Source of the DNA: Thermoanaerobaculia bacterium
GTDB lineage: Bacteria; Acidobacteriota; Thermoanaerobaculia; Gp7-AA8
Length of the DNA: 64,000 nucleotides
Assembly: GCA_041671505.1 (NCBI GenBank)
Contig: JBAZBK010000009.1
Location: 1 to 64,000 of the forward strand
Direction of reading: 5' to 3'
Shown: in pieces, positions 1 to 64,000 of the stretch
Layout of the letters: each line of letters starts with the position of its first letter
Numbering within the stretch: the first letter of the stretch is position 1
The notes under the pieces: model-generated
What the model saw: only the letters and a program-made list of their open reading frames with translations
What the model was told of the DNA's origin: nothing
Database searches by the model: none
Program-made: the position numbers and the translations under genes

Positions 1-1314
1 GATGTTGCCGGAGCCCGAAGCAGTGCAGGTTCCGCCACCCGCGCCGACGCAGGTCCAGGTGGCGGTTAGGGAAGCCGGGAACGTGTCCGCAACGGTGGAA
101 CCCGAGGCGTTGCTCGGCCCCGCGTTCGACGCGGTGATCGTGTAGGTCACCGAGCCGCCCGCGGTAGCCGACGTCACCCCGTCGGTCTTGGTAATTCCGA
201 GGTTGGCCGTTGGTGTCAACGTGTCGGTGTCGGTTGCGCTGTTGTTGCCCGGCGTCGGGTCGGTGGCTGCGCCGGTCACCGTCGCCGTATTGGAGAGCGT
301 GCCGGTGGCCGAGGCCGCAATGTTGCAGGAGGCGGTGTAGGTGACCGAGCCGCCACTCGGCAGGGTGACGGAGTCGTTGATGTTGCCGGAGCCCGACGCC
401 GTGCAGGTTCCGCCGCCCGCGCCGACGCAGGTCCAGGTGGCGGTTAGGGAAGCCGGGAAGGTGTCCGCCACCGTCGCCGTGGTACTCGACGGCCCTGCGT
501 TCGACGCCGTGATGGTGTAGGTCGTGCTGCCGCCCGGCGTCGCAGTCGTCACGCCGTCGGTCTTGGTGATCGCGAGGTCCGCGGCTGGTGCAGCACTGAT
601 GTTCATTGCGATATGAATCAGCGCCACGCCGTTCGTCGTGGTCCAACTCGTCGGGACCGACGCGGCGCCGGGGCTGGTACTCGTCCGGTAGTAGGCGAAT
701 CCCGTTGAATTCAGAGTGAGTGTTCCGACATTGTGAACGACCGTCTGGCCGGCCCCCGGCGTGACGGTGTTCGTCGGCGTGATGGAATTCGTGAACGTGT
801 CGAAAACATCGAACACCAGATCTCCCGCCGCGCTCACGACGTTCAGCGTTGAAGCCGAAGGTGCCGTCGTGTTGTCGACCGCCTGGACATTGCTGATCGG
901 CGCGGCCTGACTCACGCCGGAAAACGCGGCTGCCGCAATGAATGACGAGTTGTTGGGCGTCGTGCCGGTGCTGACGACCGTGATGGTCTGTGTCGTACTG
1001 CTCGCGCTGCTTCCCAGGCTCAGGGTGAAGACCGAATCGACCGCCGCCCCGTCGTTGTGTTCGGCACGCTGGGTCAGCGAGGACGCTCCGAAGCTGACGG
1101 TCGAGACATCCGTGGCGTCATCGTCCGAAGCGACGACGAGGAGAATCCGATCGTTTCCAGCCGGCACCGTGAAGGACAGCGTATTGGTATTGGTGGCGAA
1201 CGTCGGGGCGCCGATCGCGCTGACCGCGGCTTCTGCCTGCGATGCGAGTACCAGGGCAGATGAAACGAGGAACATCGCAAGAAAGAAGAACCTTCGATCG
1301 CGATTGCTGTTCAT
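1..1314 (-). CDS. Secreted DUF11 (conserved repeat domain) surface protein, partial. The start codon is at 1312-1314 and the 3' end runs off the window.
   Basis: Reverse-strand translation from ATG 1314 gives MNSNRDRRFFFLAMFLVSSALVLASQAEA, a signal peptide. This is followed by two or more DUF11 units of the form ITKTDGVT..YTITASNAGPS..ADTFPASLTATWTCVGAGGGTCTASGSGNI. A 375-nt intragenic tandem repeat (1-375 versus 376-750, about 90% identical) and high GC3 support coding. The six-frame track does not list it because it is open at the window edge. Confidence 0.7.
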   Translation of the reverse strand, partial: MNSNRDRRFFFLAMFLVSSALVLASQAEAAVSAIGAPTFATNTNTLSFTVPAGNDRILLVVASDDDATDVSTVSFGASSLTQRAEHNDGAAVDSVFTLSLGSSASSTTQTITVVSTGTTPNNSSFIAAAAFSGVSQAAPISNVQAVDNTTAPSASTLNVVSAAGDLVFDVFDTFTNSITPTNTVTPGAGQTVVHNVGTLTLNSTGFAYYRTSTSPGAASVPTSWTTTNGVALIHIAMNISAAPAADLAITKTDGVTTATPGGSTTYTITASNAGPSSTTATVADTFPASLTATWTCVGAGGGTCTASGSGNINDSVTLPSGGSVTYTASCNIAASATGTLSNTATVTGAATDPTPGNNSATDTDTLTPTANLGITKTDGVTSATAGGSVTYTITASNAGPSNASGSTVADTFPASLTATWTCVGAGGGTCTASGSGNI

Positions 1315-1895
1315 GCTCACTCCTGAGTTGTTGGTGTCTCAAAAGGCCGATCTTCTTCGGTCACTCCGTGCAAGGCTAATGCAATTGGTCGAGGAGAGGG
1401 GGAAGCATCTCGCGCTCTTCGCGGCGAAATGCCAGCTGAGGCAGCTGCGTGGCCACGCGTGACAAGAACTCCAATTCGTCGATCCGTTCGACGTCATCCT
1501 TGGCGTCATCCACCTCATCCCCACGCGAGCCAGGGCGAAGGCGCGGAGCAGACGATCGATCCCGCGTTGCGGGGCATCAAGAAAGCCAGCGATGCCAGGC
1601 GCGGCGCCGCGGACGAATCTCTGAAGCAACGCGCCGAGGAAAAGAGCCCGGAATCGCGGTGAGCTCGCCCTGAAGCCCCCTTCGGCTCGTCCGATCCGGC
1701 AACCGAGCCGGAGATCGAAGCCGCGGACCCTCGGCGCGTCGGGTCCACCTTCCCTGGTTCCTTCGCCTGTTTCCCTAATCCGCAAACCTGCGTTTTTTGT
1801 GACCGAGGTCATCATTCCCCCCCGAATCTAACCGTATGTTCAGCGTGCCGGGATCGGGCGCGCGACATCGTGCAGCCCGGCAGATCTCTCCGAAC

Positions 1896-4184
1896 ATGAG
1901 TCGACTACGACGGGAGCCGATGCAGAGCCGCCCTGGAGGTTTGCTTGTCGCTGCGCTGCTCGCCATCGCACCGGCTGCGTTTGGAGCTGGCGAGGAGCGC
2001 GTCCCGCGGGAGGAGATGGCAAAACTCCAGCACGCGAGCCAGGACACGCGCGAAGTCCGGCTCGAGCACTTCCCGCTCGACGGAAGATCCGAGACGCTCG
2101 TGCTGGAAGAGTTCGACGTTCTGGCGCCTAACGCCGTGATCGAGAGGTTCGACGACGAGTTGAAGCCCTCCCGCGTCAAGCCGTCTCCGATGCGCCAGTT
2201 TCGCGGATACGTCGACGGCGAGCCCGACTCCCTCGTCTACCTCTCGACCGGTCCTCACGCCGACGGCGTGATCGTCAGTCGCGATCGCAAGTACATCGTG
2301 AAGCAGCGACGCGGGCGTGGAGGGAATGACGACTTCGTCGTCGAAGAGGTCCCTCTTCTCGACGAGCTGGCCGCGGCCGATGACGGCTTTCGGTGCGAAG
2401 CGATCAACGGTCAGGCCGATCCGATCGACGGCTTTCTGCCGCGCTCGCTCACCGCCAACGCGACGCCGATGGCTGTGCCGCCGTGGCCATCTGCGACCGC
2501 GACTTCGGTTCTGAACCTCGCGATCTCCACCGACAGCGCTCTCTACGCGAACTTCAGCAGCAACGTCGTTTCGGTCGAGACCTACGTTCGCAATCTTGTC
2601 GGCGCCGCGTCGGTGATCTACAAGCGCGACCTTCGAACCGAGTTGCGCATCGTCTATCTGCAGCTCTCGCAGGCTTCCGATCCCTGGACCATCAACCCCG
2701 GCACCTCCGGGACCTGGAACGGCTCGGCGGTTACCTATGCAACGGCGCATGCTCTCGCCGAGTTCGGCGACTACTGGCACAACTCTCCTCCCTCGAATGT
2801 CGCCCGCTCGGGCGCCGTGCTTGTCAGTGGGCAGAGCCAGACCGCGGGTGTCGCCTGGATCAATACGATCTGCGCTGCCGACTTCCCATGCGCGGGTGGA
2901 AACTGCAACAACCCGGTCTACGACGGTCACTACGGAGGCGCTTATGCATACTGCGGCGGCGTCGGAACCACGTCGGCCGAGAGAACCGTCCCGAATCCCG
3001 ACTCCAACGCGGGGGGAGCGAACCCGTACCAGATCAACACGACGAGCTACTGGGGGCTCCTGCAGTTCTCGCACGAGCTCGGTCACGTTGTCAGGTCGAA
3101 ACATACGCACTGCATCCAGCTCACCGCGAACGAGCAGGCGCAGTACGGGGTTACGCGCAGCTTCGTCGACGTCTGCTACAGCAGCGCGACGAGCGGCTGC
3201 TACTCCGGCACGACGAGCGTTCCCTCCGAGAAGGGGACCATCATGAGCTACTGCCACATACTCTCGGGAGGTGCGACTAACACTCGCTGGCTCTTCGGCA
3301 AAGCAAACGAACCGAGTGAAGTCGTCACGAACACGATGCGCGCGGCGCTCGATGCCAAAACGCCGTCAGGGCTATCGGTCATCACGGCGCCTTCGAGTGT
3401 GACCGCCGGCGCGTCGAACATCGCGTCGGTGACCGCGACCGCAGGGCTCACCTTCGACTGGACCATCACCAACGGTACGTTCGCGGGCGGCGGGACCACG
3501 GCGACGGGTGCGTCAGTCACCTTCGTCGGCGCGACGTCTCCAGCCACGCTCCGCGTCTACGCCACCAACTCGCAGGGCTGCGCCATAGCCGACTACAAGA
3601 GCGTGACCGTAGGCCCGGGCGTCGCAGCGCCGACGAACGTCGTCGCGACGGCGACGGGTGCGACGTCGATCGGTGTCAGCTGGACGTCGGTGGCCGGCGC
3701 TGTGTCGTACCAGATCGACCGCCGTACCGGAGCGATCTGGAGCCAGATCGGAACGTCGGGCGTGAACTCCTACAACGACGCGACTGCCGTCGCGAATACC
3801 GCGTACCTCTACCGCGTCCGCGCCGTCGACGGCAGCGCGAACGTGTCGGGTAACAGCAACGTCGATCTGGCCACCGCGATCGTCTTCACCGACGCGTCGC
3901 TCGGCAGCGGCACGACGGCCGTCAGGGCGGTTCACTTTGCCGAGCTGAGAATCGCCGCAAACGCTGTCCGGACCCTCGCCGCGCTCACGCTGTCCTCGTT
4001 CACCGACCCGGCGCTCTCCTCGGCCGTTACGATCAAAGGAACGCATCTGACGGAGCTCAGGAGCGCGGTAGACCCGGCCCGAAGCGCGCTTGGACTTGGC
4101 GCCGCTGGCTATTCCGACGGAGCTCCGGTTGGGGTGGCGATCAAGGCGGCTCATCTCGACGAGCTCCGCAGCGCCGTCCGCTAG
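1896..4184 (+). CDS. Secreted zinc metalloprotease (HEXXH, metzincin/M43-like), paralog A, with a C-terminal FN3 domain plus HxxELR triple repeat.
   Basis: ATG at 1896 or 1920 precedes the signal peptide MQSRPGGLLVAALLAIAPAAFGAGEE. The motif HELGHVVRSKHTHC is followed by GTIMSYC, a Met-turn-like segment. Then come an FN3-like segment (SIGVSWTSVAGAVSYQIDRR...LYRVRAVDGS) and the C-terminal repeats VHFAELRIAANAVR / THLTELRSAVDPAR / AHLDELRSAVR. The protein is paralogous to the 4455..6770 product. Confidence 0.75.
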   Translation: MSRLRREPMQSRPGGLLVAALLAIAPAAFGAGEERVPREEMAKLQHASQDTREVRLEHFPLDGRSETLVLEEFDVLAPNAVIERFDDELKPSRVKPSPMRQFRGYVDGEPDSLVYLSTGPHADGVIVSRDRKYIVKQRRGRGGNDDFVVEEVPLLDELAAADDGFRCEAINGQADPIDGFLPRSLTANATPMAVPPWPSATATSVLNLAISTDSALYANFSSNVVSVETYVRNLVGAASVIYKRDLRTELRIVYLQLSQASDPWTINPGTSGTWNGSAVTYATAHALAEFGDYWHNSPPSNVARSGAVLVSGQSQTAGVAWINTICAADFPCAGGNCNNPVYDGHYGGAYAYCGGVGTTSAERTVPNPDSNAGGANPYQINTTSYWGLLQFSHELGHVVRSKHTHCIQLTANEQAQYGVTRSFVDVCYSSATSGCYSGTTSVPSEKGTIMSYCHILSGGATNTRWLFGKANEPSEVVTNTMRAALDAKTPSGLSVITAPSSVTAGASNIASVTATAGLTFDWTITNGTFAGGGTTATGASVTFVGATSPATLRVYATNSQGCAIADYKSVTVGPGVAAPTNVVATATGATSIGVSWTSVAGAVSYQIDRRTGAIWSQIGTSGVNSYNDATAVANTAYLYRVRAVDGSANVSGNSNVDLATAIVFTDASLGSGTTAVRAVHFAELRIAANAVRTLAALTLSSFTDPALSSAVTIKGTHLTELRSAVDPARSALGLGAAGYSDGAPVGVAIKAAHLDELRSAVR

Positions 4185-4454
4185 GGCGTCGGGACGAGGG
4201 CGATTCACGCGGGAGAAGCGCTGTCGTGGTTTTGAGCGCTCGTCGTGAGGGAAGGCCGGTCGATCTTGCCGGCGGCGCGCGGATGAGAGACGAAGAACCC
4301 CCGTCAGCGAGGGTGCGTGTTGGGCCGAGGAGCGTTCCTGCAGGACGCCGCCACCGTTGGATGGCATTTCCAGGCCATCGTCGGCGCTATACTTTTGTTA
4401 TCTCCAACCAGAGTCTCCCGGGTTGCCTCGTCAGCCCCGGATCCGGAGTCTGCT

Positions 4455-6770
4455 ATGACCGCCGTGAAACGCTACGCATCCTGGTTGCCCCTCACCGTCT
4501 CAACTCTGTTGCTCGTGACTGCAACTGCTTCTGCCTCCGAGGTCACGAAGATCAACGACGAAGCGCTGGCTCCGCTTCGAGGCTCGCTCGTGACGAAGCG
4601 AGTCACCCTCGATGCGTTACCTCTCAAGGAAGGACAGCGTCCGGTCATCGACCTCGAAGAGTTTCAGGTCTGGGCTCCAGGGGGCAAGGTGGTCATTCAT
4701 GGAGAAGACGGGAAGGTCACCGTACAGGCTCCGACACCGTTGCGATTCTTCCGGGGATTGGTTAACGGTGATCCCGAGTCGTTCGCGTACTTCTCGGTCG
4801 ATCGGGCCGGGCACGTATACGGCCTGGTGGCCACGCGCGAGCACAGGTACGCGATCACCGCGCAGCGGCGTCCTCGTGCGGGCGTGACGCCGCGCACTCG
4901 GCCGAACGAGGCGAGTGAGGAACTCTTCGACCACTTCGTCACCGAAGCCACGCCGGCCGACGAGTTTGGTGTCGAACAAGGCTGGACCTGCGATACCGAC
5001 AAGTACTCTCTTACTGCTGACTTTCTCAATGGAGACGCGCTGCGTGCGCGCTCGGGGCCCGCAGGGCCGGAGCCAGCCGCCCTTACGGGAACCCAGACGT
5101 ACGGCATCACGGTGGAGGTGGAGACCGATTTCGAGCTCTACACGGCCGCGGGGAGCAATTCGACGACGGTGCAGAACTACGTCACGAACCTGACGGGTGC
5201 CGTCTCGACGATCTACAACCGCGATCTCAAGACCAACGTCACGCAGAGCACGGTCAACATCTACACGACATCCAGTGATCCCTGGGCAGCTGTGACGGCT
5301 TCAGCCGGGCTGATCGAGCTTGGAGATTATTATCACTCGTCGAAGACCCGAACGACGTCTGCTGTAACTTTGCTCAGCGGCAAGAACACGAACAGCGGAA
5401 TCGCCTGGGAGGCCGTGATCTGCGCAAATGATTTGGACCAAGGGGTTTGGGCTGGTCCTTATGCGTGGTGCGGGAGTGTGTTTGGGACGGGAACCATCCC
5501 GGATCCGAACTCCATCCAGAATGGCGTTCAATACGGTATGCCAAGCGGCTTTCAAAACTACTGGCCACTCACGGAATATGCTCACGAATTGGGCCACAAT
5601 ATGGCTGGCCATCACACGCATTGCGTGGCGATCAGCGACGCAGAGCGAATCGCATCGGGCTTCAGCGATGGCAGTCCCGCCAACAGCACATCGAACTTCG
5701 TCGACCACTGCTATGCAGCTGAAGGGGCTGGCTGTTTCAGCGGTACCAGCTACGTAGCCGGCTCGCAAACCACGTTCAAGGGCACGATCATGAGTTACTG
5801 CCACAACGTGTTCAGTGGCGGCTTTCCGCAGAGTCGATTCATCTTTGGCGTCGCCGCCGAACCGAGCCACCACGAGCTCGACGACTACATGCTGCGAGCA
5901 AGTGGACCACTGACGGGTCTAGGCACCAACATCGTTTCGGGCACGACGGCGACGCTCTCGTCGATCACCGCTCCGGGCTCCGTCGGCGGCAACTCCACGG
6001 GAAACGTCGCCTCCGTGACCAACGTAGGTGGCCAGACCTACTCGTGGTCGATCACCGGGGGATCGATCACGGGGGGCGGATCCACGAATTCGGTCACCTT
6101 CTCGGCGGGCGCGTCGGGAAGCGTCGTGCTGACGGTGAACGCGGTGAACTCGACGAGATGTTCGCTCCGCGACAGCGTAACTATTCCGATCAGCTCCATC
6201 AACGCTCCCACCGGAGTCGTCGCCACAGCAACCACGACGACGAACGTCGTTTTGAGCTGGAACATCGTCGTCGGCGCGACGAACTACAAGGTCCTCCGCA
6301 GCAGCAACGGCTCGACCTACGGCCAGGTCGGCAACCCTTCGGAAAACTCGTTCAACGATCCGACGGCGCTCGCGAACACCGCCTATCTCTACAAGGTCCG
6401 CGCGAACGACGGCTCGAGCGACTCGGGCGACAGCAACATCGATCTCGCCACGACGGTGATCTTCACCGACCCGTCGCTCACCGTCGGCACCACGCAGGTG
6501 AAGGCGGTCCACATCACGCAGCTCCGGACCGCCGTCAACGCGGTGCGAACGCTCGCGTCGTTAGGCGCAGGCAGCTACACCGATCCGACAGTGACCGCGA
6601 CGTCGACGACGATCAAGCGACTCCACGTCACCGACCTTCGAACCGCGCTCGACGCGGCCCGCTCGGCGCTGGCGCTATCGGCGGTCAGCTACACCGACCC
6701 GACCATCACGGCAAGCAGCACGCTGGTCAAGGCAGCGCACGTAAACGATCTTCGCGGAGGGGTGCAGTAG
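4455..6770 (+). CDS. Secreted zinc metalloprotease (HEXXH, metzincin/M43-like), paralog B, with a C-terminal FN3 domain plus HxxELR triple repeat.
   Basis: ATG 4455 precedes the signal peptide MTAVKRYASWLPLTVSTLLLVTATASASE. It contains HELGHNMAGHHTHC and GTIMSYCHNVF, then an FN3-like segment (VVLSWNIVVGATNYKVLRSSNG...LYKVRANDGS) and the repeats VHITQLRTAVNAVR / LHVTDLRTALDAAR / AHVNDLRGGVQ. The N-terminal propeptide-like region is shared with paralog A (FRGYVDGEPDS versus FFRGLVNGDPES). Confidence 0.75.
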   Translation: MTAVKRYASWLPLTVSTLLLVTATASASEVTKINDEALAPLRGSLVTKRVTLDALPLKEGQRPVIDLEEFQVWAPGGKVVIHGEDGKVTVQAPTPLRFFRGLVNGDPESFAYFSVDRAGHVYGLVATREHRYAITAQRRPRAGVTPRTRPNEASEELFDHFVTEATPADEFGVEQGWTCDTDKYSLTADFLNGDALRARSGPAGPEPAALTGTQTYGITVEVETDFELYTAAGSNSTTVQNYVTNLTGAVSTIYNRDLKTNVTQSTVNIYTTSSDPWAAVTASAGLIELGDYYHSSKTRTTSAVTLLSGKNTNSGIAWEAVICANDLDQGVWAGPYAWCGSVFGTGTIPDPNSIQNGVQYGMPSGFQNYWPLTEYAHELGHNMAGHHTHCVAISDAERIASGFSDGSPANSTSNFVDHCYAAEGAGCFSGTSYVAGSQTTFKGTIMSYCHNVFSGGFPQSRFIFGVAAEPSHHELDDYMLRASGPLTGLGTNIVSGTTATLSSITAPGSVGGNSTGNVASVTNVGGQTYSWSITGGSITGGGSTNSVTFSAGASGSVVLTVNAVNSTRCSLRDSVTIPISSINAPTGVVATATTTTNVVLSWNIVVGATNYKVLRSSNGSTYGQVGNPSENSFNDPTALANTAYLYKVRANDGSSDSGDSNIDLATTVIFTDPSLTVGTTQVKAVHITQLRTAVNAVRTLASLGAGSYTDPTVTATSTTIKRLHVTDLRTALDAARSALALSAVSYTDPTITASSTLVKAAHVNDLRGGVQ

Positions 6771-6856
6771 CGAGCGTGCACGCAAATGCGCTCCGGAGGG
6801 GCACGGGCGGCGCGATCCGTGCGCGAGGTTCAGCCTTCTACCGCCGCCGCGTCCCC

Positions 6857-9800
6857 TCACTTCACCGCGTCACGTAGTTCCTGGATGTGCACACCCTTCA
6901 TGGGCGTCCCGGGCGTAAGCGTCGGATCCGTGAACGTCTGCGTCGGCATCCCGAGCGCGCTGCATGCCTCGTTCAGCCGCGCGCGCAACTCCGTGATGTG
7001 AATCGCCTTGATCGGAACACCCACGAGCGTCGGGTCGGTCCACGTCACGGAGGCGAGCCCTGCGGCGTTGCGCATTCTGCCGACCGCATTCCGCAGTTCG
7101 ACGAGATGGACTCCCCTGGTGACGGTCGTTCCCGCCACGACAGGATCGTCTGTAAAGGAAAGGCTCGACAGCACGGAATCGATGACGCTGAACGGACCGG
7201 TACTGGAGTAGTCAAGGTGGTAGGCCCTGACCCGGTATCGATAAAGCTCGGTCGACGCGAGGTTGTAGTTGGTGTAGCTCGTGGAATTGACCCGGGCCAG
7301 AGTGGCGAAGCTTCCGTTCGCCGTGCTTCGCGCGATCTCGTAACCGCTCGCGTTTGGAATGGCACTCCAGGTCAGCAGTGCGGAGTTCGGGCCGCTGGCA
7401 CGCGCGATGAAGTTCGCCGGGCGGGTGAGGACGACGGAGGTCATGCTGTCGGTGTTGTTGTCCGGACTCGTGTCTCCCCCTCCCGAGACCGTGGCGACAG
7501 AGGTGGCGGGCGAAGGACAGTTCTCTGCGACACTCACGGCTGCGGACAGCGATGGATAGTACGTTGATCCGCCGAGTGAGTCGCTGCGCGTGCAGGTCGC
7601 CGAGGCCGTGTTGCAGCTCCACCCTGTTCCGCTGAGACCCGTGAGCGTAAGCCCGGGTGCGACGGAAAGACTGAAGGTCACGCTGCCCGACGTCGGCTCA
7701 TCTCCGGCGTTACGTACTTCGGCGTAGAAGGTGACATTCGTCGAGCCGGCTGAGAGGGTAGGGAAGTACGACATCGAAACCACCAGGTCCTGATGCCGCA
7801 GAATGCCCGTGTAGTCGCTCCACGAGTTATTGGTCGAGTTGGCGTCGCCCCCTCCCGACAGCTTCGCGACGTTGGTCACGCTCCACGACGTAGTATTCGA
7901 CACGTCCACCGTCAGCGTGATCGACGGGAACTGGGCTCCGGGAGCGAGGATGTCCCCGCGAGTGCAGGTCGTGCTGGCGACATCGCACGTCCAGCCGCTG
8001 CCCGACATGGCCGTCGCGGTCAGGGCGTCAGGCAGCACATCCGTCACCGTGACGGCGCCGCGCGACGGCCGGGTGCCGGCGTTTCTTGCAACGATCGTGT
8101 ACGTCGCGCCGGTCTGGCCGCCATGGAGCGATCCCGTATGGCTCTTCGTGACGGCGAGGTCGATGCAACTTCCAAGGTATGTGTAGGCGTACCCGTCGGA
8201 GCCCATGACGATGTCCTGACTGCCGTCACGGTCGAGATCGGCCACCACCAGACCGCCAGACCCATAGCTGTTCGGCAGCGTCGTATAAGGTAGAAACGAG
8301 CCGTCGCCATTGCCCTGGAGATAACCTGATTTGAGTACGATGTCAGCGTCTCCGTCAGAGTTCATGTCTTCGATGACGACCTGGAACGGGGAGTAGGACG
8401 GGGCTGGCCACAAGGTGGCTGGCGTCAGCGTTCCATCCCCGCGGCCGAGCATCACACTGACCAGCGATTCGTAGTAATTCGAGGTGCTGCACGACGCGAC
8501 GAGGTCGAGGTCGCCGTCGTCATCGAGGTCGCTGACGGCAAGCCGTTGGGGCCGCGCGCCGACGCTGTACACCACTGGAGCGTGGAACGTCCCGTCGCCG
8601 ATTCCTCGCAGCAGCTGCAACGTATCGCCCAGGGCGCTCGAGACGGCGAGGTCGATGATCCGGTCTCCGTCAAAGTCTCCGCTGACGATGTCAGACGGGT
8701 TGACCAGAGTCTCGACGTCGAATGGTGCGAACATCGAGCCGTCGCCGGTACCGATGAAGAGCGACAGTTTGGCGCCCGAACCGGGAATGACGGCGACATC
8801 GGGGAAGCCGTCGCCGTTGAAGTCGCCGATGGCCATGCGCTGCGGGTCGGAGATGGCTTGAGTGCCGCGCAGTACGAAGCTACCGTCACCCGCGCCGATC
8901 AACTCGGACAACGAATCGCTCGAGAAGCTGAGGGCCAGGAGATCGAGCACGCTGTCGCGGTTGAGATCGACCGCGGTCAGGGAGTTGAAGCTGACGGCAT
9001 CAAAGGACTTCACCGCGGGCTCGAAGTCGCCTGTGCCTCGGCCGATCAGGACCGCGAGGCCTTCGTACGAGGGCGTGCCCACGATGTCGGGAATCGTGTC
9101 GCCGTTGAAGTCGCCGACCGCGATGGTGCCCGTCGAGCCTCCGCCGAGCAAAAATGCGACACCCGAGCCGTATTGGTGGCAGGCCGTGCTGCTCCAGACG
9201 GCGGTGCGGTTGGCCGCGCTGCTGTTCGCGAGATTGAGCTCGCCCCCGCCGCTCACCGAGGCGAGGTTCAGGACTTCGACAGGTGCACTGGCGGCGACAT
9301 TCACAGTCAGCGAGATCGGCGGGTAGCTCGCGCCCGAGCCGAGCGCATCGCTCCGGCTGCAGCTCAACGCTCCAAGGTTGCAGTTCCATCCCGAACCGCC
9401 GATCGCGGTCGCGGTCAGGCCGGTCGAAAGAGCGTCGGTGACGGTGACCGCTCCGCTCGTGGCGGCTCCGCCTGCGTTCCTGACGTCGATGCTGTACTTC
9501 TGTCCGGTTTCGCCCTGGGCGAAGGGATTTGGCCGCGTGATCTCAATGACGAGGTCCGGATCCTGCGTCACCGTCACGACGTCGGCGGTGCTGTCGTTCG
9601 TCTTGTCGATCTCGCCTCCACCCGTCACCGTCGCGCCGTTGGTGAGCGTCGCCGGAGCCGCGCTCGCGACGCTTACCGTCAATGTGATGGGCGGGTAGCT
9701 CGCTCCCGCGCCCAGGCTGTCGCTCCGCAGGCATGTCAGCGTGTTCAGCGCGCAGTCCCAGCCGGTTCCCGCGATGCTCGTCGCCCAGAGCCCTCGCGGG

Positions 9801-12800
9801 AGCGCGTCACTGATGCCGACGAGACCGAATGAGGCTGATCCGCCGGCGTTGGAGACAGTGAGAGTAAACGGCTTGCCGATGTCGCCCTGGCGAAACGGAT
9901 CGGCGTGCGATGACGTGACGACGAGGTCGGGCGCGGGGCAGTTGTTGATCAGGACGCTGACCGCGTTGCTGGTTTCGCTCGAGACCGCGAGCTCGTCCCG
10001 TCCGTCGCCGTCGAGGTCGGCGGCTGTGATGCCCACAGGGTGGACGAGCGGCCCGACGACCGAGGCGACGAAGGTTCCGTCCCCGTTGCCGCGCAGGATC
10101 GTCACGTCCTCGGAGTCGGCGCCCACGACGGCGAGATCGGGGATGCCGTCGTCGTTGACGTCGGTCGCGACGAGCGACGACGGATTCGTGCCGGTCGCGA
10201 CGAACGTTGCGCCCGCGAACGTCCCGGCGATGTTTCCGAGCAGGATTGCGACGTCGCCCGAGCCGCTGTTGGCGGTGGCGAGATCCAGCACTCCGTCGCG
10301 GTTGACGTCGGCGGCGATCAGCGCGACGGGCGCGGTGCCCGTGGCGACGGTCGATCCCGGCAGGAACGTTGCGTCGCCGTTTCCGCGAAGCAAAGTGATG
10401 TCGTTCGATCCGAAGTTCGCGACCGCGAGATCGAGGATCCCGTCGCGATCGAAGTCGGCCGCGATGACCGACCTGGGGGAGTCGCCGCAGGCGACGCTCG
10501 TGGCGGCGCCGAAGCTTCCCGAGCCGCTGCCGAGGAGTATCGAGATGTCGTCGGAGCCGGAGTTCGCGACGGCGACGTCGAGCCTCCCGTCGCGGTTGAA
10601 GTCGCCAATCGCCGAGGAGCGCGGCGCGCTTCCCGTGGCGTAGGCGACGGCGGGATCGAAGCTGCCGTCGGCGTTTCCGAGGAGGATCGACACGTCGTTC
10701 GAGGTCTGGTTCGCGACGGCGAGATCGGACGCGCCGTCGCCGTCGAGGTCGGCGACCTGGACGCTCCGCGGCACGGTGCCGGCGGCGTAGCTCGTCGGGG
10801 GCTGGAGCGTTCCGTCGCCTCGCCCGAAAGCGATCGAGACGTTGTTCGAACCGCGGTTCGCGGTGACGACGTCGGTCGCTCCGTCGGCATTGAAGTCGCC
10901 GGTCGCGATGCCGTCAGGAATACTGCCGACTGCATACATCGCTCCGGACTCGAGCGAGCCGCAGTTCATCTTGCATGCGCCCAAGTTCCGAAGGATCGTC
11001 AGAGAGGTGGCGCCCGCGGGCGCGACGATGAGGTCGGCCGAACCGTTGCGATCGACGTCGGCTGCGACGAGCTGCGACGGAAGCCATCCCGTCTCCCAGA
11101 CGCTCTGCGAGCCGAACGATCCGTCTGCCTGACCTAACAGCACGGTCACGGTGGAATCGTCTTCGCTCGAGACCGCGAGATCGGGGTGGCCGTCGTCGTC
11201 GACGTCGACGATCGCGACGGACGACGGGCCCTTGCCGACGGGGTAGGCGACCGCGGGACGGAACGTTCCGTCGCCGTTGCCGGTCAGTACCGACACGTCG
11301 TTCGAGCCGTTGCCGGTCGCCGCGAGGTCGAGGATGCCGTCGCCATCGACGTCTCCGAGCGCCACCGACGAGGTTCTCGTGCCTGCCGGATACGAGACGC
11401 CAGGCTGGAAGGTGCCATTGCCGTTTCCGAGAAGCACGACGAGCTGGTTCGCGTTGAACGCCGCGACGGCGAGGTCGGTTCTGCCGTCGTGGTTGAAATC
11501 TCCGGCCGCGAGCCAGTGCGGGCCGGAGGCGACGGCAACGCTGACGGGAGCGGCGAAGGAACCGTCACCGAGACCGCGAAGGATCGAGACGCTCGACGAA
11601 CCGTTGTTCGCGACGGCGAGGTCGACTTGGCCGTCCGCGTCGAAGTCGCCGGTTGCGATTGCGAACGGATTGGAGCCGCTCTGGAACTGCATGGCGGCGG
11701 AGAAGCTCCCGTTGCCGAGGCCGAGGTGCACCGACACCTGGCTTCCTCCCGCGTTCGCGATCGCGAGATCGAGCTTGCCGTCCCGGTTGAAATCGGCCGT
11801 CGCCACGGCCACGGGGGCGCTGCCGCCGACGAGGTTGGAGCCGATGCTGAACCCTCCGTCGTTGCGCCCGAGCAGGATCAGCGTCGTCGCGCTGTTCGCG
11901 GAGACGGAGGCGATGTCCATCGTGCCGTTCCGATCGAAATCTCCGAGCGCGATGCCGGTCGCCTCTCCGTACCAGCTCGGCGAGTAGTAACGGATGAATT
12001 TGGGACAGACCGTCACCGGCGGAGACTTCACCACGGTGACGGGGAGAAGCACGGTATGCCCCGCCTGACTGCTCCCCGCGCCGATCATCGCCGTCGCGCT
12101 GCTGCCCGCGTAGTACCCCGCGCTTGCGCTCGCGGTCAGGGTGAGCGTCGACGACGTCGTGGCGGGGTTCGGCGTGAACGATGCGGTCACGTAGGGCGGA
12201 AGGCTGGACGCCGAGAGTTGCACCGGCTCGCTGAAGCCTCCGGTCGGCGCGATCGCGATCTCGACGCTCACTGATTGACCGGCGATGACGGTCGCGACGG
12301 CGGGGTTCGTCGAGAGCGAAAAGTCGGCGCCTGCCGGGACGCCGAGCACCTTCGCGGCGTTGAGCCTGCCTCCGGTGATCGTCTTGCCGGCGAGGGCGGG
12401 GATCGGATCGACTCCGGAGAGAATCGCCTGCTTCACCTCGGCCGTGGTGAGGGTCGGGCTCTTCGAAAGCAGGAGCGCGGCGACGCCGGAAACGTGAGGC
12501 GCCGCCATCGACGTCCCGCTCAGGGACGTGTAGCCGCCGTAGGAATAGGTCGAGACGATGTTGGCTCCCGGGGCTCCGAGGTGGACGGTGTTGGGGCCGT
12601 AATTCGAAAACGCCGCGAGCCGGTCGCGATAGTCGGTCGCCGCGACCGTGATCACGTTAGGCGACGCGTAGCCCGCCGGATAGGTCGGCCAGGATTCGAT
12701 GTTGATGCTGTCGTTGCCCGCGGATGCGACGAAGAGGATGTCGTGCTCGTTCGCCTTGAGGATCTCGTCGAGCAGCGCCTTCGAGAACGCCTCTCCGCCC

Positions 12801-13651
12801 CAGCTGTTGTTGAGGACGCGAACGTTCACGCCTTCGATCTTCGCCTGGATCGCGAAGTCGATCGCGGCGATCGCGTCGGCGATCCAGCCGCCGTCGGCGT
12901 TCATGAACTTGAGCGGCATGATCGTCGTGGTCCAGTTCACGCCGGTCACCCCGAGTGCGTTGTTGCCGACCGCTCCGATCGTCCCGGCGACATGCGTCCC
13001 GTGGAAGCTGTCGAACGGTTTCGGGTCGCAGGTCCGGGTGATGGCGTCGAATCCGTGCGTGCCGGCGGCGCAGTTCGGGTCTCCGACGCCTCCGGGGTTG
13101 GACCAGATGTTCGCCGCCAGGTCGGGATGCGTGTAGTCGACGCCCGTGTCGACGACGCCGACGACGATGCCGGCCGAGCCGGTCGTCACGTCCCAGGCTG
13201 CTTCGGCGTTGATGTCGATCCCTGCGATGCCAGTCTCGTAGTAGCCGACGAGTTGACCCGTGTTGCGGAGCGCCCAGAGCTCGGAGTACTTCGTGTCGGC
13301 TGGAACCGCATTGCGGCGGATGATGTAGTTAGGCTCGACGTAGACGACGTTCGGGTTGTGCTCGAGCGCCCTGACGAGTGCCTCGGTGTTCTTCGAGCGC
13401 GAGCGGAATCGCCTGATCGTTCCCGACGTGACCTCCGCGAGCTTGTCGTCCTTGTCGATGTCGGCGCCTTGATGCGCAGCCGCGACTGCGGACGCCGGAG
13501 TCCCCGGCCGGAACTTCACGATCACCTCGCCAGGGGCCGATTCACCGGTCGGTTTGGCCGCCGCGGCGAGGGCCGTCCAGGGCATGAGGACGAGCCCGAT
13601 GACGGAGAAACGAACCAGTGCCTTCAAGGTGTGGCGCATCGCGATTTTCAA
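6857..13651 (-). CDS. Giant secreted S8 subtilisin-family serine protease (2264 aa) with FG-GAP/VCBS beta-propeller repeats, DUF11 repeats, an FN3 domain and the C-terminal HxxELR triple repeat.
   Basis: TTG start at 13651 with a GGAG Shine-Dalgarno sequence, and an alternative ATG at 13639. The signal peptide is MRHTLKALVRFSVIGLVLMPWTALAAAA. The S8 catalytic triad motifs are VGVVDTGVDYTHPDL (Asp), HGTHVAGTIGA (His) and GTSMAAPHVSGVAALL (Ser). There are many FG-GAP-type units such as GDFDADGQVDLAVAN and ADFNRDGKLDLAIAN. DUF11 units follow, for example LAVTKSHTG..YTIVARNAG..VTDVLPDALTATAMSGSGWTCDV. The C-terminus reads GVHLVELRNAV / AIHITELRARL / GVHIQELRDAVK. Confidence 0.85.
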   Translation of the reverse strand: MKIAMRHTLKALVRFSVIGLVLMPWTALAAAAKPTGESAPGEVIVKFRPGTPASAVAAAHQGADIDKDDKLAEVTSGTIRRFRSRSKNTEALVRALEHNPNVVYVEPNYIIRRNAVPADTKYSELWALRNTGQLVGYYETGIAGIDINAEAAWDVTTGSAGIVVGVVDTGVDYTHPDLAANIWSNPGGVGDPNCAAGTHGFDAITRTCDPKPFDSFHGTHVAGTIGAVGNNALGVTGVNWTTTIMPLKFMNADGGWIADAIAAIDFAIQAKIEGVNVRVLNNSWGGEAFSKALLDEILKANEHDILFVASAGNDSINIESWPTYPAGYASPNVITVAATDYRDRLAAFSNYGPNTVHLGAPGANIVSTYSYGGYTSLSGTSMAAPHVSGVAALLLSKSPTLTTAEVKQAILSGVDPIPALAGKTITGGRLNAAKVLGVPAGADFSLSTNPAVATVIAGQSVSVEIAIAPTGGFSEPVQLSASSLPPYVTASFTPNPATTSSTLTLTASASAGYYAGSSATAMIGAGSSQAGHTVLLPVTVVKSPPVTVCPKFIRYYSPSWYGEATGIALGDFDRNGTMDIASVSANSATTLILLGRNDGGFSIGSNLVGGSAPVAVATADFNRDGKLDLAIANAGGSQVSVHLGLGNGSFSAAMQFQSGSNPFAIATGDFDADGQVDLAVANNGSSSVSILRGLGDGSFAAPVSVAVASGPHWLAAGDFNHDGRTDLAVAAFNANQLVVLLGNGNGTFQPGVSYPAGTRTSSVALGDVDGDGILDLAATGNGSNDVSVLTGNGDGTFRPAVAYPVGKGPSSVAIVDVDDDGHPDLAVSSEDDSTVTVLLGQADGSFGSQSVWETGWLPSQLVAADVDRNGSADLIVAPAGATSLTILRNLGACKMNCGSLESGAMYAVGSIPDGIATGDFNADGATDVVTANRGSNNVSIAFGRGDGTLQPPTSYAAGTVPRSVQVADLDGDGASDLAVANQTSNDVSILLGNADGSFDPAVAYATGSAPRSSAIGDFNRDGRLDVAVANSGSDDISILLGSGSGSFGAATSVACGDSPRSVIAADFDRDGILDLAVANFGSNDITLLRGNGDATFLPGSTVATGTAPVALIAADVNRDGVLDLATANSGSGDVAILLGNIAGTFAGATFVATGTNPSSLVATDVNDDGIPDLAVVGADSEDVTILRGNGDGTFVASVVGPLVHPVGITAADLDGDGRDELAVSSETSNAVSVLINNCPAPDLVVTSSHADPFRQGDIGKPFTLTVSNAGGSASFGLVGISDALPRGLWATSIAGTGWDCALNTLTCLRSDSLGAGASYPPITLTVSVASAAPATLTNGATVTGGGEIDKTNDSTADVVTVTQDPDLVIEITRPNPFAQGETGQKYSIDVRNAGGAATSGAVTVTDALSTGLTATAIGGSGWNCNLGALSCSRSDALGSGASYPPISLTVNVAASAPVEVLNLASVSGGGELNLANSSAANRTAVWSSTACHQYGSGVAFLLGGGSTGTIAVGDFNGDTIPDIVGTPSYEGLAVLIGRGTGDFEPAVKSFDAVSFNSLTAVDLNRDSVLDLLALSFSSDSLSELIGAGDGSFVLRGTQAISDPQRMAIGDFNGDGFPDVAVIPGSGAKLSLFIGTGDGSMFAPFDVETLVNPSDIVSGDFDGDRIIDLAVSSALGDTLQLLRGIGDGTFHAPVVYSVGARPQRLAVSDLDDDGDLDLVASCSTSNYYESLVSVMLGRGDGTLTPATLWPAPSYSPFQVVIEDMNSDGDADIVLKSGYLQGNGDGSFLPYTTLPNSYGSGGLVVADLDRDGSQDIVMGSDGYAYTYLGSCIDLAVTKSHTGSLHGGQTGATYTIVARNAGTRPSRGAVTVTDVLPDALTATAMSGSGWTCDVASTTCTRGDILAPGAQFPSITLTVDVSNTTSWSVTNVAKLSGGGDANSTNNSWSDYTGILRHQDLVVSMSYFPTLSAGSTNVTFYAEVRNAGDEPTSGSVTFSLSVAPGLTLTGLSGTGWSCNTASATCTRSDSLGGSTYYPSLSAAVSVAENCPSPATSVATVSGGGDTSPDNNTDSMTSVVLTRPANFIARASGPNSALLTWSAIPNASGYEIARSTANGSFATLARVNSTSYTNYNLASTELYRYRVRAYHLDYSSTGPFSVIDSVLSSLSFTDDPVVAGTTVTRGVHLVELRNAVGRMRNAAGLASVTWTDPTLVGVPIKAIHITELRARLNEACSALGMPTQTFTDPTLTPGTPMKGVHIQELRDAVK

Positions 13652-13939
13652 CTTTCTCCGGCGTGGAAGCAGTTCCGGATTCCGTAGTCATTCGGCCCGG
13701 AGCTCACGCGTAAAGGAACTGGATCGCGCCTGCTGGTTCGAAACGGGATCCTGCGGGGGTCGGGGCCGCCGACATTACAGACGAACTGCGCGCCAAATTC
13801 CGGTGACGCGAGTCACCTGGGAGTGAAGCAACGCCTGCGGCCGGGCTGGCTGGAGACGACGCCCGCGATCGGGGTGTCCGTACGCGCGGCCCGAGGCGCT
13901 GACTTCGTTGAGCTTCTCGCTGCTGGTCACGACGATCGT

Positions 13940-14011
13940 TCCGGGCGAACGCTCGTCGGCGCTCGGCACCCACTCCGCCACGTCCTGGTACTTCGCGGAG
14001 GGGTGCAGTAG
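13940..14011 (+). pseudogene. Remnant of the 3' end of a third metalloprotease paralog (C-terminal HxxxLRGGVQ plus stop).
   Basis: The sequence cttcgcggaggggtgcagtag is identical over 21 nt to the last codons of the 4455..6770 gene. Upstream translation RSGRTLVGARHPLRHVLVLRGGVQ aligns with TASSTLVKAAHVNDLRGGVQ. No intact ORF lies upstream. Confidence 0.3.
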
Positions 14012-14071
14012 GTCACCTCGCGCAAAATCTCGAGTCGAGCCGGGGGGGCGGTTTGTCCGGCCGTCAGGCTC

Positions 14072-16417
14072 CTACGCCTTCTCGTCCTCCGTGATCGTCA
14101 GGGTTGTTGCGGCGGGCGTGGAGAACGGCTTTCCCGTCAGTTTTTCCAGTAGGGCGACGCCGAAGAATCCGTCCATCACGCCACCCTTATCGCTCCCGCC
14201 GCCGATGACGAGGTTCTCCGGAATCAGTTTCAGGTGATTGGCTGCGATCTTTTCGACGACGCGGATCTGACCGAAGATCTCCTTGCTCATCGCCGCGACT
14301 TCCAGCTTGTAGGCCTCGGCGGTCGACTTGCCTTTGGCGAGGATGACTCCCGCTTCCGCGGTTCCGACCTTCGTCGTCGCTTCGGCATTGGCTTCCGCGT
14401 TCACCTTGGTGGCCGCGGCGTTTGCGCGTGCCGTGATCTCGACCGCTTCCGCGGCGCCCGACGCGTGAAGAATCGCCGCCTGCTTCGAGCCTTCGGCTGC
14501 CTTGACCGTGCCTTCCGCGATGTTCTTCTGGATCTCGACGTTTCGCTCCGACTCGACGACCTTGACCTGCATCGCGGCCTGGGCCTTCGCATTCTCGAGC
14601 GTCCGCCGCTCGTCCTGCGCTTCCTTCTGCATCGCGAAGGTCTTCTTCTCCTGCTCGGCGATCTGGCGGTCGGTGACCGTCTTCGTCAGCTCGGCCGGTA
14701 GGACGACGTCGGCGATCAACGTGTCCTTCGAATCGATGTGATGGACCTTGAGCACGGAGTCGATGTGCGCCTTTGCCGTCGCCTGCAATTCCTTGCGCTG
14801 CGTGTAGAGGTCGAGCGCCTTGATGTACTGGGCGGCATTGCGGAAGTGCGAGCTGATCGCCGGCTCGAGGACCTGCGAGATCATGTTCTTCACGGAACCG
14901 AGGTTCGCGATCACCTTCGGCGCGTTCTTGACCGGGATGTGGATGATCACGCTGACGTCCATGTTGACGTTGAACGCGTCGGCGGTGCGGAGCGTGATCG
15001 TCTTCAGGTTCGAGTCGAGCTCGTGCGCGCTCGATCGATTGTCGGCCCAGTTGAGCAGGATCTGCGTCGTCGGCACGATGTCGACCTTGCAGATCTTCGT
15101 GTTGAGCGGGTGTTTGCCCGGCTGCAGCGGATCGGCCCAGATGCCCTTGCTCCCGTTGGCGACGATCTTGGCGTTCACGGCGTCGTCGGTCGTGTCCGCT
15201 CCTTCCGGGCCGACGTAGCTCGTGACGACGCCGCAGTACCCGATGTCGACGCGAATCATGTCGACCTTCTCGATCGTCGCGAACCAGGGATTGATCGCGT
15301 AGTTGCCGGCGCGGAGCACCGGGATCTGGAGACCCTTCTGTCCGCCTCCCTTGAGGAAGGCGTCGGGGTCCTGGAAGTTGTTGTGCACGCCGAGTGGCAG
15401 CTCCTCCGCGGCGATCTTCGACGGATCGACGATCGGCTTGCCTTCGTTGATCGTTACGATGCCGACCTGGTCGGCGTCGATGTGCGTCCAGTCGACGATG
15501 TCGATGACCTTGAAGAGCGCCGGATTGAGGCGATAGCGCCCCGGCATGAGCACGTCGAGCTGACGTCCCTTTTCTCCACCGCACCTGATGAAGGCCTCAC
15601 CATCGAAGAAGTTCTTGTGGCCGTCCACCTTGGCGGCGAGGAGGCGCCCCTCGGGGATCCTCGCTCCATCGGTGGCTTCCACGAGGCCGACCTTGCCGCC
15701 GGGGATTTCGGTCATCGGCCGCTTCTCGACTTTGAAGAGAATCGTATTGACCCGGTAGAGGCCGGGAACGAGGAAGAAGAGTTGAGGCCCCTTCTGGCCT
15801 CCGTTCTTGATGAAGGCCTCGGCGTTCTGGAAGCTGTCGCACTCAACGGGAGAGCCGAAGTTGCCCCCTTCACGCGACACCGGCTTTCCGGCGATCGATT
15901 CGACGTAGCCGACCTCGTTGTCTTCGATCATGACGGCCGGGACGATGGCGACCTCGAACAGGTGCGGGTTGATCTTGTACTCGCCGTCGGGGAGGATCGC
16001 GAGCTGCGGTCCCTTTTCGCCGCCGCCGCTCAGAAACTTCTCCCCGTCCTGGAAGAGATCGCAGACGATCGGCCTGGCCATGATGGCGCCCGATGGCATC
16101 GGCGCGCCGGTGATCGCCCGCACGACTCCGACGTGGTTAGGCTTGATGACCAGGAACGGATGCTTCTTGGTCTTGTAGATGAACGGGGCGAGAAGGTGGA
16201 AGCCGGGCCCGAGTACGCGCGCCTGCACGCCGACCTCGTTGCGGAGCGCGACGGTGCGCCCGTCCGGCATCTGCCTGCCGAACCAGCGCCGCTCCACGGT
16301 GATGATCTGATCGCCCTTTGCGATGGTGAACGAATTGAGGAGCATCACGAGCACGACGATCGCCAGGAGTATCTGGGCGACGCCTCCGGTCAGGAACGGC
16401 ACGACGGATTCCAGCAT
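14072..16417 (-). CDS. Flotillin/SPFH (band-7, YqiK-like) membrane protein with four N-terminal tandem repeats of roughly 70 aa.
   Basis: ATG 16417 carries an AAAGGGGAAG Shine-Dalgarno sequence. There is an N-terminal transmembrane helix (VAQILLAIVVLVMLLN). Four repeats follow with the form F(Q/F)DxEAFxxGGxKGxQxxxLxPGxYxxNPxxFxV. The C-terminal half is SPFH/flotillin-like with a coiled-coil Ala/Glu/Lys-rich region (AEQEKKTFAMQKEAQDERRTLENAKAQAAMQVKV...). Confidence 0.8.
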   Translation of the reverse strand: MLESVVPFLTGGVAQILLAIVVLVMLLNSFTIAKGDQIITVERRWFGRQMPDGRTVALRNEVGVQARVLGPGFHLLAPFIYKTKKHPFLVIKPNHVGVVRAITGAPMPSGAIMARPIVCDLFQDGEKFLSGGGEKGPQLAILPDGEYKINPHLFEVAIVPAVMIEDNEVGYVESIAGKPVSREGGNFGSPVECDSFQNAEAFIKNGGQKGPQLFFLVPGLYRVNTILFKVEKRPMTEIPGGKVGLVEATDGARIPEGRLLAAKVDGHKNFFDGEAFIRCGGEKGRQLDVLMPGRYRLNPALFKVIDIVDWTHIDADQVGIVTINEGKPIVDPSKIAAEELPLGVHNNFQDPDAFLKGGGQKGLQIPVLRAGNYAINPWFATIEKVDMIRVDIGYCGVVTSYVGPEGADTTDDAVNAKIVANGSKGIWADPLQPGKHPLNTKICKVDIVPTTQILLNWADNRSSAHELDSNLKTITLRTADAFNVNMDVSVIIHIPVKNAPKVIANLGSVKNMISQVLEPAISSHFRNAAQYIKALDLYTQRKELQATAKAHIDSVLKVHHIDSKDTLIADVVLPAELTKTVTDRQIAEQEKKTFAMQKEAQDERRTLENAKAQAAMQVKVVESERNVEIQKNIAEGTVKAAEGSKQAAILHASGAAEAVEITARANAAATKVNAEANAEATTKVGTAEAGVILAKGKSTAEAYKLEVAAMSKEIFGQIRVVEKIAANHLKLIPENLVIGGGSDKGGVMDGFFGVALLEKLTGKPFSTPAATTLTITEDEKA

Positions 16418-16539
16418 TACTTCCCCTTTCGTTTGACGGCCAGGATCGCAGCAGGCCTTACGTTATCGCATTCCGCTGGATCTCTCACCTCTCAGCGTCG
16501 CGACGGGGAATCGTGAAATCCGGCGGCGCTAAGTCGCTC

Positions 16540-16959
16540 CTAGAACTTGGGCCGATCCGCCGGGCTTGCGGGACTCTTTGGGTCTGGCAGTACAGGTGGG
16601 AACGAGATCACGTCGATCTCGTCGGCGTAGTAGCGGTCGTCGCGGTACCAGCCCTTGATGACGATCTCCGCTCCGGTGATCTCTTCCCAGGAGCGGAGGT
16701 TCTTACCCCCGCCGCTGTTGGTGAAGATCGTCTGCTCGTCGATCCAGACCGCCGCGGCGACGGAACGCTTCGCGCCGTCGACGGTTCTGGTCTGGACGCG
16801 GAGTGTCCCGAAGTTCGAATCGATGCTCCTCACGACGGCGCGCACGGTCGAAGGCTTGTCGGGCTCTCCGCCGAGAGGGTTGAGGATCTCCACTCGATCT
16901 GCGCTGCTGCAACCCTGCAGCGCGAGGGTGATGAGGAGGGCGAAGAGCGGGTTTCTCAT
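16540..16959 (-). CDS. Small lipoprotein of unknown function.
   Basis: ATG 16959 carries a GGGAG Shine-Dalgarno sequence. The lipoprotein signal is MRNPLFALLITLALQGCSS. The protein is 139 aa. The longer track ORF 16540..17385 has an Arg-rich N-terminal extension that is unlikely to be real. Confidence 0.6.
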   Translation of the reverse strand: MRNPLFALLITLALQGCSSADRVEILNPLGGEPDKPSTVRAVVRSIDSNFGTLRVQTRTVDGAKRSVAAAVWIDEQTIFTNSGGGKNLRSWEEITGAEIVIKGWYRDDRYYADEIDVISFPPVLPDPKSPASPADRPKF

Positions 16960-17411
16960 GATGGCTCCCTCGACGGAGTATGCGGCCAGCCGCCCGGTGC
17001 GGCGCGGCTGCAGAATCATGGTTCCCGCGGCGTCCCGTGGGCGACCTAACCTCGACGGCCGGTCCGCAACGAGGCGTTTCGACGATTGTACCAGCGGCAG
17101 GGCCCGTGCCGTGCCGCGTCGCCGACGGTCACCGGACGAGCCAGTCACCCGTTGCACGCCGTCGTCGGTGACGGGGAGCATGCCGAACGTGTGCGCAACT
17201 ACGTCGGCGGCGACGGGCTGGGACCTGGGACGGTGCGTGCGATCGTGTTCGACCGTCACGGGCGCGCGTGGATCGGCCGGCAGAGCCAGGGGGCGCGAGC
17301 GTCTCCGCCCCCCGTGCTCGCGTGCAGCATAGGCGGTGAGGCCTGGCGCGCCGTGTACACCCCCGACCGACACGGAAGCTGCCACGCAGCCGCTGGTATC
17401 ATGCGCGCGAA

Positions 17412-18440
17412 ATGCGACGAACGAATCAGCCTGCGATCGTCTCCTGCGTGATGCTGCTCCTCGGTTTGATCTGTTACGACGAGACCGAGTCGGCGGCCGC
17501 CACGCTCAAGGATCAGCGCATGGCGATGGGCTCGCGTTTCGAGATCACCGCCGTGCACCCCGATGCGAAACAATGCCAGGCGGCAATCGACGCGGCCTAC
17601 GCCGAGATCGAACGGATCGAGGCGGTGATCTCCGAGTGGCGCGAGACCTCGACGGTCAGCGAGATCAATCGCAATGCGGGAGTCGAACCGGTCGTCGTGT
17701 CGCGCGAGCTCTTCAACCTCACGCGGCGGTCGTTGCGCGTCTCGAGTCTCACCGATGGCGCATTCGACATTACCTTCCACACCGTCGGCCGCCTCTGGAA
17801 CTTCAAATCGCGGACGTCTCCGATTCCTGACGACGCGTCGATCAAGCGGGCCTTGAAGGACACCGGCTATCAGCACGTCATTCTCGACGAGTCCAGGCTC
17901 ACGATCTATCTCGATCGCAAGGAGACCCGCATCGGCTACGGGGGCATCGGTCAGGGTTACGGTGCGAATCGAGCAGTGTTCGTCCTGAAGGAGTACGGGG
18001 TCACCGGGGGCGTGGTCAACGGCAGCGGCGACCTCGTTCTGTTCGGCAAACAGGAGAACGGCAAACCGTGGCGAGTAGGCATCGCGAATCCGCTCGACAG
18101 GAACAAGGTTTTCGCCTGGCTCGATGCGACCGAGCAGGCGGTGGTGACGTCGGGTGACTACGAGAACTACATCGAGTTCGAGGGGAAGCGATACTCGCAC
18201 ATCCTCGATCCCCGGACCGGCTATCCGGCCAGGGAAGTGCGCAGCGTCACGATCGTGTGTGCGGATGGGGAATTGGCGGACGCTCTCGCCACCGGTGTGT
18301 CAGTATTGGGCGTCGATGCGGGGCTGAAGCTGATCAATCGGCTTCGCGGTGTCGAGGCGATGCTCGTGGACGAGAGTGGAGCGGTCCATTTCTCGGACGG
18401 TCTCGAGGCGATGTTGACGAAGACAGGTGTCGAGAAATGA
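17412..18440 (+). CDS. apbE: FAD:protein FMN transferase (ApbE family).
   Basis: ApbE-family hallmarks include MGSRFEIT near the N-terminus, the flavin-binding region GIGQGYGANRAVFVLKEYGVTGGVVNGSGDLV, and C-terminal TSGDYENYIEFEGKRYSHILDPRTGYP. Confidence 0.85.
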   Translation: MRRTNQPAIVSCVMLLLGLICYDETESAAATLKDQRMAMGSRFEITAVHPDAKQCQAAIDAAYAEIERIEAVISEWRETSTVSEINRNAGVEPVVVSRELFNLTRRSLRVSSLTDGAFDITFHTVGRLWNFKSRTSPIPDDASIKRALKDTGYQHVILDESRLTIYLDRKETRIGYGGIGQGYGANRAVFVLKEYGVTGGVVNGSGDLVLFGKQENGKPWRVGIANPLDRNKVFAWLDATEQAVVTSGDYENYIEFEGKRYSHILDPRTGYPAREVRSVTIVCADGELADALATGVSVLGVDAGLKLINRLRGVEAMLVDESGAVHFSDGLEAMLTKTGVEK

Positions 18441-18655
18441 AACGTGGTGCCCTGATCATTCTGCTTCTCGGTAGCCTGGCGGGACTGACCGGCTGCGCGA
18501 CGGTACAGCCGTGGGAACGCGGCACGCTCAGCTCCGAATCGATGAAGCTCGACGACTGCCGGACGCATCGCTTCGAGCGGAACGTCGAGGTCTATCGCGA
18601 GGGAGCCGTTGGCGGCAACGGCGGCAAGTCGGGCGGGGGCTGCGGATGCAGCTGA
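18437..18655 (+). CDS. DUF4266-type small lipoprotein.
   Basis: The ATG overlaps the apbE stop (ATGA). The product is MKRGALIILLLGSLAGLTGCATVQPWERGTLSSESMKLDDCRTHRFERNVEVYREGAVGGNGGKSGGGCGCS. It has a lipobox and a Gly-rich C-terminal GGGCGC motif typical of DUF4266. Confidence 0.65.
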   Translation: MKRGALIILLLGSLAGLTGCATVQPWERGTLSSESMKLDDCRTHRFERNVEVYREGAVGGNGGKSGGGCGCS

Positions 18656-19839
18656 GAGCTCTGGCTTCGCGGCTGCTTGCAGGCGCTCTCGTCTCCGTCG
18701 GCCCGGCGCTGTTAGGTCAGGCCGAGCCCGAGGGGCGTTTCGATGCCGACATTCTCTTCAGTTACTACAGTCAGGATGGCGACCACTCTCCGGTGACCGG
18801 GGGAATCGGCACCGAGGAGCTCGAAGTCGTCTCTCCCGTAGTCGTCCTCGCCTGGCGCGTCGACGAGAAGATGACCCTGACCGCCGACATCGGCATCGAT
18901 CAGATCTCCTCGGCGTCGATCGGAAACATCCAGATGGAGCTGGGCGGCGCCAGCATTCCGGCGAGTGACACCCGAACCTTCGGCACGTTCAAGGCGAAGA
19001 GGAAGTTCGGCAACCAGACGTTAGGCCTCACGCTGGGCGCCGCGAGCGAGTACGACTACGAGTCGTTCTCGTACGGGCTCGACTGGGCGATCGACCTGAA
19101 TCAGGCGAACACCGGGATCGCAGCGGCCATCCGGCGCTACGACGACGCGATCGACCTCATCGGAATCGACGGTTATGGCTCGCAGGGCCCGGGAGTGCCG
19201 CGCACCGAAGGGAAAGGCGACCGTACGACGACGGATGCGGTATTCACTCTCTCGCAGACGCTCGGACGCCGGACGGCCGGATCTCTCGAGCTGTTCATGA
19301 GCCAGCAGGAAGGCGTCCTCTCGACGCCGTACCATGAAGTGATTCTGATCTCGGACTCGCCGCTCTACCCGGACGGGAAGCACGTGGCCGAGAGGCTTCC
19401 GGACAGCCGGGATCGAAAGGCGCTCGGAGTGAGGCTGAACCACGGCTTCACAGACGGATTCGTGCTGCGCACGGGGTATCGGTATTACGAGGACGACTGG
19501 GGCATCGCCTCGCACACGATCGATCTGGAAACGCACTTCAGGCTGCCGACGGATCGCGAGATGTGGCTCTATCCGATCCTGCGTTACCACACGCAGACCG
19601 GCGCCGACTACTTCGGCCTGCCGCTCACCTTCACCGGTGCCGAGGACTACTACTCGTCCGACTACGACCTCTCGGAATTCTCGTCGGACAAGTACGGCCT
19701 CGGCTGGAATCTATTCACGCTTCCGAACGAGAGCTGGCTCCGGTACGTCGATCGGTTCGAAGTGCGCGGGACCTTCTACGACCGTGACGACGGGCTCTCG
19801 GGATTCACGACCTCGTTCTCGTTCGGATCGACATTCTGA
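18646..19839 (+). CDS. DUF3570-type secreted protein, probably an outer-membrane beta-barrel.
   Basis: ATG 18646 overlaps the upstream gene by 10 nt. The signal peptide is MQLRALASRLLAGALVSVGPALLGQAEP. Alternating hydrophobic beta-strand-like segments occur (DADILFSYYSQDG, VVVLAWRVDEKMTLTADIGIDQISSAS), and the protein ends in an aromatic C-terminal residue, F. The genomic context (apbE, DUF4266, tlpA) matches the conserved cluster. Confidence 0.6.
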   Translation: MQLRALASRLLAGALVSVGPALLGQAEPEGRFDADILFSYYSQDGDHSPVTGGIGTEELEVVSPVVVLAWRVDEKMTLTADIGIDQISSASIGNIQMELGGASIPASDTRTFGTFKAKRKFGNQTLGLTLGAASEYDYESFSYGLDWAIDLNQANTGIAAAIRRYDDAIDLIGIDGYGSQGPGVPRTEGKGDRTTTDAVFTLSQTLGRRTAGSLELFMSQQEGVLSTPYHEVILISDSPLYPDGKHVAERLPDSRDRKALGVRLNHGFTDGFVLRTGYRYYEDDWGIASHTIDLETHFRLPTDREMWLYPILRYHTQTGADYFGLPLTFTGAEDYYSSDYDLSEFSSDKYGLGWNLFTLPNESWLRYVDRFEVRGTFYDRDDGLSGFTTSFSFGSTF

Positions 19840-20294
19840 TGCGACGCGCCATCCTGATTCTCGCTCTTCTGGTCGCGCTGCCGAGCTCCGCCGTGCTGGC
19901 TGCGGAGACGGACCAGCGTGGAGCCGCGCATGAGTGGAAGGGCCCGTCTTCGGGTTACACCGTGATCGATTTCGCCGCTGCCTGGTGTCGCCCCTGCTGG
20001 GACGTGCTTCCACGTCTCGAAGCGTTCGCAGGGAGCCATCCCGCGATTCGCGTGCTGGTCGTGAGCGTCGACGACACGGTCAAGGGCCGTGACGCGCTCG
20101 TGGAGAAGCTGAAGCTCACCATCCCCGTCGTCTGGGACGAGAAGCATCGCATCGCCGAGCACTATCGCCCCGTGGGCATGCCCTCGACCTTCGTGCTCGA
20201 CCCCGCGGGAACGATCGTCTACTCGCACGTGGGCTCGGGGATGAAGGAGTGGAACGCGATGTTGGCGTTCCTCGAGAACGCGACGAAGCGTTGA
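19839..20294 (+). CDS. TlpA-family periplasmic thiol:disulfide oxidoreductase (thioredoxin fold).
   Basis: The ATG overlaps the upstream stop (TGATG). The signal peptide is MRRAILILALLVALPSSAVLA. The active-site WCRPC motif is present, and the product is 151 aa. Confidence 0.8.
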   Translation: MRRAILILALLVALPSSAVLAAETDQRGAAHEWKGPSSGYTVIDFAAAWCRPCWDVLPRLEAFAGSHPAIRVLVVSVDDTVKGRDALVEKLKLTIPVVWDEKHRIAEHYRPVGMPSTFVLDPAGTIVYSHVGSGMKEWNAMLAFLENATKR

Positions 20295-20435
20295 TCGCGC
20301 CTGCGCGAGTTTCGCCGCGAGCCGCGAGCGCGACGCCGTTTTCTTCTACGGCTCACTTCGGCTCGCTTCGACAATTCGAGAACTGTTAGGCGCGGATTCA
20401 TCGCGCATGCCGCGAGAGTTGACCTCGTTCGTTCG

Positions 20436-21335
20436 TCACTCCGCCCACGGCTCGCCCGGCGGGAAGCCGAAGTTCATGCGGATCGTGGCGTACTCCGCGT
20501 CGATCATGCCGCTCGCGGTGCGGATCGTGAGCGGCGGCTCGACGACAGGACGCCATGAGCCTCCGGCACCGAACGCTCCCGGAAGGTCGGCGATCCTCGC
20601 TGCTGCGAAGAGCGAGAGCATCGGCGGCTCGCCTTCCTTGAAGATGACGTCGCGCCGGCGCAGGGCCACGAGCGCGCTGGAGCGGAGCGCCTCCTCCGCC
20701 CGTTCGCGCTGCGCGAAGGGAAAGACGAAGGCGAAGATGCCGCCCGGGGCGAGGATGCGCGCGGCCGTCGCCGCGTAGTCGGCAACGGTCCCTCGCATCT
20801 CGACGCGCGCGGGAACCGCCTGCGGATGCGCCGCCTTCGAGGCGGTGCCTTCCGGAAAATAGGGAGGCGACCCCGTGACCAGATCGAACGGAGGTTCGCC
20901 CTCGAAGAGCGCGGGATCGCGCAAGTCACCCTCGAGAAGGCGGTATCGCTCCGCGAGTCCGTTGTACTCGACGCTCTTTCTCGCGAGGCCAATCGAAACC
21001 GGCTGCGCCTCGACCGTCACCATCCTCGCGCCGGGCAGCCGCCACGCGACGATCATCGCGACCGAGCCGATGCCCGAGCCGAGATCGGCGGCGCGATCGA
21101 CTCGGGGCGCCCACTGCGTCCCGTACCACGCGGTCAGCACGTCGTCAGTCGAGAAGCGGTGACCGCGTGCGAGCTGGAAGATGCGGAAATGCCCGGCGAT
21201 ATAGTCGAGCGTCTCACCCTCGAGCGGCTCGATTCCACCGGGAGGCAGCGGGCCGGGACGGGCCCAGCCGCGGAATCGATGGCCGTCAGTTGCATCGGAT
21301 TGAACGGGAGGAGTCACGGGCGAAGTATGCAGCAT
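20436..21335 (-). CDS. Class I SAM-dependent methyltransferase (N6-adenine/TrmN6-like small-domain type).
   Basis: ATG at 21335 (MLHTSPV...). Motif I is DLGSGIGSVAM and motif IV is VTGSPPY (the D/N-PPY class). The longer track ORF starting at 21407 has an improbable N-terminal extension. Confidence 0.75.
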   Translation of the reverse strand: MLHTSPVTPPVQSDATDGHRFRGWARPGPLPPGGIEPLEGETLDYIAGHFRIFQLARGHRFSTDDVLTAWYGTQWAPRVDRAADLGSGIGSVAMIVAWRLPGARMVTVEAQPVSIGLARKSVEYNGLAERYRLLEGDLRDPALFEGEPPFDLVTGSPPYFPEGTASKAAHPQAVPARVEMRGTVADYAATAARILAPGGIFAFVFPFAQRERAEEALRSSALVALRRRDVIFKEGEPPMLSLFAAARIADLPGAFGAGGSWRPVVEPPLTIRTASGMIDAEYATIRMNFGFPPGEPWAE

Positions 21336-21827
21336 TCTCGACGACCGGACGCTCACGCGTCCGGCTACACATCTCTCGCATCGCTGTCGCGACGCTTGAG
21401 GCCTCACGGCCTCCGTGCGGCGTGTCCTGAGTCAAATTCAAATCGACACCGCACAGGATCCGCTCTAACTTTCACGAATCAGGCCACTTCCGAACTAGAG
21501 ATCCGAATTGAACCGGACAGCAGCGATCCGTACGTTGGGCGGGCGGAGCTCTCTGAGCGCCCGCTCGCTCCGCGAGAGTCGCAACGCTCGCCGCGGCGCC
21601 ACAAAGGGCTATCGGACATCACGCGAGTGATCGCCGCCACGTTTCCTCCTCGCCCCAGGCGATATGCTCTCCCTGCGGTCGTCCGCGCGCCCCGGAATGG
21701 TTCCGGCACGAGCAGTCCGGCGTCAGGGAGGACCTTTACAGCACGGACTCGACACGGCCGGACGCCGCGCGGAGAGGGGCGGGACGATGGTTCCCCCTGG
21801 CCGCGACGCCGGCAGCGGAAGAAAAGC

Positions 21828-23012
21828 ATGAACGTACTCGTCCTCAACTGCGGATCCTCCTCTCTCAAGTTTGCGGTCATTGATCCCGATGTCCCGACCG
21901 AGCACGTGTCGGGCATCGCACAGCGGCTCGGCTCCCCCGAGGCCTCGCTCGACGTCAAGCGGAACGGCGCGAAGAGCTCGCGCCCGATTCCGGGAGCGCT
22001 TCACGACGAGGCGCTCCACGCCGTCGTCGACGTTCTTCGTGACCTCGGCCTCGCGGACGGACTCCTCGCGGTCGGCCACCGTGTCGTCCATGGCGGCGCG
22101 AAGTTCGCCGGCTCGATGGCGATCACTCCCGAGGTCATCGCGATGGTCGAGGAGTGCATCCCGCTCGGGCCGCTCCACAATCCGCCTAACCTCGTCGGCA
22201 TCCGCATCGCGCAGAAGCTCTTTCCGGAGCTCCTGCAGGTCGGCGTGTTCGACACGGCGTTCCATCAGACGATGCCGCCCGTCGCCTACACCTACCCGGT
22301 GCCGACCGAGTGGCTCGAGAAGCACGGCGTCCGGCGCTACGGATTCCACGGCACGAGCCACCGCTTCGTCGCGCGCGACGCGCTCCGCCTTACCGGGCTG
22401 CCGGCCGACGACCATGCGATCGTTACCGCGCATCTCGGGAACGGCTGCTCCGCCGCCGCGGTTCGCAATGGCAGGAGCGTCGACACGACCATGGGGCTGA
22501 CGCCGCTCGAGGGACTGATGATGGGAACGCGAAGCGGCTCGATCGATCCGGCGATCATCGGCCACGTTGCCGATGCGACGGGGAAGAGCGCGAAGGAGAT
22601 CCTCGACGTCCTCAACAAGAAGTCGGGCCTTCTTGGAGTCTCGGGCATCTCGAACGACATGAGAACCGTCGAGGAAGCCGCCGCGAACGGCAACGAGAGG
22701 GCGGGCCTCGCGCTCGAGCTCTTCTGCTACGTGCTGGCGAAGTCGATCGCTTCGCTCGTCGTCCCGCTCGGCCGGCTCGACGCGCTCGTCTTCACGGGCG
22801 GAATCGGCGAGAACTCGACGACGGTCCGGGCGAAGACGATCGAGAGGCTCGGATTCCTCGGCCTTACGCTCGACCCCGCGGCGAACGCCACGCACGGACG
22901 CGGGCAGAATGGACGCATCACAACGACCACGCGACCTCAGGCTCTCGTCGTTCCGACGAACGAGGAGCTGATGATCGCCGAGGATGCCGAGCGGATCGCG
23001 CGCGGCGTCTGA
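21828..23012 (+). CDS. ackA: Acetate kinase.
   Basis: ATG 21828 carries a GGAAG Shine-Dalgarno sequence. Full-length hallmarks are present: MNVLVLNCGSSSLKF, GHRVVHGG, HLGNGCS and VFTGGIGENS. Confidence 0.9.
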   Translation: MNVLVLNCGSSSLKFAVIDPDVPTEHVSGIAQRLGSPEASLDVKRNGAKSSRPIPGALHDEALHAVVDVLRDLGLADGLLAVGHRVVHGGAKFAGSMAITPEVIAMVEECIPLGPLHNPPNLVGIRIAQKLFPELLQVGVFDTAFHQTMPPVAYTYPVPTEWLEKHGVRRYGFHGTSHRFVARDALRLTGLPADDHAIVTAHLGNGCSAAAVRNGRSVDTTMGLTPLEGLMMGTRSGSIDPAIIGHVADATGKSAKEILDVLNKKSGLLGVSGISNDMRTVEEAAANGNERAGLALELFCYVLAKSIASLVVPLGRLDALVFTGGIGENSTTVRAKTIERLGFLGLTLDPAANATHGRGQNGRITTTTRPQALVVPTNEELMIAEDAERIARGV

Positions 23013-23035
23013 GCTGGAAGGAAAGGAACACCATC

Positions 23036-25213
23036 ATGCGCACTACCGTCATCGTCGCTCCTGCCGGGCGTGGCGTCGGCATCACCACCGCCTGCCTCGG
23101 CATCGTCCGCGCGCTCGACCGCGAAGGCATCCGCGTCGGCTTTGCAAAGCCGGTCGCAAATCGCGAGCCCGACCACACCATCCCTTTGCTCTCGTTAGGC
23201 GCGCACTTCGCCATTCCGCCCGCGGTACCGCGTGGCGAGGCCGAAGCGCTGCTCGCCGCGGGTGACGACCAGACGCTGATGGAGCGCGTCGTCGCCATCG
23301 CCGACAAGGCGGGCGAGGACGTCGACGTGCTGATCATCCAGGGGATGCACCCCGAGATGGGCATGGTGCACTCCTCGCGCGTGAACGCGCTGATGCTCAA
23401 GGCTCTCGATGCCGATCTCGTGCTCGTCGCCGCGCCGGCCGCCGATCAGACGCCGGCAGAGGTCGCCGAGACGATCGCGATCGCGGCGCGCGGCTACGGC
23501 GCGCTCTCGGACGGGCGCGTGGTGGGCGCCATCCTGAACCGGGTGTGCGAGAAGAAGGGAGACGCGAGCGAGCTCGACGGCGACTCCTTCGGCCCCGGCT
23601 CCGCCGGCTGCTCGGGTTGCGCGGTCCCCGGACTCTCCGCGGAGCGAAAGAAGGAGTTCACGGATGCACTCGACGCCGAGGGACTCCGCGCCATCGCGAT
23701 CGTTCCGTGCAACTCCGATCTCATGGCGATGCGCGTCAAGGACATCGGCGACGCGCTCAATGCGCAGGTTCTCTACCCGGGCGAAGCGCGGACCCGACGC
23801 GTCAAGGATGTGGCCGTATGCGCGATGACCGTCGCGAATGCGCTCCGCGGGTTGAAGCCCGGAACGCTCGTGATCACTCCGGGCGACCGCGCCGACATCC
23901 TCCTGGCGGCCGCGCTCACGGTTCAAAGTGGAACGCCTCTCGCGGGTGTCCTTCTGACGGGAGGGCTCGCTCCCGACCGTCGCATCCTCGACCTCTGCCG
24001 GAAAGTCTTCGACGCAGGGCTCCCGCTCCTCCAGGTGCAGGCCTCGAGCTACCGGGCGGCGACGCAGGTCGCCTCGATGAACTCGACCATCCCGGTCGAC
24101 GACGCCGACCGGGTTGAGCGGACGATGAGCTTCGTCGCCGACCACGTCGATCTCGTCTGGGCGCGAGCCTTCGAGAAGCCGGCGCGCGCACCGCGCCTTT
24201 CGCCGCCGGCGTTCCGGCACCGTCTCGTGGAGACGGCGCGCGCGGACCAGAAGCGCATCGTCCTCCCCGAGGGGGCCGAGCCGCGGACCGTGGTGGCGGC
24301 GTCAATCGTGGCCGCGCGGCGTATCGCGCATTGCGTTCTTCTCGGGAACCCCGAGGAGATTCACGACGTGGCCGGGCGGCAGGGAATCATCCTGCCGCCA
24401 TCGGTGGAGATCATCAACCCGACCGAAGTCGCCCACCGTTACATCGCGCCGCTCGTCGAGCGCCGTGCGTCCAAGGGGATGACCGTCGAGCGCGCGGAGG
24501 TCGAGCTGCAGGACAACATCATGATCGGCACGATGATGATGGTGTTAGGCGAAGCCGACGGCCTCGTGTCGGGTGCGATCCACACGACGGCTCACACGAT
24601 CCGGCCCGCGCTGCAGATCATCAAGACCGTTCCGGGATGCAGCCTCGTCTCGAGCATCTTCTTCATGTGTCTGCCCGACCAGGTGCTCGTCTTCGGCGAC
24701 TGCGCCGTCAACCCTAACCCGACCGCCTCGGAGCTCGCCGACATCGCGATCCAGAGCGCCGACTCCGCGATCGCGTTCGGCGTCCCGCCGCGCATTGCGA
24801 TGCTCTCGTACTCGACCGGCGCAAGCGGAACGGGAGAGGACGTCGACAAGGTCGTCGAGGCGACGCGCATCGCGCGCTCGCTTCGTCCCGAGCTCCTCAT
24901 CGACGGGCCGCTCCAGTACGACGCGGCGATCATGCCCGACGTCGCGCGCCTCAAGGCGCCGAAGTCGGAGGTCGCAGGGAAGGCGACGGTCTTCATCTTC
25001 CCCGACCTCAACAGCGGAAACGTCACCTACAAGGCGGTGCAGCGCTCGGCGAATGTCGTAAGCATCGGCCCGATGCTGCAGGGTCTCGCCAAGCCGGTGA
25101 ACGATCTCTCGCGCGGCTGCCTCGTCGAGGACATCGTCTTCACGATCAACCTCACGGCGATTCAGGCGCAGCAGGTCGCGAGGCTGAAGGCGAATGCGAT
25201 GGTGATGGTCTGA
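23036..25213 (+). CDS. pta: Phosphate acetyltransferase (long form with an N-terminal AAA/DRTGG domain).
   Basis: ATG 23036 lies 24 nt after the ackA stop, and the product is 725 aa. The C-terminal PTA_PTB catalytic domain contains SGAIHTTAHTIRPALQIIKT, DCAVNPNP and GPMLQGLAKPVNDLSRGC. The longer track ORF 22310..25213 is a frame artefact. Confidence 0.9.
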   Translation: MRTTVIVAPAGRGVGITTACLGIVRALDREGIRVGFAKPVANREPDHTIPLLSLGAHFAIPPAVPRGEAEALLAAGDDQTLMERVVAIADKAGEDVDVLIIQGMHPEMGMVHSSRVNALMLKALDADLVLVAAPAADQTPAEVAETIAIAARGYGALSDGRVVGAILNRVCEKKGDASELDGDSFGPGSAGCSGCAVPGLSAERKKEFTDALDAEGLRAIAIVPCNSDLMAMRVKDIGDALNAQVLYPGEARTRRVKDVAVCAMTVANALRGLKPGTLVITPGDRADILLAAALTVQSGTPLAGVLLTGGLAPDRRILDLCRKVFDAGLPLLQVQASSYRAATQVASMNSTIPVDDADRVERTMSFVADHVDLVWARAFEKPARAPRLSPPAFRHRLVETARADQKRIVLPEGAEPRTVVAASIVAARRIAHCVLLGNPEEIHDVAGRQGIILPPSVEIINPTEVAHRYIAPLVERRASKGMTVERAEVELQDNIMIGTMMMVLGEADGLVSGAIHTTAHTIRPALQIIKTVPGCSLVSSIFFMCLPDQVLVFGDCAVNPNPTASELADIAIQSADSAIAFGVPPRIAMLSYSTGASGTGEDVDKVVEATRIARSLRPELLIDGPLQYDAAIMPDVARLKAPKSEVAGKATVFIFPDLNSGNVTYKAVQRSANVVSIGPMLQGLAKPVNDLSRGCLVEDIVFTINLTAIQAQQVARLKANAMVMV

Positions 25214-25464
25214 CCGGGGAGTGAGGCTCCCTGAAAGGCGGAACGGTTCGGAGCGGGGTGACGCGCGCCGGTACCGCTGGGGTCAGGTCTCGAGAGAGTG
25301 GCACGGCGGTACGGATCGAGGCCCGACCATCGGGGTGACCCGGTCAGGTCCACACGCCTAACGACGAGTGACCGGCTCGTGGTAGAGTTGCCCTTTCCGA
25401 CAATTGACCGCGGGCCCGAAATGCCCGATGGCAGGAAGCGGCCGGTTCGCACGGAGGCGCACGA

Positions 25465-25860
25465 ATGATCATCCCGCCGGGATTCAATACGGTGGCTCCC
25501 TACTTCTTCGTTCGTGATGCTGAGCGATTCGTCGCCTTCCTCGTCGACGGGCTTGGCGGCATCGAGACCGTGAGGTCGTTGCGTCCCGACGGGCGGATCG
25601 CGAACGTTCAGGTGAGGTTAGGGACGTCGACCGTGATGGTCAGCGAGGCGTCCGAGCAGTTCCCGGCGATGGCAGCGGCGCACTACCTCTACGTGGAAGA
25701 CGCGGACGCGGCGATGAAGCGCTGCCTCGAGCATGGTGCGACGCTCGAAATGCCCGTCGGCGACATGCCGTACGACGAGCGGCAGGGAGGTGTCCGCGAT
25801 CCGGGAGGGAACATCTGGTGGATCTCGCAACGCCTCGTCGAGGGCCCGTACCTGCCCTGA
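25465..25860 (+). CDS. VOC (glyoxalase/bleomycin-resistance) family protein, PhnB-like.
   Basis: ATG 25465 carries a GGAGG Shine-Dalgarno sequence. The product is 131 aa. Its pattern (FFVRDAERFVAFLVDGLGG...ANVQVRLGTSTVMVSE...HYLYVEDADAAMKRCLEHGATLEMPVGDMPY...GNIWWI) is typical of the PhnB-like VOC fold. Confidence 0.7.
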   Translation: MIIPPGFNTVAPYFFVRDAERFVAFLVDGLGGIETVRSLRPDGRIANVQVRLGTSTVMVSEASEQFPAMAAAHYLYVEDADAAMKRCLEHGATLEMPVGDMPYDERQGGVRDPGGNIWWISQRLVEGPYLP

Positions 25861-25985
25861 CGCGGCACAGCCCCGCCGCTTCACGCCGCCTCGTATCTCG
25901 ATACTATCCAGTCGTCCTGGTCTATGGGAAAGCAAGCAATCGAGCTGCCTGTCGTGCGACGCAGCGGCCGGTGGACCGGGAAGAT

Positions 25986-26219
25986 CTATGGCTTGGGCGC
26001 GGGTGGTGGCAGGTCACGGGCGGGGCAGACCGAATCGAAGCCGGTCTTGTTGTGCGTCCCATCGCAGAACGGTTTGTTCGCGGACTGACCGCAGCGGCAG
26101 AGCGAGACGACAGTCCTCCCGCCGAGACCGAACGGTGTGCCGTCCTGATCCACGATCGTGATGTCGCCCTCGAGGCGGAGCGGTCCGTTGTTCTTCACGA
26201 TGACTTTGAACTCTGACAT
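25986..26219 (-). CDS. CDGSH-type iron-sulfur domain protein.
   Basis: ATG 26219 carries an AAGGAG Shine-Dalgarno sequence 6 nt upstream. The product is 77 aa. The cluster-binding motif is C-R-C-G-Q-S-A-N-K-P-F-C-D-G-T-H. Confidence 0.75.
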   Translation of the reverse strand: MSEFKVIVKNNGPLRLEGDITIVDQDGTPFGLGGRTVVSLCRCGQSANKPFCDGTHNKTGFDSVCPARDLPPPAPKP

Positions 26220-26562
26220 TCGGTCTCCTTCGTACGGCTGAGGCAACGCGATCCCGACTCGCGCGGAATGCGGCCATCTTCTCACACGGACGCGGCTCCG
26301 CTCCGCGGCGAGGAGCGCAGGGTCAGCGGGACGGAGTCAGAGCCTCACTGTTCGCCACTTCCTCCTGACTGAAGATGGGTCGGAATCTACCAGCCGTAGA
26401 GTTCAGCGCGGGGAGGGCCTCCTTCGTCCCACCGTGAGGGAGGGCCAGCGATCGGTCCGGAGAAAACCGAAGCGCTGACCCCGGATTTCATCGAACGCGA
26501 GTGTCCCAGAGTACAGAAGAGTGAAGCTCACGAGCGAAGCTCCGACCACACCTCCCGAGGCG

Positions 26563-28863
26563 TCAGCGGCGGACGGGCCTGCGGCGTGCGGGAGGAAAGC
26601 CAGGGCGGAACGTGTCGATGAGCTGCGCCTGGATGCCCGTTGCTCCGAAGTAGGGCGAGACGTCGATGTTTCGCGCGGCTACCGCGAGCAGTACTCCCGA
26701 GGCACTGACCGCGGATGGAAGGGCGATGCCGTCCATCGTCTGAATCGCACGCTGGCCTCCGTCGGGCGCGAACCGTTGCAGCTCGAGGATGCTGCCGTCG
26801 CCATGGTCCGAAGCGACGAGGTACTCGCCCGATGCTGCCAGGGCCTTCGAAGGCACGCCGGGTTCCGACGCGATCGCGAGCGTCCGGAGCACGTTTGCGG
26901 ACGACTCCTCGATGATGGCCGCGCGGCCTGACGGAAAGGCGGCGAGGTACGTGCCTCCCGCCGCGGCGGCCGACGTCGCGGGAAGTTCGTCGAACGCACG
27001 CATCGGCCCGCGCGCGGCTCCGTTCCGGGTGAGGAGCTGCCCGCGCGCCGCCTCGCTCGAATCGCAGGGCGGGAATCCGCAGTGCGTTAGGCGACTCTCC
27101 GTGAACGCGACGAGGAAGCCGTCGCTCCCGGCGGCGACGACCGGGCTCCAGAACGAGATGGAGTCCTGCCCTTCCTCGCGAGGAGGAGGTGAAACGGGGA
27201 ACGAACTGGTCGTCGTGCCGTCCGCGTTGAGCAGCGTCGCGTGAACGGCGCCCGAAGACCACGCCACGAGCGTCACGCCGTCGCGGCCCGCCAGTGTCGG
27301 CGTGATTCCCTGCGCGAACGTGTCGGTCGCCACCGCCAGGGGTGTGACGTCGACGATCGTCCCGTCGCGCCGCACGCGCCTCGCCACGATCGAGGAGCCC
27401 GCGCCCCAGGCGACGACGTAGTCGATGCCGTTGAACGCGACGGCCGGCCGGCCCAGGTATCGAAAGGCGGAGGTCAGCGTGACCGCGGGTGTGGCGGGTG
27501 TTCCGTCCGCCGCGAGCGTCAAGCAGCGGATCTCCTCTCGGTCGGCGGTCTGCTCGTGCCAGGCGACGAGCCAGCCGTTGCCGTCGCTCGCGGCCACTGG
27601 CCAGGCCTGGTTTGCGGCGGAGATGGAGATCCGGAGGTCGATCGCCGCGAGGTCAGGCCGCGACAGCGACCCGGTCGTCGGCAGCACGACGCCGAGGAGC
27701 TCGTTCATGCCGTAGTCGCCCTGCTGAAAGAACAGGAGATGCCGGTGGCCGGAGCTGCGCAGGGCGAGCGGAATCTCCAGGCCCGGCCGCACGACGACCG
27801 GGACGAATCCGTCGATCGTCGTCGCGCCCGTCGCCGTGAAGCGCGCCGCGTAGACGTCGAGATCGTCCGTGTTGCTGCCCTGCCACTGTCCCGCGGACAT
27901 CACCGCGCTGTACTCGCCGTCCGCCCACTGCGCGTCGATCGAGACGATCGATTTCCATCCATGCGAATCGTGCTGCTGCCACGGCGAGAGGGAGTTGTCG
28001 CGCCCGATGACGACGCTCTTCAATTCCGGCAGCTGACCATAAGCGGACCCTTCCCAGACGATGAGAACGCTGCTGCCGTCCGTGGCTGCAGCCGCGTGTG
28101 TTGGCCTGTAGTCGCCCGCGGTCGTGCCTCGGCTCGCCTCGATCACGACCGGCCCGCCCGAGGCGTCGCCCGAGGGCGAGAATCGACTCAAGGACATGCC
28201 GCTCCACCCGAGAGTGACGACGGCGAAGCTCCCGTCCGCGAGGGTCACGGCGCGGAGGCCAAAGGCGTCGCCTGGGGGGCTCAGGGGCGTCGATCGAACG
28301 ACTCCGCCGGAACGATCGATGACGTGGAGTGCCTCGGCGCCGACCACGTTCCCCAGGGCGAGGGTGACGATGCCGTTCGTCGCGATCGGCGTCGCGTTGA
28401 CGGCCAGAGTCTTCAAGCCGATCGCAATTCCGTTCGCGTCGATCCGGGCAGTGCGCGCGAGCGATGGATAGCCGTTGAGCCACCAGACCTCGAACGACCC
28501 GTCCACGAACTGAACCGTGGGAGCAATCGTTCCTAGCGCATCGCGAAGCACCAGTCGCGCGGGGCCGGTGGGCTGGCCGTCGCGATCGAGCGCGACTCCG
28601 AAGATCGCGTCGAAGCCGACCCTCCACGCGGCGAATCCCCCATCGGGCCCGAACGCGACGGACATCAGCGACGAGATCCCCGCCATCGGCCCCGACGCCG
28701 GCGGCGCGACAGGGCGAACCTCTCCCGCAGAAGCCGGAAACGCGCAGGCGAGCAGCAGAACGACGACGGCTCCGACAGCTCTTTGGAGCCTCGATGCGTT
28801 GCGGAGATGCGCGGGGAAGGGCTGGCGGCTCACGGTCGCACTATAGGGCGAATGCCTGCGCAT
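26563..28863 (-). CDS. Secreted hypothetical protein with repeated D-G-x-x-x-V-A-W-type segments, a possible beta-propeller.
   Basis: ATG 28863 (MRRHSPYSATVSRQPFPAHLRNASRLQRAVGAVVVLLLACAFPASAGE) gives an Arg-rich n-region followed by a signal peptide. GC3 is high throughout. Recurring motifs include ASDGNGWLVAW, ATDGSSVLIVW and VTLVAWSSG. No catalytic motif was recognised. The exact start is uncertain. Confidence 0.55.
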   Translation of the reverse strand: MRRHSPYSATVSRQPFPAHLRNASRLQRAVGAVVVLLLACAFPASAGEVRPVAPPASGPMAGISSLMSVAFGPDGGFAAWRVGFDAIFGVALDRDGQPTGPARLVLRDALGTIAPTVQFVDGSFEVWWLNGYPSLARTARIDANGIAIGLKTLAVNATPIATNGIVTLALGNVVGAEALHVIDRSGGVVRSTPLSPPGDAFGLRAVTLADGSFAVVTLGWSGMSLSRFSPSGDASGGPVVIEASRGTTAGDYRPTHAAAATDGSSVLIVWEGSAYGQLPELKSVVIGRDNSLSPWQQHDSHGWKSIVSIDAQWADGEYSAVMSAGQWQGSNTDDLDVYAARFTATGATTIDGFVPVVVRPGLEIPLALRSSGHRHLLFFQQGDYGMNELLGVVLPTTGSLSRPDLAAIDLRISISAANQAWPVAASDGNGWLVAWHEQTADREEIRCLTLAADGTPATPAVTLTSAFRYLGRPAVAFNGIDYVVAWGAGSSIVARRVRRDGTIVDVTPLAVATDTFAQGITPTLAGRDGVTLVAWSSGAVHATLLNADGTTTSSFPVSPPPREEGQDSISFWSPVVAAGSDGFLVAFTESRLTHCGFPPCDSSEAARGQLLTRNGAARGPMRAFDELPATSAAAAGGTYLAAFPSGRAAIIEESSANVLRTLAIASEPGVPSKALAASGEYLVASDHGDGSILELQRFAPDGGQRAIQTMDGIALPSAVSASGVLLAVAARNIDVSPYFGATGIQAQLIDTFRPGFPPARRRPVRR

Positions 28864-29005
28864 GGGAAACGCGCGAACTCGAATCGGTGTCCGTGAAGAG
28901 ACTCGTGAACTGGCGTGTTGAGAGGCGTGCGTTCCGCGGTTCGCGCCAGGGCGCGACGCAGCTCCCGCGGTGCTAAAATCGCGACCTCGCAACAAGGAGG
29001 TCACC

Positions 29006-30643
29006 ATGAAGCTGGCGAAGCTTTCGTCGGTTCTCTGTCTGTCCATTTCGCTCACGTGCGTTCCAGCTCTCGCGCAGCATGACCACGCCGAAGGTGGAAA
29101 GCCGCCCGAGCGACTCGGCAGCGTGCATTTCGCTACGTCGTGCAGCCCGGCCGTCGAGAAAGATTTCGACCGGTCGGTCGCGCTGCTTCATTCGTTCTGG
29201 TTCTCGGCGGCCGTGAAGTCGTTCGAAGCGGTCGCCGCAAAGGATCCGAAGTGCGCCATGGCGCAGTGGGGAATCGCGATGTGCTGGTGGGGGAACCCGT
29301 TCGGGGGGTTCCGGCCGCAGAAGAGCATCGACGACGGGATGGCCGCCGTCGATAAGGCGAAAACGTTAGGCGCGAAGACCGACCGCGAGCGGGACTACAT
29401 CGCCGCTGTCGAGCTCCTGTACAAGGATGCTGCAACCGTCGACCAGAGAACGAGAACCCTCGCGTACGAGAAGGCGATGGAGAAGGTCGCGGCCAGTTAC
29501 CCCGACGACTCGGAAGCGAGGATCTTCTACGCGCTCTCGCTCGACCAGACCGCGCCCCCGACCGACAAAACCTACGCGAACCTGCTGAAGGCCGCCGCGA
29601 TCCTGGAGAAGGAGTCGGAGACGCAGCCCGATCACCCCGGAATCGCCCACTACATCATTCACAGCTACGACGTGCCTGCGCTCGCCCCTCGGGCGCTCGA
29701 CGCGGCGCGGCGATACGCGAAGATCGCGCCCGACGCCCCGCACGCGCTCCACATGCCGTCCCACACCTTCACCCGCCTCGGCCTCTGGCAGGAATCGATC
29801 GAGACCAATCTCGCCTCCGCGGCCGCGGCTCGAAAGGATGGCGCGCCTGCCGAGGAACTGCACGCATACGACTATCAGACGTACGCGTACCTGCAGACGG
29901 CGCAGGATCAGGCTGCGAAGAAGGTGGTGGAGACGAGCGCGGCGATCGCTTCCCGGATTCAGCTCAACGCGCCGGGCGCTGCGGCGCCGCCGTCCGCGGG
30001 CTGGTACGCAGCGTCCGCCATTCCCGCGCGTTACGCTCTCGAGCGAAACGCGTGGAGCGAGGCCGCGAAGCTCAGCCTGACGCCGTTGGACAGGAAGTTC
30101 GGTTGGATCGAGGCCGTCACGCTCTTCGCCCGGGCGCTCGGTGCCGCGCGCAGCGGTAATCCTGCGGCTGCGTCCGCCGACGTGGAGAAGCTCAGGTCGA
30201 TCACGGCTTCGCTGAACGAGGCGAAGGACGTTTACTGGGCGAGCCAGGTCGAGATCCAGGTGAGGGGCGCGGAGGCGTGGGTCGCGTTCGCCGAAGGTAA
30301 GAAGGACGACGCGCTCGCGAAGATGCGTGAGGCGGCGGCGATGGAGGACCTGACCGAGAAGAGCGCGATCTCTCCCGGACCGCTCAAGCCGGCGCGCGAG
30401 CTTCTGGGCGAGATGCTGCTGCAGATGGGAAAGCCTGCCGAGGCACTGGTGGAGTTCGAGGCGACGATGAAGAAGGAGCCGAACCGGTTCCGTAGCGTCT
30501 ACGGCGCGGCGGTTGCCGCGGAACGTTCGTCGGACGAGGCAAAGGCGAAGGCCTGTTACGCGCAGCTGCTCAAAATCTGTGAACGGGGAGACGGCAAGGG
30601 AAGGCCCGAGCTCGAGGTGGCGCGCAAGGCCGTCGCCAGATGA
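29006..30643 (+). CDS. Periplasmic TPR-like repeat protein of unknown function.
   Basis: ATG 29006 carries an AAGGAGG Shine-Dalgarno sequence. The signal peptide is MKLAKLSSVLCLSISLTCVPALA. The mature protein is alpha-helical and Ala-rich with TPR-like periodicity. A His-rich segment (HPGIAHYIIHSYD...PHALHMPSHTF) could bind a metal. Confidence 0.6.
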   Translation: MKLAKLSSVLCLSISLTCVPALAQHDHAEGGKPPERLGSVHFATSCSPAVEKDFDRSVALLHSFWFSAAVKSFEAVAAKDPKCAMAQWGIAMCWWGNPFGGFRPQKSIDDGMAAVDKAKTLGAKTDRERDYIAAVELLYKDAATVDQRTRTLAYEKAMEKVAASYPDDSEARIFYALSLDQTAPPTDKTYANLLKAAAILEKESETQPDHPGIAHYIIHSYDVPALAPRALDAARRYAKIAPDAPHALHMPSHTFTRLGLWQESIETNLASAAAARKDGAPAEELHAYDYQTYAYLQTAQDQAAKKVVETSAAIASRIQLNAPGAAAPPSAGWYAASAIPARYALERNAWSEAAKLSLTPLDRKFGWIEAVTLFARALGAARSGNPAAASADVEKLRSITASLNEAKDVYWASQVEIQVRGAEAWVAFAEGKKDDALAKMREAAAMEDLTEKSAISPGPLKPARELLGEMLLQMGKPAEALVEFEATMKKEPNRFRSVYGAAVAAERSSDEAKAKACYAQLLKICERGDGKGRPELEVARKAVAR

Positions 30644-30683
30644 TTTGACGGGAGTTCTTGCTGAAAATCAGACTGTCGCCTAA

Positions 30684-30775
30684 CCCCGCAGCGCATCGGC
30701 CGGCTCCATGCGCGAGGCGACGAGGCCAGGGTAGGGGCCTTCCGTTCGGCCGCTGCCGATCGCGTTGCGCCCTCC
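30684..30775 (-). repeat. Diverged copy (about 75-85% identical) of the 3' end of the FtsX permease gene. It is the oldest of three copies.
   Basis: ccccgcagcgcatcggccggctccatgcgcgaggcgacgaggc... aligns to 35810-35900, the true gene 3' end, and to 33047-33140. Translation preserves ...LVASRMEPADALRG plus a stop, but no upstream ORF continues. Confidence 0.5.
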
Positions 30776-30828
30776 GAGGTGCCTCCCGGCCAAACTCCCT
30801 TCCGGGAACGCAGACCGGCCCCTGCACG

Positions 30829-32925
30829 CTACTGCAGGAGATACGGCGCCCCGATCCCGATGTCCCGGTAGATGTTGAACGTCGCCAGGATGAGGTTTGC
30901 AGCCACGCCGAGGAGAGCGAACGACGTGACGAGTCGCGGCGACCGCTCGACGAGCCGCTCCATGCCGGGAGTCGCGGCGAGCAGGAGTCCCGGAAGGGCG
31001 TGCAGGAAGTGCCTGTTCCAGAACGTCGCGGTCGCGATCACGAAGAGCAGGCTCGCCGCCGCCCAGAACGATCCGAGCAGCGGCTCCGTCCGCTCCGACA
31101 TCCGCCTGACACCCGCGACGAGCGGAACGAGAAGCAATTGCAGCAGCACGGCCAGACAGATGATCAACCGTTCGACGGTGCGGCCATCTGCGAAGAAGGT
31201 CATCTTTTCCCGGGCGAGCTCGAACGTCTGCCAGAGACCCGAAGCCCACACCCCTCCGAAGAAGACGAGGAGTGGCAGCGCTCCGAGCGCGACCGCGAGC
31301 GTGGTCGTGCGTCGTGACAGCGTGCCGTCGCGCCACGCGCCTACGATCAATCCGAGCGCGAGCGCGCCGGAGAGCGGGACGACTGTCGGTCTCGAGAAGA
31401 GTCCCACGACGAGAACTCCGCACACGGCGAGCCAGTCGGCGAAAGCCCAGCGCGTCGATCGGCCGAGCCTGCAGCCAAGCCAGAGCCCGAGCACGACGAA
31501 GCAGTATCCGAACACATCGGTGCTGGTTCGGGCCAGGACCTTCACGAAGAGAAAGTGGGTCGTACCCAGCGACCAGAGAAGCCATGCGCCTCGGGATGAC
31601 AGCCAGGGAATCTCCTCGAGAAGCCGGAGCAGCCCTAACGCCGCCACGAGTCCGGCAAGGTAGGCGAGCACGACGTACGCATTGACCGTCGGCACTACGT
31701 GGGACCCGAGTGCCACGAGGAAAGGGACGAGCGGGCTGTGGCTGTGGGCATAGGAACGCATGTCGACGACGAGACCGGATGCCGCGCCGGGCACGCCATC
31801 GAGCACCATCCGAATGCGCTCCGAAAAGATGCCGTAGCCATCCGGCATCCAGTGCGAGGAACCCATGAACGTGTAGTCTCGCTGCCAGTAGGCGGCGGAG
31901 ACGATTGCCAGGAGAGCGACGATGGACGCTGCCAGCAGGTCGCGCCTGCGGCCGCTCGAAGCGGTACCTGCCAGCACCGCGAGCCACGCCACGATCGCCG
32001 ACACGTACGCGGCTTTCCGCCAGGCCGATTCGTAGCGCGAGACGAAGAGGAGTCGGGCGCGGGTGGGATTCCCGTCGACCAGGAGCGATCCGTCACCTTC
32101 GTTATCCGTCGCCGAAGCGAGAATCCGGGATCCGCCTTCGGCCGGCTGCTCGTAGGTCAGCACAACTTCGTGGTCGAGAGCGGGTGACGGTGGAGTGCGG
32201 AAGTGGACGATTTCACCGACGCGGGGGAGGTCACGCGCTGGCCCGCGGAACTCGTACAACGTCTTGCGGGTCGTCCTGTCGCTCAGCGACAGGCTGACGA
32301 TCGCTTTCGAATCCGGCTCGTGAGTAAGGTGAACCGCGAAGCCGTTCAGCACTTCGCCGCTTCCACGGAACGTCTGTTGCACGCGCAGCGGCACGCCCCG
32401 AGCCGCGATGCCGCTGATCCACGCTCCCCCGGACGCGTCAGGGACGAGGATCTTGCGGGCATCGAGCGAGAGGTTTGCGCCCTCGCCTTCGAGCCTGATC
32501 GGACTGTCATCGCGCGACCGCAGTTCCAGAAAGTCGATGCCGAGCGGAGCAACGCTCTCGCGGAGCCTGACGAGATAGGACCGGTTCGCCTCGAGCCTGA
32601 AAGGCGGGCCTGTGGCGACGATCGCGAACCGTTCTCCGACGGCGCGGACCTCGCCTCGAGAGACCACGCGCCCTTCGCTGTCCGTGACGTCGACGACGCC
32701 CGTGGCCTTCGTCCACGCCGTGGAGCGCGCTCGGGCGACCAGTGTGAACTCGCCGGAGCGCGGGAGCGTGCGACTCCAGGTGGCCTCGTAGCCGCTCGAG
32801 GCGAGCTCACTTCCGTCCGAGCTCAAGCCGGGCTCTTGCGGGACAGGGGAGAATGGAATCGTGAGCAGCGGGACCGAGCCAATGATCGCGGCCGCGATCC
32901 AGGGCCACTGCCGCCGGAAGTCCAT
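30829..32925 (-). CDS. Polytopic membrane protein with a roughly 300-aa extracytoplasmic N-terminal domain, possibly a GT-C/ArnT-like or DUF-type transporter.
   Basis: ATG 32925 (MDFRRQWPWIAAAIIGSVPLLTI), or an alternative GTG at 32943. There is one N-terminal transmembrane/signal segment, then a soluble domain, then 10 or more hydrophobic helices (for example LLAASIVALLAIVSAAYW, VVLAYLAGLVAALGLLRLL, WLAVCGVLVVGLFS). Confidence 0.6.
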   Translation of the reverse strand: MDFRRQWPWIAAAIIGSVPLLTIPFSPVPQEPGLSSDGSELASSGYEATWSRTLPRSGEFTLVARARSTAWTKATGVVDVTDSEGRVVSRGEVRAVGERFAIVATGPPFRLEANRSYLVRLRESVAPLGIDFLELRSRDDSPIRLEGEGANLSLDARKILVPDASGGAWISGIAARGVPLRVQQTFRGSGEVLNGFAVHLTHEPDSKAIVSLSLSDRTTRKTLYEFRGPARDLPRVGEIVHFRTPPSPALDHEVVLTYEQPAEGGSRILASATDNEGDGSLLVDGNPTRARLLFVSRYESAWRKAAYVSAIVAWLAVLAGTASSGRRRDLLAASIVALLAIVSAAYWQRDYTFMGSSHWMPDGYGIFSERIRMVLDGVPGAASGLVVDMRSYAHSHSPLVPFLVALGSHVVPTVNAYVVLAYLAGLVAALGLLRLLEEIPWLSSRGAWLLWSLGTTHFLFVKVLARTSTDVFGYCFVVLGLWLGCRLGRSTRWAFADWLAVCGVLVVGLFSRPTVVPLSGALALGLIVGAWRDGTLSRRTTTLAVALGALPLLVFFGGVWASGLWQTFELAREKMTFFADGRTVERLIICLAVLLQLLLVPLVAGVRRMSERTEPLLGSFWAAASLLFVIATATFWNRHFLHALPGLLLAATPGMERLVERSPRLVTSFALLGVAANLILATFNIYRDIGIGAPYLLQ

Positions 32926-33046
32926 ACGCAGCGATGCTACCACGAGGGAAACGCGCCGCAGGGAGGCGGTTCCCTAACAACGCGCTTCCGGGGCCGTGGC
33001 CACAAAGGCGGAGGATGGCCGGTAACGACCCCGGCGTTTCGCCGCA

Positions 33047-33303
33047 CTACCCCCGCAGCGCTTCGACCGGCTCCATGCGCGAGGCGACGAGGCTCGGGTA
33101 GAGTCCCGCCGTCAGGCCGATGGAGATCGCGAAGCTGCCGGCCATGATGATGCCGGGCATCGAGATCGGCAGGCCGCCAGGGAAATTGCTGCCGATCGCG
33201 AGGACCAGGCCGACACCGAGGCCTGCGCCGATGGCGGCGCCGATCGTCGATAGCGTCATCGACTCGATGAGGAACTGGAAGAAGACTTCGCCGTCGCTCG
33301 CGC
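33047..33303 (-). pseudogene. Detached duplicate of the 3' 257 nt of the FtsX permease gene, about 97% identical to 35810..36066.
   Basis: Near-identical nucleotide alignment with the true gene. It encodes MGASDGEVFFQFLIESMTLSTIGAAIGAGLGVGLVLAIGSNFPGGLPISMPGIIMAGSFAISIGLTAGLYPSLVASRMEPVEALRG, the same as the C-terminus of the 35803..37026 product. Homology stops abruptly at gcgcccat (33303). Confidence 0.8.
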
Positions 33304-33306
33304 CCA

Positions 33307-33346
33307 TGGTCACCGGTGGGGTCACGAATGGTCACCGGTGGGGTCA
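33307..33346. repeat. Direct 18-bp repeat tggtcaccggtggggtca, two copies separated by 4 bp, at the truncation point of the ftsX fragment.
   Basis: The two copies lie at 33307-33324 and 33329-33346. They sit immediately between the ftsX-fragment breakpoint and hairpin H1. Confidence 0.7.
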
Positions 33347-33401
33347 GGCCTCGAATTTGTACTTTAGGCAGAGCTAGAGTACAGATTCGAGGCCTGACCC
33401 C
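33340..33401. repeat. AT-rich inverted repeat (hairpin H1) flanked by GGGGTCAGG / CCTGACCCC.
   Basis: The left arm is ggggtcaggcctcgaatttgtactttagg and the right arm is tagagtacagattcgaggcctgacccc. Arms of about 28 bp carry 2 mismatches around a 6-nt loop. The AT-rich core contrasts with the 68% GC background. Confidence 0.7.
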
Positions 33402-33410
33402 GCCCTCCAC

Positions 33411-33480
33411 CGCGATCCAGGCGCAGCAGGTTGCGAGGCTGAAGGCGAATGCGCTGGTCATGGCCTGACCGAGGAGTGAG
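33411..33480 (+). pseudogene. Detached duplicate (about 90% identical) of the last roughly 60 nt of pta, including the stop codon and about 12 nt downstream.
   Basis: gcgatccaggcgcagcaggttgcgaggctgaaggcgaatgcgctggtcatggcctga aligns to 25154-25213. It translates as IQAQQVARLKANALVMA plus a stop, versus pta IQAQQVARLKANAMVMV plus a stop. The downstream ccgaggagtgag matches ccggggagtgag after pta. Confidence 0.7.
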
Positions 33481-33550
33481 TTCTCAGGAGGCAGCGAAGA
33501 GTCGGACAGGCCTACGTTTCGGAGTTTGGGTCACAGTTTCAGTTTTGTTT

Positions 33551-33615
33551 GGGGGTCACAGCTAAAATATAAACTTTAGGCCACGGCCTAAAGTTTATAT
33601 TTTAGCTGTGACCCC
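33551..33615. repeat. Perfect 31-32-bp AT-rich inverted repeat (hairpin H2) with GGGGGTCACAGC / GCTGTGACCCCC ends.
   Basis: The left arm gggggtcacagctaaaatataaactttaggcc and the right arm ggcctaaagtttatattttagctgtgaccccc flank a 2-nt centre. An outer imperfect extension cggagtttgggtcacag ... ctgtgacccccaaactccg spans 33513-33623. Confidence 0.8.
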
Positions 33616-33803
33616 CAAACTCCGCTCGACGCGCAGGAACGACTGCAGTCGCTCCTCACGACACCTGGGGGCAGGGGCGCGCCGCCGTATGCGGCCCGGT
33701 TCGTCAGACTCCCAATCGAGCGGGTGTCTCCCACGCATACGGGAAACCTGTCGCATACATCACACCGGGGCCTGATGAATGACCCCAATCCACTGATCCG
33801 GAC

Positions 33804-35573
33804 CTACCGCCTGATCGCGACCACTCCCACCAGCGACAGCATCAGGCCGAGCACGACCATGCCGCCGATCGACAAGCTCGGGACCTCCAGCGAAGTCACG
33901 ACACTGAACCCGGCGCTGGCGGTATCGTCGTCGGCGCTCGCGTCAGCGACGTTACCAGGCATCGTCACGCTCGCATTGTTGACGACCGGTCCCAACACGC
34001 CTGGAGCCGTGGCCGTCACGGTGTAGGTTGCGCTCCCTCCCGGAAGGAGCGTGACGAGGTCGTCGATGTTGCCGGCTCCTGCCGGTGTGCATGAGGAGCC
34101 CCCTGACGCCGAGCAGGTCCAATTCACGTTCGAGAGACCGGCAGGGAAGACATCGGTGACCGTCGCTCCGTTCACTGCGTCGGTCCCGGAGTTCGTCACG
34201 ACGATCGTGTACTGTACCGGCCCGTTTGGCTCGACGAGTGCGGCACTGCTGCTCTTCTGGATGGCAACATTCACCGAGAGCGGCGCGAGAAGCGCGCCCG
34301 CCGGGTACCCATAGCCCTCGAGGTGCGCGAAGCCGTACACCTGGACGCCAATCGGTGCCGCCGCGGTGACCGTATGGCCACCGCTCGTGACCGGGATCTG
34401 CGCGGCTGAGTACCCGCTTGCCGCAATCGGCGAAAAGCTGGCGCCGGGGACGAGTACGCCATCCACGAAAACCGTACCGGTCGCTGCTGCCGGCGCAACG
34501 ATGTTGAGGTGGCTGGCTGCCCAGCCACCCGTCTCGGCCGAGAATCGATACGACGACTGGAACGCCGTCGTCGGCAACACGGTCATCATTAACGGATCGC
34601 CGATCTGGTCCGGAAGATTGTCGATGTCGTCGTCCGCGGCGAACTGGGTGACGTAGACCGGGTGCGTCGTCACGATGCTAGAGTTTCCTCCGAGCGTCGT
34701 ATCGAAGTGCTCGAGGGCGTTGATTGTCGTGATCAGCGCGCCGTTGATGCGAATCTCCGTGCCGTTCTCGGACGCGAGGATGCGGACGACCTCCGGCGCG
34801 GTGCGCGGCGCGAGCCGCACGGTCAGCACATGCAGCCCCCACGCGCTGGTCGGCAGAATCTGCTCCATCGAGTAGTCGCAGCCCGAGCCATCTGCTGCGG
34901 GGACCTGAGCACACGAGCGGCCGCCGAAGACGGCTACCGGCTTGTCCGAGGCGATCGTCGTGCCGGTCAGGTCGAGGGACGTCTCGCCTGCGACGAGCAG
35001 GTAGCTGGAACCCTGGTCGAGCGACAGGACGTACGGCACCCCCGCCGTCCTCGATCCTCCGTTCGCCGTCGTGGTGACCGTTACCGTCGTGCCGTCCTCC
35101 GTTCCGACGATCGCGAACTGCGAGCCCCCGCCCAGGCCGATATGCCATGAGCTGACGATGTACGAGGTCCCGAGAGCGGCGGTCGGCAGCACAAGGTATC
35201 CGCCCCCGGTTGCAGGCCGGCGATTCCAGCCATGCACGACGACGGGGACATCCGAAGTGACGTGGATGCCGAGGCTCTCGATGACGTCGTTGTTCCAGAG
35301 TTCGGTAGTCACCGGCAGGTCCACCGTGGTCGCTGTACCCGGCACGACGACGAAGTCGATATCGATCGCAAGCGAGCTGTTCGCGATGTTGCCAGCGGCC
35401 GGCGCGGATGAGGAGATCACGAGAGACATCGTCCCGGCCGGAGGAGGTCCCGGCGGAAACCCGACCCAGAAGTCCGTGCCGGAAGTTCCGGCCGCTCCGA
35501 GCGTGGAGGGAACGAGCCCAAAACAAGCAAAGAACACCATTGAGGCCAACGTGGGCCGTCGCACGCTGTACAT
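33804..35573 (-). CDS. Cell-surface protein with an IgGFc-binding-protein N-terminal-type domain, a DUF11 domain and a C-terminal sorting signal (PEP-CTERM-like variant).
   Basis: ATG 35573 carries an AGGAG Shine-Dalgarno sequence. The signal peptide is followed by GTDFWVGFPPG, the hallmark of the IgGFc-binding N-terminal family. The DUF11 unit is PNGPVQYTIVVTNSGTDAVNGATVTDVFPAGLSNVNWTCSASGGSSCTPAGAGNI. The extreme C-terminus is EVPSLSIGGMVVLGLMLSLVGVVAIRR, a short motif plus a transmembrane helix plus a basic tail, as in exosortase substrates. Confidence 0.75.
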   Translation of the reverse strand: MYSVRRPTLASMVFFACFGLVPSTLGAAGTSGTDFWVGFPPGPPPAGTMSLVISSSAPAAGNIANSSLAIDIDFVVVPGTATTVDLPVTTELWNNDVIESLGIHVTSDVPVVVHGWNRRPATGGGYLVLPTAALGTSYIVSSWHIGLGGGSQFAIVGTEDGTTVTVTTTANGGSRTAGVPYVLSLDQGSSYLLVAGETSLDLTGTTIASDKPVAVFGGRSCAQVPAADGSGCDYSMEQILPTSAWGLHVLTVRLAPRTAPEVVRILASENGTEIRINGALITTINALEHFDTTLGGNSSIVTTHPVYVTQFAADDDIDNLPDQIGDPLMMTVLPTTAFQSSYRFSAETGGWAASHLNIVAPAAATGTVFVDGVLVPGASFSPIAASGYSAAQIPVTSGGHTVTAAAPIGVQVYGFAHLEGYGYPAGALLAPLSVNVAIQKSSSAALVEPNGPVQYTIVVTNSGTDAVNGATVTDVFPAGLSNVNWTCSASGGSSCTPAGAGNIDDLVTLLPGGSATYTVTATAPGVLGPVVNNASVTMPGNVADASADDDTASAGFSVVTSLEVPSLSIGGMVVLGLMLSLVGVVAIRR

Positions 35574-35802
35574 GTCATCGACTCCTGAAGCTTCAGATCG
35601 AGGGATCGACGACCAGCAAGCGCCGCCGCGGAAACAGACAGAATCCGCTTAACGACATAAACTCGCAATTCGGGGAAGCGGATGGGTCACTCTACCACGC
35701 GCTGGGGCGCGAGAACGTCGGGATCATCGCCCCACCGTCTGGGCCATGCTCAGCGAAACGTGAGCGGGGTGGACTGGCCGAGAAACCGCCGGCGTTTGAT
35801 TT

Positions 35803-37026
35803 CTATCCCCGCAGTGCCTCGACCGGCTCCATGCGCGAGGCGACGAGGCTCGGGTAGAGTCCCGCCGTCAGGCCGATGGAGATCGCGAAGCTGCCGGCCA
35901 TGATGATGCCGGGCATCGAGATCGGCAGGCCGCCGGGGAAGTTGCTGCCGATCGCGAGGACCAGGCCGACGCCGAGTCCTGCGCCGATGGCCGCGCCGAT
36001 CGTCGACAGCGTCATCGACTCGATGAGGAACTGGAAGAAGACCTCGCCGTCGCTCGCGCCCATCGACTTGCGCAGGCCGATCTCGTAGAGGCGCTCCCCG
36101 ATCGAGATCTTGAGCACGGAGAAGATGCCGACGCCGCCGATGACGAGCGAGACGCCGGCGATCGAGAAGAAGACGATCATCCAATTGCGCAGGATGACGT
36201 CGACTTTCTCTCTCTCCTCGAGAATCTCCTTGCCGATGTTCGTCACCTTGGTGTCTTTGATGCCGTTGTGCGCCCGGTTCATGATGCTCTTCGTCTCGTC
36301 TTCGGCCTCGACCGCGCGCTCGAACTGCGCCGCCTTGACGACCATGTACGAGACCGTGTTGCGCCCATAGATCGTCTCGTAGGTCGACAGAGGAACGTAG
36401 ATGCCGCGCGTCTCGCGCAGCATGTCGTCATCGTTGACGAAGGTCATGTCGAACTTGTGGACGACGCCGATGACTTCGAGCCGCCTGCCGGAGAGGGTGA
36501 TCTGCTCGCCGATCGCGTCGCGCTTGCCGAAGAGCTTTTCCTTCAGCTCCCAGCCGAGAACGCAGACGGGGCGAACCCCTTCCTGGTCGCGCTCGGAGAC
36601 GAACCGCCCGACAGCGGCGTCGCGGTTGCGAACGTAGGCGTATTCGGAGGTGACGCCGTAGACCGACGCCTTACGCAGCTTGCCGCCGGCGGCGATGATG
36701 CCCTCGCCCTCCGCGACAGGCGCAGTCGCGCTCGTCTCGACGGCGCTCTTGAACGCGGCGCGATCCTCCTCGCGCATGCCGCGCGAGAAGTGCACTTTCG
36801 ACTGCTGGATGCGGTCGACCGGCTGCTTGCCCGAGACGTAGAGCACGCCGTCGTAGCCGAGGTCGTTGAAGCCCTTGAGGACGCCGGCGCGCACGCCGTC
36901 GAGCAGCGAGAGGACGACGACGAGCGCGACCGTGCCGAGGATGACGCCCGAGAGCGTCAGCATCGAGCGCAGCTTGTGCGCCCGGATCTCCTCGAGGCTG
37001 GTGCGAACTGACTCTTTGACGTGCAT
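35803..37026 (-). CDS. ABC transporter permease, FtsX/MacB-type (permease 2 of the efflux operon).
   Basis: ATG 37026. The N-terminal transmembrane helix is LRSMLTLSGVILGTVALVVVLSLL. A large periplasmic MacB-like domain is followed by a C-terminal FtsX four-helix bundle ending ...SRMEPVEALRG. Confidence 0.85.
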   Translation of the reverse strand: MHVKESVRTSLEEIRAHKLRSMLTLSGVILGTVALVVVLSLLDGVRAGVLKGFNDLGYDGVLYVSGKQPVDRIQQSKVHFSRGMREEDRAAFKSAVETSATAPVAEGEGIIAAGGKLRKASVYGVTSEYAYVRNRDAAVGRFVSERDQEGVRPVCVLGWELKEKLFGKRDAIGEQITLSGRRLEVIGVVHKFDMTFVNDDDMLRETRGIYVPLSTYETIYGRNTVSYMVVKAAQFERAVEAEDETKSIMNRAHNGIKDTKVTNIGKEILEEREKVDVILRNWMIVFFSIAGVSLVIGGVGIFSVLKISIGERLYEIGLRKSMGASDGEVFFQFLIESMTLSTIGAAIGAGLGVGLVLAIGSNFPGGLPISMPGIIMAGSFAISIGLTAGLYPSLVASRMEPVEALRG

Positions 37027-37045
37027 GGCTCGTTCGTCCTTGTCG

Positions 37046-38275
37046 TTATTCGACGCGAAGCGCTTCGATCGGGTTGAGGCGTGAGGCCTTGAGCGCCGGG
37101 TAGACGCCGAAGACGATTCCGGTGCCGGCCGCGAAGACGAGCGCCTTCAAGATGACTTCGGGGGTGATGATCGCGGGCTCGTTGGTCAGCATGCTGATGC
37201 CGGTCGTGAATGCCCGTCCGAGGAAGATACCGATGATTCCCCCGAGCGCGGAGACGAGCACCGCCTCGGCCATGAACTGACCGAAGACGTGGAGGCCGCT
37301 CGCGCCGATCGCCTTGCGGATGCCGACCTCGCGGATCCGCTCGTTGAACGACGCCATCTGGATGTTCATGACGACGATGCCGCCGACGAAGAGCGAGATG
37401 ATGCCGCACACCATGAAGGTGATGTCGTACATCTTCCCCTGCTCCTCGTTCTGCTTGAGCCGTTCGACGCGCGAGATGACTTCGAAGTCGGTCACGCCGT
37501 GTTCGCGCTTGAGGATCTCTTCGACTTCCTGGACGGCTTCCTTCGCACGTTTGGTGTCTTTCATTCGAACGTGCATGAAGGCGACGCGACCGGTCTTCAG
37601 CGATTCGCCGCGGCGCGTCATGATGGTCGTGACGGGAACGAAGATCTGGCGGTTCATCCATCGGAGCGCATTTCGGCCGCTGCCGAAGGCGAAGAACTTG
37701 TGCTCCATCACCCCGACGACGACGTAGCCGGTTCCGTTGATCGTCACGGTCTTGCCGATCGGGTCGTCGCTGCCGAAGAGCTCGTTGGCCCGGTCGGTGC
37801 CGATGACGACGACGCGTGTCGCCCCCTGGATGTCGCTGTCGGTGATGAAGCGGCCGCGCTCGATTTTGAAGTCGTTCATCGGGCTGAAGGCCGGGACGAC
37901 GCCGGAGATCTCCCGCGTCTTCTCGCGATCGCCAAAGCGGAGGACCGCCTGCTCGCTGATGACGGGCGAGACGAGGTCGATCTCCTTCGCCTGGCTCCTG
38001 ATCGCCATCGCGTCGCCGAAGGTGAGTCCCTTCGATGCCGCAGCGCGCGCCGAGTCGGTCACTTTGCCCGACTGCTTGTTCCAGATGAAGATTTTCGCGA
38101 TGCCGCCGCTCATCCGGTAGAAACGCTGCGACTGCTCGCGGCCCGCCGAGGCGAGGGCGAATGTCGCCACGATCGACGCGACCCCGAGGATCACGCCGAC
38201 GAGCTGCAGCATCGTGCGACCCATGTGGGTGCGGATGTCGGCGATGCCGTCGAGGATCGATTCGAGCAGGATCAT
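37046..38275 (-). CDS. ABC transporter permease, FtsX/MacB-type (permease 1).
   Basis: ATG 38275 overlaps the ATPase stop (ATGA). The N-terminus is [42 protein letters not shown], and the FtsX C-terminus ends ...[14 protein letters not shown]. The track ORF 37046..38803 has a spurious Arg-rich extension. Confidence 0.85.
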
Positions 38276-39039
38276 GCCACTGCCTCTCCCGGAAGCGCGT
38301 CGACGATCTCGCCGTCGACGATGCGGATTCTGCGGTGCGTGCGCGCGGCGATCGCCGGGTCGTGCGTGACGATGACGATCGTCTCGCCCTTGGCGGCGAG
38401 CGTCTCGAAGATGTCGATGATCTCGGTGCCGGTCTTCGAGTCGAGGTTGCCCGTCGGCTCGTCGGCCAGGATCAGCGAGGGGTTGTTCACGAGCGCGCGG
38501 GCGACGGCGACGCGCTGGCGCTGGCCGCCGGAGAGCTCCGCCGGACGGTGCTTCGCGCGGTTGCCGATGCCGACCAGCTCGAGCGCCTGGCGCGCCCGCT
38601 CGGTCCGCTCGTCGGAGTCGACGCCGGCGTAGAGCAGCGGCAGCTCGACATTCTTGAGGATCGACGCGCGAGGCAGCAGGTTGAAGGTCTGGAAGACGAA
38701 GCCGATCTTCTGGTTGCGGATCTTCGCGAGCCCGCCGCCGCCGATCGCGGCGACGTCCTGGCCGTCGAGCCAATAGCTTCCTTCGGTCGGCGAGTCGAGG
38801 CATCCGAGGATGTGCATGAGCGTCGACTTGCCCGATCCCGAAGGACCGATGATCGACACGAACTCGCCTTTGCTGATCTCGGCGTTGATTCCGCGCAGAG
38901 CTTCCACGGCGTTCTCGCCCGAGTCGTACGTCTTGCGGATCCCGTGGAGCTCGATCAGCGCGCGCTCGGGTACGGCATGGAGGCTCGGCTTTTCGACCTT
39001 CCGGCTCACCGCGAGATTCAAGATGCTCAGGATGCTCAT
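38272..39039 (-). CDS. ABC transporter ATP-binding protein (MacB/LolD-type).
   Basis: ATG 39039. Walker A is GPSGSGKST, the ABC signature is [15 protein letters not shown], Walker B is [12 protein letters not shown], and the H-loop is VTHD. Confidence 0.9.
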
Positions 39040-39137
39040 GATTGTGCCCTCAGGAATTGATTTACGGAGTTCGTACCGCAGGGTTGCGCCTCTCCGCGGG
39101 ATTCTTCAATGGACGGGCCGGCGCGTAGCGCCGGAGG

Positions 39138-39277
39138 ATCGGTAGCCCCGGGCTTCAGCCCGGGGTTGGCAAGCGACGATTTTTTCGCGCCGCGAAGCGG
39201 CGCGGGATCCTGCGCCGCTTCGCGGCGCGAATATTCGAAACGCTTGGGCCCCCGGCTGAAGCCGGGGGCTACCGATC
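39138..39277. repeat. MITE-like element with 13-bp terminal inverted repeats GATCGGTAGCCCC / GGGGCTACCGATC and internal nested hairpins (copy 1 of the GGTAGCCCC family).
   Basis: The left end is gatcggtagccccgggcttcagcccggggttggc and the right end is gcccccggctgaagccgggggctaccgatc. Internal hairpins include cgcgccgcgaagcggcgcg and gcgccgcttcgcggcgc. The element is related to copies at 53185..53334 and 58093..58281. Confidence 0.6.
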
Positions 39278-39317
39278 CGTCACCGCTTCGCGGTGAGTCC
39301 AGCTCGTGCACGCCCCA

Positions 39318-39352
39318 TTTCGAGAACAAAACGGGGCGACGCATCGCGTCGC
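39318..39352 (-). terminator. Putative intrinsic terminator or attenuator between the adaptor gene and the ATPase gene.
   Basis: On the minus strand the hairpin GGGGCGACGC-gat-GCGTCGCCCC is followed by GTTTTGTT. It lies between the 39387..40631 gene and the 38272..39039 gene. Confidence 0.4.
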
Positions 39353-39386
39353 CCCGTCGAGATTCAACCACTTTTGGTGCGGTTAG

Positions 39387-40631
39387 TTAGTCGTCGTCCT
39401 CGTTGCCGTCGCCCTTCGGGAGGGTCGGGTCTTCGAGGGCGATCTCTTCGCCCGTCTTGAGTCCCTTGAGAATCTCGACCTTCGAGTTGTCGGCAAGGCC
39501 GGTCTCGACGACGCGCTTCTCGAAGAAGTCCTTCCAGGCGTCCTTGTCGAACTCGAGCTTTTCCTTCTTCTCTTTACCCTTGTTTTCCTTTTCCTTCTTG
39601 GCGCGGGCCTCGAGGATTTCCTTCGTCTTTTCGGGGGTGAGGCTCTTCTTCACGAAGACGACGTCGCCGTCGTCCTTGTGGAAGACGCCCTCGACCGGCG
39701 CGCCGAGGACCTTGGCCTTCTTCTCGCCGAGGATCTCGATGTTCGCGGTCATGCCGGAGCGGAGCTCGTGGCCCTGGGTGTCGAGACGGATCTCGACGTC
39801 GAAGACGCGGATCTTCTCGTCGACGCGCACCGCGGGGGCGATGCGGTCGATGCGGCCGTTGAACGCGATCTTCGGGAAAGCGTCGAGCGTGACCTTCGCG
39901 GTCTGGCCGACGTGCACCTTGCCGATGTCGATCTCGTTGATGCCGGCCTTGATGATCATCGACGACGTGTCGGCGACGGTGAAGAGCACCGTGCCGGCGT
40001 TGAACGACGACACGCCGGACGTGACCGTCTCGCCGACCTGGACGTTGCGGGTGAGCACCACGCCGCTCATCGGGGCGGTGATGTTCGAGCTCGACGCGCT
40101 CGCCTGGCTGATCGGGATTCCCTGCGACTCGACGATGGAGTACTTCTCCTTCGCCGACTGGTACTCCTGCTTGGTGCGGAGGAAGTTCGTCTCGCTCTCG
40201 CGGCTCTGGTTCGCCGACATGAGGCCGGAAACGAAGAGCTTCTGGTCGGCTTCGTAGTCCTTGCGCGCCTGATCGAAGGCGATCTCCGCCTCGGCGAGCG
40301 AGCTCTTGGTCTGCGAGAGCGACTGCGCCTGGGCGAGGTCGGGCTCCACGCGCGCCAGCAGCTGGCCCTTCTGGACCACGTCGCCGTCGCGAACCATGAG
40401 CTCGACGATCTTGCCCGAGACCGGGCTCTTCACGTCGACCTTCACTTCAGGCTCGGCGTTTCCGACTTCGGTGACCTTCACCTGGATGTCGGAGGTCTCG
40501 ACCTTACCGGTGCGGACCCCCGAGTCGAGATCCTTCTTGCCGTTTCCGCGCGTTGCGAACGCGCCGGCGGCGACCAGCAGGACGATGACGACAAGGATGA
40601 TTCCGTATCTCTTCTTTTTCGACGTGCTCAT
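39387..40631 (-). CDS. Efflux transporter periplasmic adaptor subunit (HlyD/MacA family).
   Basis: ATG 40631. The N-terminal transmembrane anchor is RYGIILVVIVLLVAAGAF. A biotinyl-lipoyl-like hairpin is present (VSGKIVELMVRDGDVVQKGQLLARVEP). A coiled-coil region and beta-barrel follow, then a Lys/Glu-rich C-terminus. Confidence 0.85.
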   Translation of the reverse strand: MSTSKKKRYGIILVVIVLLVAAGAFATRGNGKKDLDSGVRTGKVETSDIQVKVTEVGNAEPEVKVDVKSPVSGKIVELMVRDGDVVQKGQLLARVEPDLAQAQSLSQTKSSLAEAEIAFDQARKDYEADQKLFVSGLMSANQSRESETNFLRTKQEYQSAKEKYSIVESQGIPISQASASSSNITAPMSGVVLTRNVQVGETVTSGVSSFNAGTVLFTVADTSSMIIKAGINEIDIGKVHVGQTAKVTLDAFPKIAFNGRIDRIAPAVRVDEKIRVFDVEIRLDTQGHELRSGMTANIEILGEKKAKVLGAPVEGVFHKDDGDVVFVKKSLTPEKTKEILEARAKKEKENKGKEKKEKLEFDKDAWKDFFEKRVVETGLADNSKVEILKGLKTGEEIALEDPTLPKGDGNEDDD

Positions 40632-40689
40632 AGTTCCCTCGTGCTTCGGTTCTGGACGGTATTCGTAGCGGGAAGGGAAATGTTTCAGG

Positions 40690-40790
40690 TTGTAACGGGA
40701 AACGGCAGGCGATAGGCGATAGGCGAGAGGCGAGAGCAGGCGGAGGAGAGGCAGGCCAAAGGCCAGAGGCCAGAGGCCAAAGCAGGCGGG
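40690..40790. repeat. Purine-rich tandem heptamer tract (GGCGATA, GGCGAGA and CAGAGGC units).
   Basis: ggcgataggcgataggcgagaggcgagagcaggcggaggagaggcaggccaaaggccagaggccagaggccaaagcaggcgg shows 7-nt periodicity. A partial inverted partner gcctctccttgcc lies at about 40838. Confidence 0.5.
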
Positions 40791-40895
40791 GAGGGGGATG
40801 TGGAGTGTCCCGCGAAGCGGGACGCAGCTTTCGCCTCTCCTTGCCGAAGCGAAGCTTCGGCGTTTCGAGCCTGGACCTGCTTCTCGGGGCGTCGT

Positions 40896-41225
40896 CTATT
40901 CGTGAATGGTGCTGTTCCCTGGCGTCACGTCGGAATTCAAACGCCGTTCGAGATCGAGCGCACCATGGAACACGCCGATGATCTCCACTCCGGCCGGGAC
41001 AATCCTGTAGACGATTCGGTAATGACCGTACAGTAGCATTCGAAGCTCCGAAGAGCTGGAGGTCTCGATTGGCGCTCCAGACTCCGGAAATCTTCGCAGC
41101 GATTCCGCGCGCTCGAGGACCCCTTCGATTACGCGCGCAGCGGCAACGGGATTCGATGCTGCGATGTAATCAAAGATGTCCCGAAGCCAGGAGCGCGCCT
41201 CGTCCGTCCAGACTACTTCGACCAT
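40896..41225 (-). CDS. Type II toxin-antitoxin system toxin, RelE/ParE family.
   Basis: ATG 41225 overlaps the antitoxin stop. The product is 109 aa and has a RelE/ParE-like pattern (RDIFDYIAASNPVAAARVIEGVLERAESLRRFPESGAP...YRIVYRIVPAGVEIIGVFHGALDL). Confidence 0.8.
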   Translation of the reverse strand: MVEVVWTDEARSWLRDIFDYIAASNPVAAARVIEGVLERAESLRRFPESGAPIETSSSSELRMLLYGHYRIVYRIVPAGVEIIGVFHGALDLERRLNSDVTPGNSTIHE

Positions 41226-41413
41226 GACCTCGCGTCGCGAACGACCTCTTCGTGGCTGACCACACGTCCCGCATCCGCATCGCGAAGGCCGCGATCGATC
41301 ATCCGGACAAACGCGATTTCCTGGAGGATCTCGTCGAACGAGCTGTCATCCGGGAGACGATCGATGATCTTTGCGATTCGCTCTTTTGCGGTCGGCGGAG
41401 GAGTCTTCGACAT
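41213..41413 (-). CDS. Type II toxin-antitoxin system antitoxin (small addiction-module component).
   Basis: Directly upstream of the toxin and overlapping it. The product is MSKTPPPTAKERIAKIIDRLPDDSSFDEILQEIAFVRMIDRGLRDADAGRVVSHEEVVRDARSWSK. The start is ambiguous, with an alternative start at 41440 in the track. Confidence 0.6.
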   Translation of the reverse strand: MSKTPPPTAKERIAKIIDRLPDDSSFDEILQEIAFVRMIDRGLRDADAGRVVSHEEVVRDARSWSK

Positions 41414-41465
41414 GCGATTGATGATACCTCGGGAGCGCACCGCCTGCCGAGGCGGGTCCTGTTCT

Positions 41466-41563
41466 CAATTCTCCATTCTCCAGTCGACATTCTTCATTTC
41501 GGTTCTCCAGCTCACTCGAAAACCGAAATGAAGAATGTCGAATGGAGAATGAAGAATGAAGAA
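41466..41563. repeat. Heptamer-repeat palindromic intergenic element E1 (GAATGAA family).
   Basis: The left arm is cattctccattctccagtcgacattcttcatttcgg and the right arm is ccgaaatgaagaatgtcgaatggagaatgaagaatgaagaa. The arms are reverse complements with 2-3 mismatches and share the core CCGAAATGAAGAATGTCGAATG with E2, E3 and E4. Confidence 0.75.
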
Positions 41564-41588
41564 CGGCGCGGGTCGCGTGACTGAGCGG

Positions 41589-42374
41589 TTATCTGCCCAG
41601 CCCCCACCGCCTCCGCACCTTCCTCTCCCACACCCCGAACACGAAGCGGTCGGTGACGAGGCCGAGGGTGATGATCACGACCATGACGGCGACGACCTGG
41701 CTCATGTCGTTGAGCTCGCGGCCCATCATGAGCAGGTGCCCCAGGCCGGGGAGCGTGTAGAGGAGCTCGCCCGCCATCAGCGAGCGCCAGGCGAACGACC
41801 AGCCTAACTTCATGCCGGTGACGATCGACGGCAGGGCGGCGGGGAAGATGACCGAGGTGTAGAGCTGGAGGCCGCGCGCGCCGAGGTTGCGCGCGGCGCG
41901 GGTGTAGATCGGCGGCGTGTTGTGGACGCCGTCCTGCGTCGCCTGCGCGATCGAGAGCACGGCGCCCATCACGACGACGAAGAGGATCGCGGTCTCGGAG
42001 AGACCGAACCAGAGGAGTGCGAGCGGCAGCCAGCAGATGCTCGGCAGCGCCTGGAGCCCCATCACGAGGAGCCCGAGCGTCTCGGCGAGCCAGCGGACGC
42101 GCGCGAGCAGCACGCCGATCACGAGGCCGATCACCGTCGCGATCGCGTAGCCGGCGACGAGGCGCTTGAGGCTCCCGGCGATGCCGAGCAGGAACGTGCG
42201 ATCTTCGAAGCCGAGCGTAAGGGCGCGCGCGACGCCGGTCGGCGACGGGAAGAGATACTCGGGCCAGAGCTTCATCCGGCTGAGCGCTTCCCACGCAGCG
42301 ACGATCGCGACGAAGAAGATGACGCGCCGCGCGATGTCGGCGGCGCTCAGGTCGAGCACGAGCTTCCCGTTCAT
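41589..42374 (-). CDS. ABC transporter permease (SsuC/TauC/NrtB-type, aliphatic sulfonate/nitrate family).
   Basis: ATG 42374 follows the upstream ATPase stop after 5 nt. It contains a BPD_transp_1-type EAA-like region and six transmembrane helices (LKRLVAGYAIATVIGLVIGVLLAR...). Confidence 0.85.
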   Translation of the reverse strand: MNGKLVLDLSAADIARRVIFFVAIVAAWEALSRMKLWPEYLFPSPTGVARALTLGFEDRTFLLGIAGSLKRLVAGYAIATVIGLVIGVLLARVRWLAETLGLLVMGLQALPSICWLPLALLWFGLSETAILFVVVMGAVLSIAQATQDGVHNTPPIYTRAARNLGARGLQLYTSVIFPAALPSIVTGMKLGWSFAWRSLMAGELLYTLPGLGHLLMMGRELNDMSQVVAVMVVIITLGLVTDRFVFGVWERKVRRRWGLGR

Positions 42375-42378
42375 GCGG

Positions 42379-43143
42379 TCAGCCGGCGGCAACGGTCACC
42401 TCGTCGACGAGCTTGACGTCGGCGGAGATCCGCCGCGCGTAGGCGTTGACCGCGGCGTCGTCGATCTGCCGCGGGCGGGGAAGGTCGATCGCATGCTCGG
42501 CGACGATCCGTCCCGGGCGCGGCGACATGACGAGGACGCGATCCCCGAGGACGACCGCCTCGCGGACGTTGTGGGTGATGAAGACGATCGTCTTGCGGGT
42601 CGAGAGCCAGATCTCCTGAAGCTCGGTGTGGAGGATGCCGCGCGTGATCGCGTCCAGCGCGCCGAACGGCTCGTCGAGCAGCAGCACGTCGGGCTCGACG
42701 GCGAGGGCGCGCGCGAGGCTGACGCGCTGACGCATACCGCCCGAGAGCTCGTGGACCGCGGCGTGCGCGAACGGTTCGAGGTGAACCATCCGGAGGAGCT
42801 GCATCGCGCGCGCCTCGCGGACGTCGGGCGCAAGCTTCTTCATCTTCAGCCCGAACTCGACGTTTGCGAGCACCGAGAGCCAGGGGAAGAGCGCGCCGTC
42901 CTGGAACATCAGCGCGCGTGACGGAGCGGTACCGGTGACCGCCTCTCCGTTGGCGAGGATCGCGCCTCCGCTCGGGAACTCGAGCCCCGCGAGCATGTAG
43001 AGCAGCGTCGACTTGCCGCACCCCGAGGGGCCGACGACGCAGACGAACTCGCCGTCGCGGATGTCGAGATCGATCCCTTCGAGAGCCGTTACGCTGCGGC
43101 TCCCTTCGAAGGTCTTCGACACGGAGCGCGCTTCGAGCCTCAC
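42379..43143 (-). CDS. ABC transporter ATP-binding protein (SsuB/TauB-type).
   Basis: GTG start at 43143 overlaps the upstream stop (GTGA). Walker A is GPSGCGKST, the signature is LSGGMRQRVSLARAL, and Walker B is LLLDEPFGALD. Confidence 0.85.
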   Translation of the reverse strand: MRLEARSVSKTFEGSRSVTALEGIDLDIRDGEFVCVVGPSGCGKSTLLYMLAGLEFPSGGAILANGEAVTGTAPSRALMFQDGALFPWLSVLANVEFGLKMKKLAPDVREARAMQLLRMVHLEPFAHAAVHELSGGMRQRVSLARALAVEPDVLLLDEPFGALDAITRGILHTELQEIWLSTRKTIVFITHNVREAVVLGDRVLVMSPRPGRIVAEHAIDLPRPRQIDDAAVNAYARRISADVKLVDEVTVAAG

Positions 43144-44165
43144 TTTGCGATCTCCGGGAGCGTCTTCGCGCGAAGGATCTCGTTCAGGAGCGTGAGGTCG
43201 TAGATTCCGTCGAGGTTAGGCTTCTCGCGAAGGAAACCAGCGGCGTGCGCGGCGTCGGCGCTCGCGACGAGCGACGGCGCGATCGGGTCCCACGTCGGGC
43301 GCATCCGCTCCCAGGCCTGCGCAAGAACGGCATCGGAGAGCTTCTTGCCGGTCAGTTTGCCGATCTCGTCGTTGAGGACGCGCTTCGCATCGTCGGGGTG
43401 CGCGAGCTCCCACTCGGTGACTGCGACGTGAGCCTCGAGCCACGTGCGGACGAGGTCGGGATGCTCGCGGAGGAACTTCGTGCTGACGATGACGTGCGCG
43501 GTGACGAAGTCGCCGCCGGGCCAGAGCGTACGCTCGTCGACAAGGATCACGCCGCCGCCGTCGACGACAAGGCGGCTGGCCCACGGCTCGGGCACCCACG
43601 CGCCGTCGATGTCACCGCGGCGGAAGAGGTCGAGGATCTGCGGGTTCTGCGTCGGGATGACGTCGACCGACCCGCCCTTGTCGCGCGACGCGAGTCCGTT
43701 CCTGCCGAGCCACGCGCGGAGCGCGACGTCCTGCGTGTTGCCGAGCTGCGGTGAGGCGAGTTTGCGGCCGGCGAGGTCGGCGGGCCCGGCGATGCCTGCG
43801 TCCTTCCGGACCACGAGCGCGGCGCCGCCGCTGGTCGCGCCGGCGACGACGCGGAGGGCCTCGCCCTTCGACTGCACGAAGCCGTTGATCGCCGGGTTCG
43901 GGCCGATGTAGGCGAGGTCGAGCTCGCCGCCGAAGAGGGCCTCGATGACCGAGGGCCCTGCGTTGAAAGTCGTCGGCTTGATGGTGACGCCGTCACCGAG
44001 CGCGCGCTGGAAGTCACCGCGCGCCAGGCCGACGAGCGCCTGCGAGTGGGTGATGTTGGGGAAGTAGCCGACGCGGATGGTCTGCTGGCCCGCCGGAGCG
44101 GGCGATTTGCCAGTGCAAGCGAGCAGAAGAGAGGCGGCGAGGGCCGCGGCCAGGAGGCGCTTCAT
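43140..44165 (-). CDS. ABC transporter periplasmic substrate-binding protein (SsuA/NMT1 family).
   Basis: ATG 44165. The lipoprotein signal is MKRLLAAALAASLLLACTG. Then IRVGYFPNITHSQALVGL, which is typical of the SsuA/TauA/NMT1 fold. A possible sigma70 promoter, TTGACA-17-ACCATT, sits just upstream. Confidence 0.8.
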   Translation of the reverse strand: MKRLLAAALAASLLLACTGKSPAPAGQQTIRVGYFPNITHSQALVGLARGDFQRALGDGVTIKPTTFNAGPSVIEALFGGELDLAYIGPNPAINGFVQSKGEALRVVAGATSGGAALVVRKDAGIAGPADLAGRKLASPQLGNTQDVALRAWLGRNGLASRDKGGSVDVIPTQNPQILDLFRRGDIDGAWVPEPWASRLVVDGGGVILVDERTLWPGGDFVTAHVIVSTKFLREHPDLVRTWLEAHVAVTEWELAHPDDAKRVLNDEIGKLTGKKLSDAVLAQAWERMRPTWDPIAPSLVASADAAHAAGFLREKPNLDGIYDLTLLNEILRAKTLPEIAK

Positions 44166-44279
44166 GGGGTAATGGTAGTTTGTTGATCGTATTTGTCAAG
44201 AATGAAGCGTGAGGGTGGGCTGGGATGCGATGCATAAGGCGAGGCCGGCAGTGAGAATGAGACGAGACAAGCGGCGAGA

Positions 44280-44410
44280 GAAGAGAAACGAGAGAAGAGA
44301 GAAGAGTTAAGAGAGAAGAGTTAAGAGTTGGGGGTTGGCGGGAGCGCACCTGAGAAGGAACGGGTGGCAAACTCTTAACTCTTCTCTCTCAACTCTTAAC
44401 TCTTCTCTTT
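44280..44410. repeat. Heptamer-repeat inverted repeat (GAGAAGA and GTTAAGA units) overlapping the 3' end of the Rrf2 gene.
   Basis: The left arm is gagaagagttaagagagaagagttaagagtt and the right arm is aactcttaactcttctctctcaactcttaactcttctc. The spacer of about 45 bp is gggggttggcgggagcgcacctgagaaggaacgggtggca. Confidence 0.7.
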
Positions 44411-44883
44411 TCTAGCTTCTCTCGTCGTTGCCTTTCCGCTCGCACTTCCACCCGATGCCGTGCCCGCGCCGCCCGCCCCTCCTCCGCCACCATGTCCGCG
44501 AGCGTCTTCGCCTCGAGCAGCTCGGCGACGACGTCGCGCACCTCGCGCATGAGGGCCGAGAACGCGGGCGACGCCTCGAGCGGCGTCGGCTGGTAGAAGT
44601 TCTTCGACGCGCTCCGGACCGGCGCGAGAGGGCCATCGACCGCGCGGACGACATCGGCGATCGAGATCTCCGACGCGTCCATCGCGAGCTTGAAGCCTCC
44701 GTCGGCGCCGCGCCGCGACACGAGAAAGCCGGCGCCCGTCAGCTTGCGGAGGATCTGCTGCAGGAACGGCGCCGGGATCGTGAAGCGCTCGGTGATGTCG
44801 TGCGTCTTGCACCACCCCTCGCTCGCCTCCGCGATCGCGAGAAGCGCAAGGCAGCTGTACTCGCTGGCGACCGTCATTCGCAT
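44389..44883 (-). CDS. Rrf2-family transcriptional regulator (IscR/CymR-like).
   Basis: ATG 44883 (MRMTVASEYSCLALLAIAEA). The winged-helix region reads HDITERFTIPAPFLQQILRKLTGAGFLVSRRGADGGFKL. An unusual basic C-terminal tail, RQRREKLEKRRVKS, is encoded inside the repeat element. Confidence 0.8.
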   Translation of the reverse strand: MRMTVASEYSCLALLAIAEASEGWCKTHDITERFTIPAPFLQQILRKLTGAGFLVSRRGADGGFKLAMDASEISIADVVRAVDGPLAPVRSASKNFYQPTPLEASPAFSALMREVRDVVAELLEAKTLADMVAEEGRAARARHRVEVRAERQRREKLEKRRVKS

Positions 44884-44960
44884 GGGGGCGATTGTGGGGG
44901 AGGGGGGGTGGGGGGTCAAGTTGACGGGAGATATGAATTGAATGGCACGTCAGCCCGAAA

Positions 44961-45081
44961 CCGAAATGAAGAATGTCGAATGAGGAATGAAGAATTGAGA
45001 AAAGGGGCCGTGGTCGTCGTCACGGCCGGGCATGCGCCTTTTCTTCATTCTTCATTCCTCATTCGACATTCTTCATTTCGG
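44961..45081. repeat. Heptamer-repeat palindromic element E2 (GAATGAA family) with a central GC hairpin.
   Basis: The arms are ccgaaatgaagaatgtcgaatgaggaatgaagaattgag and cttcattcttcattcctcattcgacattcttcatttcgg. The centre is aaaaggggccgtggtcgtcgtcacggccgggcatgcgcctttt, containing the hairpin ggccgtg...cacggcc. Confidence 0.75.
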
Positions 45082-45128
45082 TGCCCGCGCGGCTACACAT
45101 GATCATCGTTACCGGCGAGAAACGTGCG

Positions 45129-46004
45129 TCACTTCACATGTCCCCGCACAAACCCCGCCACCCTCTCGAAGTACGCGTTCCCTCCAACCTCCGTCAGGTC
45201 GTTGTGGTCCGCGCCATGAATGACCAACATCTCCTTCGGCCCTTCGAGCGCGGCGTAGAGCTCCTTGCCGCAGGCGAAGGGGATGATCGTGTCGGCGTCG
45301 CCGTGGATGACGAGCACCGGCACGCGGGCGCGGTTGAGTGAGCGCGCGGTCGGCAGGGAGTTGCCGAGGAGGTAGCCCAGGGGCTTGCGGTAGGCGTTGT
45401 TCGCGACGCTTGCGGCCGAGGGGAACGAACTTTGGATCACGACACAGCGGACGCTGCGGTTCGCTGCGACGTCCGCGGCGTAGGCTCCGCCGAGCGATTC
45501 TCCGTAGAGCGCGATGCGTTCGGCCGGCGCGCCGAGCGTCGTCCGCGCGTAGTCGTAGACCGCGAGACCGTCGACGTAGAGCTTCGACTCGCTCGGAGAG
45601 CCTTCACTCTTTCCGTAGCCGCGGTAGTCGAAGAGGAGCACCGAGATTCCGCGCCGCTCGAGCTCTTCCGCGGTATCGGCGCGATGCGACAGGTTTCCTC
45701 CGTTGCCATGAAAGAAGATCAGCAGCGGCGCGTCCGCGTCCTTTGCGGAGAAGAGCCACGCGTGGAGCTTCAGGCCGTCAGGCGTCGTGATGATGTGCTC
45801 GGTCGGTCTGGGCTCGAGCGCGCTCACGTCCCAGTTTCCGGTGGGGTACTTGTCGGGAAAGAAGAGGGTGCTCCGCTTCATCACGTTGACGAGGGCCCAG
45901 AGGAGGGCGGTGACGACGAAGAGCCAGAGAAGAGCCTGCGCCGCGAGGCGGGGGGGGGGGGGGGGGGGGAGGGCGAGGAGGGCGAGCATCGGCGGTTGGA
46001 TCAT
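45129..46004 (-). CDS. Alpha/beta hydrolase (BAAT/hydrolase_4-like) with an N-terminal membrane anchor.
   Basis: ATG 46004 (MIQPPMLALLALPPPPPPRLAAQALLWLFVVTALLWALVNV), or alternatives at 45989 or 46142. Hallmarks are HGNGGN, the nucleophile elbow GESLGG, and C-terminal HGDADTIIP...HGADHND. Confidence 0.75.
   Translation of the reverse strand: MIQPPMLALLALPPPPPPRLAAQALLWLFVVTALLWALVNVMKRSTLFFPDKYPTGNWDVSALEPRPTEHIITTPDGLKLHAWLFSAKDADAPLLIFFHGNGGNLSHRADTAEELERRGISVLLFDYRGYGKSEGSPSESKLYVDGLAVYDYARTTLGAPAERIALYGESLGGAYAADVAANRSVRCVVIQSSFPSAASVANNAYRKPLGYLLGNSLPTARSLNRARVPVLVIHGDADTIIPFACGKELYAALEGPKEMLVIHGADHNDLTEVGGNAYFERVAGFVRGHVK
45951..45969. repeat. Homopolymeric G19 tract (poly-C on the coding strand) in the N-terminal coding region of the hydrolase.
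   Basis: Nineteen consecutive G residues are read directly from the sequence. On the minus strand they encode PPPPPP between the candidate start codons and the transmembrane helix. Confidence 0.9.
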
Positions 46005-46038
46005 ACGTACGCTCTTTGATTCCAAGGCCAGATTGAGA

Positions 46039-46153
46039 ACCGAAATGAAGAATGTCGAATGCGGAATGAAGAATGAAGAAAGTGGGCGCGAGAAGTCAGT
46101 GAAGCCGGCGAACTTCTCCATTCTGCATTCCGCATTCGACATTCTTCATTTCG
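46039..46153. repeat. Heptamer-repeat palindromic element E3 (GAATGAA and GAATGCG units).
   Basis: The arms are ccgaaatgaagaatgtcgaatgcggaatgaagaatgaagaa and ttctccattctgcattccgcattcgacattcttcatttcgg. Confidence 0.75.
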
Positions 46154-46199
46154 GTTTCTTCGCGAGTCTCGAAATGATAGGTCGAGGGCGAAAAGCGCC

Positions 46200-46991
46200 C
46201 TACTTCTTGAACTTCGACTTCAGTCGCTCTCTCGCGATCTCGTCGATCTGCGCGAGCAGCGGTGAAATGAGCTCCCGCTGCTTCGCGACGAGCTGCTCGA
46301 TCCCCCCCTTCGCCAGGGCGATCATCGCGGTCATCTCCTCTTCGCTGAAGCTCCCTTTTTCGGCGGTGCCCTGCAGCTCGATGAACTTCATCGCGTCGGT
46401 CGCCACGATGTTCATGTCGACCTCGGCGGTCGAGTCTTCGCTGTAGTCGAGGTCGAGGTACGGCATGCCGTGATGGATGCCGACGGAGACCGCGGCAACC
46501 TGCGAGCGCACCGGCCAGTTCACCATCTTCTTGTTGAGGTAGATCTTCCCGAGCGCGAGGACGAGCGCGACGTAGCCGCCGGTGATCGACGCGCAACGCG
46601 TGCCGCCGTCGGCCTGGATCACGTCGCAATCGATGATCACCGTCCGCTCGCCGAGCGCCTCCTGGTCGATCGTGCCGCGAAGCGCGCGTCCGATCAGGCG
46701 CTGGATCTCGAGCGTCCGGCCTCCCTGCTTTCCTTTCGCGGCCTCGCGCTGATTCCGCTCATTCGTCGCGCGCGGGAGCATGCCGTACTCGGCGGTGACC
46801 CAGCCCTTGCCGCTGCGGAAAAGGAAAGGAGGAACCTTGTCCTCGATCGACGCGGTGCAGATGACGCGCGTGTCGCCCATTTCGATCAGGACCGAGCCTT
46901 CGGCGTGCTTGTTGAAGTCGGGGCGGATGACGACGGGCCGGAGCTCGTCCGTTGCGCGCCCGCCGGAGCGGGCCTTGGGGGAGGTTGTCAT
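46200..46991 (-). CDS. rph: Ribonuclease PH.
   Basis: ATG 46991. Motifs are [47 protein letters not shown] and [12 protein letters not shown]. The product is 263 aa. Confidence 0.9.
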
Positions 46992-47027
46992 GGGGACCTA
47001 TATAGATGAGATTGCGGTTGGTTGGAA

Positions 47028-47275
47028 GGGCGATTGCTGAATGCGGATTGCAGAATGCGGAATGCGGAGTGAAATGCGGAATTCGGATTGCGGAATGCGG
47101 AATGGGAATGCGGCCGGTGAACCGAAATGTCGAATGTTGAATGAGGAATGGAGAATGTAGAAAGGGGAGTACGGCAAGTCCGAGGTCAGTCTCCTTTCTT
47201 CATTCCTCATTCTTCATTCGACATTCGACATTTCGGTTCTGATTCTGCCTTTCATTCCGCATTCCCACTTCCGCA
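47028..47275. repeat. Composite heptamer-repeat palindromic element E4. Outer arms are GAATGCG x8 and CCGCATTC x3; inner arms are the CCGAAATGTCGAATG family.
   Basis: The left outer arm is gaatgcggattgcagaatgcggaatgcggagtgaaatgcggaattcggattgcggaatgcggaatgggaatgcgg. The inner IR pairs accgaaatgtcgaatgttgaatgaggaatggagaatg with cattcctcattcttcattcgacattcgacatttcggtt. The right outer arm abuts or overlaps the glgC stop. Confidence 0.75.
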
Positions 47276-48508
47276 TTACTCCAGAACCGTCCCCTTCGGA
47301 ATCACGACGATGCCCGACTCGGTGACGGTGAAGCGCTGGCGGTCGGCCTCGAGGTCGTAGCCGATCGTCATGCGGGGAGGGATCTTCACGCCCTTGTCGA
47401 TGATTGCGCGCCTGATCCTCGAGTGGCGGCCGATCTCGACGCCGTCCATCAGGATCGAGCCTTCGACGTCGGAGAACGAATGGATGCGCACCTTCGGCGA
47501 GAGGATCGACCGGTTGATGACGCCGCCCGAGATGATGACCCCCTCGGCGACGAGCGAGTTCGTCGCGCGGCCGATTCGCTGCGGCTCGTCGAAGACGAAC
47601 TTCGCCGGCGGCAGGTTCAGCCACGCCGAGCGGAGCGGCCACTGCGAGTTGTAGAGGTTGAACTTCGGCGAGATGGAGATCAGGTCCATCGACGCCGTGT
47701 AGTACGAGTCGATCGTTCCGACGTCGCGCCAGTAGCCGCGCGCCTCGGCTTCCTCGCCCGGAACGACGTTCGTCCCGAAGTCGTACGCCATCACCTTCGC
47801 CTCCCCGTACATCTGGGGAATGATCTCCTTGCCGAAGTCGTGCGCCGAGTCGCGCAGCGCGTTCGATTCGAGAACGTCGATGATCGCGCTCGCCTTGAAG
47901 ATGTAGTTGCCCATCGAGGCGAGCACCTCGTCGGGACGGCCGGGGATCGTCTTCGCCCCTTCCTTCGGCTTTTCGACGAAGCCGGTCACGCGGAACGAGT
48001 CGTCGATCTCGATGACGCCGAACTGGTTCGCCTCGGCGAGAGGAACGGGAATCGTCGCGATCGTCAGGTCGGCGTCGGTCTCCAGGTGGAAATCCATCAT
48101 CTGCGCGACGTCCATCTTGTAGATGTGGTCGCCGCCGAAGACGCAGACGTGCGTCGGCTTCTCGTCGAAGATCAGCTCGAGGTTCTGGTAGACGGCGTCG
48201 GCCGTGCCGCGGAACCAGAAGGGCCCCTTGCGCATCTGCGCGGGAACGACGTCGACGTACTGGCCGATCTCCGCGGAGAGGCGCCAGGTGCGCGAGATGT
48301 GCTCGATCAGCGAGTTCGACTTGAACTGTGTGAGGACCTTGACCTTGTAGAAGCCGGAGTTGACGAAGTTGTTGAGGACGAAGTCGATGATCCGGTAGCG
48401 GCCGCCAAACGGCACCGCGGGCTTCGCGCGATCGCGCGTGAGCGGATAGAGCCGCTCGCCCATTCCGCCGGCGAGCACCATCGTCAGCGTGTTCCGGTAT
48501 GTCTGCAT
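47276..48508 (-). CDS. glgC: Glucose-1-phosphate adenylyltransferase.
   Basis: ATG 48508 (MQTYRNTLTMVLAGGMGERLYPLTRDRAKPAVPFGGRYRIIDFVLNNFVNSG). The full-length GlgC pattern includes FRGTADAV and the left-handed beta-helix C-terminus. Confidence 0.9.
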   Translation of the reverse strand: MQTYRNTLTMVLAGGMGERLYPLTRDRAKPAVPFGGRYRIIDFVLNNFVNSGFYKVKVLTQFKSNSLIEHISRTWRLSAEIGQYVDVVPAQMRKGPFWFRGTADAVYQNLELIFDEKPTHVCVFGGDHIYKMDVAQMMDFHLETDADLTIATIPVPLAEANQFGVIEIDDSFRVTGFVEKPKEGAKTIPGRPDEVLASMGNYIFKASAIIDVLESNALRDSAHDFGKEIIPQMYGEAKVMAYDFGTNVVPGEEAEARGYWRDVGTIDSYYTASMDLISISPKFNLYNSQWPLRSAWLNLPPAKFVFDEPQRIGRATNSLVAEGVIISGGVINRSILSPKVRIHSFSDVEGSILMDGVEIGRHSRIRRAIIDKGVKIPPRMTIGYDLEADRQRFTVTESGIVVIPKGTVLE

Positions 48509-48617
48509 GCCCGACCGTCCTCCCGCCCCCGCGCGCCCGGGCGGGGGCACCCCGACCCTCCGGGATTCCCGGCCCTGCCGCGTGGCATTCCGTTTGCCGA
48601 TGCTCTAATCTCGTTCC

Positions 48618-49643
48618 ATGGCGGACCGTGATTATTACGAAATACTCGGCATCAAGAAGGGTGCCACGGACGAGGAAATAAAGAAAGCGTACCGCCGCCT
48701 CGCGCGCAAGCACCACCCCGACGTCAATAAGGGTGCGAAGGACTCGGAAAACCGATTCAAGGAAATCAGCGAGGCGTACGCGGTTCTCAGCGACAAAGAG
48801 AAGCGGGAGCAGTACGACCGGCTCGGCCGTGAGGCGTTCAACTTCAACAGCGCCGGACCAGGAGGCGGCGGGCCGTTTCCAGGCTTCGACTTCGACTTCT
48901 CGCAGTTCACGGGCGGGGGAGGACGTGGGAAACGCGGAGGAGCGAAAGTCTCCGATTTCCGCGACATCTTCGGCGATCTCTTCGGCGGCGCGGGGCGAAG
49001 CGCGGCACCGGCGCGCGGAAGCGATGTCGAAGCGCGGACGACGCTCGAGTTCGGCGACGCCGTGCGCGGCACGACGCTTCAGCTCTCGATCCAGACGCAG
49101 GGCGAATGCTCGAACTGCCGCGGTCTCGGCAACGTGAAGAACCAGATCTGCCCCCGCTGCGGCGGCTCCGGCATGGCTCCCTCGACACAGAACGTGAAGG
49201 TGAAGCTGCCCGAAGGGGTAAGCGACGGACAGACCGTGCGCCTCGCGGGCAAAGGGGGAGCGGGACAGAAGGGAGCGCCGCCCGGCGACCTGCTGATCCA
49301 CGTCTCGGTCAAACCGCATCCTTTCTTCGAGCGACGCGGCAACGACATCCACATCGAGCTTCCGGTCACCCTCGGCGAAGCCGTGCATGGCGGCGAGATC
49401 GACGTTCCGACGATCCACGGCCCCGTGAGGGCTCGAATCCCGGCCGGCACGCAGAGCGGCCAGACGTTCCGGCTCTCCGGCAAGGGCGTGAAGAACAACC
49501 GCGGCGCCGGCCATGGTGACCACTACTACCGTGTCATGATCCACATCCCCGGCCAGCTCAGCGAAGCGACAAAGAAGAAACTCGACGAGATCGACACCGC
49601 GTACGAGGAGAACCCGAGGGCGAAGCTGAAGACGGGGCTGTAG
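48618..49643 (+). CDS. DnaJ-family chaperone (J-domain protein, CbpA/DnaJ-like with a reduced zinc finger).
   Basis: ATG 48618. The J-domain reads [34 protein letters not shown] Gly/Phe-rich linker follows. There are two CxxCxGxG motifs ([16 protein letters not shown]), and then the DnaJ C-terminal domains. Confidence 0.85.
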
Positions 49644-49673
49644 CGGGGATGGTGGGAGGGCCGCAGGGAGGAG

Positions 49674-49830
49674 TTGTTAGTTTTTAGTTGTTAGTTGTTA
49701 GACGGGAATGGCAGGCCGCGACTTCTTCCTGACAACGCAGCTACCGGCGACCTCCATCCTCTTCCCAACGCGGGTCGAATCCTTCAGCCAGCGCAGACTG
49801 TCTAACAACTAACAACTAACAACTAACAAC
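49674..49830. repeat. Heptamer-repeat palindromic element E5 (GTTGTTA units). Near-perfect 31-bp inverted repeats flank a 95-bp spacer and abut the downstream gene's ATG.
   Basis: The left arm is gttgttagtttttagttgttagttgttagac (49674-49703) and the right arm is gtctaacaactaacaactaacaactaacaac (49799-49830). Confidence 0.8.
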
Positions 49831-49833
49831 TGC

Positions 49834-50550
49834 ATGCCCCACGACATCTACATCATCGGCGACTCCCACATCGGCCTCGCGGACGGCGACGAGGCGAAGA
49901 TCGTCGCGTGGCTCGACCGGTTCGCGGCGCTGAAGCCGAAGGCGCTCTACCTGAACGGCGACGTTTTTCACTACTTCATCGGCCATCGCAACTTCGTGAC
50001 GACATCAGTGGAGAAGTTCTTCGCGAAGCTGAAGGAGCTGCGAGACTCGGGCGTCGAGGTTCACTACGTCGAAGGGAACCGCGACTTTTTCCTCGAGGGC
50101 TCGATCGCGGAGGCGTCGGTCTCGACGCTCTCGATCAGGCGCGACATCGTGGCGGGAACCCGCCGCATCCTCGTGATCCACGGCGACATGATCAACGACC
50201 GCGACCGGATGTACCGCTTCTGGCGCCGCTTCTCGAAGAATCCCGTCATGCGCTTCGCCGTGAAGATGATTCCGATGGGGATCGCCAGGCGGATCGTCGA
50301 CGAGATGGAGGCGAAGCTCGCGCGGACGAACTTCAAGCACCGCTACCGGATTCCGACCGAGATCATGGAGGAGTACGGCGCCAGGCGCGCGGCCGAAGGC
50401 TACGACATGGTCGTCTTCGGCCACTTCCACAAGAAGCTCGAGATCCCCGCCGGTACCGCGCTCGTCTGCGTCCTCCCGGCATGGTTCGACGGAGGCGAAG
50501 CGCTGCGCGTGGATGAGGAGACGGGGGAGTGGGAGTGGGTGAGCGTGTGA
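49834..50550 (+). CDS. Calcineurin-like metallophosphoesterase, LpxH-like (UDP-2,3-diacylglucosamine hydrolase family).
   Basis: ATG 49834. Motifs are IIGDSHIG (metal site 1), GDVFHY, EGNRD and GHFH. The product is 238 aa. Confidence 0.7.
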   Translation: MPHDIYIIGDSHIGLADGDEAKIVAWLDRFAALKPKALYLNGDVFHYFIGHRNFVTTSVEKFFAKLKELRDSGVEVHYVEGNRDFFLEGSIAEASVSTLSIRRDIVAGTRRILVIHGDMINDRDRMYRFWRRFSKNPVMRFAVKMIPMGIARRIVDEMEAKLARTNFKHRYRIPTEIMEEYGARRAAEGYDMVVFGHFHKKLEIPAGTALVCVLPAWFDGGEALRVDEETGEWEWVSV

Positions 50551-50581
50551 CCGCTCTCCACATCCGTCGATTGGGAAAGGC

Positions 50582-50678
50582 CGAAGTGAGAACGCAGAAC
50601 GATGAAGTGTGAACCCAGAAAGGGGCTGAGCAGCCCCTTTTCTGGATTCTGAGTTCAACGTTCTACGTTCTCACTTCG
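50582..50678. repeat. Palindromic element E6 (heptamers ending in GAA) enclosing an intrinsic terminator hairpin.
   Basis: The arms are cgaagtgagaacgcagaacg and cgttctacgttctcacttcg, 20 bp with 1 mismatch. The centre is aggggctgagcagccccttttctgg, a GC stem with a T-run, so it is a likely rho-independent terminator for the 49834..50550 gene. Confidence 0.7.
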
Positions 50679-50705
50679 CTGTTGATTTACACTCGCCCAA
50701 CCCCC

Positions 50706-51479
50706 ATGAAAGTCTCCTTCCTCGGCACCGGCACTTCCACAGGCGTTCCGACTGTCGGATGCCGCTGCAGGGTCTGCACGTCGACGAATCCTAAGAACGT
50801 GCGGTTCCGGCAGTCGATCAGGATCGAGGCGAAGGGAAAGCACATCCTCGTCGACACGACGCCCGACCTCAGGACGCAGCTGCTGCGCGACCCGATCCCG
50901 CGGCTCGACGCGGTGCTGCTGACGCACTCGCACTCCGACCACGTGATGGGGCTCGACGACATCCGCCCCTTCAACTTCTTCCAGCGCGAGACGATCCCCG
51001 TCTATGCCTCGCCTCCGACGGCGAAGGCTGTGCGTCGCGCCTTCAGCTACATCTGGGATCCGCACGCGCAGATCGGCGGCGGCAAGCCGCAGATCGACCT
51101 TCGCGAGATCGACGGGCCGTTCGATTTCTACGGCATCGACATCGTCCCGATCCCCGTCCGCCACGGCGACTGGACGATCCTCGGGTTTCGCATCGGCCCC
51201 TTCGCCTACATCACCGACACGAACGGCATCCCCGAGGAGTCGCGACGCCTGTTGGAAGGAGTCGACACGATCGCGCTCGACGGCCTCCGGCCCGCGCCAA
51301 CGCACCCGACCCACTTCACCATCGGCGAGGCGGTCGAGGAGGCGAAGGCGATCGGCGCGCGCAAGACCTGGCTCATCCACATGAGCCACGACGCGGAGCA
51401 CGAGGAAGTGGATGCTGGGCTTCCTGCGGGCATTTCGCTCGCGTACGATGGCCTCGAACTCGTCTTTGACGAGAATTGA
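50706..51479 (+). CDS. MBL-fold metallo-hydrolase (PhnP/GPP-like phosphodiesterase family).
   Basis: ATG 50706 (MKVSFLGTGTSTGVPTVGCRC...). The metal-binding HSHSDH motif is present. The product is 258 aa. Confidence 0.8.
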   Translation: MKVSFLGTGTSTGVPTVGCRCRVCTSTNPKNVRFRQSIRIEAKGKHILVDTTPDLRTQLLRDPIPRLDAVLLTHSHSDHVMGLDDIRPFNFFQRETIPVYASPPTAKAVRRAFSYIWDPHAQIGGGKPQIDLREIDGPFDFYGIDIVPIPVRHGDWTILGFRIGPFAYITDTNGIPEESRRLLEGVDTIALDGLRPAPTHPTHFTIGEAVEEAKAIGARKTWLIHMSHDAEHEEVDAGLPAGISLAYDGLELVFDEN

Positions 51480-51594
51480 AAATTGAAAATTGAAAAACAA
51501 ACATCCAATACGGCTTGTTAATATGAAAGGTAGTTTTGGTACATTGATATGAATCCTGCACGTTTTTCAATTTTCAATTTTCAATTTTCAATTC
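51473..51594. repeat. Heptamer-repeat palindromic element E7 (GAATTGA and AAATTGA units) with an AT-rich centre. The left arm overlaps the upstream stop codon.
   Basis: The left arm is gaattgaaaattgaaaattgaaaa and the right arm is ttttcaattttcaattttcaattttcaattc. The AT-rich centre is caaacatccaatacggcttgttaatatgaaaggtagttttggtacattgatatgaatcctgcacg. Confidence 0.8.
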
Positions 51595-51616
51595 CGAGCC
51601 CGAACCCGAGCCCGCG

Positions 51617-52900
51617 ATGAAGGCGATCCCGCACATCTCCGCGCTCAGCGCCACCGTCACCGCCCCTGCCTCAAAATCGCTGACCGCTCGCGCGCTTCTC
51701 CTTGCGTCGATGACCGAGGGGGAGACGACGATCACGAATGCGCTCGACTGCGACGACGCGCGCTACATGTACGAGGCGCTGCGGAAGATGGGCTTCGCGG
51801 TGCGCGGCTCGTTCAAGGAGGGCATCACGATCGGGCCGCGCCTCTCGATGACCGCGAACGAGCTCGAGCTCTCGGTCGGCAACGCCGGCACCGCGATGCG
51901 CTTCCTCACCGGCTACCTGAACTTCACGCCTGGGCGGTTCCTGTTGACGGGTGACAAGCGGATGCTCGAGCGCCCGATCGGCGACCTCGTCGAATCGCTC
52001 GTCTCGATTGGTGGAGAGGTCGAATACGCCGATCCGCTCCGCGAAGGCTTCCCTCCGCTCCGCATCCGCGGCAAGAAGGTGCGGGGCGGCTTCGAGGTCG
52101 CCGTCACGGGCGAGACGTCGAGCCAGTTCGTGTCGGCGCTGATGATGGCGGGCGCGGGGCTTCCCGACGGCCTCACGCTGCGGGCCGCGTCGCTCTCGTC
52201 GCGGCCCTACGTCGAGCTGACGCGCGACATCCTCCAGGAGTTCGGCGCGAGCGTGGTCGAGGTCTCGCCTAACGTCTGGAAAGTGCACGCCGCGCGGCTG
52301 GAGAAGGCGGGCTACGAGGTCGAGGGCGACTGGTCGAGCGCCTCGTACTGGCTCGCGGCCGGCGCGATCCTCGGCGGGCCGATGACCGTCGAGGGAATCC
52401 GCCGCGACTCGGGGCAGGGCGACCGCAGGTTCGTCGACATCCTCGTCGCGATGGGCTGCCGCGCCGACTGGTCGGAGCGCTCGGTGAGGCTCTCGGGCCC
52501 GGAGCGTCTCGGGGGAGGCAGCTTCGACTGCAACGCGACTCCCGACATCGTGCCGACGCTCGCCGCGATCGCGCCGTTCGCGACCGCGCCGGTCGAGATC
52601 ACCGGCATCGGGCACCTTCGCGTGAAGGAGTCGGACCGGATCGACTCGGTGGCGGGCGAGCTCGCGAAGCTCGGCGCGCGCGTCGAGACGGGACCCGACT
52701 GGATGCGTGTCACGCCTGGCCTCGGCGAAGGGCCGGTGACGATCGACCCGCACGACGACCACCGCCTCGCGATGTGCTTCGCGATCGCAGGGCTCCGCCG
52801 CGGCGGCGTCTCGATCGACAACGAACACGTCGTCGCGAAGTCGTATCCCCGATTCTGGCGAACGCTCGACGAGGTCACGGCCGCGGCGCGGCCGAATTGA
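51617..52900 (+). CDS. aroA: 3-phosphoshikimate 1-carboxyvinyltransferase (EPSP synthase).
   Basis: ATG 51617. Motifs are KSLTARALLLASMTEGETTI, LGNAGTAMRFL, GDWSSASYWL and RVKESDRI. The product is 427 aa. Confidence 0.9.
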   Translation: MKAIPHISALSATVTAPASKSLTARALLLASMTEGETTITNALDCDDARYMYEALRKMGFAVRGSFKEGITIGPRLSMTANELELSVGNAGTAMRFLTGYLNFTPGRFLLTGDKRMLERPIGDLVESLVSIGGEVEYADPLREGFPPLRIRGKKVRGGFEVAVTGETSSQFVSALMMAGAGLPDGLTLRAASLSSRPYVELTRDILQEFGASVVEVSPNVWKVHAARLEKAGYEVEGDWSSASYWLAAGAILGGPMTVEGIRRDSGQGDRRFVDILVAMGCRADWSERSVRLSGPERLGGGSFDCNATPDIVPTLAAIAPFATAPVEITGIGHLRVKESDRIDSVAGELAKLGARVETGPDWMRVTPGLGEGPVTIDPHDDHRLAMCFAIAGLRRGGVSIDNEHVVAKSYPRFWRTLDEVTAAARPN

Positions 52901-52925
52901 AAATTGAGAATTGAAGTTTGAGAGA
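52894..52925. repeat. GAATTGA-type heptamer arm (E8) overlapping the aroA stop.
   Basis: gaattgaaaattgagaattgaagtttgagag. Its inverted partner is cccaattctcaattcc at 54084..54110 (E9). Confidence 0.5.
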
Positions 52926-52937
52926 TGACGGAGGCCG

Positions 52938-53111
52938 ATGATGAGTGATCGCACGAACGACCCCCGACCAATCCCTCAGCCGCAGCCCGACTACAACCGC
53001 GTGATGCGCACCTGTCCCGTCTGCTCGAGGGAGCTCGAGGAGCGGAAGTGCAAGCTGATCTGCACCGACCCGCGCTGCGGCTATTACATGTCGTGCGCCG
53101 ATTTCTATTGA
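52938..53111 (+). CDS. Small zinc-ribbon protein (57 aa), hypothetical.
   Basis: ATGATG at 52938 carries a GGAGG Shine-Dalgarno sequence 4 nt upstream. The product is MMSDRTNDPRPIPQPQPDYNRVMRTCPVCSRELEERKCKLICTDPRCGYYMSCADFY with a CxxC...C...CxxC arrangement. It is absent from the six-frame track, probably because it is under the length cutoff. Codon usage is GC3-rich. Confidence 0.5.
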   Translation: MMSDRTNDPRPIPQPQPDYNRVMRTCPVCSRELEERKCKLICTDPRCGYYMSCADFY

Positions 53112-53184
53112 GCGCGATCACAGACCGTTGTTGTGGCTCCGGATCGCGCGGCCCGGGCACCGTTTGCGGCGCGCAGCGCCGGGA

Positions 53185-53334
53185 CATCGGTAGCCCCCGC
53201 CTTCAGGCGGGGGTTGGCGCCGCGAGGGACGAACCGCGCCGCTTCAGCGGCGCGAGCATCGTCGGCGGTGGCGCCGCTCAAGCGGCGCCCTGACGTGGCT
53301 TCCGGTCGTAGCCCTGAAGCCGGGGGCTACCGAT
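53185..53334. repeat. MITE-like element, GGTAGCCCC family copy 2.
   Basis: The left end is catcggtagcccccgccttcaggcgggggttggc and the right end is gtagccctgaagccgggggctaccgatg. Internal hairpins are gcgccgcttcagcggcgc and ggcgccgctcaagcggcgcc. The architecture matches 39138..39277. Confidence 0.6.
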
Positions 53335-53430
53335 GTGTCGCCGCGCCGCGGCGAAGCGTCGGCAGTCGTGCCGGGGTCCCGAGGGTAGGACGCGAGGCGG
53401 TTGTTCCGCCCCGGTCCTATACTCGTCCCC

Positions 53431-53910
53431 ATGATCGCCATACGCCCTCGCCCGCTCTTCGTCTCTGTCGCGGTGTCGCTGATGCTTGCCGCGCGGCTGT
53501 TCGCCGGCGACTTGATTCAGTTCACTGCCAACTCCATCGTCTGGAAAGCGGGTCCAGCCTCGGCGCCTCCCGGAGCGCGATCGGCGCTGCTTGAAGGCGA
53601 TCCCGCGAGCGATGCGATCTTCACGGTCCGCGTCGACTTCCCGCCCGGCTACCTGATCCCGCTGCACACACACGGCCGCGACGAGCGGGTGACGGTGATC
53701 AGCGGCGCGGTGTTCGTCGGAATCGGCGACGCGGTCGACCGCGCGAAAGAGACCCGGTTTGCCGCCGGCTCCTACTACGTGACGCCGACGCCGATCCGCC
53801 ACTGGGTGCGCACGGGCGACGAGGGGGCCGTCATTCAGATCACCGGGCACGGCCCCTGGACCGTCGAGTACGTGAATCCTGCGGACGACCCGCGGAACGC
53901 GGGGAAATGA
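53431..53910 (+). CDS. Secreted cupin-domain protein.
   Basis: ATG 53431 (MIAIRPRPLFVSVAVSLMLAARLFAGD signal). The cupin motif region is PPGYLIPLHTHGRDERVTVISGAVFVGIGD. Confidence 0.65.
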   Translation: MIAIRPRPLFVSVAVSLMLAARLFAGDLIQFTANSIVWKAGPASAPPGARSALLEGDPASDAIFTVRVDFPPGYLIPLHTHGRDERVTVISGAVFVGIGDAVDRAKETRFAAGSYYVTPTPIRHWVRTGDEGAVIQITGHGPWTVEYVNPADDPRNAGK

Positions 53911-54083
53911 AATCGGCCCCGTCGGGGCGCACGGCTCGATGTGGCGCAGGCACTCCTGCCTGCGCGCCGCCGAAGGCGACCGGCCCCTCCAATCGCGAGC
54001 CGCGACAGATGGCGGCGCTTCGTCCCGCCCCGCGGGACAGGCAGGAGTGCCTGCGCCACACGCACGAGCTCGCGCGCGCTCTC

Positions 54084-54110
54084 GATTCTGAATTCCCAAT
54101 TCTCAATTCC
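54084..54110. repeat. GAATTGA-type heptamer arm (E9) immediately upstream of the GMC oxidoreductase start.
   Basis: tctgaattcccaattctcaattcc lies 18 nt before ATG 54128. Confidence 0.5.
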
Positions 54111-54127
54111 GCCTCATAATCGCCCTC

Positions 54128-55735
54128 ATGTCAGAGACGCGCGACTACGTGATCATCGGCTCCGGCTTCGGCGGGAGCGTCTCGGCGATGCGGCTCGTCG
54201 AGAAGGGCTACTCGGTGCTCGTGCTCGAGCGGGGGCGCCGCTTCCGCGACGAGGACTTCGCGAAGACGACCTGGCGCGCGCGCCGCTACCTCTGGGCTCC
54301 CTGGTTCCGCTGCTTCGGCATCATGCAGATCTCTCCCTTCCGGAACGTCTTCGCGCTCCACGGCGCGGGCGTCGGCGGCGGCAGCCTCGGTTACGCGAAC
54401 GTCCTGATGAAGCCCGACGACAAGCTTTTCGCCGCGCCGGCGTGGAAGGAGCTGCAGGACTGGAAGCGCGAGCTCGACCCGCACTACGAGACGGCGAGGC
54501 GGATGTTAGGCGTAACCCCCAACCCCCGAATGAGCGCGGCCGACGACGTGCTGAAGAACGTCGCGCAGGCGATGGGGGTCGGCGCGACGTTCAAGCCAAC
54601 CGAGGTCGGCGCGTTCTTCGGCGAGCCGGGGAAGGAAGGGGAGGAAGTCCCCGATCCCTACTTCGGCGGCGAAGGCCCCGCGCGAAAAGGGTGCATCCAC
54701 TGCGGCGGCTGCATGGTCGGCTGCCGGCACAACGCGAAGAACACCCTGGTGAAGAACTACCTCTGGTTCGCGGAGAAGCGCGGCGCGGAGGTGAGGCCCG
54801 ATTGCATCGTGCGCGACGTGCGTCCCCTCCCCGCCGGCCAGGCCGACGGTGCGAGGTACGAGGTGGTCTATCGGCGGACGAGCGGGATCCTCCGTCGCGC
54901 GACGCGCGTCGTCCGCGGGCGCAACGTCGTCGTCTCGGCCGGCGCGTTAGGGACGATGCGGCTCCTCTTCCGCTGTCGCGACGTCACGCGCTCGCTCCCG
55001 AAGATCTCGAATCGGCTCGGCGACCTCGTACGCACGAACAGCGAGGCGCTGCTGGGCGGCGTCGCGCGGAGCCGCGACGTCGACTACTCGAAGGGAATCG
55101 CGATCACGTCGATCTTCCAGCCCGATCCCGTCACGAACGTCGAGCCGGTCCGCTATTCGGCCGGCTCGTCGCTGATGCGCTTCCTCGCGGGGCCGCTCAT
55201 CGACGGCGGGAACATCCCGATCCGGCTCGCCAAGTCGCTCTGGAACATCGTCACCCGGCCGATCGACTTCGCGCGCACGCACCTTCTCCCCGGCTGGGCG
55301 GAGCGGACGACGATCCTTCTCGTGATGCAGACCGAGGACAATCGCCTTCGCATGCGCCTCGGGCGGAGCCTCTTCACCGCGTTCATGAAGAACCTCGTCT
55401 CGTTCCCCGACGAGCAGTCGAGCGTGCCGCCAAAGGTCGAGATCGGACACGAGGTGACGAAGCGCTACTGCGAAGCAACGGGATCGATCCCGCTCGGCTC
55501 GGTCAACGAGGGTCTCCTCAACATTCCGCTCACCGCGCACATCCTTGGCGGCGTTCCCTTCGGCACGAACGACGCCGACGGCGTGATCAGTCTCGACTGC
55601 CAGCTCCACAACTACCCGGGGATCTACATCGTCGACGGCTCGATCATGCCCGCGAATCCCGGTGTGAACCCGAGCCTCACGATCACCGCCCTCGCGGAGT
55701 ACGCGATGAGCCGGGTGGCGGTGAAGGCGAATTGA
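54128..55735 (+). CDS. GMC-family FAD-dependent oxidoreductase (cholesterol-oxidase/choline-dehydrogenase-like).
   Basis: ATG 54128. The Rossmann FAD motif is DYVIIGSGFGGSVSAMRL, with a GMC C-terminal region (...IYIVDGSIMPANPGVNPSLTITALAEYA). The product is 535 aa. Confidence 0.85.
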   Translation: MSETRDYVIIGSGFGGSVSAMRLVEKGYSVLVLERGRRFRDEDFAKTTWRARRYLWAPWFRCFGIMQISPFRNVFALHGAGVGGGSLGYANVLMKPDDKLFAAPAWKELQDWKRELDPHYETARRMLGVTPNPRMSAADDVLKNVAQAMGVGATFKPTEVGAFFGEPGKEGEEVPDPYFGGEGPARKGCIHCGGCMVGCRHNAKNTLVKNYLWFAEKRGAEVRPDCIVRDVRPLPAGQADGARYEVVYRRTSGILRRATRVVRGRNVVVSAGALGTMRLLFRCRDVTRSLPKISNRLGDLVRTNSEALLGGVARSRDVDYSKGIAITSIFQPDPVTNVEPVRYSAGSSLMRFLAGPLIDGGNIPIRLAKSLWNIVTRPIDFARTHLLPGWAERTTILLVMQTEDNRLRMRLGRSLFTAFMKNLVSFPDEQSSVPPKVEIGHEVTKRYCEATGSIPLGSVNEGLLNIPLTAHILGGVPFGTNDADGVISLDCQLHNYPGIYIVDGSIMPANPGVNPSLTITALAEYAMSRVAVKAN

Positions 55736-55745
55736 GAATTACTAA
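55728..55745. repeat. GAATTGAGAATT heptamer arm (E10) containing the GMC stop codon.
   Basis: gcgaattgagaattacta, with the stop TGA at 55733-55735 inside the repeat. Confidence 0.45.
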
Positions 55746-57076
55746 CTATCCTGCCTCGCCCACTCGTCCCGCGTCAGGTTCTCGACGCCGCTGTCGGTGA
55801 CGATCACGTCGTCCTCGATGCGGATTCCGCCGTACTTGTGGAACGCGGCGACCTTCTCCCACGCGACGTCCTTCGCGTGCGGTCCCTTCTTCACCTCGTC
55901 CAGGAGCGAGTCGATGAAGTAGATGCCCGGCTCGATCGTGAAGGCCATGTCCTTCTCGACGATGCGCGTCAGGCGGAGGTAGGGATGTCCCTCGGGTTTC
56001 GGGATCGTCGTGCCGCTCGCGTCGGCGGAGAAGCCGGCGACGTCGTGGACCTGAAGGCCGATGAGATGCCCGATGCCGTGCGGGAAGAAGGCGGAGGAGA
56101 TCCGCTTCTCGACCGCGGCCTCGGGCGAGCAGTTGATGAGGCCGAAGTCGGAGAGGATCTTCGCCGTCTGGTGGTGCGTCGCGAGGTGGATCGACTTGTA
56201 GTCGACGCCCGGCTTCACCATCGCGACGAGGCGGAGCTGCATCGCGTCGACCGCGGCGATGAGCGCGGCGAACTCGTCCTCGCGCTGCGCCCAGGTGCGG
56301 GTGATGTCGCATGCGTAGCCGTTGACCTGCGCGCCGGCGTCGATGAGGAACGAGTGACGCTCGGCCTCGCCCAGCGGCTGGCGCTCGGTGTCCATGTAAT
56401 GGAGCACCGCGGCGTTGCGGTTCATCGCGATGATGTTGCCGTAGGGGAGCTCGTGCTCCATGTGTCCCGAGGCGCTGAGGTACTCGAGATGGATCTCGAA
56501 CTCGGAGGCGCCCGCGGCGAAGGCATCCGCGGCGGCGATGTGTGCGCGGACTCCCTTCACGGTCGCAGCGCGCATGCACGCAGCCTCGTACGGGGTTTTC
56601 CTCGAGCGATCGAAGTGAAGCGGATTGAGGAGCGCCGGAGGATTCGCCGCCTCGAACGCCCAGTCGTCGAAGATCGGATCCCACTCGCCGACGAAGGCGC
56701 AGCGCCCGCTCGTAGGCATGTGCTGCTTCGCCTCTTCGGGCGTCGCGATCGACACGATGTCGAACTGCCCGACCCAGTAGCCCTCGGGCTCGCCTGCCAC
56801 CTTGTGCCAGTAGTCGACCGGCCGGTTGTAGACGAACTTCGGCCGCTCGCCCGGCGTGTAGACGACGAAGCAGAAGGGATTGTCGACGACCGGCGCCCAG
56901 TACTTCACGTGCGGGTTCGCCTTGAACGGATAGTCCATGTCGTCGAGGAAGATCGTGTGCGGATTTCCTGCGAAGGCGACGAAGTGGTCGAACCCGCTGG
57001 CCGCGAGAGCCTTGTCGTGGCGGGCCTTCAGAGTTGCGACGTGCGCGGGGTAGAGCGAAGCGAGCGTGTTCGTCAT
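55742..57076 (-). CDS. pepQ: Xaa-Pro dipeptidase (prolidase, M24B).
   Basis: ATG 57076. The product is 444 aa and is collinear with E. coli PepQ (LASLY...H...TL, FLDD.PYPFK.NP, YW..V, DAGA..NGYA.D.TRTW, HGIGH.LGLQVHDV, IEPG.YFI.SLL, GGIRIED.V). Confidence 0.85.
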   Translation of the reverse strand: MTNTLASLYPAHVATLKARHDKALAASGFDHFVAFAGNPHTIFLDDMDYPFKANPHVKYWAPVVDNPFCFVVYTPGERPKFVYNRPVDYWHKVAGEPEGYWVGQFDIVSIATPEEAKQHMPTSGRCAFVGEWDPIFDDWAFEAANPPALLNPLHFDRSRKTPYEAACMRAATVKGVRAHIAAADAFAAGASEFEIHLEYLSASGHMEHELPYGNIIAMNRNAAVLHYMDTERQPLGEAERHSFLIDAGAQVNGYACDITRTWAQREDEFAALIAAVDAMQLRLVAMVKPGVDYKSIHLATHHQTAKILSDFGLINCSPEAAVEKRISSAFFPHGIGHLIGLQVHDVAGFSADASGTTIPKPEGHPYLRLTRIVEKDMAFTIEPGIYFIDSLLDEVKKGPHAKDVAWEKVAAFHKYGGIRIEDDVIVTDSGVENLTRDEWARQDS

Positions 57077-57090
57077 GGTCGGACGAGCAT

Positions 57091-57128
57091 AGAAGAAGAA
57101 TCGAGAATTGAGAATTGAGAATTGAGAG
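57091..57128. repeat. GAATTGA x4 heptamer arm (E11), the left outer arm of the composite element upstream of pepQ.
   Basis: gaagaagaatcgagaattgagaattgagaattgagag. Its inverted partner E12 is at 57447..57474. Confidence 0.7.
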
Positions 57129-57207
57129 AGGGCAGGGTTGGTAGGGGGGGCGGGAAGCGCCGATTCCGGCGCTAGAGGGGTTTCCCTTTCATCGCGGAGC
57201 GTTCGGA

Positions 57208-57374
57208 TTGTCATCCCGACGAACGATCCCGCGGAGCGGGAGCGAGAGGAGGGATCTCGCAGGCTGGTACAGTCGAGGTTCGTCGCGAACTCGGTGGCTC
57301 GTGGCACGGGAGTACTAGCCTGCGAGGTCCCTCCTCCTTCCCCCGCTTCGCGGGGTCAGTCGTCGGGACGACAA
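57208..57374. repeat. Long imperfect palindrome with arms of about 62 bp and a 41-bp centre, nested between E11 and E12. A possible structured RNA or MITE.
   Basis: The left arm is ttgtcatcccgacgaacgatcccgcggagcgggagcgagaggagggatctcgcaggctggtac. The right arm gtactagcctgcgaggtccctcctccttcccccgcttcgcggggtcagtcgtcgggacgacaa is its reverse complement with about 8 mismatches. Confidence 0.65.
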
Positions 57375-57446
57375 CTCCGTTGGACGTCGCCGTTACGAAT
57401 CAGTGAAGGAAAGCTCGGGGCGTTCGATACGAACGCGTCTCCACGT

Positions 57447-57474
57447 CTCTCAATCCCTAATTCTCAACTCTCAC
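57447..57474. repeat. Heptamer arm E12 (CTCTCAAT...TTCTCAACTCTC), the right outer arm. It overlaps the stop of the 57457..57825 gene.
   Basis: ctctcaatccctaattctcaactctcac is the reverse complement of the E11 GAGAATTGAG repeats. Confidence 0.6.
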
Positions 57475-57825
57475 CTCGCCGCCCGCGGCGGCGCAGCGAG
57501 CGCGCTCCTCGCAGGCCGCGATCTGCATCTCGAGCTCGATGACGAGCTTGTCGAGGCGGCAGGCGACGTCGGTCGCGATCGGGAGGATGAGCTTCGACGC
57601 GTCGAACTCGGCGAAGAAGCGCGAGCGGATGCCGTCGAACCAGAGCTTTTCGAGAAATGCGCGAAATCGCGCGACGAGCGCGGCATCGGGCTGCATGGCG
57701 GGCCAGAGCTCCGCCGGGGCGAGATTGCCGAGGGCAACTTCGTCGAAACGGGCAGCCGCGTCGCGAAGGTCGCGGGCGAGCTCTCGTGCGGTGGCGATGT
57801 GATGGCGGCGGTGCTGGGAGGTCAT
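57457..57825 (-). CDS. Hypothetical protein (122 aa).
   Basis: ATG 57825 (MTSQHRRHHIATARELARDLRDAAARFDEVALGNLAPAELWPAMQPDAALVARFRAFLEKLWFDGIRSRFFAEFDASKL...). It is GC3-rich with a balanced composition. The overlapping 57464..57985 ORF in another frame is Arg/Pro-rich and less plausible. Confidence 0.45.
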   Translation of the reverse strand: MTSQHRRHHIATARELARDLRDAAARFDEVALGNLAPAELWPAMQPDAALVARFRAFLEKLWFDGIRSRFFAEFDASKLILPIATDVACRLDKLVIELEMQIAACEERARCAAAGGEVRVEN

Positions 57826-58092
57826 TGTTGCGGGGCGCGCGTGCGGCGCCGAATATGAAACCGAAGCAACGTTCGGTAATTCCGGCCCCAGTGAATTGTT
57901 TCCGGGTGACCAGGGCCAGGCGGTGATACGAGACCGCCGGCCGTGTGGTTGCGCTCACGTCGGAGTGTTCAGGGCGGTGAGGCAACCAGTTTCGTCAACG
58001 CGGGATCGTGTTTGCGAGTTTGTTGCAGGAGAGGGCGAATCGTGCGTTCAAGAGTGGAGTGCCTGGTTCGCTCGCACGCCGAAGGCGTGCAA

Positions 58093-58281
58093 GAAGGTAG
58101 CCCCGGGTCGCTCCGCGCAGCGGGGCGACCCGGGGTCAACGGACCGAAATCATCCCGCACCCCGGCAGGGGTGCCAGAGCGGGCATGCGGTCGATCGCTG
58201 GCACCCCTGCCGGGGTGCGCACCCGCGCATTCCTCGATACCGGGGGTCGCCCCGCTGCGCGGAGCGACCCCCGGCTACCTT
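58093..58281. repeat. MITE-like nested-palindrome element, GGTAGCCCC family copy 3.
   Basis: The left end is aaggtagccccgggtcgctccgcgcagcggggcgacccggggtcaac and the right end is taccgggggtcgccccgctgcgcggagcgacccccggctacctt. The inner IR is gcaccccggcaggggtgcc ... ggcacccctgccggggtgc. Confidence 0.6.
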
Positions 58282-58329
58282 CTGACATCCCTCCGGGATG
58301 TCGGAAGCGAATCGGCCAAGCTCCTCCGC

Positions 58330-61104
58330 CTAACCGCCCGTCCGGTCCTTCGCGCGTTGCCTCGCCTTCTTCAACGCATCGCCGAGCGACGATTCGGATG
58401 CGGGAGGCGCGGGCTTCGATTCCGGCGCCGCCACGGGTGGCGGCGCTGCAACTGGCACTGCCGCAGTCGCCCGCGGCGCCTTCGCCATCTTCTTCTCTGG
58501 CGCCTCGGCTTCAACGTTCTCCGCCACCCCGCGACGGAACCTCAAAGCTCCCGGCACGAGACTCAGCGCTCCCGTCCGTCTCTCGAGAATCTCGAGCAGG
58601 AGTAGCAGCATCGCGAGGAGCACGAGCCAGCTCCGCAGGTCGATCATCCGCGGCTTCTTCGGGAGGTCGCGCCAGATCTCCGCGGGAGTCGCGCGCTCGC
58701 GCCCTCCGGTGATCTTCGCGAGGCGTGCGAGCGTCGCCGCGCCTTCCTCCGGCGACGACGGCGCGAACTCCGGCGAGTAGGGCAGCGTCACCGGCGTCAT
58801 CGAAGACGCCGATCCGTTCGGGAAGACGAGCGTCGAGAGCACCGTCTCGCTCCCTTCGACAGGCACGTCGGCCGCGAGCGTTCCCGCGTCGATCCATCGC
58901 AGCGATCGCTTCTCGCTCCGCGGCGCTTTCCCCGGCTCGCCGCGAAGGACGACGAGCTCGGGGAGCTCGGCGAGCGAGGGCGGCGCATCGGGATCGAGCT
59001 GCAACTCGATGCGATCGACTCCGCCGCGCAGCTCCTGCGTCAGCGCCATGCCGGGAGGCAGCGTGCTCTCCTCGCCCGCGGCCCATCGCCCCAGGCTCGC
59101 GAGGAGGTCGCCGTAGAGCGGCCACGAAGCGATCGCGCCGGTGTGCTTTCCGTCGACCTCGCCGGTCCAGACCGCCGCGCGGCCTAACCCGACCTGCCAC
59201 GAGGCTACGAGCGGCGCCGCCTGATCGTCGCGCGTCACGCCCGCGAGCAGCGCGCCGTCCTTCAGGTAAGTGAGGTTGTAGCCGCCGACCGCCGGCGCGC
59301 CGGTGAAGCTGCGCCCTGCGATCGACATGAGGCCGCCGGTCAGCGCGACGTCGCTCGGCGTGTCGACGAAGGTCGAGCGCGCGACAATCATCGTGTCCTG
59401 CGCGAAGATGCGCGGCAGCTCGCCCGGGTCGGAGGTGAAGTAGACCTGCCCGCCGCCTCGCTTCGCGACGTCGCGCAGGAGCTCCGCGTCCGTGTCGGTC
59501 GCCGTACCGAGGCCGACGACGCTCACCGTCATGTTCGCCATCCGTGCCTTCTCGATCAGCTCGCGATACTCGCCCGGCTCCTCCGCGTCGGCCGCGTCGG
59601 CGAAGAGAATCACGTGCCGCGTCTCCGCCCGCGCCCCCATCAGCATCCGCGTCGCGTAGGCGAGCGCCTCGTAGACGTAGATGCCGCCACCTTCCGACTT
59701 GATCGCGAGGATTTTCCCCCGCACACCGCCCTGATCGCTGACAGGCAGGAGGTCGGCGACCTGGTGCGGCGCGCTGTCGACGGCGACGACGCCGAACTCG
59801 TCGATCGGCGAGAGCATGTCGAGCACCTGGACCGCTGCCTGGTTCGCGAGGTCCATCTTCGTCCGACCGCCCCCGACGCCGACCGCCATCGACCCGGAGC
59901 GGTCGAGCGCGACGACGATCGCGAGCGCGAACTTGCGATGCTCGCGACGGAGCTCCATCGACACCGGCAGCAGCGGGTCGATCGGCGACTTGAAGTAGCC
60001 CCCCGCGCCGAACGACGACGGCCCGCCGGTCATCAGGAGGCCGCCTCCGCTCTCCTTCACCCACGCGGCGAGCGTCTCCATCCCGTTCTTGCCGAGGAAG
60101 CTCGCGGGAAGATCTTCGAGCACGACCGCCGAATGGCTCGAGAGCGACTCGAGCGACCAGTCGGCGTTCTGTCCGGTGCGCGCGTCGACGTCGACGCCGC
60201 CGCGCGCGAGGAGCGACGCGAGCCCTCCCGTCTGCGACACGACGAGGAGCGGCTTCGTCCCTCGCACGCCGACGAGGAGCCGCGCGCGATTGTTCTCCGG
60301 GATCGGATCGGCGCCCGTACCCTTCACGGTCAGCGTGTAGGCGAGCGTCCCCGCGACGTCGGCGCGGTCGCGCAGCGTGATCTGGCTCGTTCCGGCAGGA
60401 ACGCTCTTCCGTCCTGCGGCGACGACCGTCGCTCCGCGACGAAGCTCGATCGCGACCTCCTGCGGCACCGGCGAGACGATCGCGGCCGACACGAGCAGCG
60501 CCTCGCCCTTCGCGACGCTCTGCGGCGCGTCGATGCGCGCGATCGCGATGTCGCCCGCGGCGGGGCGTGCGAGCATCCGGTAATCGATCGCGATCCCGCG
60601 CTCGGCCGCGCGCACGGCGGCGATGGCGGGATCGCTTCCGGTCCAGTGACCGTCGCCGATGACGAGGATCCGTGCAGGGCTCCCCGCCGGCATCAGCGAA
60701 AGCGCCTCGTCGACCGCCTCACCGAGACTCGATGCGTCCTGGCCTACGTCGCCGGTGAAGCCGCCGAAGCCTCCCTTCGACGGCACGAGATCGACCGCGG
60801 TCCTGCGGCCGAAGGAGACGACCCCGAGGTCGTTGTCGGAGGGGCGCTTCGACGAGACGAGGTCGATGATCTCCTTCGCGCGCGCGTCGCCATCGGCCGG
60901 CATCGAGCGGCTCCGGTCCGTAACGACGACTAGCGTGCCGGCGCGCGAGTCGAGTCGGATCGCAAGCCCCGCGAGCGCGAGGACAATCAGCGCGAAGGAA
61001 ATCGTACGGAGCACGAGCTGGATGCGACCCGCGGGACGCCAGACGACGAGCGCCGCGGCAAGCGGAATCGCGACGAGGAGCCAGGCGGGGTTGGAGAGGG
61101 TCAC
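58330..61104 (-). CDS. Large membrane-anchored vWA-domain protein of the Bat/MoxR-associated type (BatB-like, two vWA-like regions plus a C-terminal transmembrane helix and Pro/Ala-rich tail).
   Basis: GTG 61104 overlaps the upstream stop (GTGA). The N-terminal BatA-like segment is VTLSNPAWLLVAIPLAAALVVWRPA with a following transmembrane helix. vWA-like stretches are LVVVTDRSRSMPADG and ALAIVVALDRSGSMAVGVGGGRTKMDLANQA. The late transmembrane helix is LVLLAMLLLLLEIL. Confidence 0.75.
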   Translation of the reverse strand: MTLSNPAWLLVAIPLAAALVVWRPAGRIQLVLRTISFALIVLALAGLAIRLDSRAGTLVVVTDRSRSMPADGDARAKEIIDLVSSKRPSDNDLGVVSFGRRTAVDLVPSKGGFGGFTGDVGQDASSLGEAVDEALSLMPAGSPARILVIGDGHWTGSDPAIAAVRAAERGIAIDYRMLARPAAGDIAIARIDAPQSVAKGEALLVSAAIVSPVPQEVAIELRRGATVVAAGRKSVPAGTSQITLRDRADVAGTLAYTLTVKGTGADPIPENNRARLLVGVRGTKPLLVVSQTGGLASLLARGGVDVDARTGQNADWSLESLSSHSAVVLEDLPASFLGKNGMETLAAWVKESGGGLLMTGGPSSFGAGGYFKSPIDPLLPVSMELRREHRKFALAIVVALDRSGSMAVGVGGGRTKMDLANQAAVQVLDMLSPIDEFGVVAVDSAPHQVADLLPVSDQGGVRGKILAIKSEGGGIYVYEALAYATRMLMGARAETRHVILFADAADAEEPGEYRELIEKARMANMTVSVVGLGTATDTDAELLRDVAKRGGGQVYFTSDPGELPRIFAQDTMIVARSTFVDTPSDVALTGGLMSIAGRSFTGAPAVGGYNLTYLKDGALLAGVTRDDQAAPLVASWQVGLGRAAVWTGEVDGKHTGAIASWPLYGDLLASLGRWAAGEESTLPPGMALTQELRGGVDRIELQLDPDAPPSLAELPELVVLRGEPGKAPRSEKRSLRWIDAGTLAADVPVEGSETVLSTLVFPNGSASSMTPVTLPYSPEFAPSSPEEGAATLARLAKITGGRERATPAEIWRDLPKKPRMIDLRSWLVLLAMLLLLLEILERRTGALSLVPGALRFRRGVAENVEAEAPEKKMAKAPRATAAVPVAAPPPVAAPESKPAPPASESSLGDALKKARQRAKDRTGG

Positions 61105-62840
61105 GCCGTCCCCTTCGCCGCGAACCGGAGATGCGCCGTGAGGATCGCGAGAACTCCGACCAGCGCGGCCCAGGTCAGGTCGCGCGGCGCGCTCGCGGGG
61201 TCGGCGTCGCGCTTCCAGTCGCCCCAGACTCCGGGCGAGCATTTCGAGAGATCCGATTCCGCGGGTGCGATCGGGTTCGCCGCGACGCGCCAGCTTCCCG
61301 CCGTCGTCGTCACGCTCCAGACGCCCGGTTGCGAGAGGCGGAGCGCCGCCGCGCCGTTCACGCCGGCAAGCTCGAGCTTCGTGCCGTCGGGCGCTCTCAG
61401 CGACGCCTTGTCGACGCCCGGCGGCAGCGTGATCCGCGCCATCGCCCCGACGCGCGCGTTAGGCTCCCTCACCCCAGGCAGCTCCTCGGCGCGCCACTCG
61501 ACGAGATTCCAGAAGAGCACCGGCCACGCCGGGGTGAGGTGGAGCGTAGAGAGGGCGGGATCGAAACGCATAAAGATCGTCTTCGCCCCGCGCGGGCCGT
61601 CGAGCTCGGTGACGATCGGCGTGTTCCCCGCGGTGACGATCGGGTCGCCGTCCATCACGCCGCGCGGTGTGCCCCAGACGACGCCCGACAGCGCGAGACC
61701 GCGCGTCAGCGGATGCGTCCCCGCCGTGAGGAACGGTCCCGCGAGCGAGACGCCGCCCGCGGCGTGATCGATGCGGACGACCCAGCGGCCGGGCCGCGAG
61801 GCGACGTCGCCGTCGGTCACGACGAGCGACGGCTCGCCTCCGCCTAACACAACGCGCCCCGAGGCGTCGAGAGCGCGCTCGACGAGCGAGCGCAGCCTTT
61901 CGTCGGCGATGTCGACGCGCGCACGGATCTCGCCCGGCCCAGGGTCGAGCAGAGTCACCTCGTCGTCGAACGCGAGAGAGTCGCCGGAGATCGTCGCGCT
62001 GACCGGAGCTTCCCCGCGCGGCAACGTCAGCGCCACGCGGCGCGCCTCGCCAGCGGCGAGCTCGAGCGGAAGCTCCCGCGCCTGTGCTCCCGAGCCGACG
62101 CGAAGCATCGTCGACGCAGCGCCGGTCGAGAAGTTCTTCACCTCGTACGACAGTCTCTCGCCGCTCTCCGCGCTCGTGCGTGTCGCGGCGATGAAGGCGA
62201 CGTTAGGGCGCGCCTCGCCGAACGACTTCCAGACGATGCGCCCCGAAGCGGGCGGCGTCTCCGGCGGGTGATCGCTGACGACGAAGACGCGCGCCCGCGC
62301 GCCTCCCGTCTCGAGCGCGAAGGCGACCGCCCTGTCGAGGTCGGCCGACGGCGCGCCGCAGCTCCAGGCGTCGAGCAGCGGCCGCGCCGCGTCGAGGCTC
62401 GCGGCCTCTGCGCCCGCAAGCGCCGGCATCCCCCCCGCGTAGACGACGCGGACCGACGAGAGCTGCTCCGCGCCGAGCCCGCTACGCAGGAACGCGAGCG
62501 CGTGCTCGCGCGGGCTCTCCTTCTCTCCCGCGCGCATCGAGAACGAATCGTCGAGCACGAGGACGAGCGGCCGCGACTCGCGCGCGCTCGCACCGAACGG
62601 GCGTGCCGCCGCGATCGTCAGCAACACGAGTGCGAGAAGCTCGAGGAAGAAAAGCAGAGGCGTCGTGAGTCGCCGGAGCCGCCGCCCACCCTCCTTCGTC
62701 CTCGGAGCGTCGGCCCAGAGAAAGAGCCCCGCGACCTCGACGTTCTTCAGCCTGCTCCGCAGGAAATAGATCGCGAGAAGCGCGGGGATCGCGACCGCGG
62801 CTGCGGCGAGCGCGACCGGCCATGCGAAGAGCGACGTCAT
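61101..62840 (-). CDS. BatA-like vWA-domain protein (aerotolerance-regulator N-terminal domain plus vWA).
   Basis: ATG 62840 overlaps the DUF58 gene stop (ATGA). The N-terminal BatA motif is MTSLFAWPVALAAAAVAIPALLAIYFLRSR plus a second transmembrane helix (LLFFLELLALVLLTIAAA). The vWA MIDAS-like region is LVLVLDDSFSM. A C-terminal transmembrane helix is present. Confidence 0.75.
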   Translation of the reverse strand: MTSLFAWPVALAAAAVAIPALLAIYFLRSRLKNVEVAGLFLWADAPRTKEGGRRLRRLTTPLLFFLELLALVLLTIAAARPFGASARESRPLVLVLDDSFSMRAGEKESPREHALAFLRSGLGAEQLSSVRVVYAGGMPALAGAEAASLDAARPLLDAWSCGAPSADLDRAVAFALETGGARARVFVVSDHPPETPPASGRIVWKSFGEARPNVAFIAATRTSAESGERLSYEVKNFSTGAASTMLRVGSGAQARELPLELAAGEARRVALTLPRGEAPVSATISGDSLAFDDEVTLLDPGPGEIRARVDIADERLRSLVERALDASGRVVLGGGEPSLVVTDGDVASRPGRWVVRIDHAAGGVSLAGPFLTAGTHPLTRGLALSGVVWGTPRGVMDGDPIVTAGNTPIVTELDGPRGAKTIFMRFDPALSTLHLTPAWPVLFWNLVEWRAEELPGVREPNARVGAMARITLPPGVDKASLRAPDGTKLELAGVNGAAALRLSQPGVWSVTTTAGSWRVAANPIAPAESDLSKCSPGVWGDWKRDADPASAPRDLTWAALVGVLAILTAHLRFAAKGTA

Positions 62841-63715
62841 GCCGTCCTCCTCCGCTCGAGGATCCCGCGCTCGGCGAGCGGCCCCACCCGCCATCCATCG
62901 ACGAGCTCCTCGGCGGTCATCGTCAGCATCACCGCCTCACCGCGCCGCGCCTCGTCGTTCCAGTTCTCCTGGTGGCGACGCAGCGCCGAGGAGTAGCGGA
63001 AGAGCGCGGCGTCGTCGACGAGGGCGTCGAGCGTCTCGCCGCTCTCGGAGTCGACGAGCCGCGCGTTGCCGGATCGCTCGGGAGCGAGGTCGCGCGCGGC
63101 GAGCAGCTGCACGATGACGACCGCTGCGGCGCGATGCGCGAGCTGGCGCACGAGCTGCCCCGGATCGCCGAGCCAGAGGAGGTCGCTGACGAAGATCCGC
63201 ATACCGAACGGCTTCCACGACGGGCCCGATCGCGCGAGCGAGGCGGCCGGTGAGCCGCGTCCCGCGAACTCGAGCCCCGTCCAGCTCGACGCCGGGCCGT
63301 TCGTCTCGATGCGCTTCACCTCGTCGCCCGCTCCCCAGACGGCACGCGAGAAGCCTCCATTCGTCGCAGCCTCCGCGAGCATCGCGACGAGCCCGAGCGT
63401 GGCCTCGGCCTTTTTCGTTCCGCCTAACGACATCGAGCGGGAGAGGTCGACGACGATGTCGGCGTGCGGCGCCATCTCCTCGTGGTGCATGCGGACCATG
63501 AGGCTGTCGCTCCGCGCGTAGACGTTCCAGTCGATGCGGCGGACGTCGTCGCCCGGGTGGTACTCCCGGTGCTCGCGGAAGTCGATCGAGTTGCCGGAGT
63601 GGCGGGTGAGGAGCAGACCGGCGGTGCCGCCCGGCGCGCGGCGCGGAGGGAGGAGAGCGCATCCGCCTCCGGCGCGCTCGCCGGCCGCGAGAGCCTCGAC
63701 GAGCCGTGCGTCCAT
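62837..63715 (-). CDS. DUF58 domain protein (MoxR-operon associated).
   Basis: ATG 63715. The DUF58 core reads SIDFREHREYHPGDDVRRIDWNVYARSDSLMVRMHHEE. The product is 292 aa. Confidence 0.8.
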   Translation of the reverse strand: MDARLVEALAAGERAGGGCALLPPRRAPGGTAGLLLTRHSGNSIDFREHREYHPGDDVRRIDWNVYARSDSLMVRMHHEEMAPHADIVVDLSRSMSLGGTKKAEATLGLVAMLAEAATNGGFSRAVWGAGDEVKRIETNGPASSWTGLEFAGRGSPAASLARSGPSWKPFGMRIFVSDLLWLGDPGQLVRQLAHRAAAVVIVQLLAARDLAPERSGNARLVDSESGETLDALVDDAALFRYSSALRRHQENWNDEARRGEAVMLTMTAEELVDGWRVGPLAERGILERRRTA

Positions 63716-63718
63716 CGG

Positions 63719-64000
63719 CTACGCCGCGGGGGCGGCCCTCCGGAACGCGGCGAAGCGCGCGGCGAACCAGTTGCGGCGGAAGATGAGCATCACCAGGAGC
63801 CACGCGCTGCCGAAGAGGAAGCGCGCGATCTGCGGCTCCTGCGGATTCGGGAACGGGGAGGCGAGCATCCAGATCGTCATGTCCTTCCCGAACGGCGTCT
63901 TGCCGCCGAAGAGAATCCAGCCGGCGACCGGAATGAAGCCGGCGAGCATGACGAGAAGGAGGACGACGATCCAGGTCCGCGACGTTGGGAGCTTCGCGAG
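63719..64000 (-). CDS. 3' end of a membrane protein gene that continues beyond the window.
   Basis: The frame stays open upstream of the listed Met to the window edge (LAKLPTSRTWIVVLLLVMLAGFIPVAGWILFGG...). Two hydrophobic helices are present. The stop lies 4 nt before the DUF58 start. Confidence 0.4.
   Translation of the reverse strand, partial: LAKLPTSRTWIVVLLLVMLAGFIPVAGWILFGGKTPFGKDMTIWMLASPFPNPQEPQIARFLFGSAWLLVMLIFRRNWFAARFAAFRRAAPAA

Follow-up and report, generated by a model that had tools for sequence, protein, structure and literature searches.

The locus and its elements

The window analysed here is a stretch of 64,000 nucleotides from a metagenome-assembled Thermoanaerobaculia (Acidobacteriota) genome, described as that of a soil-type bacterium. 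Within it lies a co-directional block of 17 kb in which nearly all genes have a repeat element at their 3′ end. The arms are runs of 3–12 seven-base units, usually purine-rich, followed by a variable centre and then by the reverse complement, and each pair can form a hairpin of 24–60 bp on either strand. The elements of the block are as follows.

40704–40793, unstranded: direct arrays of AGGCGAT (3.9 units, 40707–40733) and AGGCCAA (4.3 units, 40753–40782), together a 46-nt unit repeated twice
41461–41510/41515–41564, unstranded: E1, GAATGNN-type hairpin; 50-nt arms, 88 % complementary, 4-nt gap
44272–44329/44370–44427, unstranded: GAGAAGA/GTTAAGA-type hairpin; 58-nt arms, 84 % complementary, z about −10
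44960–45008/45034–45082, unstranded: E2, hairpin of the type AACCGAAATG(NNGAATG)n; 49-nt arms, 94 % complementary, z −12/−15
46038–46080/46114–46156, unstranded: E3, hairpin of the AACCGAAATG(NNGAATG)n family downstream of rph; 43-nt arms, 95 %
47035–47113 (about 11.7 units) and 47242–47277, unstranded: E4 outer arms, GAATGCG arrays surrounding the E4 inner hairpin
47119–47168/47190–47239, unstranded: E4 inner hairpin, CCGAAATG(NNGAATG)n; 50-nt arms, 88 % complementary
49672–49703/49800–49831, unstranded: E5, arms of AGTTGTT (4.3 units) and CTAACAA (4.3 units); 32 nt, 97 %, 96-nt centre
50582–50625/50635–50678, unstranded: E6, loosely periodic GAANNNN hairpin; 44-nt arms, 84 % complementary
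51471–51594, unstranded: E7, GAAAATT/AATTTTC arms (51471–51498/51562–51589); 28 nt at 96 %, 24 nt at 100 %, AT-rich centre
52880–52914, plus strand: E8, left arm of the GAATTGA type that includes the stop codon of aroA; 27/35 positions pair with E9
54079–54113, plus strand: E9, TCAATTC-type right arm, 14 nt before the ATG of the GMC oxidoreductase gene
55729–55742, plus strand: E10, half-site of two GAATTGA units containing the GMC stop codon
57097–57129, plus strand: E11, (GAATTGA)x4.4 array adjoining the pepP start; pairs with E12
57446–57472, plus strand: E12, right arm; complementary to E11 at 23/27 positions, overlaps the end of a 122-aa gene

The direct arrays at 40704–40793 are placed between the start of an HlyD-like gene and the end of a ParE toxin gene; they have no significant inverted partner, and their complementarity does not rise above that of shuffles. 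The GAGAAGA/GTTAAGA hairpin overlaps the end of an Rrf2 gene, and a promoter-like site for an ABC operon lies downstream of it (44199–44172, minus strand). E5 ends 2 nt ahead of the ATG of a Metallophos (LpxH-like) gene. The interval between E8 and E9 (1.16 kb) holds a Zn-ribbon ORF, a cupin gene and REP-type palindromes, and the interval between E11 and E12 an unrelated inverted repeat with 63-nt arms (57208–57374). REPs lacking the heptamer period also occur in the window, as a separate class. A poly-G run of 24 nt at 45950–45973 is a likely assembly artefact in the contig.

The initial annotation assigned a common 22-mer core to four elements. The exact core is present in E1, E2 and E3 (five exact copies and one with 1 mismatch), but E4 has only the variant CCGAAATGTCGAATGTTGAATG. 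E1 is built “inside-out”, with the pyrimidine arm leading and the CCGAAATG termini toward the loop, an arrangement shared by its orthologue in the related genome L121. E4 is nested, and the core of its outer arms (47049–47082/47242–47275) comprises 34 nt with 79 % complementarity. Tops of the GAAAGGGG...CCCCTTTC type occur in E6, E4 and E3. On the minus (sense) strand, the centre of E2 contains a terminator-like site made up of a GC stem and a T-run (45027–45006), and that of E6 is GGGGCTGAGCAGCCCC, with an A-run and a T-run on its two sides; the earlier description of the centres as often GC hairpins or terminators is clear for these two only, and less clear for E3 and E4.

Reality of the period-7 signal

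The heptamer arrays and inverted arms of the 17-kb stretch are confirmed as genuine. Tandem Repeats Finder returned about 30 period-7 rows, all within 40707–57127, outside of which there are only two weak GC-rich rows, at 19257 and 20314. An independent period scan gave 0, 7 and 0 period-7 runs for the regions below 40 kb, from 40 to 58 kb and above 58 kb, with almost nothing at periods 5–12 otherwise. The pattern GAATKNN x3 has 39 matches and the core pattern 8, against 0 expected in each case. Period-7 arrays occupy 12/15 gaps at 40.7–57.5 kb vs 0/16 gaps of at least 100 nt in the first 39 kb (Fisher p = 3e-6), in agreement with the earlier statements that almost every gap of the block is occupied and that the first 40 kb is free of such elements. 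Ten loci are inverted pairs that can fold into long hairpins on both strands, and the complementarity of E8/E9 and E11/E12 exceeds that of all 300 shuffles. The same architecture had been claimed for at least twelve loci; it holds for the ten inverted pairs but neither for 40704–40793, which is direct only, nor for E10, a half-site.

Position, folding and polarity

Strict arrays are found in 22/47 co-directional vs 0/14 divergent or convergent gaps (p = 0.001), a comparison between loci that are orthologous and hence not independent. Over 71 hairpins of numerous taxa that could be oriented, the median distance from the upstream stop codon to the hairpin start is 5 nt, and in several arrays the stop codon itself lies inside: besides those of aroA and GMC, that of the metallo-beta-lactamase-fold gene falls within the left arm of E7. 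All pairs fold to long hairpins, with z = −5 to −15 (for E1, MFE −67/−75 kcal/mol, z −9.7/−13.6). The purine arm is 5′ in 94/120 hairpins and 3′ in 3/120, a polarity that matches the A-tract/stem/U-tract order of a bidirectional terminator; E5, with its T-rich arm at the 5′ side, is an exception. A consensus terminator scan yielded 9 sites vs 12.2 in shuffles, only one of them within an element. There is no sense-strand excess of G.U-compatible mismatches (sense 49 vs antisense 42), and the antisense strand of E4 folds better than the sense strand; the pairing therefore resembles a palindrome at the DNA level, not a stem selected as RNA. The unit types are grouped by region and not scattered.

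Conservation, turnover and spread

Heptamer hairpins are found at the same gene junctions in independent assemblies of relatives (ENA, NCBI, JGI, Logan), which effectively refutes the explanation of the elements as an assembly artefact of a metagenome-assembled genome. The poly-G run in the same contig could be cited in its favour, but the hairpins do not differ between three samples of a single species, which makes it barely conceivable.

At a given junction some relatives have the same arms and others a different unit. Four-fold sites are 52–65 % identical among the window and the related genomes L121 and L128. At the NTP-transferase/rph junction, the inner arms of E4 are 91–98 % identical to those of L121 and L128, compared with 25–64 % for the loop, and the arms of E5 are 94–100 % identical in L128 (26/26 and 30/32), compared with 51 % for the centre; the contrast between arms and loops or centres (25–64 %) has a binomial p ~ 4e-10. 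Retained arms are conserved far beyond synonymous sites.

Between species the arms change by whole 7-nt units (indels, copy number) and by unit replacement. The L128 orthologue of E3 retains the GAATG cores with altered NN positions and a one-unit (7-nt) indel, the outer arms of E4 differ in copy number in L128 and L121, and the unit at the E5 junction is AGTTGTT in the window, AGTGCTG in L121 and GGACGTG in L129. The centres evolve freely and take in other hairpins, REPs and small gene cassettes. Neither L121 nor L128 has the content of the E8–E9 interval, their gaps measuring 252 nt and 9 nt, respectively. At the E10 junction, L121 has a 38-bp heptamer palindrome that is perfect and has no loop, and L128 an arm pair interrupted by an RHH-PIN toxin-antitoxin cassette. 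The E11 array, together with its flank, is almost identical in the two genomes. E6 is missing from L121, where the two flanking genes are 4 nt apart, and its family has copies in two further gaps of L125. Since deeper relatives such as L371 have tight junctions without arrays, and whole operons without such hairpins, the hairpins were gained at these junctions. Arrays are identical among strains that are 99–100 % identical while nearby REPs differ, and they are therefore not hypermutable.

Close counterparts of the heptamer hairpins exist in many bacterial phyla. Beyond the relatives, similar hairpins were found in Gemmatimonadota, Verrucomicrobiota, Planctomycetota and Nitrospira, and the elements are thus not confined to the window; viral contigs, which were searched for arrays and not for hairpins, carry period-7 arrays too. 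The CCGAAATG/CATTTCGG termini are present in only 2/61 cross-phylum hairpins, and those of the CCGAAATG type are unique to this lineage.

One way to account for this pattern is a functionless by-product of biased replication or repair: polymerase slippage favouring 7-nt units would seed arrays beside hairpins already present, template switching would turn them into palindromes, and these would be kept where harmless. The presence of arrays across phyla and on viral contigs agrees with this, as do the lack of constraint on unit sequence across loci, the whole-unit indels and gains at once-tight junctions, and the equal folding of the two strands without an RNA-strand signal. According to the summaries in PMC4679880 and PMC4692102, heptamers were also described as an over-represented class of long repeats in many bacteria, with slippage as the proposed cause (Mrazek 2007). 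However, arm identities of 91–100 %, far above those of four-fold sites (52–65 %) and adjacent loops (25–64 %), argue that the arms are not neutral. Arrays that stay identical among close strains while neighbouring REPs vary do not behave as hypermutable sequence, and the post-stop position, the absence from divergent gaps and the 94:3 polarity require more than slippage. Such an origin is improbable.

Eukaryotic foldback (FB) transposons have long inverted arms of short tandem repeats around a variable centre, which sometimes includes genes. Their layout resembles that of the present elements, which might be non-autonomous mobile or selfish foldback elements (MITE-, REP- or foldback-transposon-like) with the arrays as terminal inverted repeats and the centres as cargo. 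Multi-copy families with shared termini (AACCGAAATG... in E1–E4, the E6 family in L125), presence/absence polymorphism (no E6 in L121, tight junctions in L371), cassettes between arms (Zn-ribbon and cupin in E8–E9, RHH-PIN in L128) and the arrays on viral contigs all point in this direction. However, eukaryotic foldback elements have target-site duplications and some have a transposase, and neither feature was found here: reading of the sequence revealed no target-site duplications at E2, E3, E4 or E6, and the 17-kb block holds no evident transposase or RAYT, short of a dedicated search. Moreover, the units vary by locus with types clustered by neighbourhood, the CCGAAATG/CATTTCGG termini are not common to the cross-phylum hairpins, and the copies at orthologous positions span species with near-saturated synonymous sites and are therefore old, not recently mobile. 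Mobility is thus a rather poor candidate. The differences in unit between loci and between orthologous loci, the missing target-site duplications and the lineage-private CCGAAATG termini bear out the view of the initial annotation that this is a structural class and not one MITE.

Relation to known systems

The heptanucleotide STRR (short tandemly repeated repetitive) sequences of cyanobacteria were reportedly described by Mazel et al. in 1990. A hairpin-forming STRR lies between hupS and hupL, where an effect on transcript stability was proposed (PMC2670836). Like the present elements, STRRs are tandem 7-nt units, several per genome, intergenic, with hairpins between co-transcribed genes. Here, in contrast, they occur in another phylum at high GC, nearly all arrays are mirror-image pairs and often nested, and purine-first polarity and cross-species arm conservation can be demonstrated. 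Xanthomonas genomes each have 70–75 pairs of GGGAATC arrays in convergent, inverted arrangement (Rehm et al. 2015, PMC4692102). These are likewise intergenic opposite-strand arrays close together, with a unit that contains GAAT and with the single or pair type kept between species at variable length. However, they consist of one G-rich unit genome-wide, read as G-quadruplex-forming, whereas the elements here have many non-G4 units, nesting and orthologous unit replacement.

In Haemophilus influenzae, the (ATCTTTC)n repeats of hmw1A/hmw2A are transcribed within a long 5′-UTR hairpin cut by RNase III, and changes in repeat number require the hairpin, transcription and RNase III; CspA, according to the discussion of that work, antagonises RNase III on the long hairpin (PMC12721329). 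There too a heptamer array is a hairpin arm, with a pyrimidine-rich unit resembling TTCATTC and TTCTCAA, and the route from array to RNase III processing and repeat-number change has been shown experimentally. The hmw hairpin has a single repetitive arm, G.U-paired to a G-rich tract, in the 5′-UTR of a hypervariable contingency locus, whereas the present hairpins are built from two arrays with Watson-Crick symmetry, sit at the 3′ ends of genes and remain stable in closely related strains. These three systems precede the present elements, contrary to the earlier statement that no element of this design had been described. The TAACTGA repeats of Beggiatoaceae, Cyanobacteria and Bacteroidetes are also intergenic heptamers with a patchy cross-phylum distribution and indels in 7-nt steps, but they are direct, lie immediately ahead of start codons and have practically no inverted partners, a single indirect repeat being known among 170 sets (MacGregor 2015, PMC4679880).

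REP/BIME, ERIC and further intergenic palindromes, as well as bidirectional intrinsic terminators, share with the present elements stable hairpins in co-directional gaps and A-tract/stem/U-tract polarity, and are known to be co-transcribed and to stabilise the upstream mRNA or terminate. REPs differ in having GC-rich units of 20–40 bp whose head (GTAG or CGTC) is conserved and which lack an internal period, and terminator stems measure 5–20 bp, compared with 25–60 bp of 7-nt repeats here.

Alternatively, the arrays could be bound by a protein whose footprint spans 7 nt or 7 bp. The consensus heptad of the omega/ParB system is WATCACW. The ribbon-helix-helix protein omega/ParB of pSM19035 binds at least 4 contiguous 7-bp heptads, direct or inverted (PMC9499535), and CspB is reported to bind heptamer repeats 1:1, favouring TTCTTTT-like sites (as cited in PMC4679880). 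A 7-bp period, which had been taken as an argument against protein iterons, is hence no obstacle, and two versions are conceivable. In the first, a ribbon-helix-helix type protein would coat double-stranded heptads for nucleoid organisation, insulation or repression; in the second, cold-shock-domain chaperones, one per heptamer on the single-stranded pyrimidine-rich arm, would gate the hairpin through antitermination or RNase III antagonism. A strict 7-nt register needs a molecular ruler, and the arms are kept well past pairing needs, with invariant GAATG cores and variable NN. The absent sense-strand G.U bias is compatible with recognition of double-stranded DNA, and the purine-first polarity (94 vs 3) fits a factor on the last-emerging pyrimidine arm. 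The omega/ParB arrays resemble the present ones in having four or more contiguous units in both orientations, but they have one consensus heptad, few sites per plasmid, a known cognate protein, and lie at promoters or centromeres and not at gene ends. Here a single genome has many unrelated units (GAATGNN, GAATTGA, GAAAATT, AGTTGTT, GAGAAGA, AGGCGAT), which, together with orthologous unit swaps, makes a sequence-specific binder of double-stranded DNA unlikely. In E5 the T-rich arm is the 5′ one, the window contains no gene for a candidate protein, and iterons need neither mirror symmetry nor hairpin potential. Protein binding is therefore an unlikely explanation, if worth keeping in mind.

A possible role at transcript boundaries

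The elements belong to a broad class shared with cyanobacterial STRR and the Xanthomonas GGGAATC inverted pairs, a poorly understood but previously reported kind of repeat that is unusually dense in this block. The earlier interpretation is, as a whole, partly supported; the terminator, insulator and RNA-level roles that it proposed seem reasonable candidates. The most likely role would be that of a hairpin at transcript boundaries, acting as terminator, 3′-end protection or RNase III site. The full reading, in which heptanucleotide simple-sequence-repeat foldbacks serve as transcript-boundary dsRNA hairpins, is tentative, with a chance of being right that we put just short of even.

Taking the Haemophilus hmw heptamer hairpin and REP-type intercistronic stem-loops as models, the hairpins would be transcribed together with the upstream gene. 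They could then attenuate or terminate read-through, shield the upstream 3′ end, or be cleaved by RNase III and so uncouple adjacent cistrons. Slippage by 7 nt would lengthen and shorten the arrays, and palindrome-templated copying (intrastrand template switching) would maintain the mirror symmetry of the two arms. Against a transcript-boundary role, about 16 gaps within the initial 39 kb of this contig manage without such hairpins, as do whole operons of deeper relatives, and the model leaves the 7-nt unit size unaccounted for. Moreover, selection on the stem only should tolerate single mismatches over 45 bp, and the arm identity of 91–100 % hints at a sequence-specific reader of the arms, which the transcript-boundary model does not name.

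Heptamer hairpins in the intergenic gaps

The GC content of the window amounts to 62-72 %. The heptamer arms are AT-rich, 24-60 nt long and devoid of a GTAG head. Over the whole window, Tandem Repeats Finder reports about 30 rows of period 7, which, apart from two weak GC-rich rows near 19-20 kb, all lie between 40707 and 57127. Each consists of 2.6-11.7 head-to-tail copies of a 7-nt unit, the STRR class being defined by at least three. An independent scan of periods 4-12 finds 0, 7 and 0 period-7 runs in the three parts of the window, with all seven at 40-58 kb, against 0-1 run at periods 5, 6 and 8-12. In related genomes the corresponding figures are 29 runs against 0-3, and period 4, for which the threshold is laxer, yields 40 runs. 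Pattern searches gave 39 and 8 matches and none in shuffled sequences.

At 10 loci of the window, two arrays of the same unit lie close together in convergent order, as in the inverted pairs of Xanthomonas. The arm pairs are the following.

Inverted arm pairs in the window (inverted-repeat search)
E1: arms of 50 nt, 88 % complementary
44272-44427: arms of 58 nt, 84 % complementary
E2: arms of 49 nt, 94 % complementary
E3: arms of 43 nt, 95 % complementary
E4, inner: arms of 50 nt, 88 % complementary, nested within the outer arms
E4, outer: GAATGCG arms of 34 nt, 79 % complementary, enclosing the inner hairpin
E5: arms of 32 nt, 97 % complementary
E6: arms of 44 nt, 84 % complementary
E7: arms of 28 nt, 96 % complementary
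E8/E9: arms 1.16 kb apart, 27/35 complementary, above every shuffle
E11/E12: 23/27 complementary, above every shuffle

On folding, each pair forms a long hairpin on either strand (z between -5 and -15), so that the array is the arm of a long stable hairpin, as in the hmw type of Haemophilus influenzae. At least six unrelated units are found within 17 kb and cluster by neighbourhood, with GAATGNN at 41-47 kb and GAATTGA/GAAAATT at 51-57 kb; the related contig L128 shows the same clustering.

Period-7 inverted pairs in the gaps, the central claim of the initial annotation, are thereby confirmed, with arms above shuffles and 12 of the 15 gaps at 40-58 kb occupied. Its statement that the first 40 kb contain none also stands, as arrays are found in 0/16 gaps of at least 100 nt in the first 39 kb (Fisher p = 3e-6). 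The uniform architecture ascribed to twelve loci holds for most of them, but 40704-40793 is a direct array pair with no inverted partner, and E10, although it has two units, is a half-site only. E1 has the expected arms but is inside-out, i.e. the pyrimidine arm comes first and the CCGAAATG ends face the loop. The arms of E6 do form an inverted pair but are only loosely periodic (GAANNNN). Similarly, the 22-mer core attributed to four loci is exact in E1-E3, whereas E4 carries a variant.

The called genes of the first ~33 kb (1-33000) have a third-position GC of 0.76-0.84 versus 0.85-0.96 later (35000-64000). This low-GC3, array-free part may have a different history, for example a more recent acquisition.

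Position relative to genes

According to a crude gene map and Pfam matches on orthologues, each element sits in an intergenic gap of the following gene string.

Gene order in the array-bearing region
First half: HlyD-like, ParE/antitoxin, ABC transporter, Rrf2, hydrolase, RNase PH (rph), GlmU-like NTP-transferase, DnaJ-like
Second half: Metallophos (LpxH-like), metallo-beta-lactamase-fold (MBL), AroA, Zn-ribbon, cupin, GMC oxidoreductase, PepP

The arrays lie in gaps or overlap them and none is fully inside a window gene, in agreement with the intergenic location of the STRR class. When the window and four relatives are taken together, strict arrays occupy 22/47 co-directional gaps and 0/14 divergent or convergent ones (p = 0.001, although the loci, being orthologous, are not independent). 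Among 120 strictly defined hairpins from all loci, in the matches listed, 94 have a purine-rich 5' arm (>0.6) and 3 a pyrimidine-rich one (<0.4). This polarity is not a product of the seed pattern since the inside-out arrangement is equally findable. Moreover, the hairpins start at a median of 5 nt past the stop codon of the upstream ORF (interquartile range 1-17.5; 71 orientable hairpins among the matches listed).

Selection for pairing in the sense RNA is unsupported, as the sense strand shows no excess of G.U-compatible mismatches (49 vs 42 antisense). The idea that the heptamers supply a stop codon in every frame behind a gene was rejected, all frames being closed in 24 % of 95 5' arms vs 33 % expected from permutations of the unit positions. 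Intrinsic terminators have a GC-rich stem of 5-20 bp and a loop of 3-8 nt followed by a T-run. A consensus terminator scan found fewer sites overall than in shuffles, and its sole match within an element is at the centre of E2, on the sense strand. The tops of E6, E4 and E3 (GAAAGGGG-loop-CCCCTTTC) are terminator-like but fall short of the T-run rule of the scan, and E5 and E7 have no GC core.

Two side observations concern individual gene starts. The start of the alpha/beta-hydrolase gene is uncertain because its 5' end holds a run of 24 Gs with one interruption (45950-45973), an apparent artefact of sequencing or assembly. Directly before the RNase PH start codon, TCTATATAGGTSCCC (46992-47006, minus strand; rph ATG at 46991) is invariant and also present in L121, L125, L127 and L128; it includes a TATATA box that resembles a -10 element and lies about 7 nt from the ATG, and a Shine-Dalgarno sequence is absent. 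This suggests that the rph mRNA could be leaderless or nearly so and start just past the E4 hairpin.

Conservation, replacement and gain in related genomes

The exact RNase PH sequence of the window is not on record; homologues of this protein identify the genome as one of Thermoanaerobaculia (Acidobacteriota). The RNase PH of related contigs is 97 % (L127), 94 % (L121-L124, four samples of one species), 93 % (L125 and L128), 78 % (L129), 74 % (L372) and 69 % (L371) identical to that of the window. L121 and L128 share synteny with the window over the 17-kb block and have period-7 hairpins at matching junctions; since these are independent assemblies, an assembly artefact is excluded. The nested element between the NTP-transferase gene and rph is kept in all three genomes with inner arms that are 91-98 % identical and a loop that is 25-64 % identical. 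Compared with L128, the E5 arms are identical at 26/26 and 30/32 positions and the 95-nt centre at 51 %, and the (TCTCAAT)4 array before pepP is near-identical in three genomes. Four-fold degenerate sites of rph, aroA, the Metallophos gene and dnaJ are 52-65 % identical between the window, L121 and L128. As the identity of the arms is well above that of four-fold sites and that of the centres is not, the arms are under purifying selection from which the centres are free (binomial p ~4e-10). This conservation, together with the rules of position, contradicts the notion that the arrays are pure slippage debris.

Length changes by whole units, another hallmark of the STRR class, do occur between relatives: the right arm of E3 has one 7-nt indel in L128, and the copy number of the outer E4 arms is very different among the window, L128 and L121. 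Whole units are also exchanged. At the junction of the Metallophos gene and dnaJ the unit is AGTTGTT in the window and L128, AGTGCTG in L121 and GGACGTG in L129. The junction of the MBL and Metallophos genes holds E6 in the window, four GAATTGA units in L128, GACAAAT in L129 and GGGTTGT in L372; in L121 it is empty, with the genes 4 nt apart. E6-like copies occupy two other gaps of L125. In L371, the string from aroA to dnaJ and the NTP-transferase/rph junction are spaced by 2-34 nt, and no period-7 array was found within 20.8 kb; these tight, array-free junctions indicate that hairpins were gained at junctions that had formerly been tight.

Among L121-L124, which are 99-100 % identical, the arrays are the same and only GC-rich REP-type repeats differ. 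Hypervariability of the contingency-locus kind was therefore rejected, and the rapid within-species variation in copy number (phase variation) of the hmw type was not observed in these four samples.

Distribution across phyla and viruses

Seeding with (GAATGNN)x4 and one genome per species gave at least 120 loci in many phyla, containing at least 264 period-7 arrays, at least 75 of which have an inverted partner within 500 nt; since the seeds of all sets described here were GAATG-type patterns, they do not reveal how often other units occur. Clear hairpins, some of them nested, are present in several classes of Acidobacteriota and in Gemmatimonadota, Verrucomicrobiota, Planctomycetota and Nitrospira. 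The elements are thus not confined to the window; confinement to it is what the initial annotation had named as refuting its interpretation. A full-text literature search found no description of heptamer-array hairpins in Acidobacteriota or the other phyla.

The matches listed in a metagenome scan for CCGAAATGNNGAATGNNGAATG comprise 63 outward hairpins, 1 inside-out hairpin and 57 arrays with no partner, on contigs with a GC content of 0.38-0.72. Many GAATGNN hairpins begin with CCGAAATG. Only in 2/61 cases among these matches does CATTTCGG end the partner arm, so that the AACCGAAATG...CATTTCGGTT termini of E1-E4 are lineage-private rather than universal, and the 22-mer core as a widely spread MITE terminus was rejected on these grounds.

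In viral contigs, 325 period-7 arrays were counted in 1.1 Mb. The 14-kb IMG/VR UViG contig L359 carries 14 direct GAATGCA arrays, each starting at or right past a stop codon, so that on this putative phage genome, too, heptamer arrays are located at the ends of genes. Behind the arrays inspected, those between 1100 and 2300, lie clusters of GTAGGGGCGG...-type REP palindromes, and no inverted partner arrays were found.

Element centres and the question of mobility

The centres of long palindromes are known to be unstable, which fits a quick turnover of, and insertion into, element centres. At the pepP/GMC junction, L121 has a perfect loopless 38-bp palindrome (GAATTGAGAATTGGGAATTCCCAATTCTCAATTC), L128 an arm pair split by an RHH-PIN toxin-antitoxin cassette and the window only the half-arm E10. 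Between E8 and E9 the window contains a Zn-ribbon ORF, a cupin gene and REP-type palindromes, none of which occurs in L121, where the gap is 252 nt, or in L128, where it is 9 nt.

Small toxin-antitoxin cassettes also appear at heptamer-bearing junctions, and the same junctions have none in other relatives.

Toxin-antitoxin cassettes at heptamer-bearing junctions
Window 40896-41413: ParE and antitoxin
L128 1651-2276: RHH-PIN
L129 3469-4139: RHH-PIN

An origin of the foldbacks from mobile elements explains part of these data, namely the gains, the families and the cassettes. It leaves the missing target duplications, the local clustering and the age of the copies without explanation. MITEs have terminal inverted repeats and a target-site duplication. 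The window elements do have inverted arms; reading the sequence around E2, E3, E4 inner and E6 revealed no target-site duplication. E1-E4 do share 22-24 nt but lie next to one another and are old, since L121 and L128 have orthologues of them. The initial annotation was thus right to see a structural class and not one copied MITE, given the lineage-private termini and the swapping of units at orthologous junctions.

Relation to known heptamer systems

Heptanucleotide intergenic arrays were reportedly first described by Mazel in 1990, as the cyanobacterial STRR (cited in PMC4692102). In the summary that PMC4679880 gives of Mrazek et al. 2007, heptamers are more abundant than any other long simple repeat in many genomes and a 7-nt polymerase contact is suggested. 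Between hupS and hupL, STRR can form hairpins for which roles in transcript stability were proposed (PMC2670836). In Xanthomonas, 70-75 GGGAATC arrays are convergent inverted pairs, and the single or paired type is kept between species (Rehm et al. 2015; PMC4692102). These repeats are G-rich and able to form a G-quadruplex, unlike GAATGAA, GAATTGA, AGTTGTT and GAGAAGA of the window, which have no G-runs. For TAACTGA direct repeats, S1, Csp or CsrA were proposed as binders, and CspB was noted to bind heptamers 1:1 (MacGregor 2015; PMC4679880). In Haemophilus, hmw1A is preceded by an (ATCTTTC)n array whose transcript forms a long hairpin that RNase III cleaves, and changes in repeat number need all three, i.e. 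transcription, hairpin and RNase III (PMC12721329). The assertion that no element of heptamer-palindrome design had been described is therefore incorrect, STRR, the Xanthomonas pairs and the hmw hairpin having been published before. The window elements can securely be assigned to the heptanucleotide repeat foldbacks, as a variant of a class that is known yet unexplained.

The 7-bp period had also been taken to argue against simple protein iterons, which does not hold either, as the RHH protein omega/ParB of pSM19035 binds contiguous runs of at least four 7-bp heptads, whether these are direct or inverted (PMC9499535). The window arrays share this arrangement of at least four contiguous repeats; they lack the single consensus heptad of such operators or centromeres, with at least six units in the window and unit replacement at orthologous sites. 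A protein ruler is a less probable but live explanation because the arms are conserved beyond the need of pairing and the number seven is left without account. The ruler would be either cold-shock-domain proteins bound to the pyrimidine arm or RHH proteins bound to heptads in duplex form. The diversity of units speaks against a sequence-specific binder.

REP/BIME sequences are 20-40-bp GC-rich imperfect palindromes with a GTAG or CGTC head, a description that does not fit the heptamer arms. Comparison of the window with Rfam gave no known RNA family at gathering thresholds, and at E <= 1 only sub-threshold matches to eukaryotic miRNA-precursor models, i.e. generic long hairpins; no tRNA or tmRNA was found. 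A likeness of AGTTGTT/CTAACAA to the integron attC core (GTTRRRY/RYYYAAC) was dropped since the consensus is not fitted.

Putative function

To our knowledge, neither a function nor a cause of the number seven has been established for heptanucleotide arrays. We favour a putative role as transcript-boundary hairpins, which may act as terminators or attenuators, protect 3' ends and/or be processed by RNase III between cistrons. Comparative sequence data point this way because the hairpins lie right past stop codons in co-directional gaps, their polarity resembles that of A-tract/U-tract, some have terminator-like cores, the arms are conserved and the loops are not, and Haemophilus and REP provide precedents. 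The weak points are that an RNA-strand signature is lacking, that arm conservation goes beyond what pairing alone should need and that the number seven is left without account.

A more far-reaching version, in which the foldbacks are not repeat debris but a cross-phylum transcript-boundary system maintained by selection, and in which the 7-nt register serves as ruler for some factor whose footprint spans seven nucleotides, seems to us improbable as a whole. The most plausible candidates for this factor would be cold-shock-domain chaperones, one of which would load onto each unit of the pyrimidine arm, the arm that emerges late. Their loading would determine if the long hairpin can form, and hence decide between read-through by RNA polymerase and cleavage by RNase III. 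If true, STRR/heptamer repeats, unexplained since 1990, would have a function, and the purine-first polarity, the start right past stop codons and the conservation of arms above the synonymous rate would all be accounted for.

In the literature searched we found no report of strong purifying selection on arms and not on loops, of a near-invariant purine-first polarity with a start right past stop codons in at least five phyla, or of dated hairpin gain at junctions that are tight in deeper relatives, with units replaced and architecture kept. Together, these three handles argue that the structures are used and not merely tolerated. The window and its relatives offer unusually clean comparative evidence of selection maintaining heptamer foldbacks, not a new kind of system, and they provide testable rules for an old puzzle. 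Two points bear on the annotation of the many uncultured Acidobacteriota, Verrucomicrobiota and Planctomycetota genomes: heptamer hairpins would mark sub-boundaries within operons, and small cassettes insert at the hairpin centres.

Other palindromic repeats

A second repeat class consists of GC-rich nested palindromes with heads GGTAGCCCC(C/G)G...CTTCAG, which resemble the GTAG-tagged REP type and fit the REP/BIME description. They often adjoin heptamer elements or fall within them, vary between 99%-identical strains and give weak Rfam matches to Acido-Lenti-1 (24 and 21 bits; gathering score 37).

Sites of the GGTAGCCCC-headed REP-type palindromes
Window: 39122-39292, 53167-53353 and 58079-58296
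L121: 5287-5583 and 10793-11250

The E11/E12 pair encloses an unrelated, non-heptamer inverted repeat (57208-57374; 63-nt arms, 83 % complementary), a relative of which lies within the heptamer element of the aroA/MBL junction of L128 (5330-5470). Another family of near-perfect palindromes is found at 33337-33404 and 33547-33620, one with 36-nt arms that are 100 % complementary (GTTTGGGGGTCACAGCTAAAATATAAACTTTAGGCC) and one with 31-nt arms; the GGGGGTCACACCGAAAGTTGAAAGTTTTCAC family of L125 (15134-15389) is related to it. Finally, the interval between the cupin gene and E9 contains a GC-rich palindrome (53941-54060; GTGGCGCAGGCACTCCTGCCTG...CAGGCAGGAGTGCCTGCGCCAC), half of which (GGTCGCCTTCGGCG.CGCGCAGGCAGGAGTGCCTGCGCCACA) is kept in the far shorter aroA/GMC gap of L121.

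Follow-up and report, generated by a model that had tools for sequence, protein, structure and literature searches.

Repeat-driven switches in other bacteria

To our knowledge, SSR phase variation is known almost only from host-adapted bacteria. Among these, Bordetella pertussis has a high-GC genome. Its ORFs contain tracts of G8 to G11 (in tcfA, G9; in bapC, G11; and in BP3651) that occur in mixed lengths within single colonies of 1e7 cells, and the tracts, of 8-11 bases, also vary among 90 strains and affect surface or virulence proteins of this host-restricted pathogen (PMC1891110). More generally, SSR tracts mutate 100 to 10,000 times faster than the basal rate, and a 2025 review requires of a phase variable locus that the change occur at a single locus, that it be reversible, and that the switching rate be detectable (PMC11868660). 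Campylobacter jejuni and Neisseria meningitidis carry tens of poly-G/C tracts, usually of 8-13 bases, that are conserved across strains and lie mostly in surface-modifying genes (PMC8355987, PMC5084427, PMC6321876). In Listeria monocytogenes, the 5' poly(A) tract of inlA (about 7 bases) changes at a frequency about 1000 times the point-mutation rate, and homopolymers are biased to the 5' ends of genes, where inactivation is most efficient and reversible and the truncated product is very short (PMC2831843, PMC3315296).

Here we analyze a 64,000-base stretch of DNA (the window) from a Thermoanaerobaculia bacterium that contains an uninterrupted run of 20 C on the coding strand of an alpha/beta hydrolase gene. 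This tract resembles those of B. pertussis in that the genome is high in GC, the G/C run is in a coding region, a one-base change would truncate the product, and the tract differs between related species. In contrast to those tracts, it has 20 bases, it lies in the gene for a generic hydrolase, and it comes from an uncultured environmental bacterium and is known from one sequence. As in the contingency loci of C. jejuni and N. meningitidis, where slipped-strand mispairing switches translation, the G/C homopolymer is near the 5' end of the ORF, but the window has only one such tract in its 64 kb, and no orthologue shares it. It shares with inlA a position within the first few codons. However, the inlA tract is A/T and its frequency has been measured, whereas this one is G/C and is known from sequence alone. 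Finally, the tract encodes six consecutive prolines near the N-terminus, which recalls the polyproline stalling that is relieved by EF-P. In natural polyproline motifs, the proline codons are mixed and the protein sequence is conserved, whereas the tract here is pure CCC and is not conserved.

A run of 20 G/C bases within the first codons of a hydrolase gene

The original prediction for this region was a G19 at 45951-45969. A very long G homopolymer is indeed present, but direct counting gives 20 bases, beginning at 45950 (Table 1) and bounded on the + strand by a C at 45949 and an A at 45970. The exact count matters because C20 keeps the upstream ATGs in frame, whereas C19 would not. On the coding strand, the tract provides the third base of Leu12 (CTC), all of Pro13-Pro18 (each CCC), and the first base of Arg19 (CGC). 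It thus spans codons 12-19 of 291, in a short tail directly before the single membrane helix. This agrees with the expectation of a poly-Pro stretch, encoded on the minus strand, in the N-terminal region.

The run is far beyond chance, as had been claimed. Under a first-order Markov model of the window, whose G+C content is 65.8%, the expected number of G or C runs of at least 20 bases is about 5e-8, and no other homopolymer in the 64,000 bases is longer than 7, a length that six runs reach. Across 167 other metagenome or MAG loci (514,604 bases), there is no G/C run above 8 and no run of any base above 9. Within the 64 kb, a homopolymer count and TRF found no second long repeat at the 5' end of any gene, so there is no sign of a phase-variable gene repertoire.

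The tract adjoins a perfect 9-nt tandem duplication. When aligned, the counterpart of this duplication in one orthologous locus (L084) is imperfect (CTCGATCTC CTCGATATC). The N-terminal tail of the hydrolase as a whole is low-complexity, slippage-prone DNA.

Table 1. Coordinates of the hydrolase gene, its tract, and surrounding features in the window.
Feature	Position	Strand	Basis
RNase PH (rph), upstream of hydrolase	46200-46991	-	Pfam
Long hairpin, 43-nt arms 95% complementary, 7-nt units	46038..46156		Between rph stop (46200) and hydrolase start
Alpha/beta hydrolase CDS, 291 aa + stop	45129..46004	-	Pfam, 100% protein match, dN/dS
Alternative in-frame ATG start (MLALLAL...)	45987..45989	-	Gapless alignment to annotated start of L084/P0007
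Perfect 9-nt tandem duplication (CTCGCCCTC x2, encodes LALLAL), adjoins C20	45968..45986	-	TRF
C20 mononucleotide tract (G20 on + strand)	45950..45969	-	Direct base count
Single hydrophobic membrane-anchor helix LAAQALLWLFVVTALLWALVNVM (predicted), codons 20-42	45879..45947	-	Kyte-Doolittle; kept in orthologues
GTGATGAAG (Val41-Met42-Lys43; GTGATGA)	45876..45884	-	Sequence read
Rrf2 regulator, downstream of hydrolase	44389-44919	-	Pfam

The hydrolase and its conservation

The tract lies in a minus-strand ORF (45129-46142). The 291-aa product from the ATG at 46004 is identical to NCBI MFA6956283.1 ('MAG: alpha/beta hydrolase [Thermoanaerobaculia bacterium]'), from a 195,269-bp contig that is recorded under JGI/IMG too. 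The protein matches the Pfam families Hydrolase_4 (PF12146; 1.8e-19, 70.4 bits, gathering cut-off 27) and Abhydrolase_1 (PF00561; 1.2e-15, 58.2 bits, gathering cut-off 25.8). Its catalytic motifs, GESLGG (168-173, with S170), HGDAD (234-238), and GADH (264-267, with H267), align to SMGG, IHGDSD, and GGDH of PDB 8b4u, a solved alpha/beta hydrolase. Residues 20-42 form the sole strongly hydrophobic stretch (Kyte-Doolittle mean of 2.3 over 19 residues). So, in line with the original prediction, the product is a predicted membrane-anchored serine hydrolase with the alpha/beta hydrolase fold. A specific enzyme assignment was considered and rejected: none of the NCBIfam equivalogs reaches its cut-off (the similarity is generic and far below), and sequence searches of the PDB also give generic alpha/beta hydrolase similarity only, the closest solved relatives being generic esterases.

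The gene has been under purifying selection. Over the 273 codons after the tract, a length equal to that in the orthologous locus L001, dN/dS against nine orthologues is 0.16-0.32. The intact length and these ratios imply that the gene is functional, or was until very recently.

Consequences of tract length for translation

Both of the predicted start codons, ATG 46004 and ATG 45989, exist upstream of the tract and are in frame. The orthologues L163 and L164 (M-P-P-x-T...) favor ATG 46004, and L084 and L165 favor ATG 45989; the choice between them leaves the frameshift argument unchanged. The public gene calls differ, with NCBI giving 291 aa from ATG 46004 and JGI giving 330 aa from ATG 46121. 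The latter ATG falls within the intergenic hairpin, and the orthologues have no start that corresponds to it.

To obtain the products of other tract lengths, we rebuilt the region in a simulation with tracts of 14 to 26 bases. Lengths of 14, 17, 20, 23, and 26 alone join an upstream ATG, GTG, or TTG to the helix and the catalytic domain, and the off-frame lengths give peptides of 35-75 aa. Specifically, lengths of 19 or 22 give 35-41 aa, depending on the ATG used (from ATG 46004, the stop comes after 40-41 codons), and lengths of 18 or 21 give 69-75 aa (from ATG 46004, after 74-75 codons). So a gain or loss of one base breaks the frame between the candidate starts and the catalytic domain, as had been proposed. 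We also considered whether alternative starts in the other two frames could rescue translation and rejected this, as the open stretch upstream of the tract contains no ATG, GTG, or TTG in either of these frames.

In the frame of C19 and C22, translation would end just after the membrane helix, at a TGA that shares bases with the ATG of Met42 (UGAUG). Judging from this arrangement, re-initiation at Met42 could possibly yield an enzyme that lacks its anchor. The sequence GTGATGAAG is kept in the orthologous loci L001, L002, L003, and L167.

The original prediction also allowed that translation might start downstream of the tract, which would place the run in the promoter or 5' UTR, where it would tune transcription and not the frame. 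A possible start is present in the GTG-ATG pair of Val41-Met42 (45884-45879). Also on this side, a scan of 44900-47300 with the sigma-70 consensus, which tells little for Acidobacteriota, found no promoter-like site nearby. But a start at Met42 would lose the membrane helix, which is conserved in sequence and position in close orthologues; the helix residues right after the tract (RLAAQALLW...) are kept in all of these. Furthermore, no ATG, GTG, or TTG occurs in frame from the tract to Val41-Met42 at the helix end, these close orthologues all have their annotated starts upstream of the homologous site, and the N-terminal codons before the tract have homologues in L084, L163, and L164. Given the conserved helix and the lack of an internal start, we consider this reading very improbable and essentially excluded.

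The tract site in relatives

We compared 11 orthologous DNA loci (L001, L002, L003, L083, L084, L085, and L163-L167). All 11 have a C-rich but interrupted stretch at this site, with runs of at most 4, that encodes x-R-P-P-L (the sequence in L001 is ACCCGCCCACCCCTCCGC). Similarly, the nearest proteins, which share 89% to 67% identity, all have the sequence x-R-P-P-[LFAM]-R-[LFI]-A here and not polyproline, and none of 121 homologous proteins (excluding the window's own) has more than three consecutive prolines anywhere. The repeat is thus not kept at the same site in any of the 11 loci, the nearest of which is at dS 0.32 and none of which is from within the species. As the tract is missing from the 11 loci and the 121 proteins, it is lineage-specific. 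Also, as no orthologue has a homopolymer, there is no sign that a switch has been maintained over the long term. According to the original prediction, reads of a single fixed length together with short, interrupted tracts in orthologues would have spoken against a switch, as would a true start downstream of an untranscribed tract; the part on orthologues is what we found, and the downstream start was not borne out. The short, interrupted stretches argue against a conserved, evolved switch but not against a hotspot in this lineage.

The alignment to L084 is gapless from the ATG onward (ATGCTCGATCTCCTCGATATCTCCGCCCGCCCGCCCCTGCGC vs ATGCTCGCCCTCCTCGCCCTCCCCCCCCCCCCCCCCCCCCGC): C20 is exactly as long as the homologous segment, and the two differ at six positions, each a change from a non-C base to C. 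The N-terminal tails of other orthologues vary by one to four codons.

As for closer relatives, no protein with at least 90% identity was found in a collection of 15 billion sequences besides two gene calls on the source contig, and these two calls make up the 90% cluster of the hydrolase protein. DNA scans of metagenome_contigs and genome_contigs returned relatives with at most 80% identity, and the source contig was not among them. An index of contigs, queried by exact protein, listed neither of the two gene calls.

If the tract is real, then it could matter through the protein or its translation instead, with the hexaproline before the membrane helix acting as a rigid spacer or throttling synthesis in an EF-P-dependent manner and with length changes being rare or irrelevant. 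It is well established that, without EF-P, ribosomes stall on stretches of at least three prolines. Also, the orthologues conserve R-P-P exactly here, so prolines are tolerated or wanted at this site, and the assembled tract is in frame in a gene under purifying selection. However, if the amino acids alone mattered, then we would not expect the C bases of the flanking Leu and Arg codons, nor that 6 of 6 proline codons would be CCC, which makes up 38% of the proline codons in four local genes (P ~0.003). The exclusive use of CCC points to a repeat at the DNA level and not to selection for polyproline. The lack of more than three consecutive prolines in any of the 121 homologues is also against a role for hexaproline, as is the instability of G/C runs far under 20 bases in every organism tested (PMC1891110). 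Overall, we think that such a role is improbable.

Could the tract be an artefact?

Another possibility, which the original prediction raised as well, is that the true stretch is shorter, interrupted, or of some other length, so that G20 is spurious or materially mis-measured. This could arise from two-color chemistry that is prone to poly-G, from the error correction of reads, or from the mis-measurement of homopolymers by long reads; we consider an artefact by such routes to be somewhat unlikely, but it is the main rival to our preferred reading. The source is a metagenome-assembled genome, and the tract is known from one contig only. Also, the relation to L084, with the same length and six substitutions, fits a collapse in base calling and not a simple expansion by slippage. 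Homopolymer calling worsens with length on both Illumina and long-read platforms (PMC11140927), and the true length could differ from 20.

Several observations argue against an artefact. First, the surroundings of the tract are in order. Its 3' flank (CGCCTCGCGGCGCAGGC) is identical in L001 and L002, its 5' flank (ATGCTCG..CTCCTCG..) matches L084, and the reading frame is preserved. The gene order is retained as well, as L001 has rph before the hydrolase and L163 has the Rrf2 gene after it. We therefore rejected a chimeric poly-G junction: with both flanks aligning unbroken to orthologues and the rph and Rrf2 order retained, the tract is not a chimeric join. Trailing poly-G artefacts in reads produce contig ends or chimeric joins. 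Second, the absence of a comparable run from 514 kb of other metagenome or MAG contigs implies that such artefacts are not common in assemblies like these. Third, in the same neighborhood, the rph gene has a C7 run on the + strand (G7 in the coding direction) and its ORF is intact across this run, at 263 aa, as in L001, so shorter runs were called correctly. Fourth, miscalls on the G strand would presumably be contradicted by reads from the C strand. Fifth, errors in long reads usually shorten homopolymers and do not create them.

The assembly method may also be informative. The standard JGI workflow uses PCR-free NovaSeq reads and metaSPAdes with k = 33-127 (10.1101/2020.09.30.320929). If this workflow was used, then k was at least 33, which exceeds the tract, so reads must span the tract and its flanks. 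We also considered that a longer run might have collapsed in the de Bruijn graph to k-1. A run of 20 would fit k = 21 in one convention and does not fit the JGI values of 33-127; as the JGI list of k-mers may not be that of this sample, we keep this explanation as a caveat.

Neighboring genes and intergenic hairpins

Beyond the genes in Table 1, a GlgC-like nucleotidyl transferase and an NMT1-like binding protein are encoded further out on the hydrolase strand (by Pfam). Two other readings of the tract region were tried and rejected. On the + strand, the two ORFs that cross the tract and could encode poly-Gly have no Pfam match and overlap the conserved hydrolase. A structured RNA was rejected because no Rfam family reaches the gathering threshold in the whole window and the C20 is predicted to be unpaired in the fold of the 5' region (45930-46200; −109 kcal/mol, z = −8.8).

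The hairpin between rph and the hydrolase is one of many. In this part of the window, nearly every intergenic gap has an AT-rich hairpin whose arms are tandem arrays of 7-nt units (at 41462-41563, 44276-44404, 44960-45082, 46038-46156, 47035-47277, 49672-49831, 51474-51593, and 57097-57127). The heptamers vary by locus (AATGAAG, GAGAGAA/AACTCTT, TGCGGAA, AGTTGTT/CTAACAA, AATTGAA/TTTTCAA, and AGAATTG), and the hydrolase gene has one such hairpin on each side. In the orthologous loci, the gap between rph and the hydrolase holds one of two types of palindrome, which is either GC-rich (GCGGAAGCGAAGCTTCCGC...GCGCAAGCTGCGCTTGCGC) or an AT-rich heptamer type as in the window. (The comparison was of L001 at 1210-1340, L002 at 1-105, L003, and L083, upstream of the hydrolase start, with L084, L085, and L163-L166.) The first 10-15 codons of the hydrolase vary along with the palindrome type, so the 5' end of the gene has been remodeled together with the intergenic element.

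The window also has an interrupted C-rich stretch (C6-A-C7-T-C5) at 44894-44916 on the minus strand, a few bases upstream of the probable ATG of Rrf2 (at about 44883). It opens with the hexamer TTGACC and resembles the interrupted hydrolase tract of the relatives.

A candidate frameshift hotspot

What, then, is the tract? Our analysis gives roughly even chances that it is a real mononucleotide repeat of recent origin, acting as a hotspot for slipped-strand frameshifts. We propose that, in this lineage, C20 replaced the interrupted C-rich segment that encodes x-R-P-P-L in the relatives. As C20 lies between the start codon and the anchor and catalytic domain, it would be a hotspot for frameshifts by slippage. 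Cells with tracts of 17, 20, or 23 bases would make the full enzyme; 19 or 22 bases would lead to a stop after about 40 codons, and 18 or 21 bases to a stop after about 75 codons. If so, we expect expressing and non-expressing cells to coexist in the population. The tract, its position, its effects on the frame, its absence in relatives, and the purifying selection on the gene were observed here; the behavior of known G/C tracts leads us to infer that a 20-base G/C run would be hypermutable in this organism and that cells would really differ. Among the observations that weigh against a hotspot are that there is a single consensus sequence and that the length is identical to that of the L084 segment, which a hypermutable tract need not have kept.

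Two secondary effects are also conceivable. An EF-P-dependent pause of the ribosome would be expected at the six prolines, and RNA polymerase may slip on the run.

How does the proposed frameshift hotspot relate to the described switches? SSR phase variation involves a G/C run of about 8 or more, and this run is an uninterrupted 20; such repeats lie in the ORF near its 5' end, where changes in length that are not multiples of three abolish the product, and this is the placement here. These are structural prerequisites only, and as read from the DNA, the tract is a candidate for switching. Loci of this kind also encode products under fluctuating selection, such as surface structures, phage receptors, or restriction-modification systems; here the product is a predicted membrane-anchored serine hydrolase.

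Being a hotspot would not make the tract an evolved contingency locus. In that stronger reading, C20 would stochastically toggle the hydrolase in free-living, uncultured Thermoanaerobaculia, and it might also be a localization switch, in that, in one of the off-frames, re-initiation at the Met42 UGAUG would give a cytoplasmic enzyme without an anchor. We think that this is quite unlikely. The hydrolase is generic and is not an obvious surface antigen or phage receptor. As the tract is absent in relatives, there is no second tract in 64 kb, and the product is nondescript, we lean towards a young accident, tolerated in an N-terminal tail that is dispensable, over a selected contingency locus.

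Implications

The hydrolase is ordinary whichever reading is true, and as its product is so nondescript, the biological pay-off is limited until a substrate or a phenotype is identified. If the tract is an artefact, then it usefully cautions those who screen MAGs automatically for phase-variable genes. If it is real and varies in length, then it would show the birth of such a repeat from an ordinary C-rich coding segment for Arg-Pro-Pro-Leu. If it is an evolved contingency locus, then SSR phase variation would extend to an environmental phylum. More broadly, the tract is a possible addition, in an unusual lineage, to the well-known class of phase-variation repeats, and if it both exists and varies, few other documented cases of on/off switching by a repeat would stand beside it in uncultured environmental Acidobacteriota.
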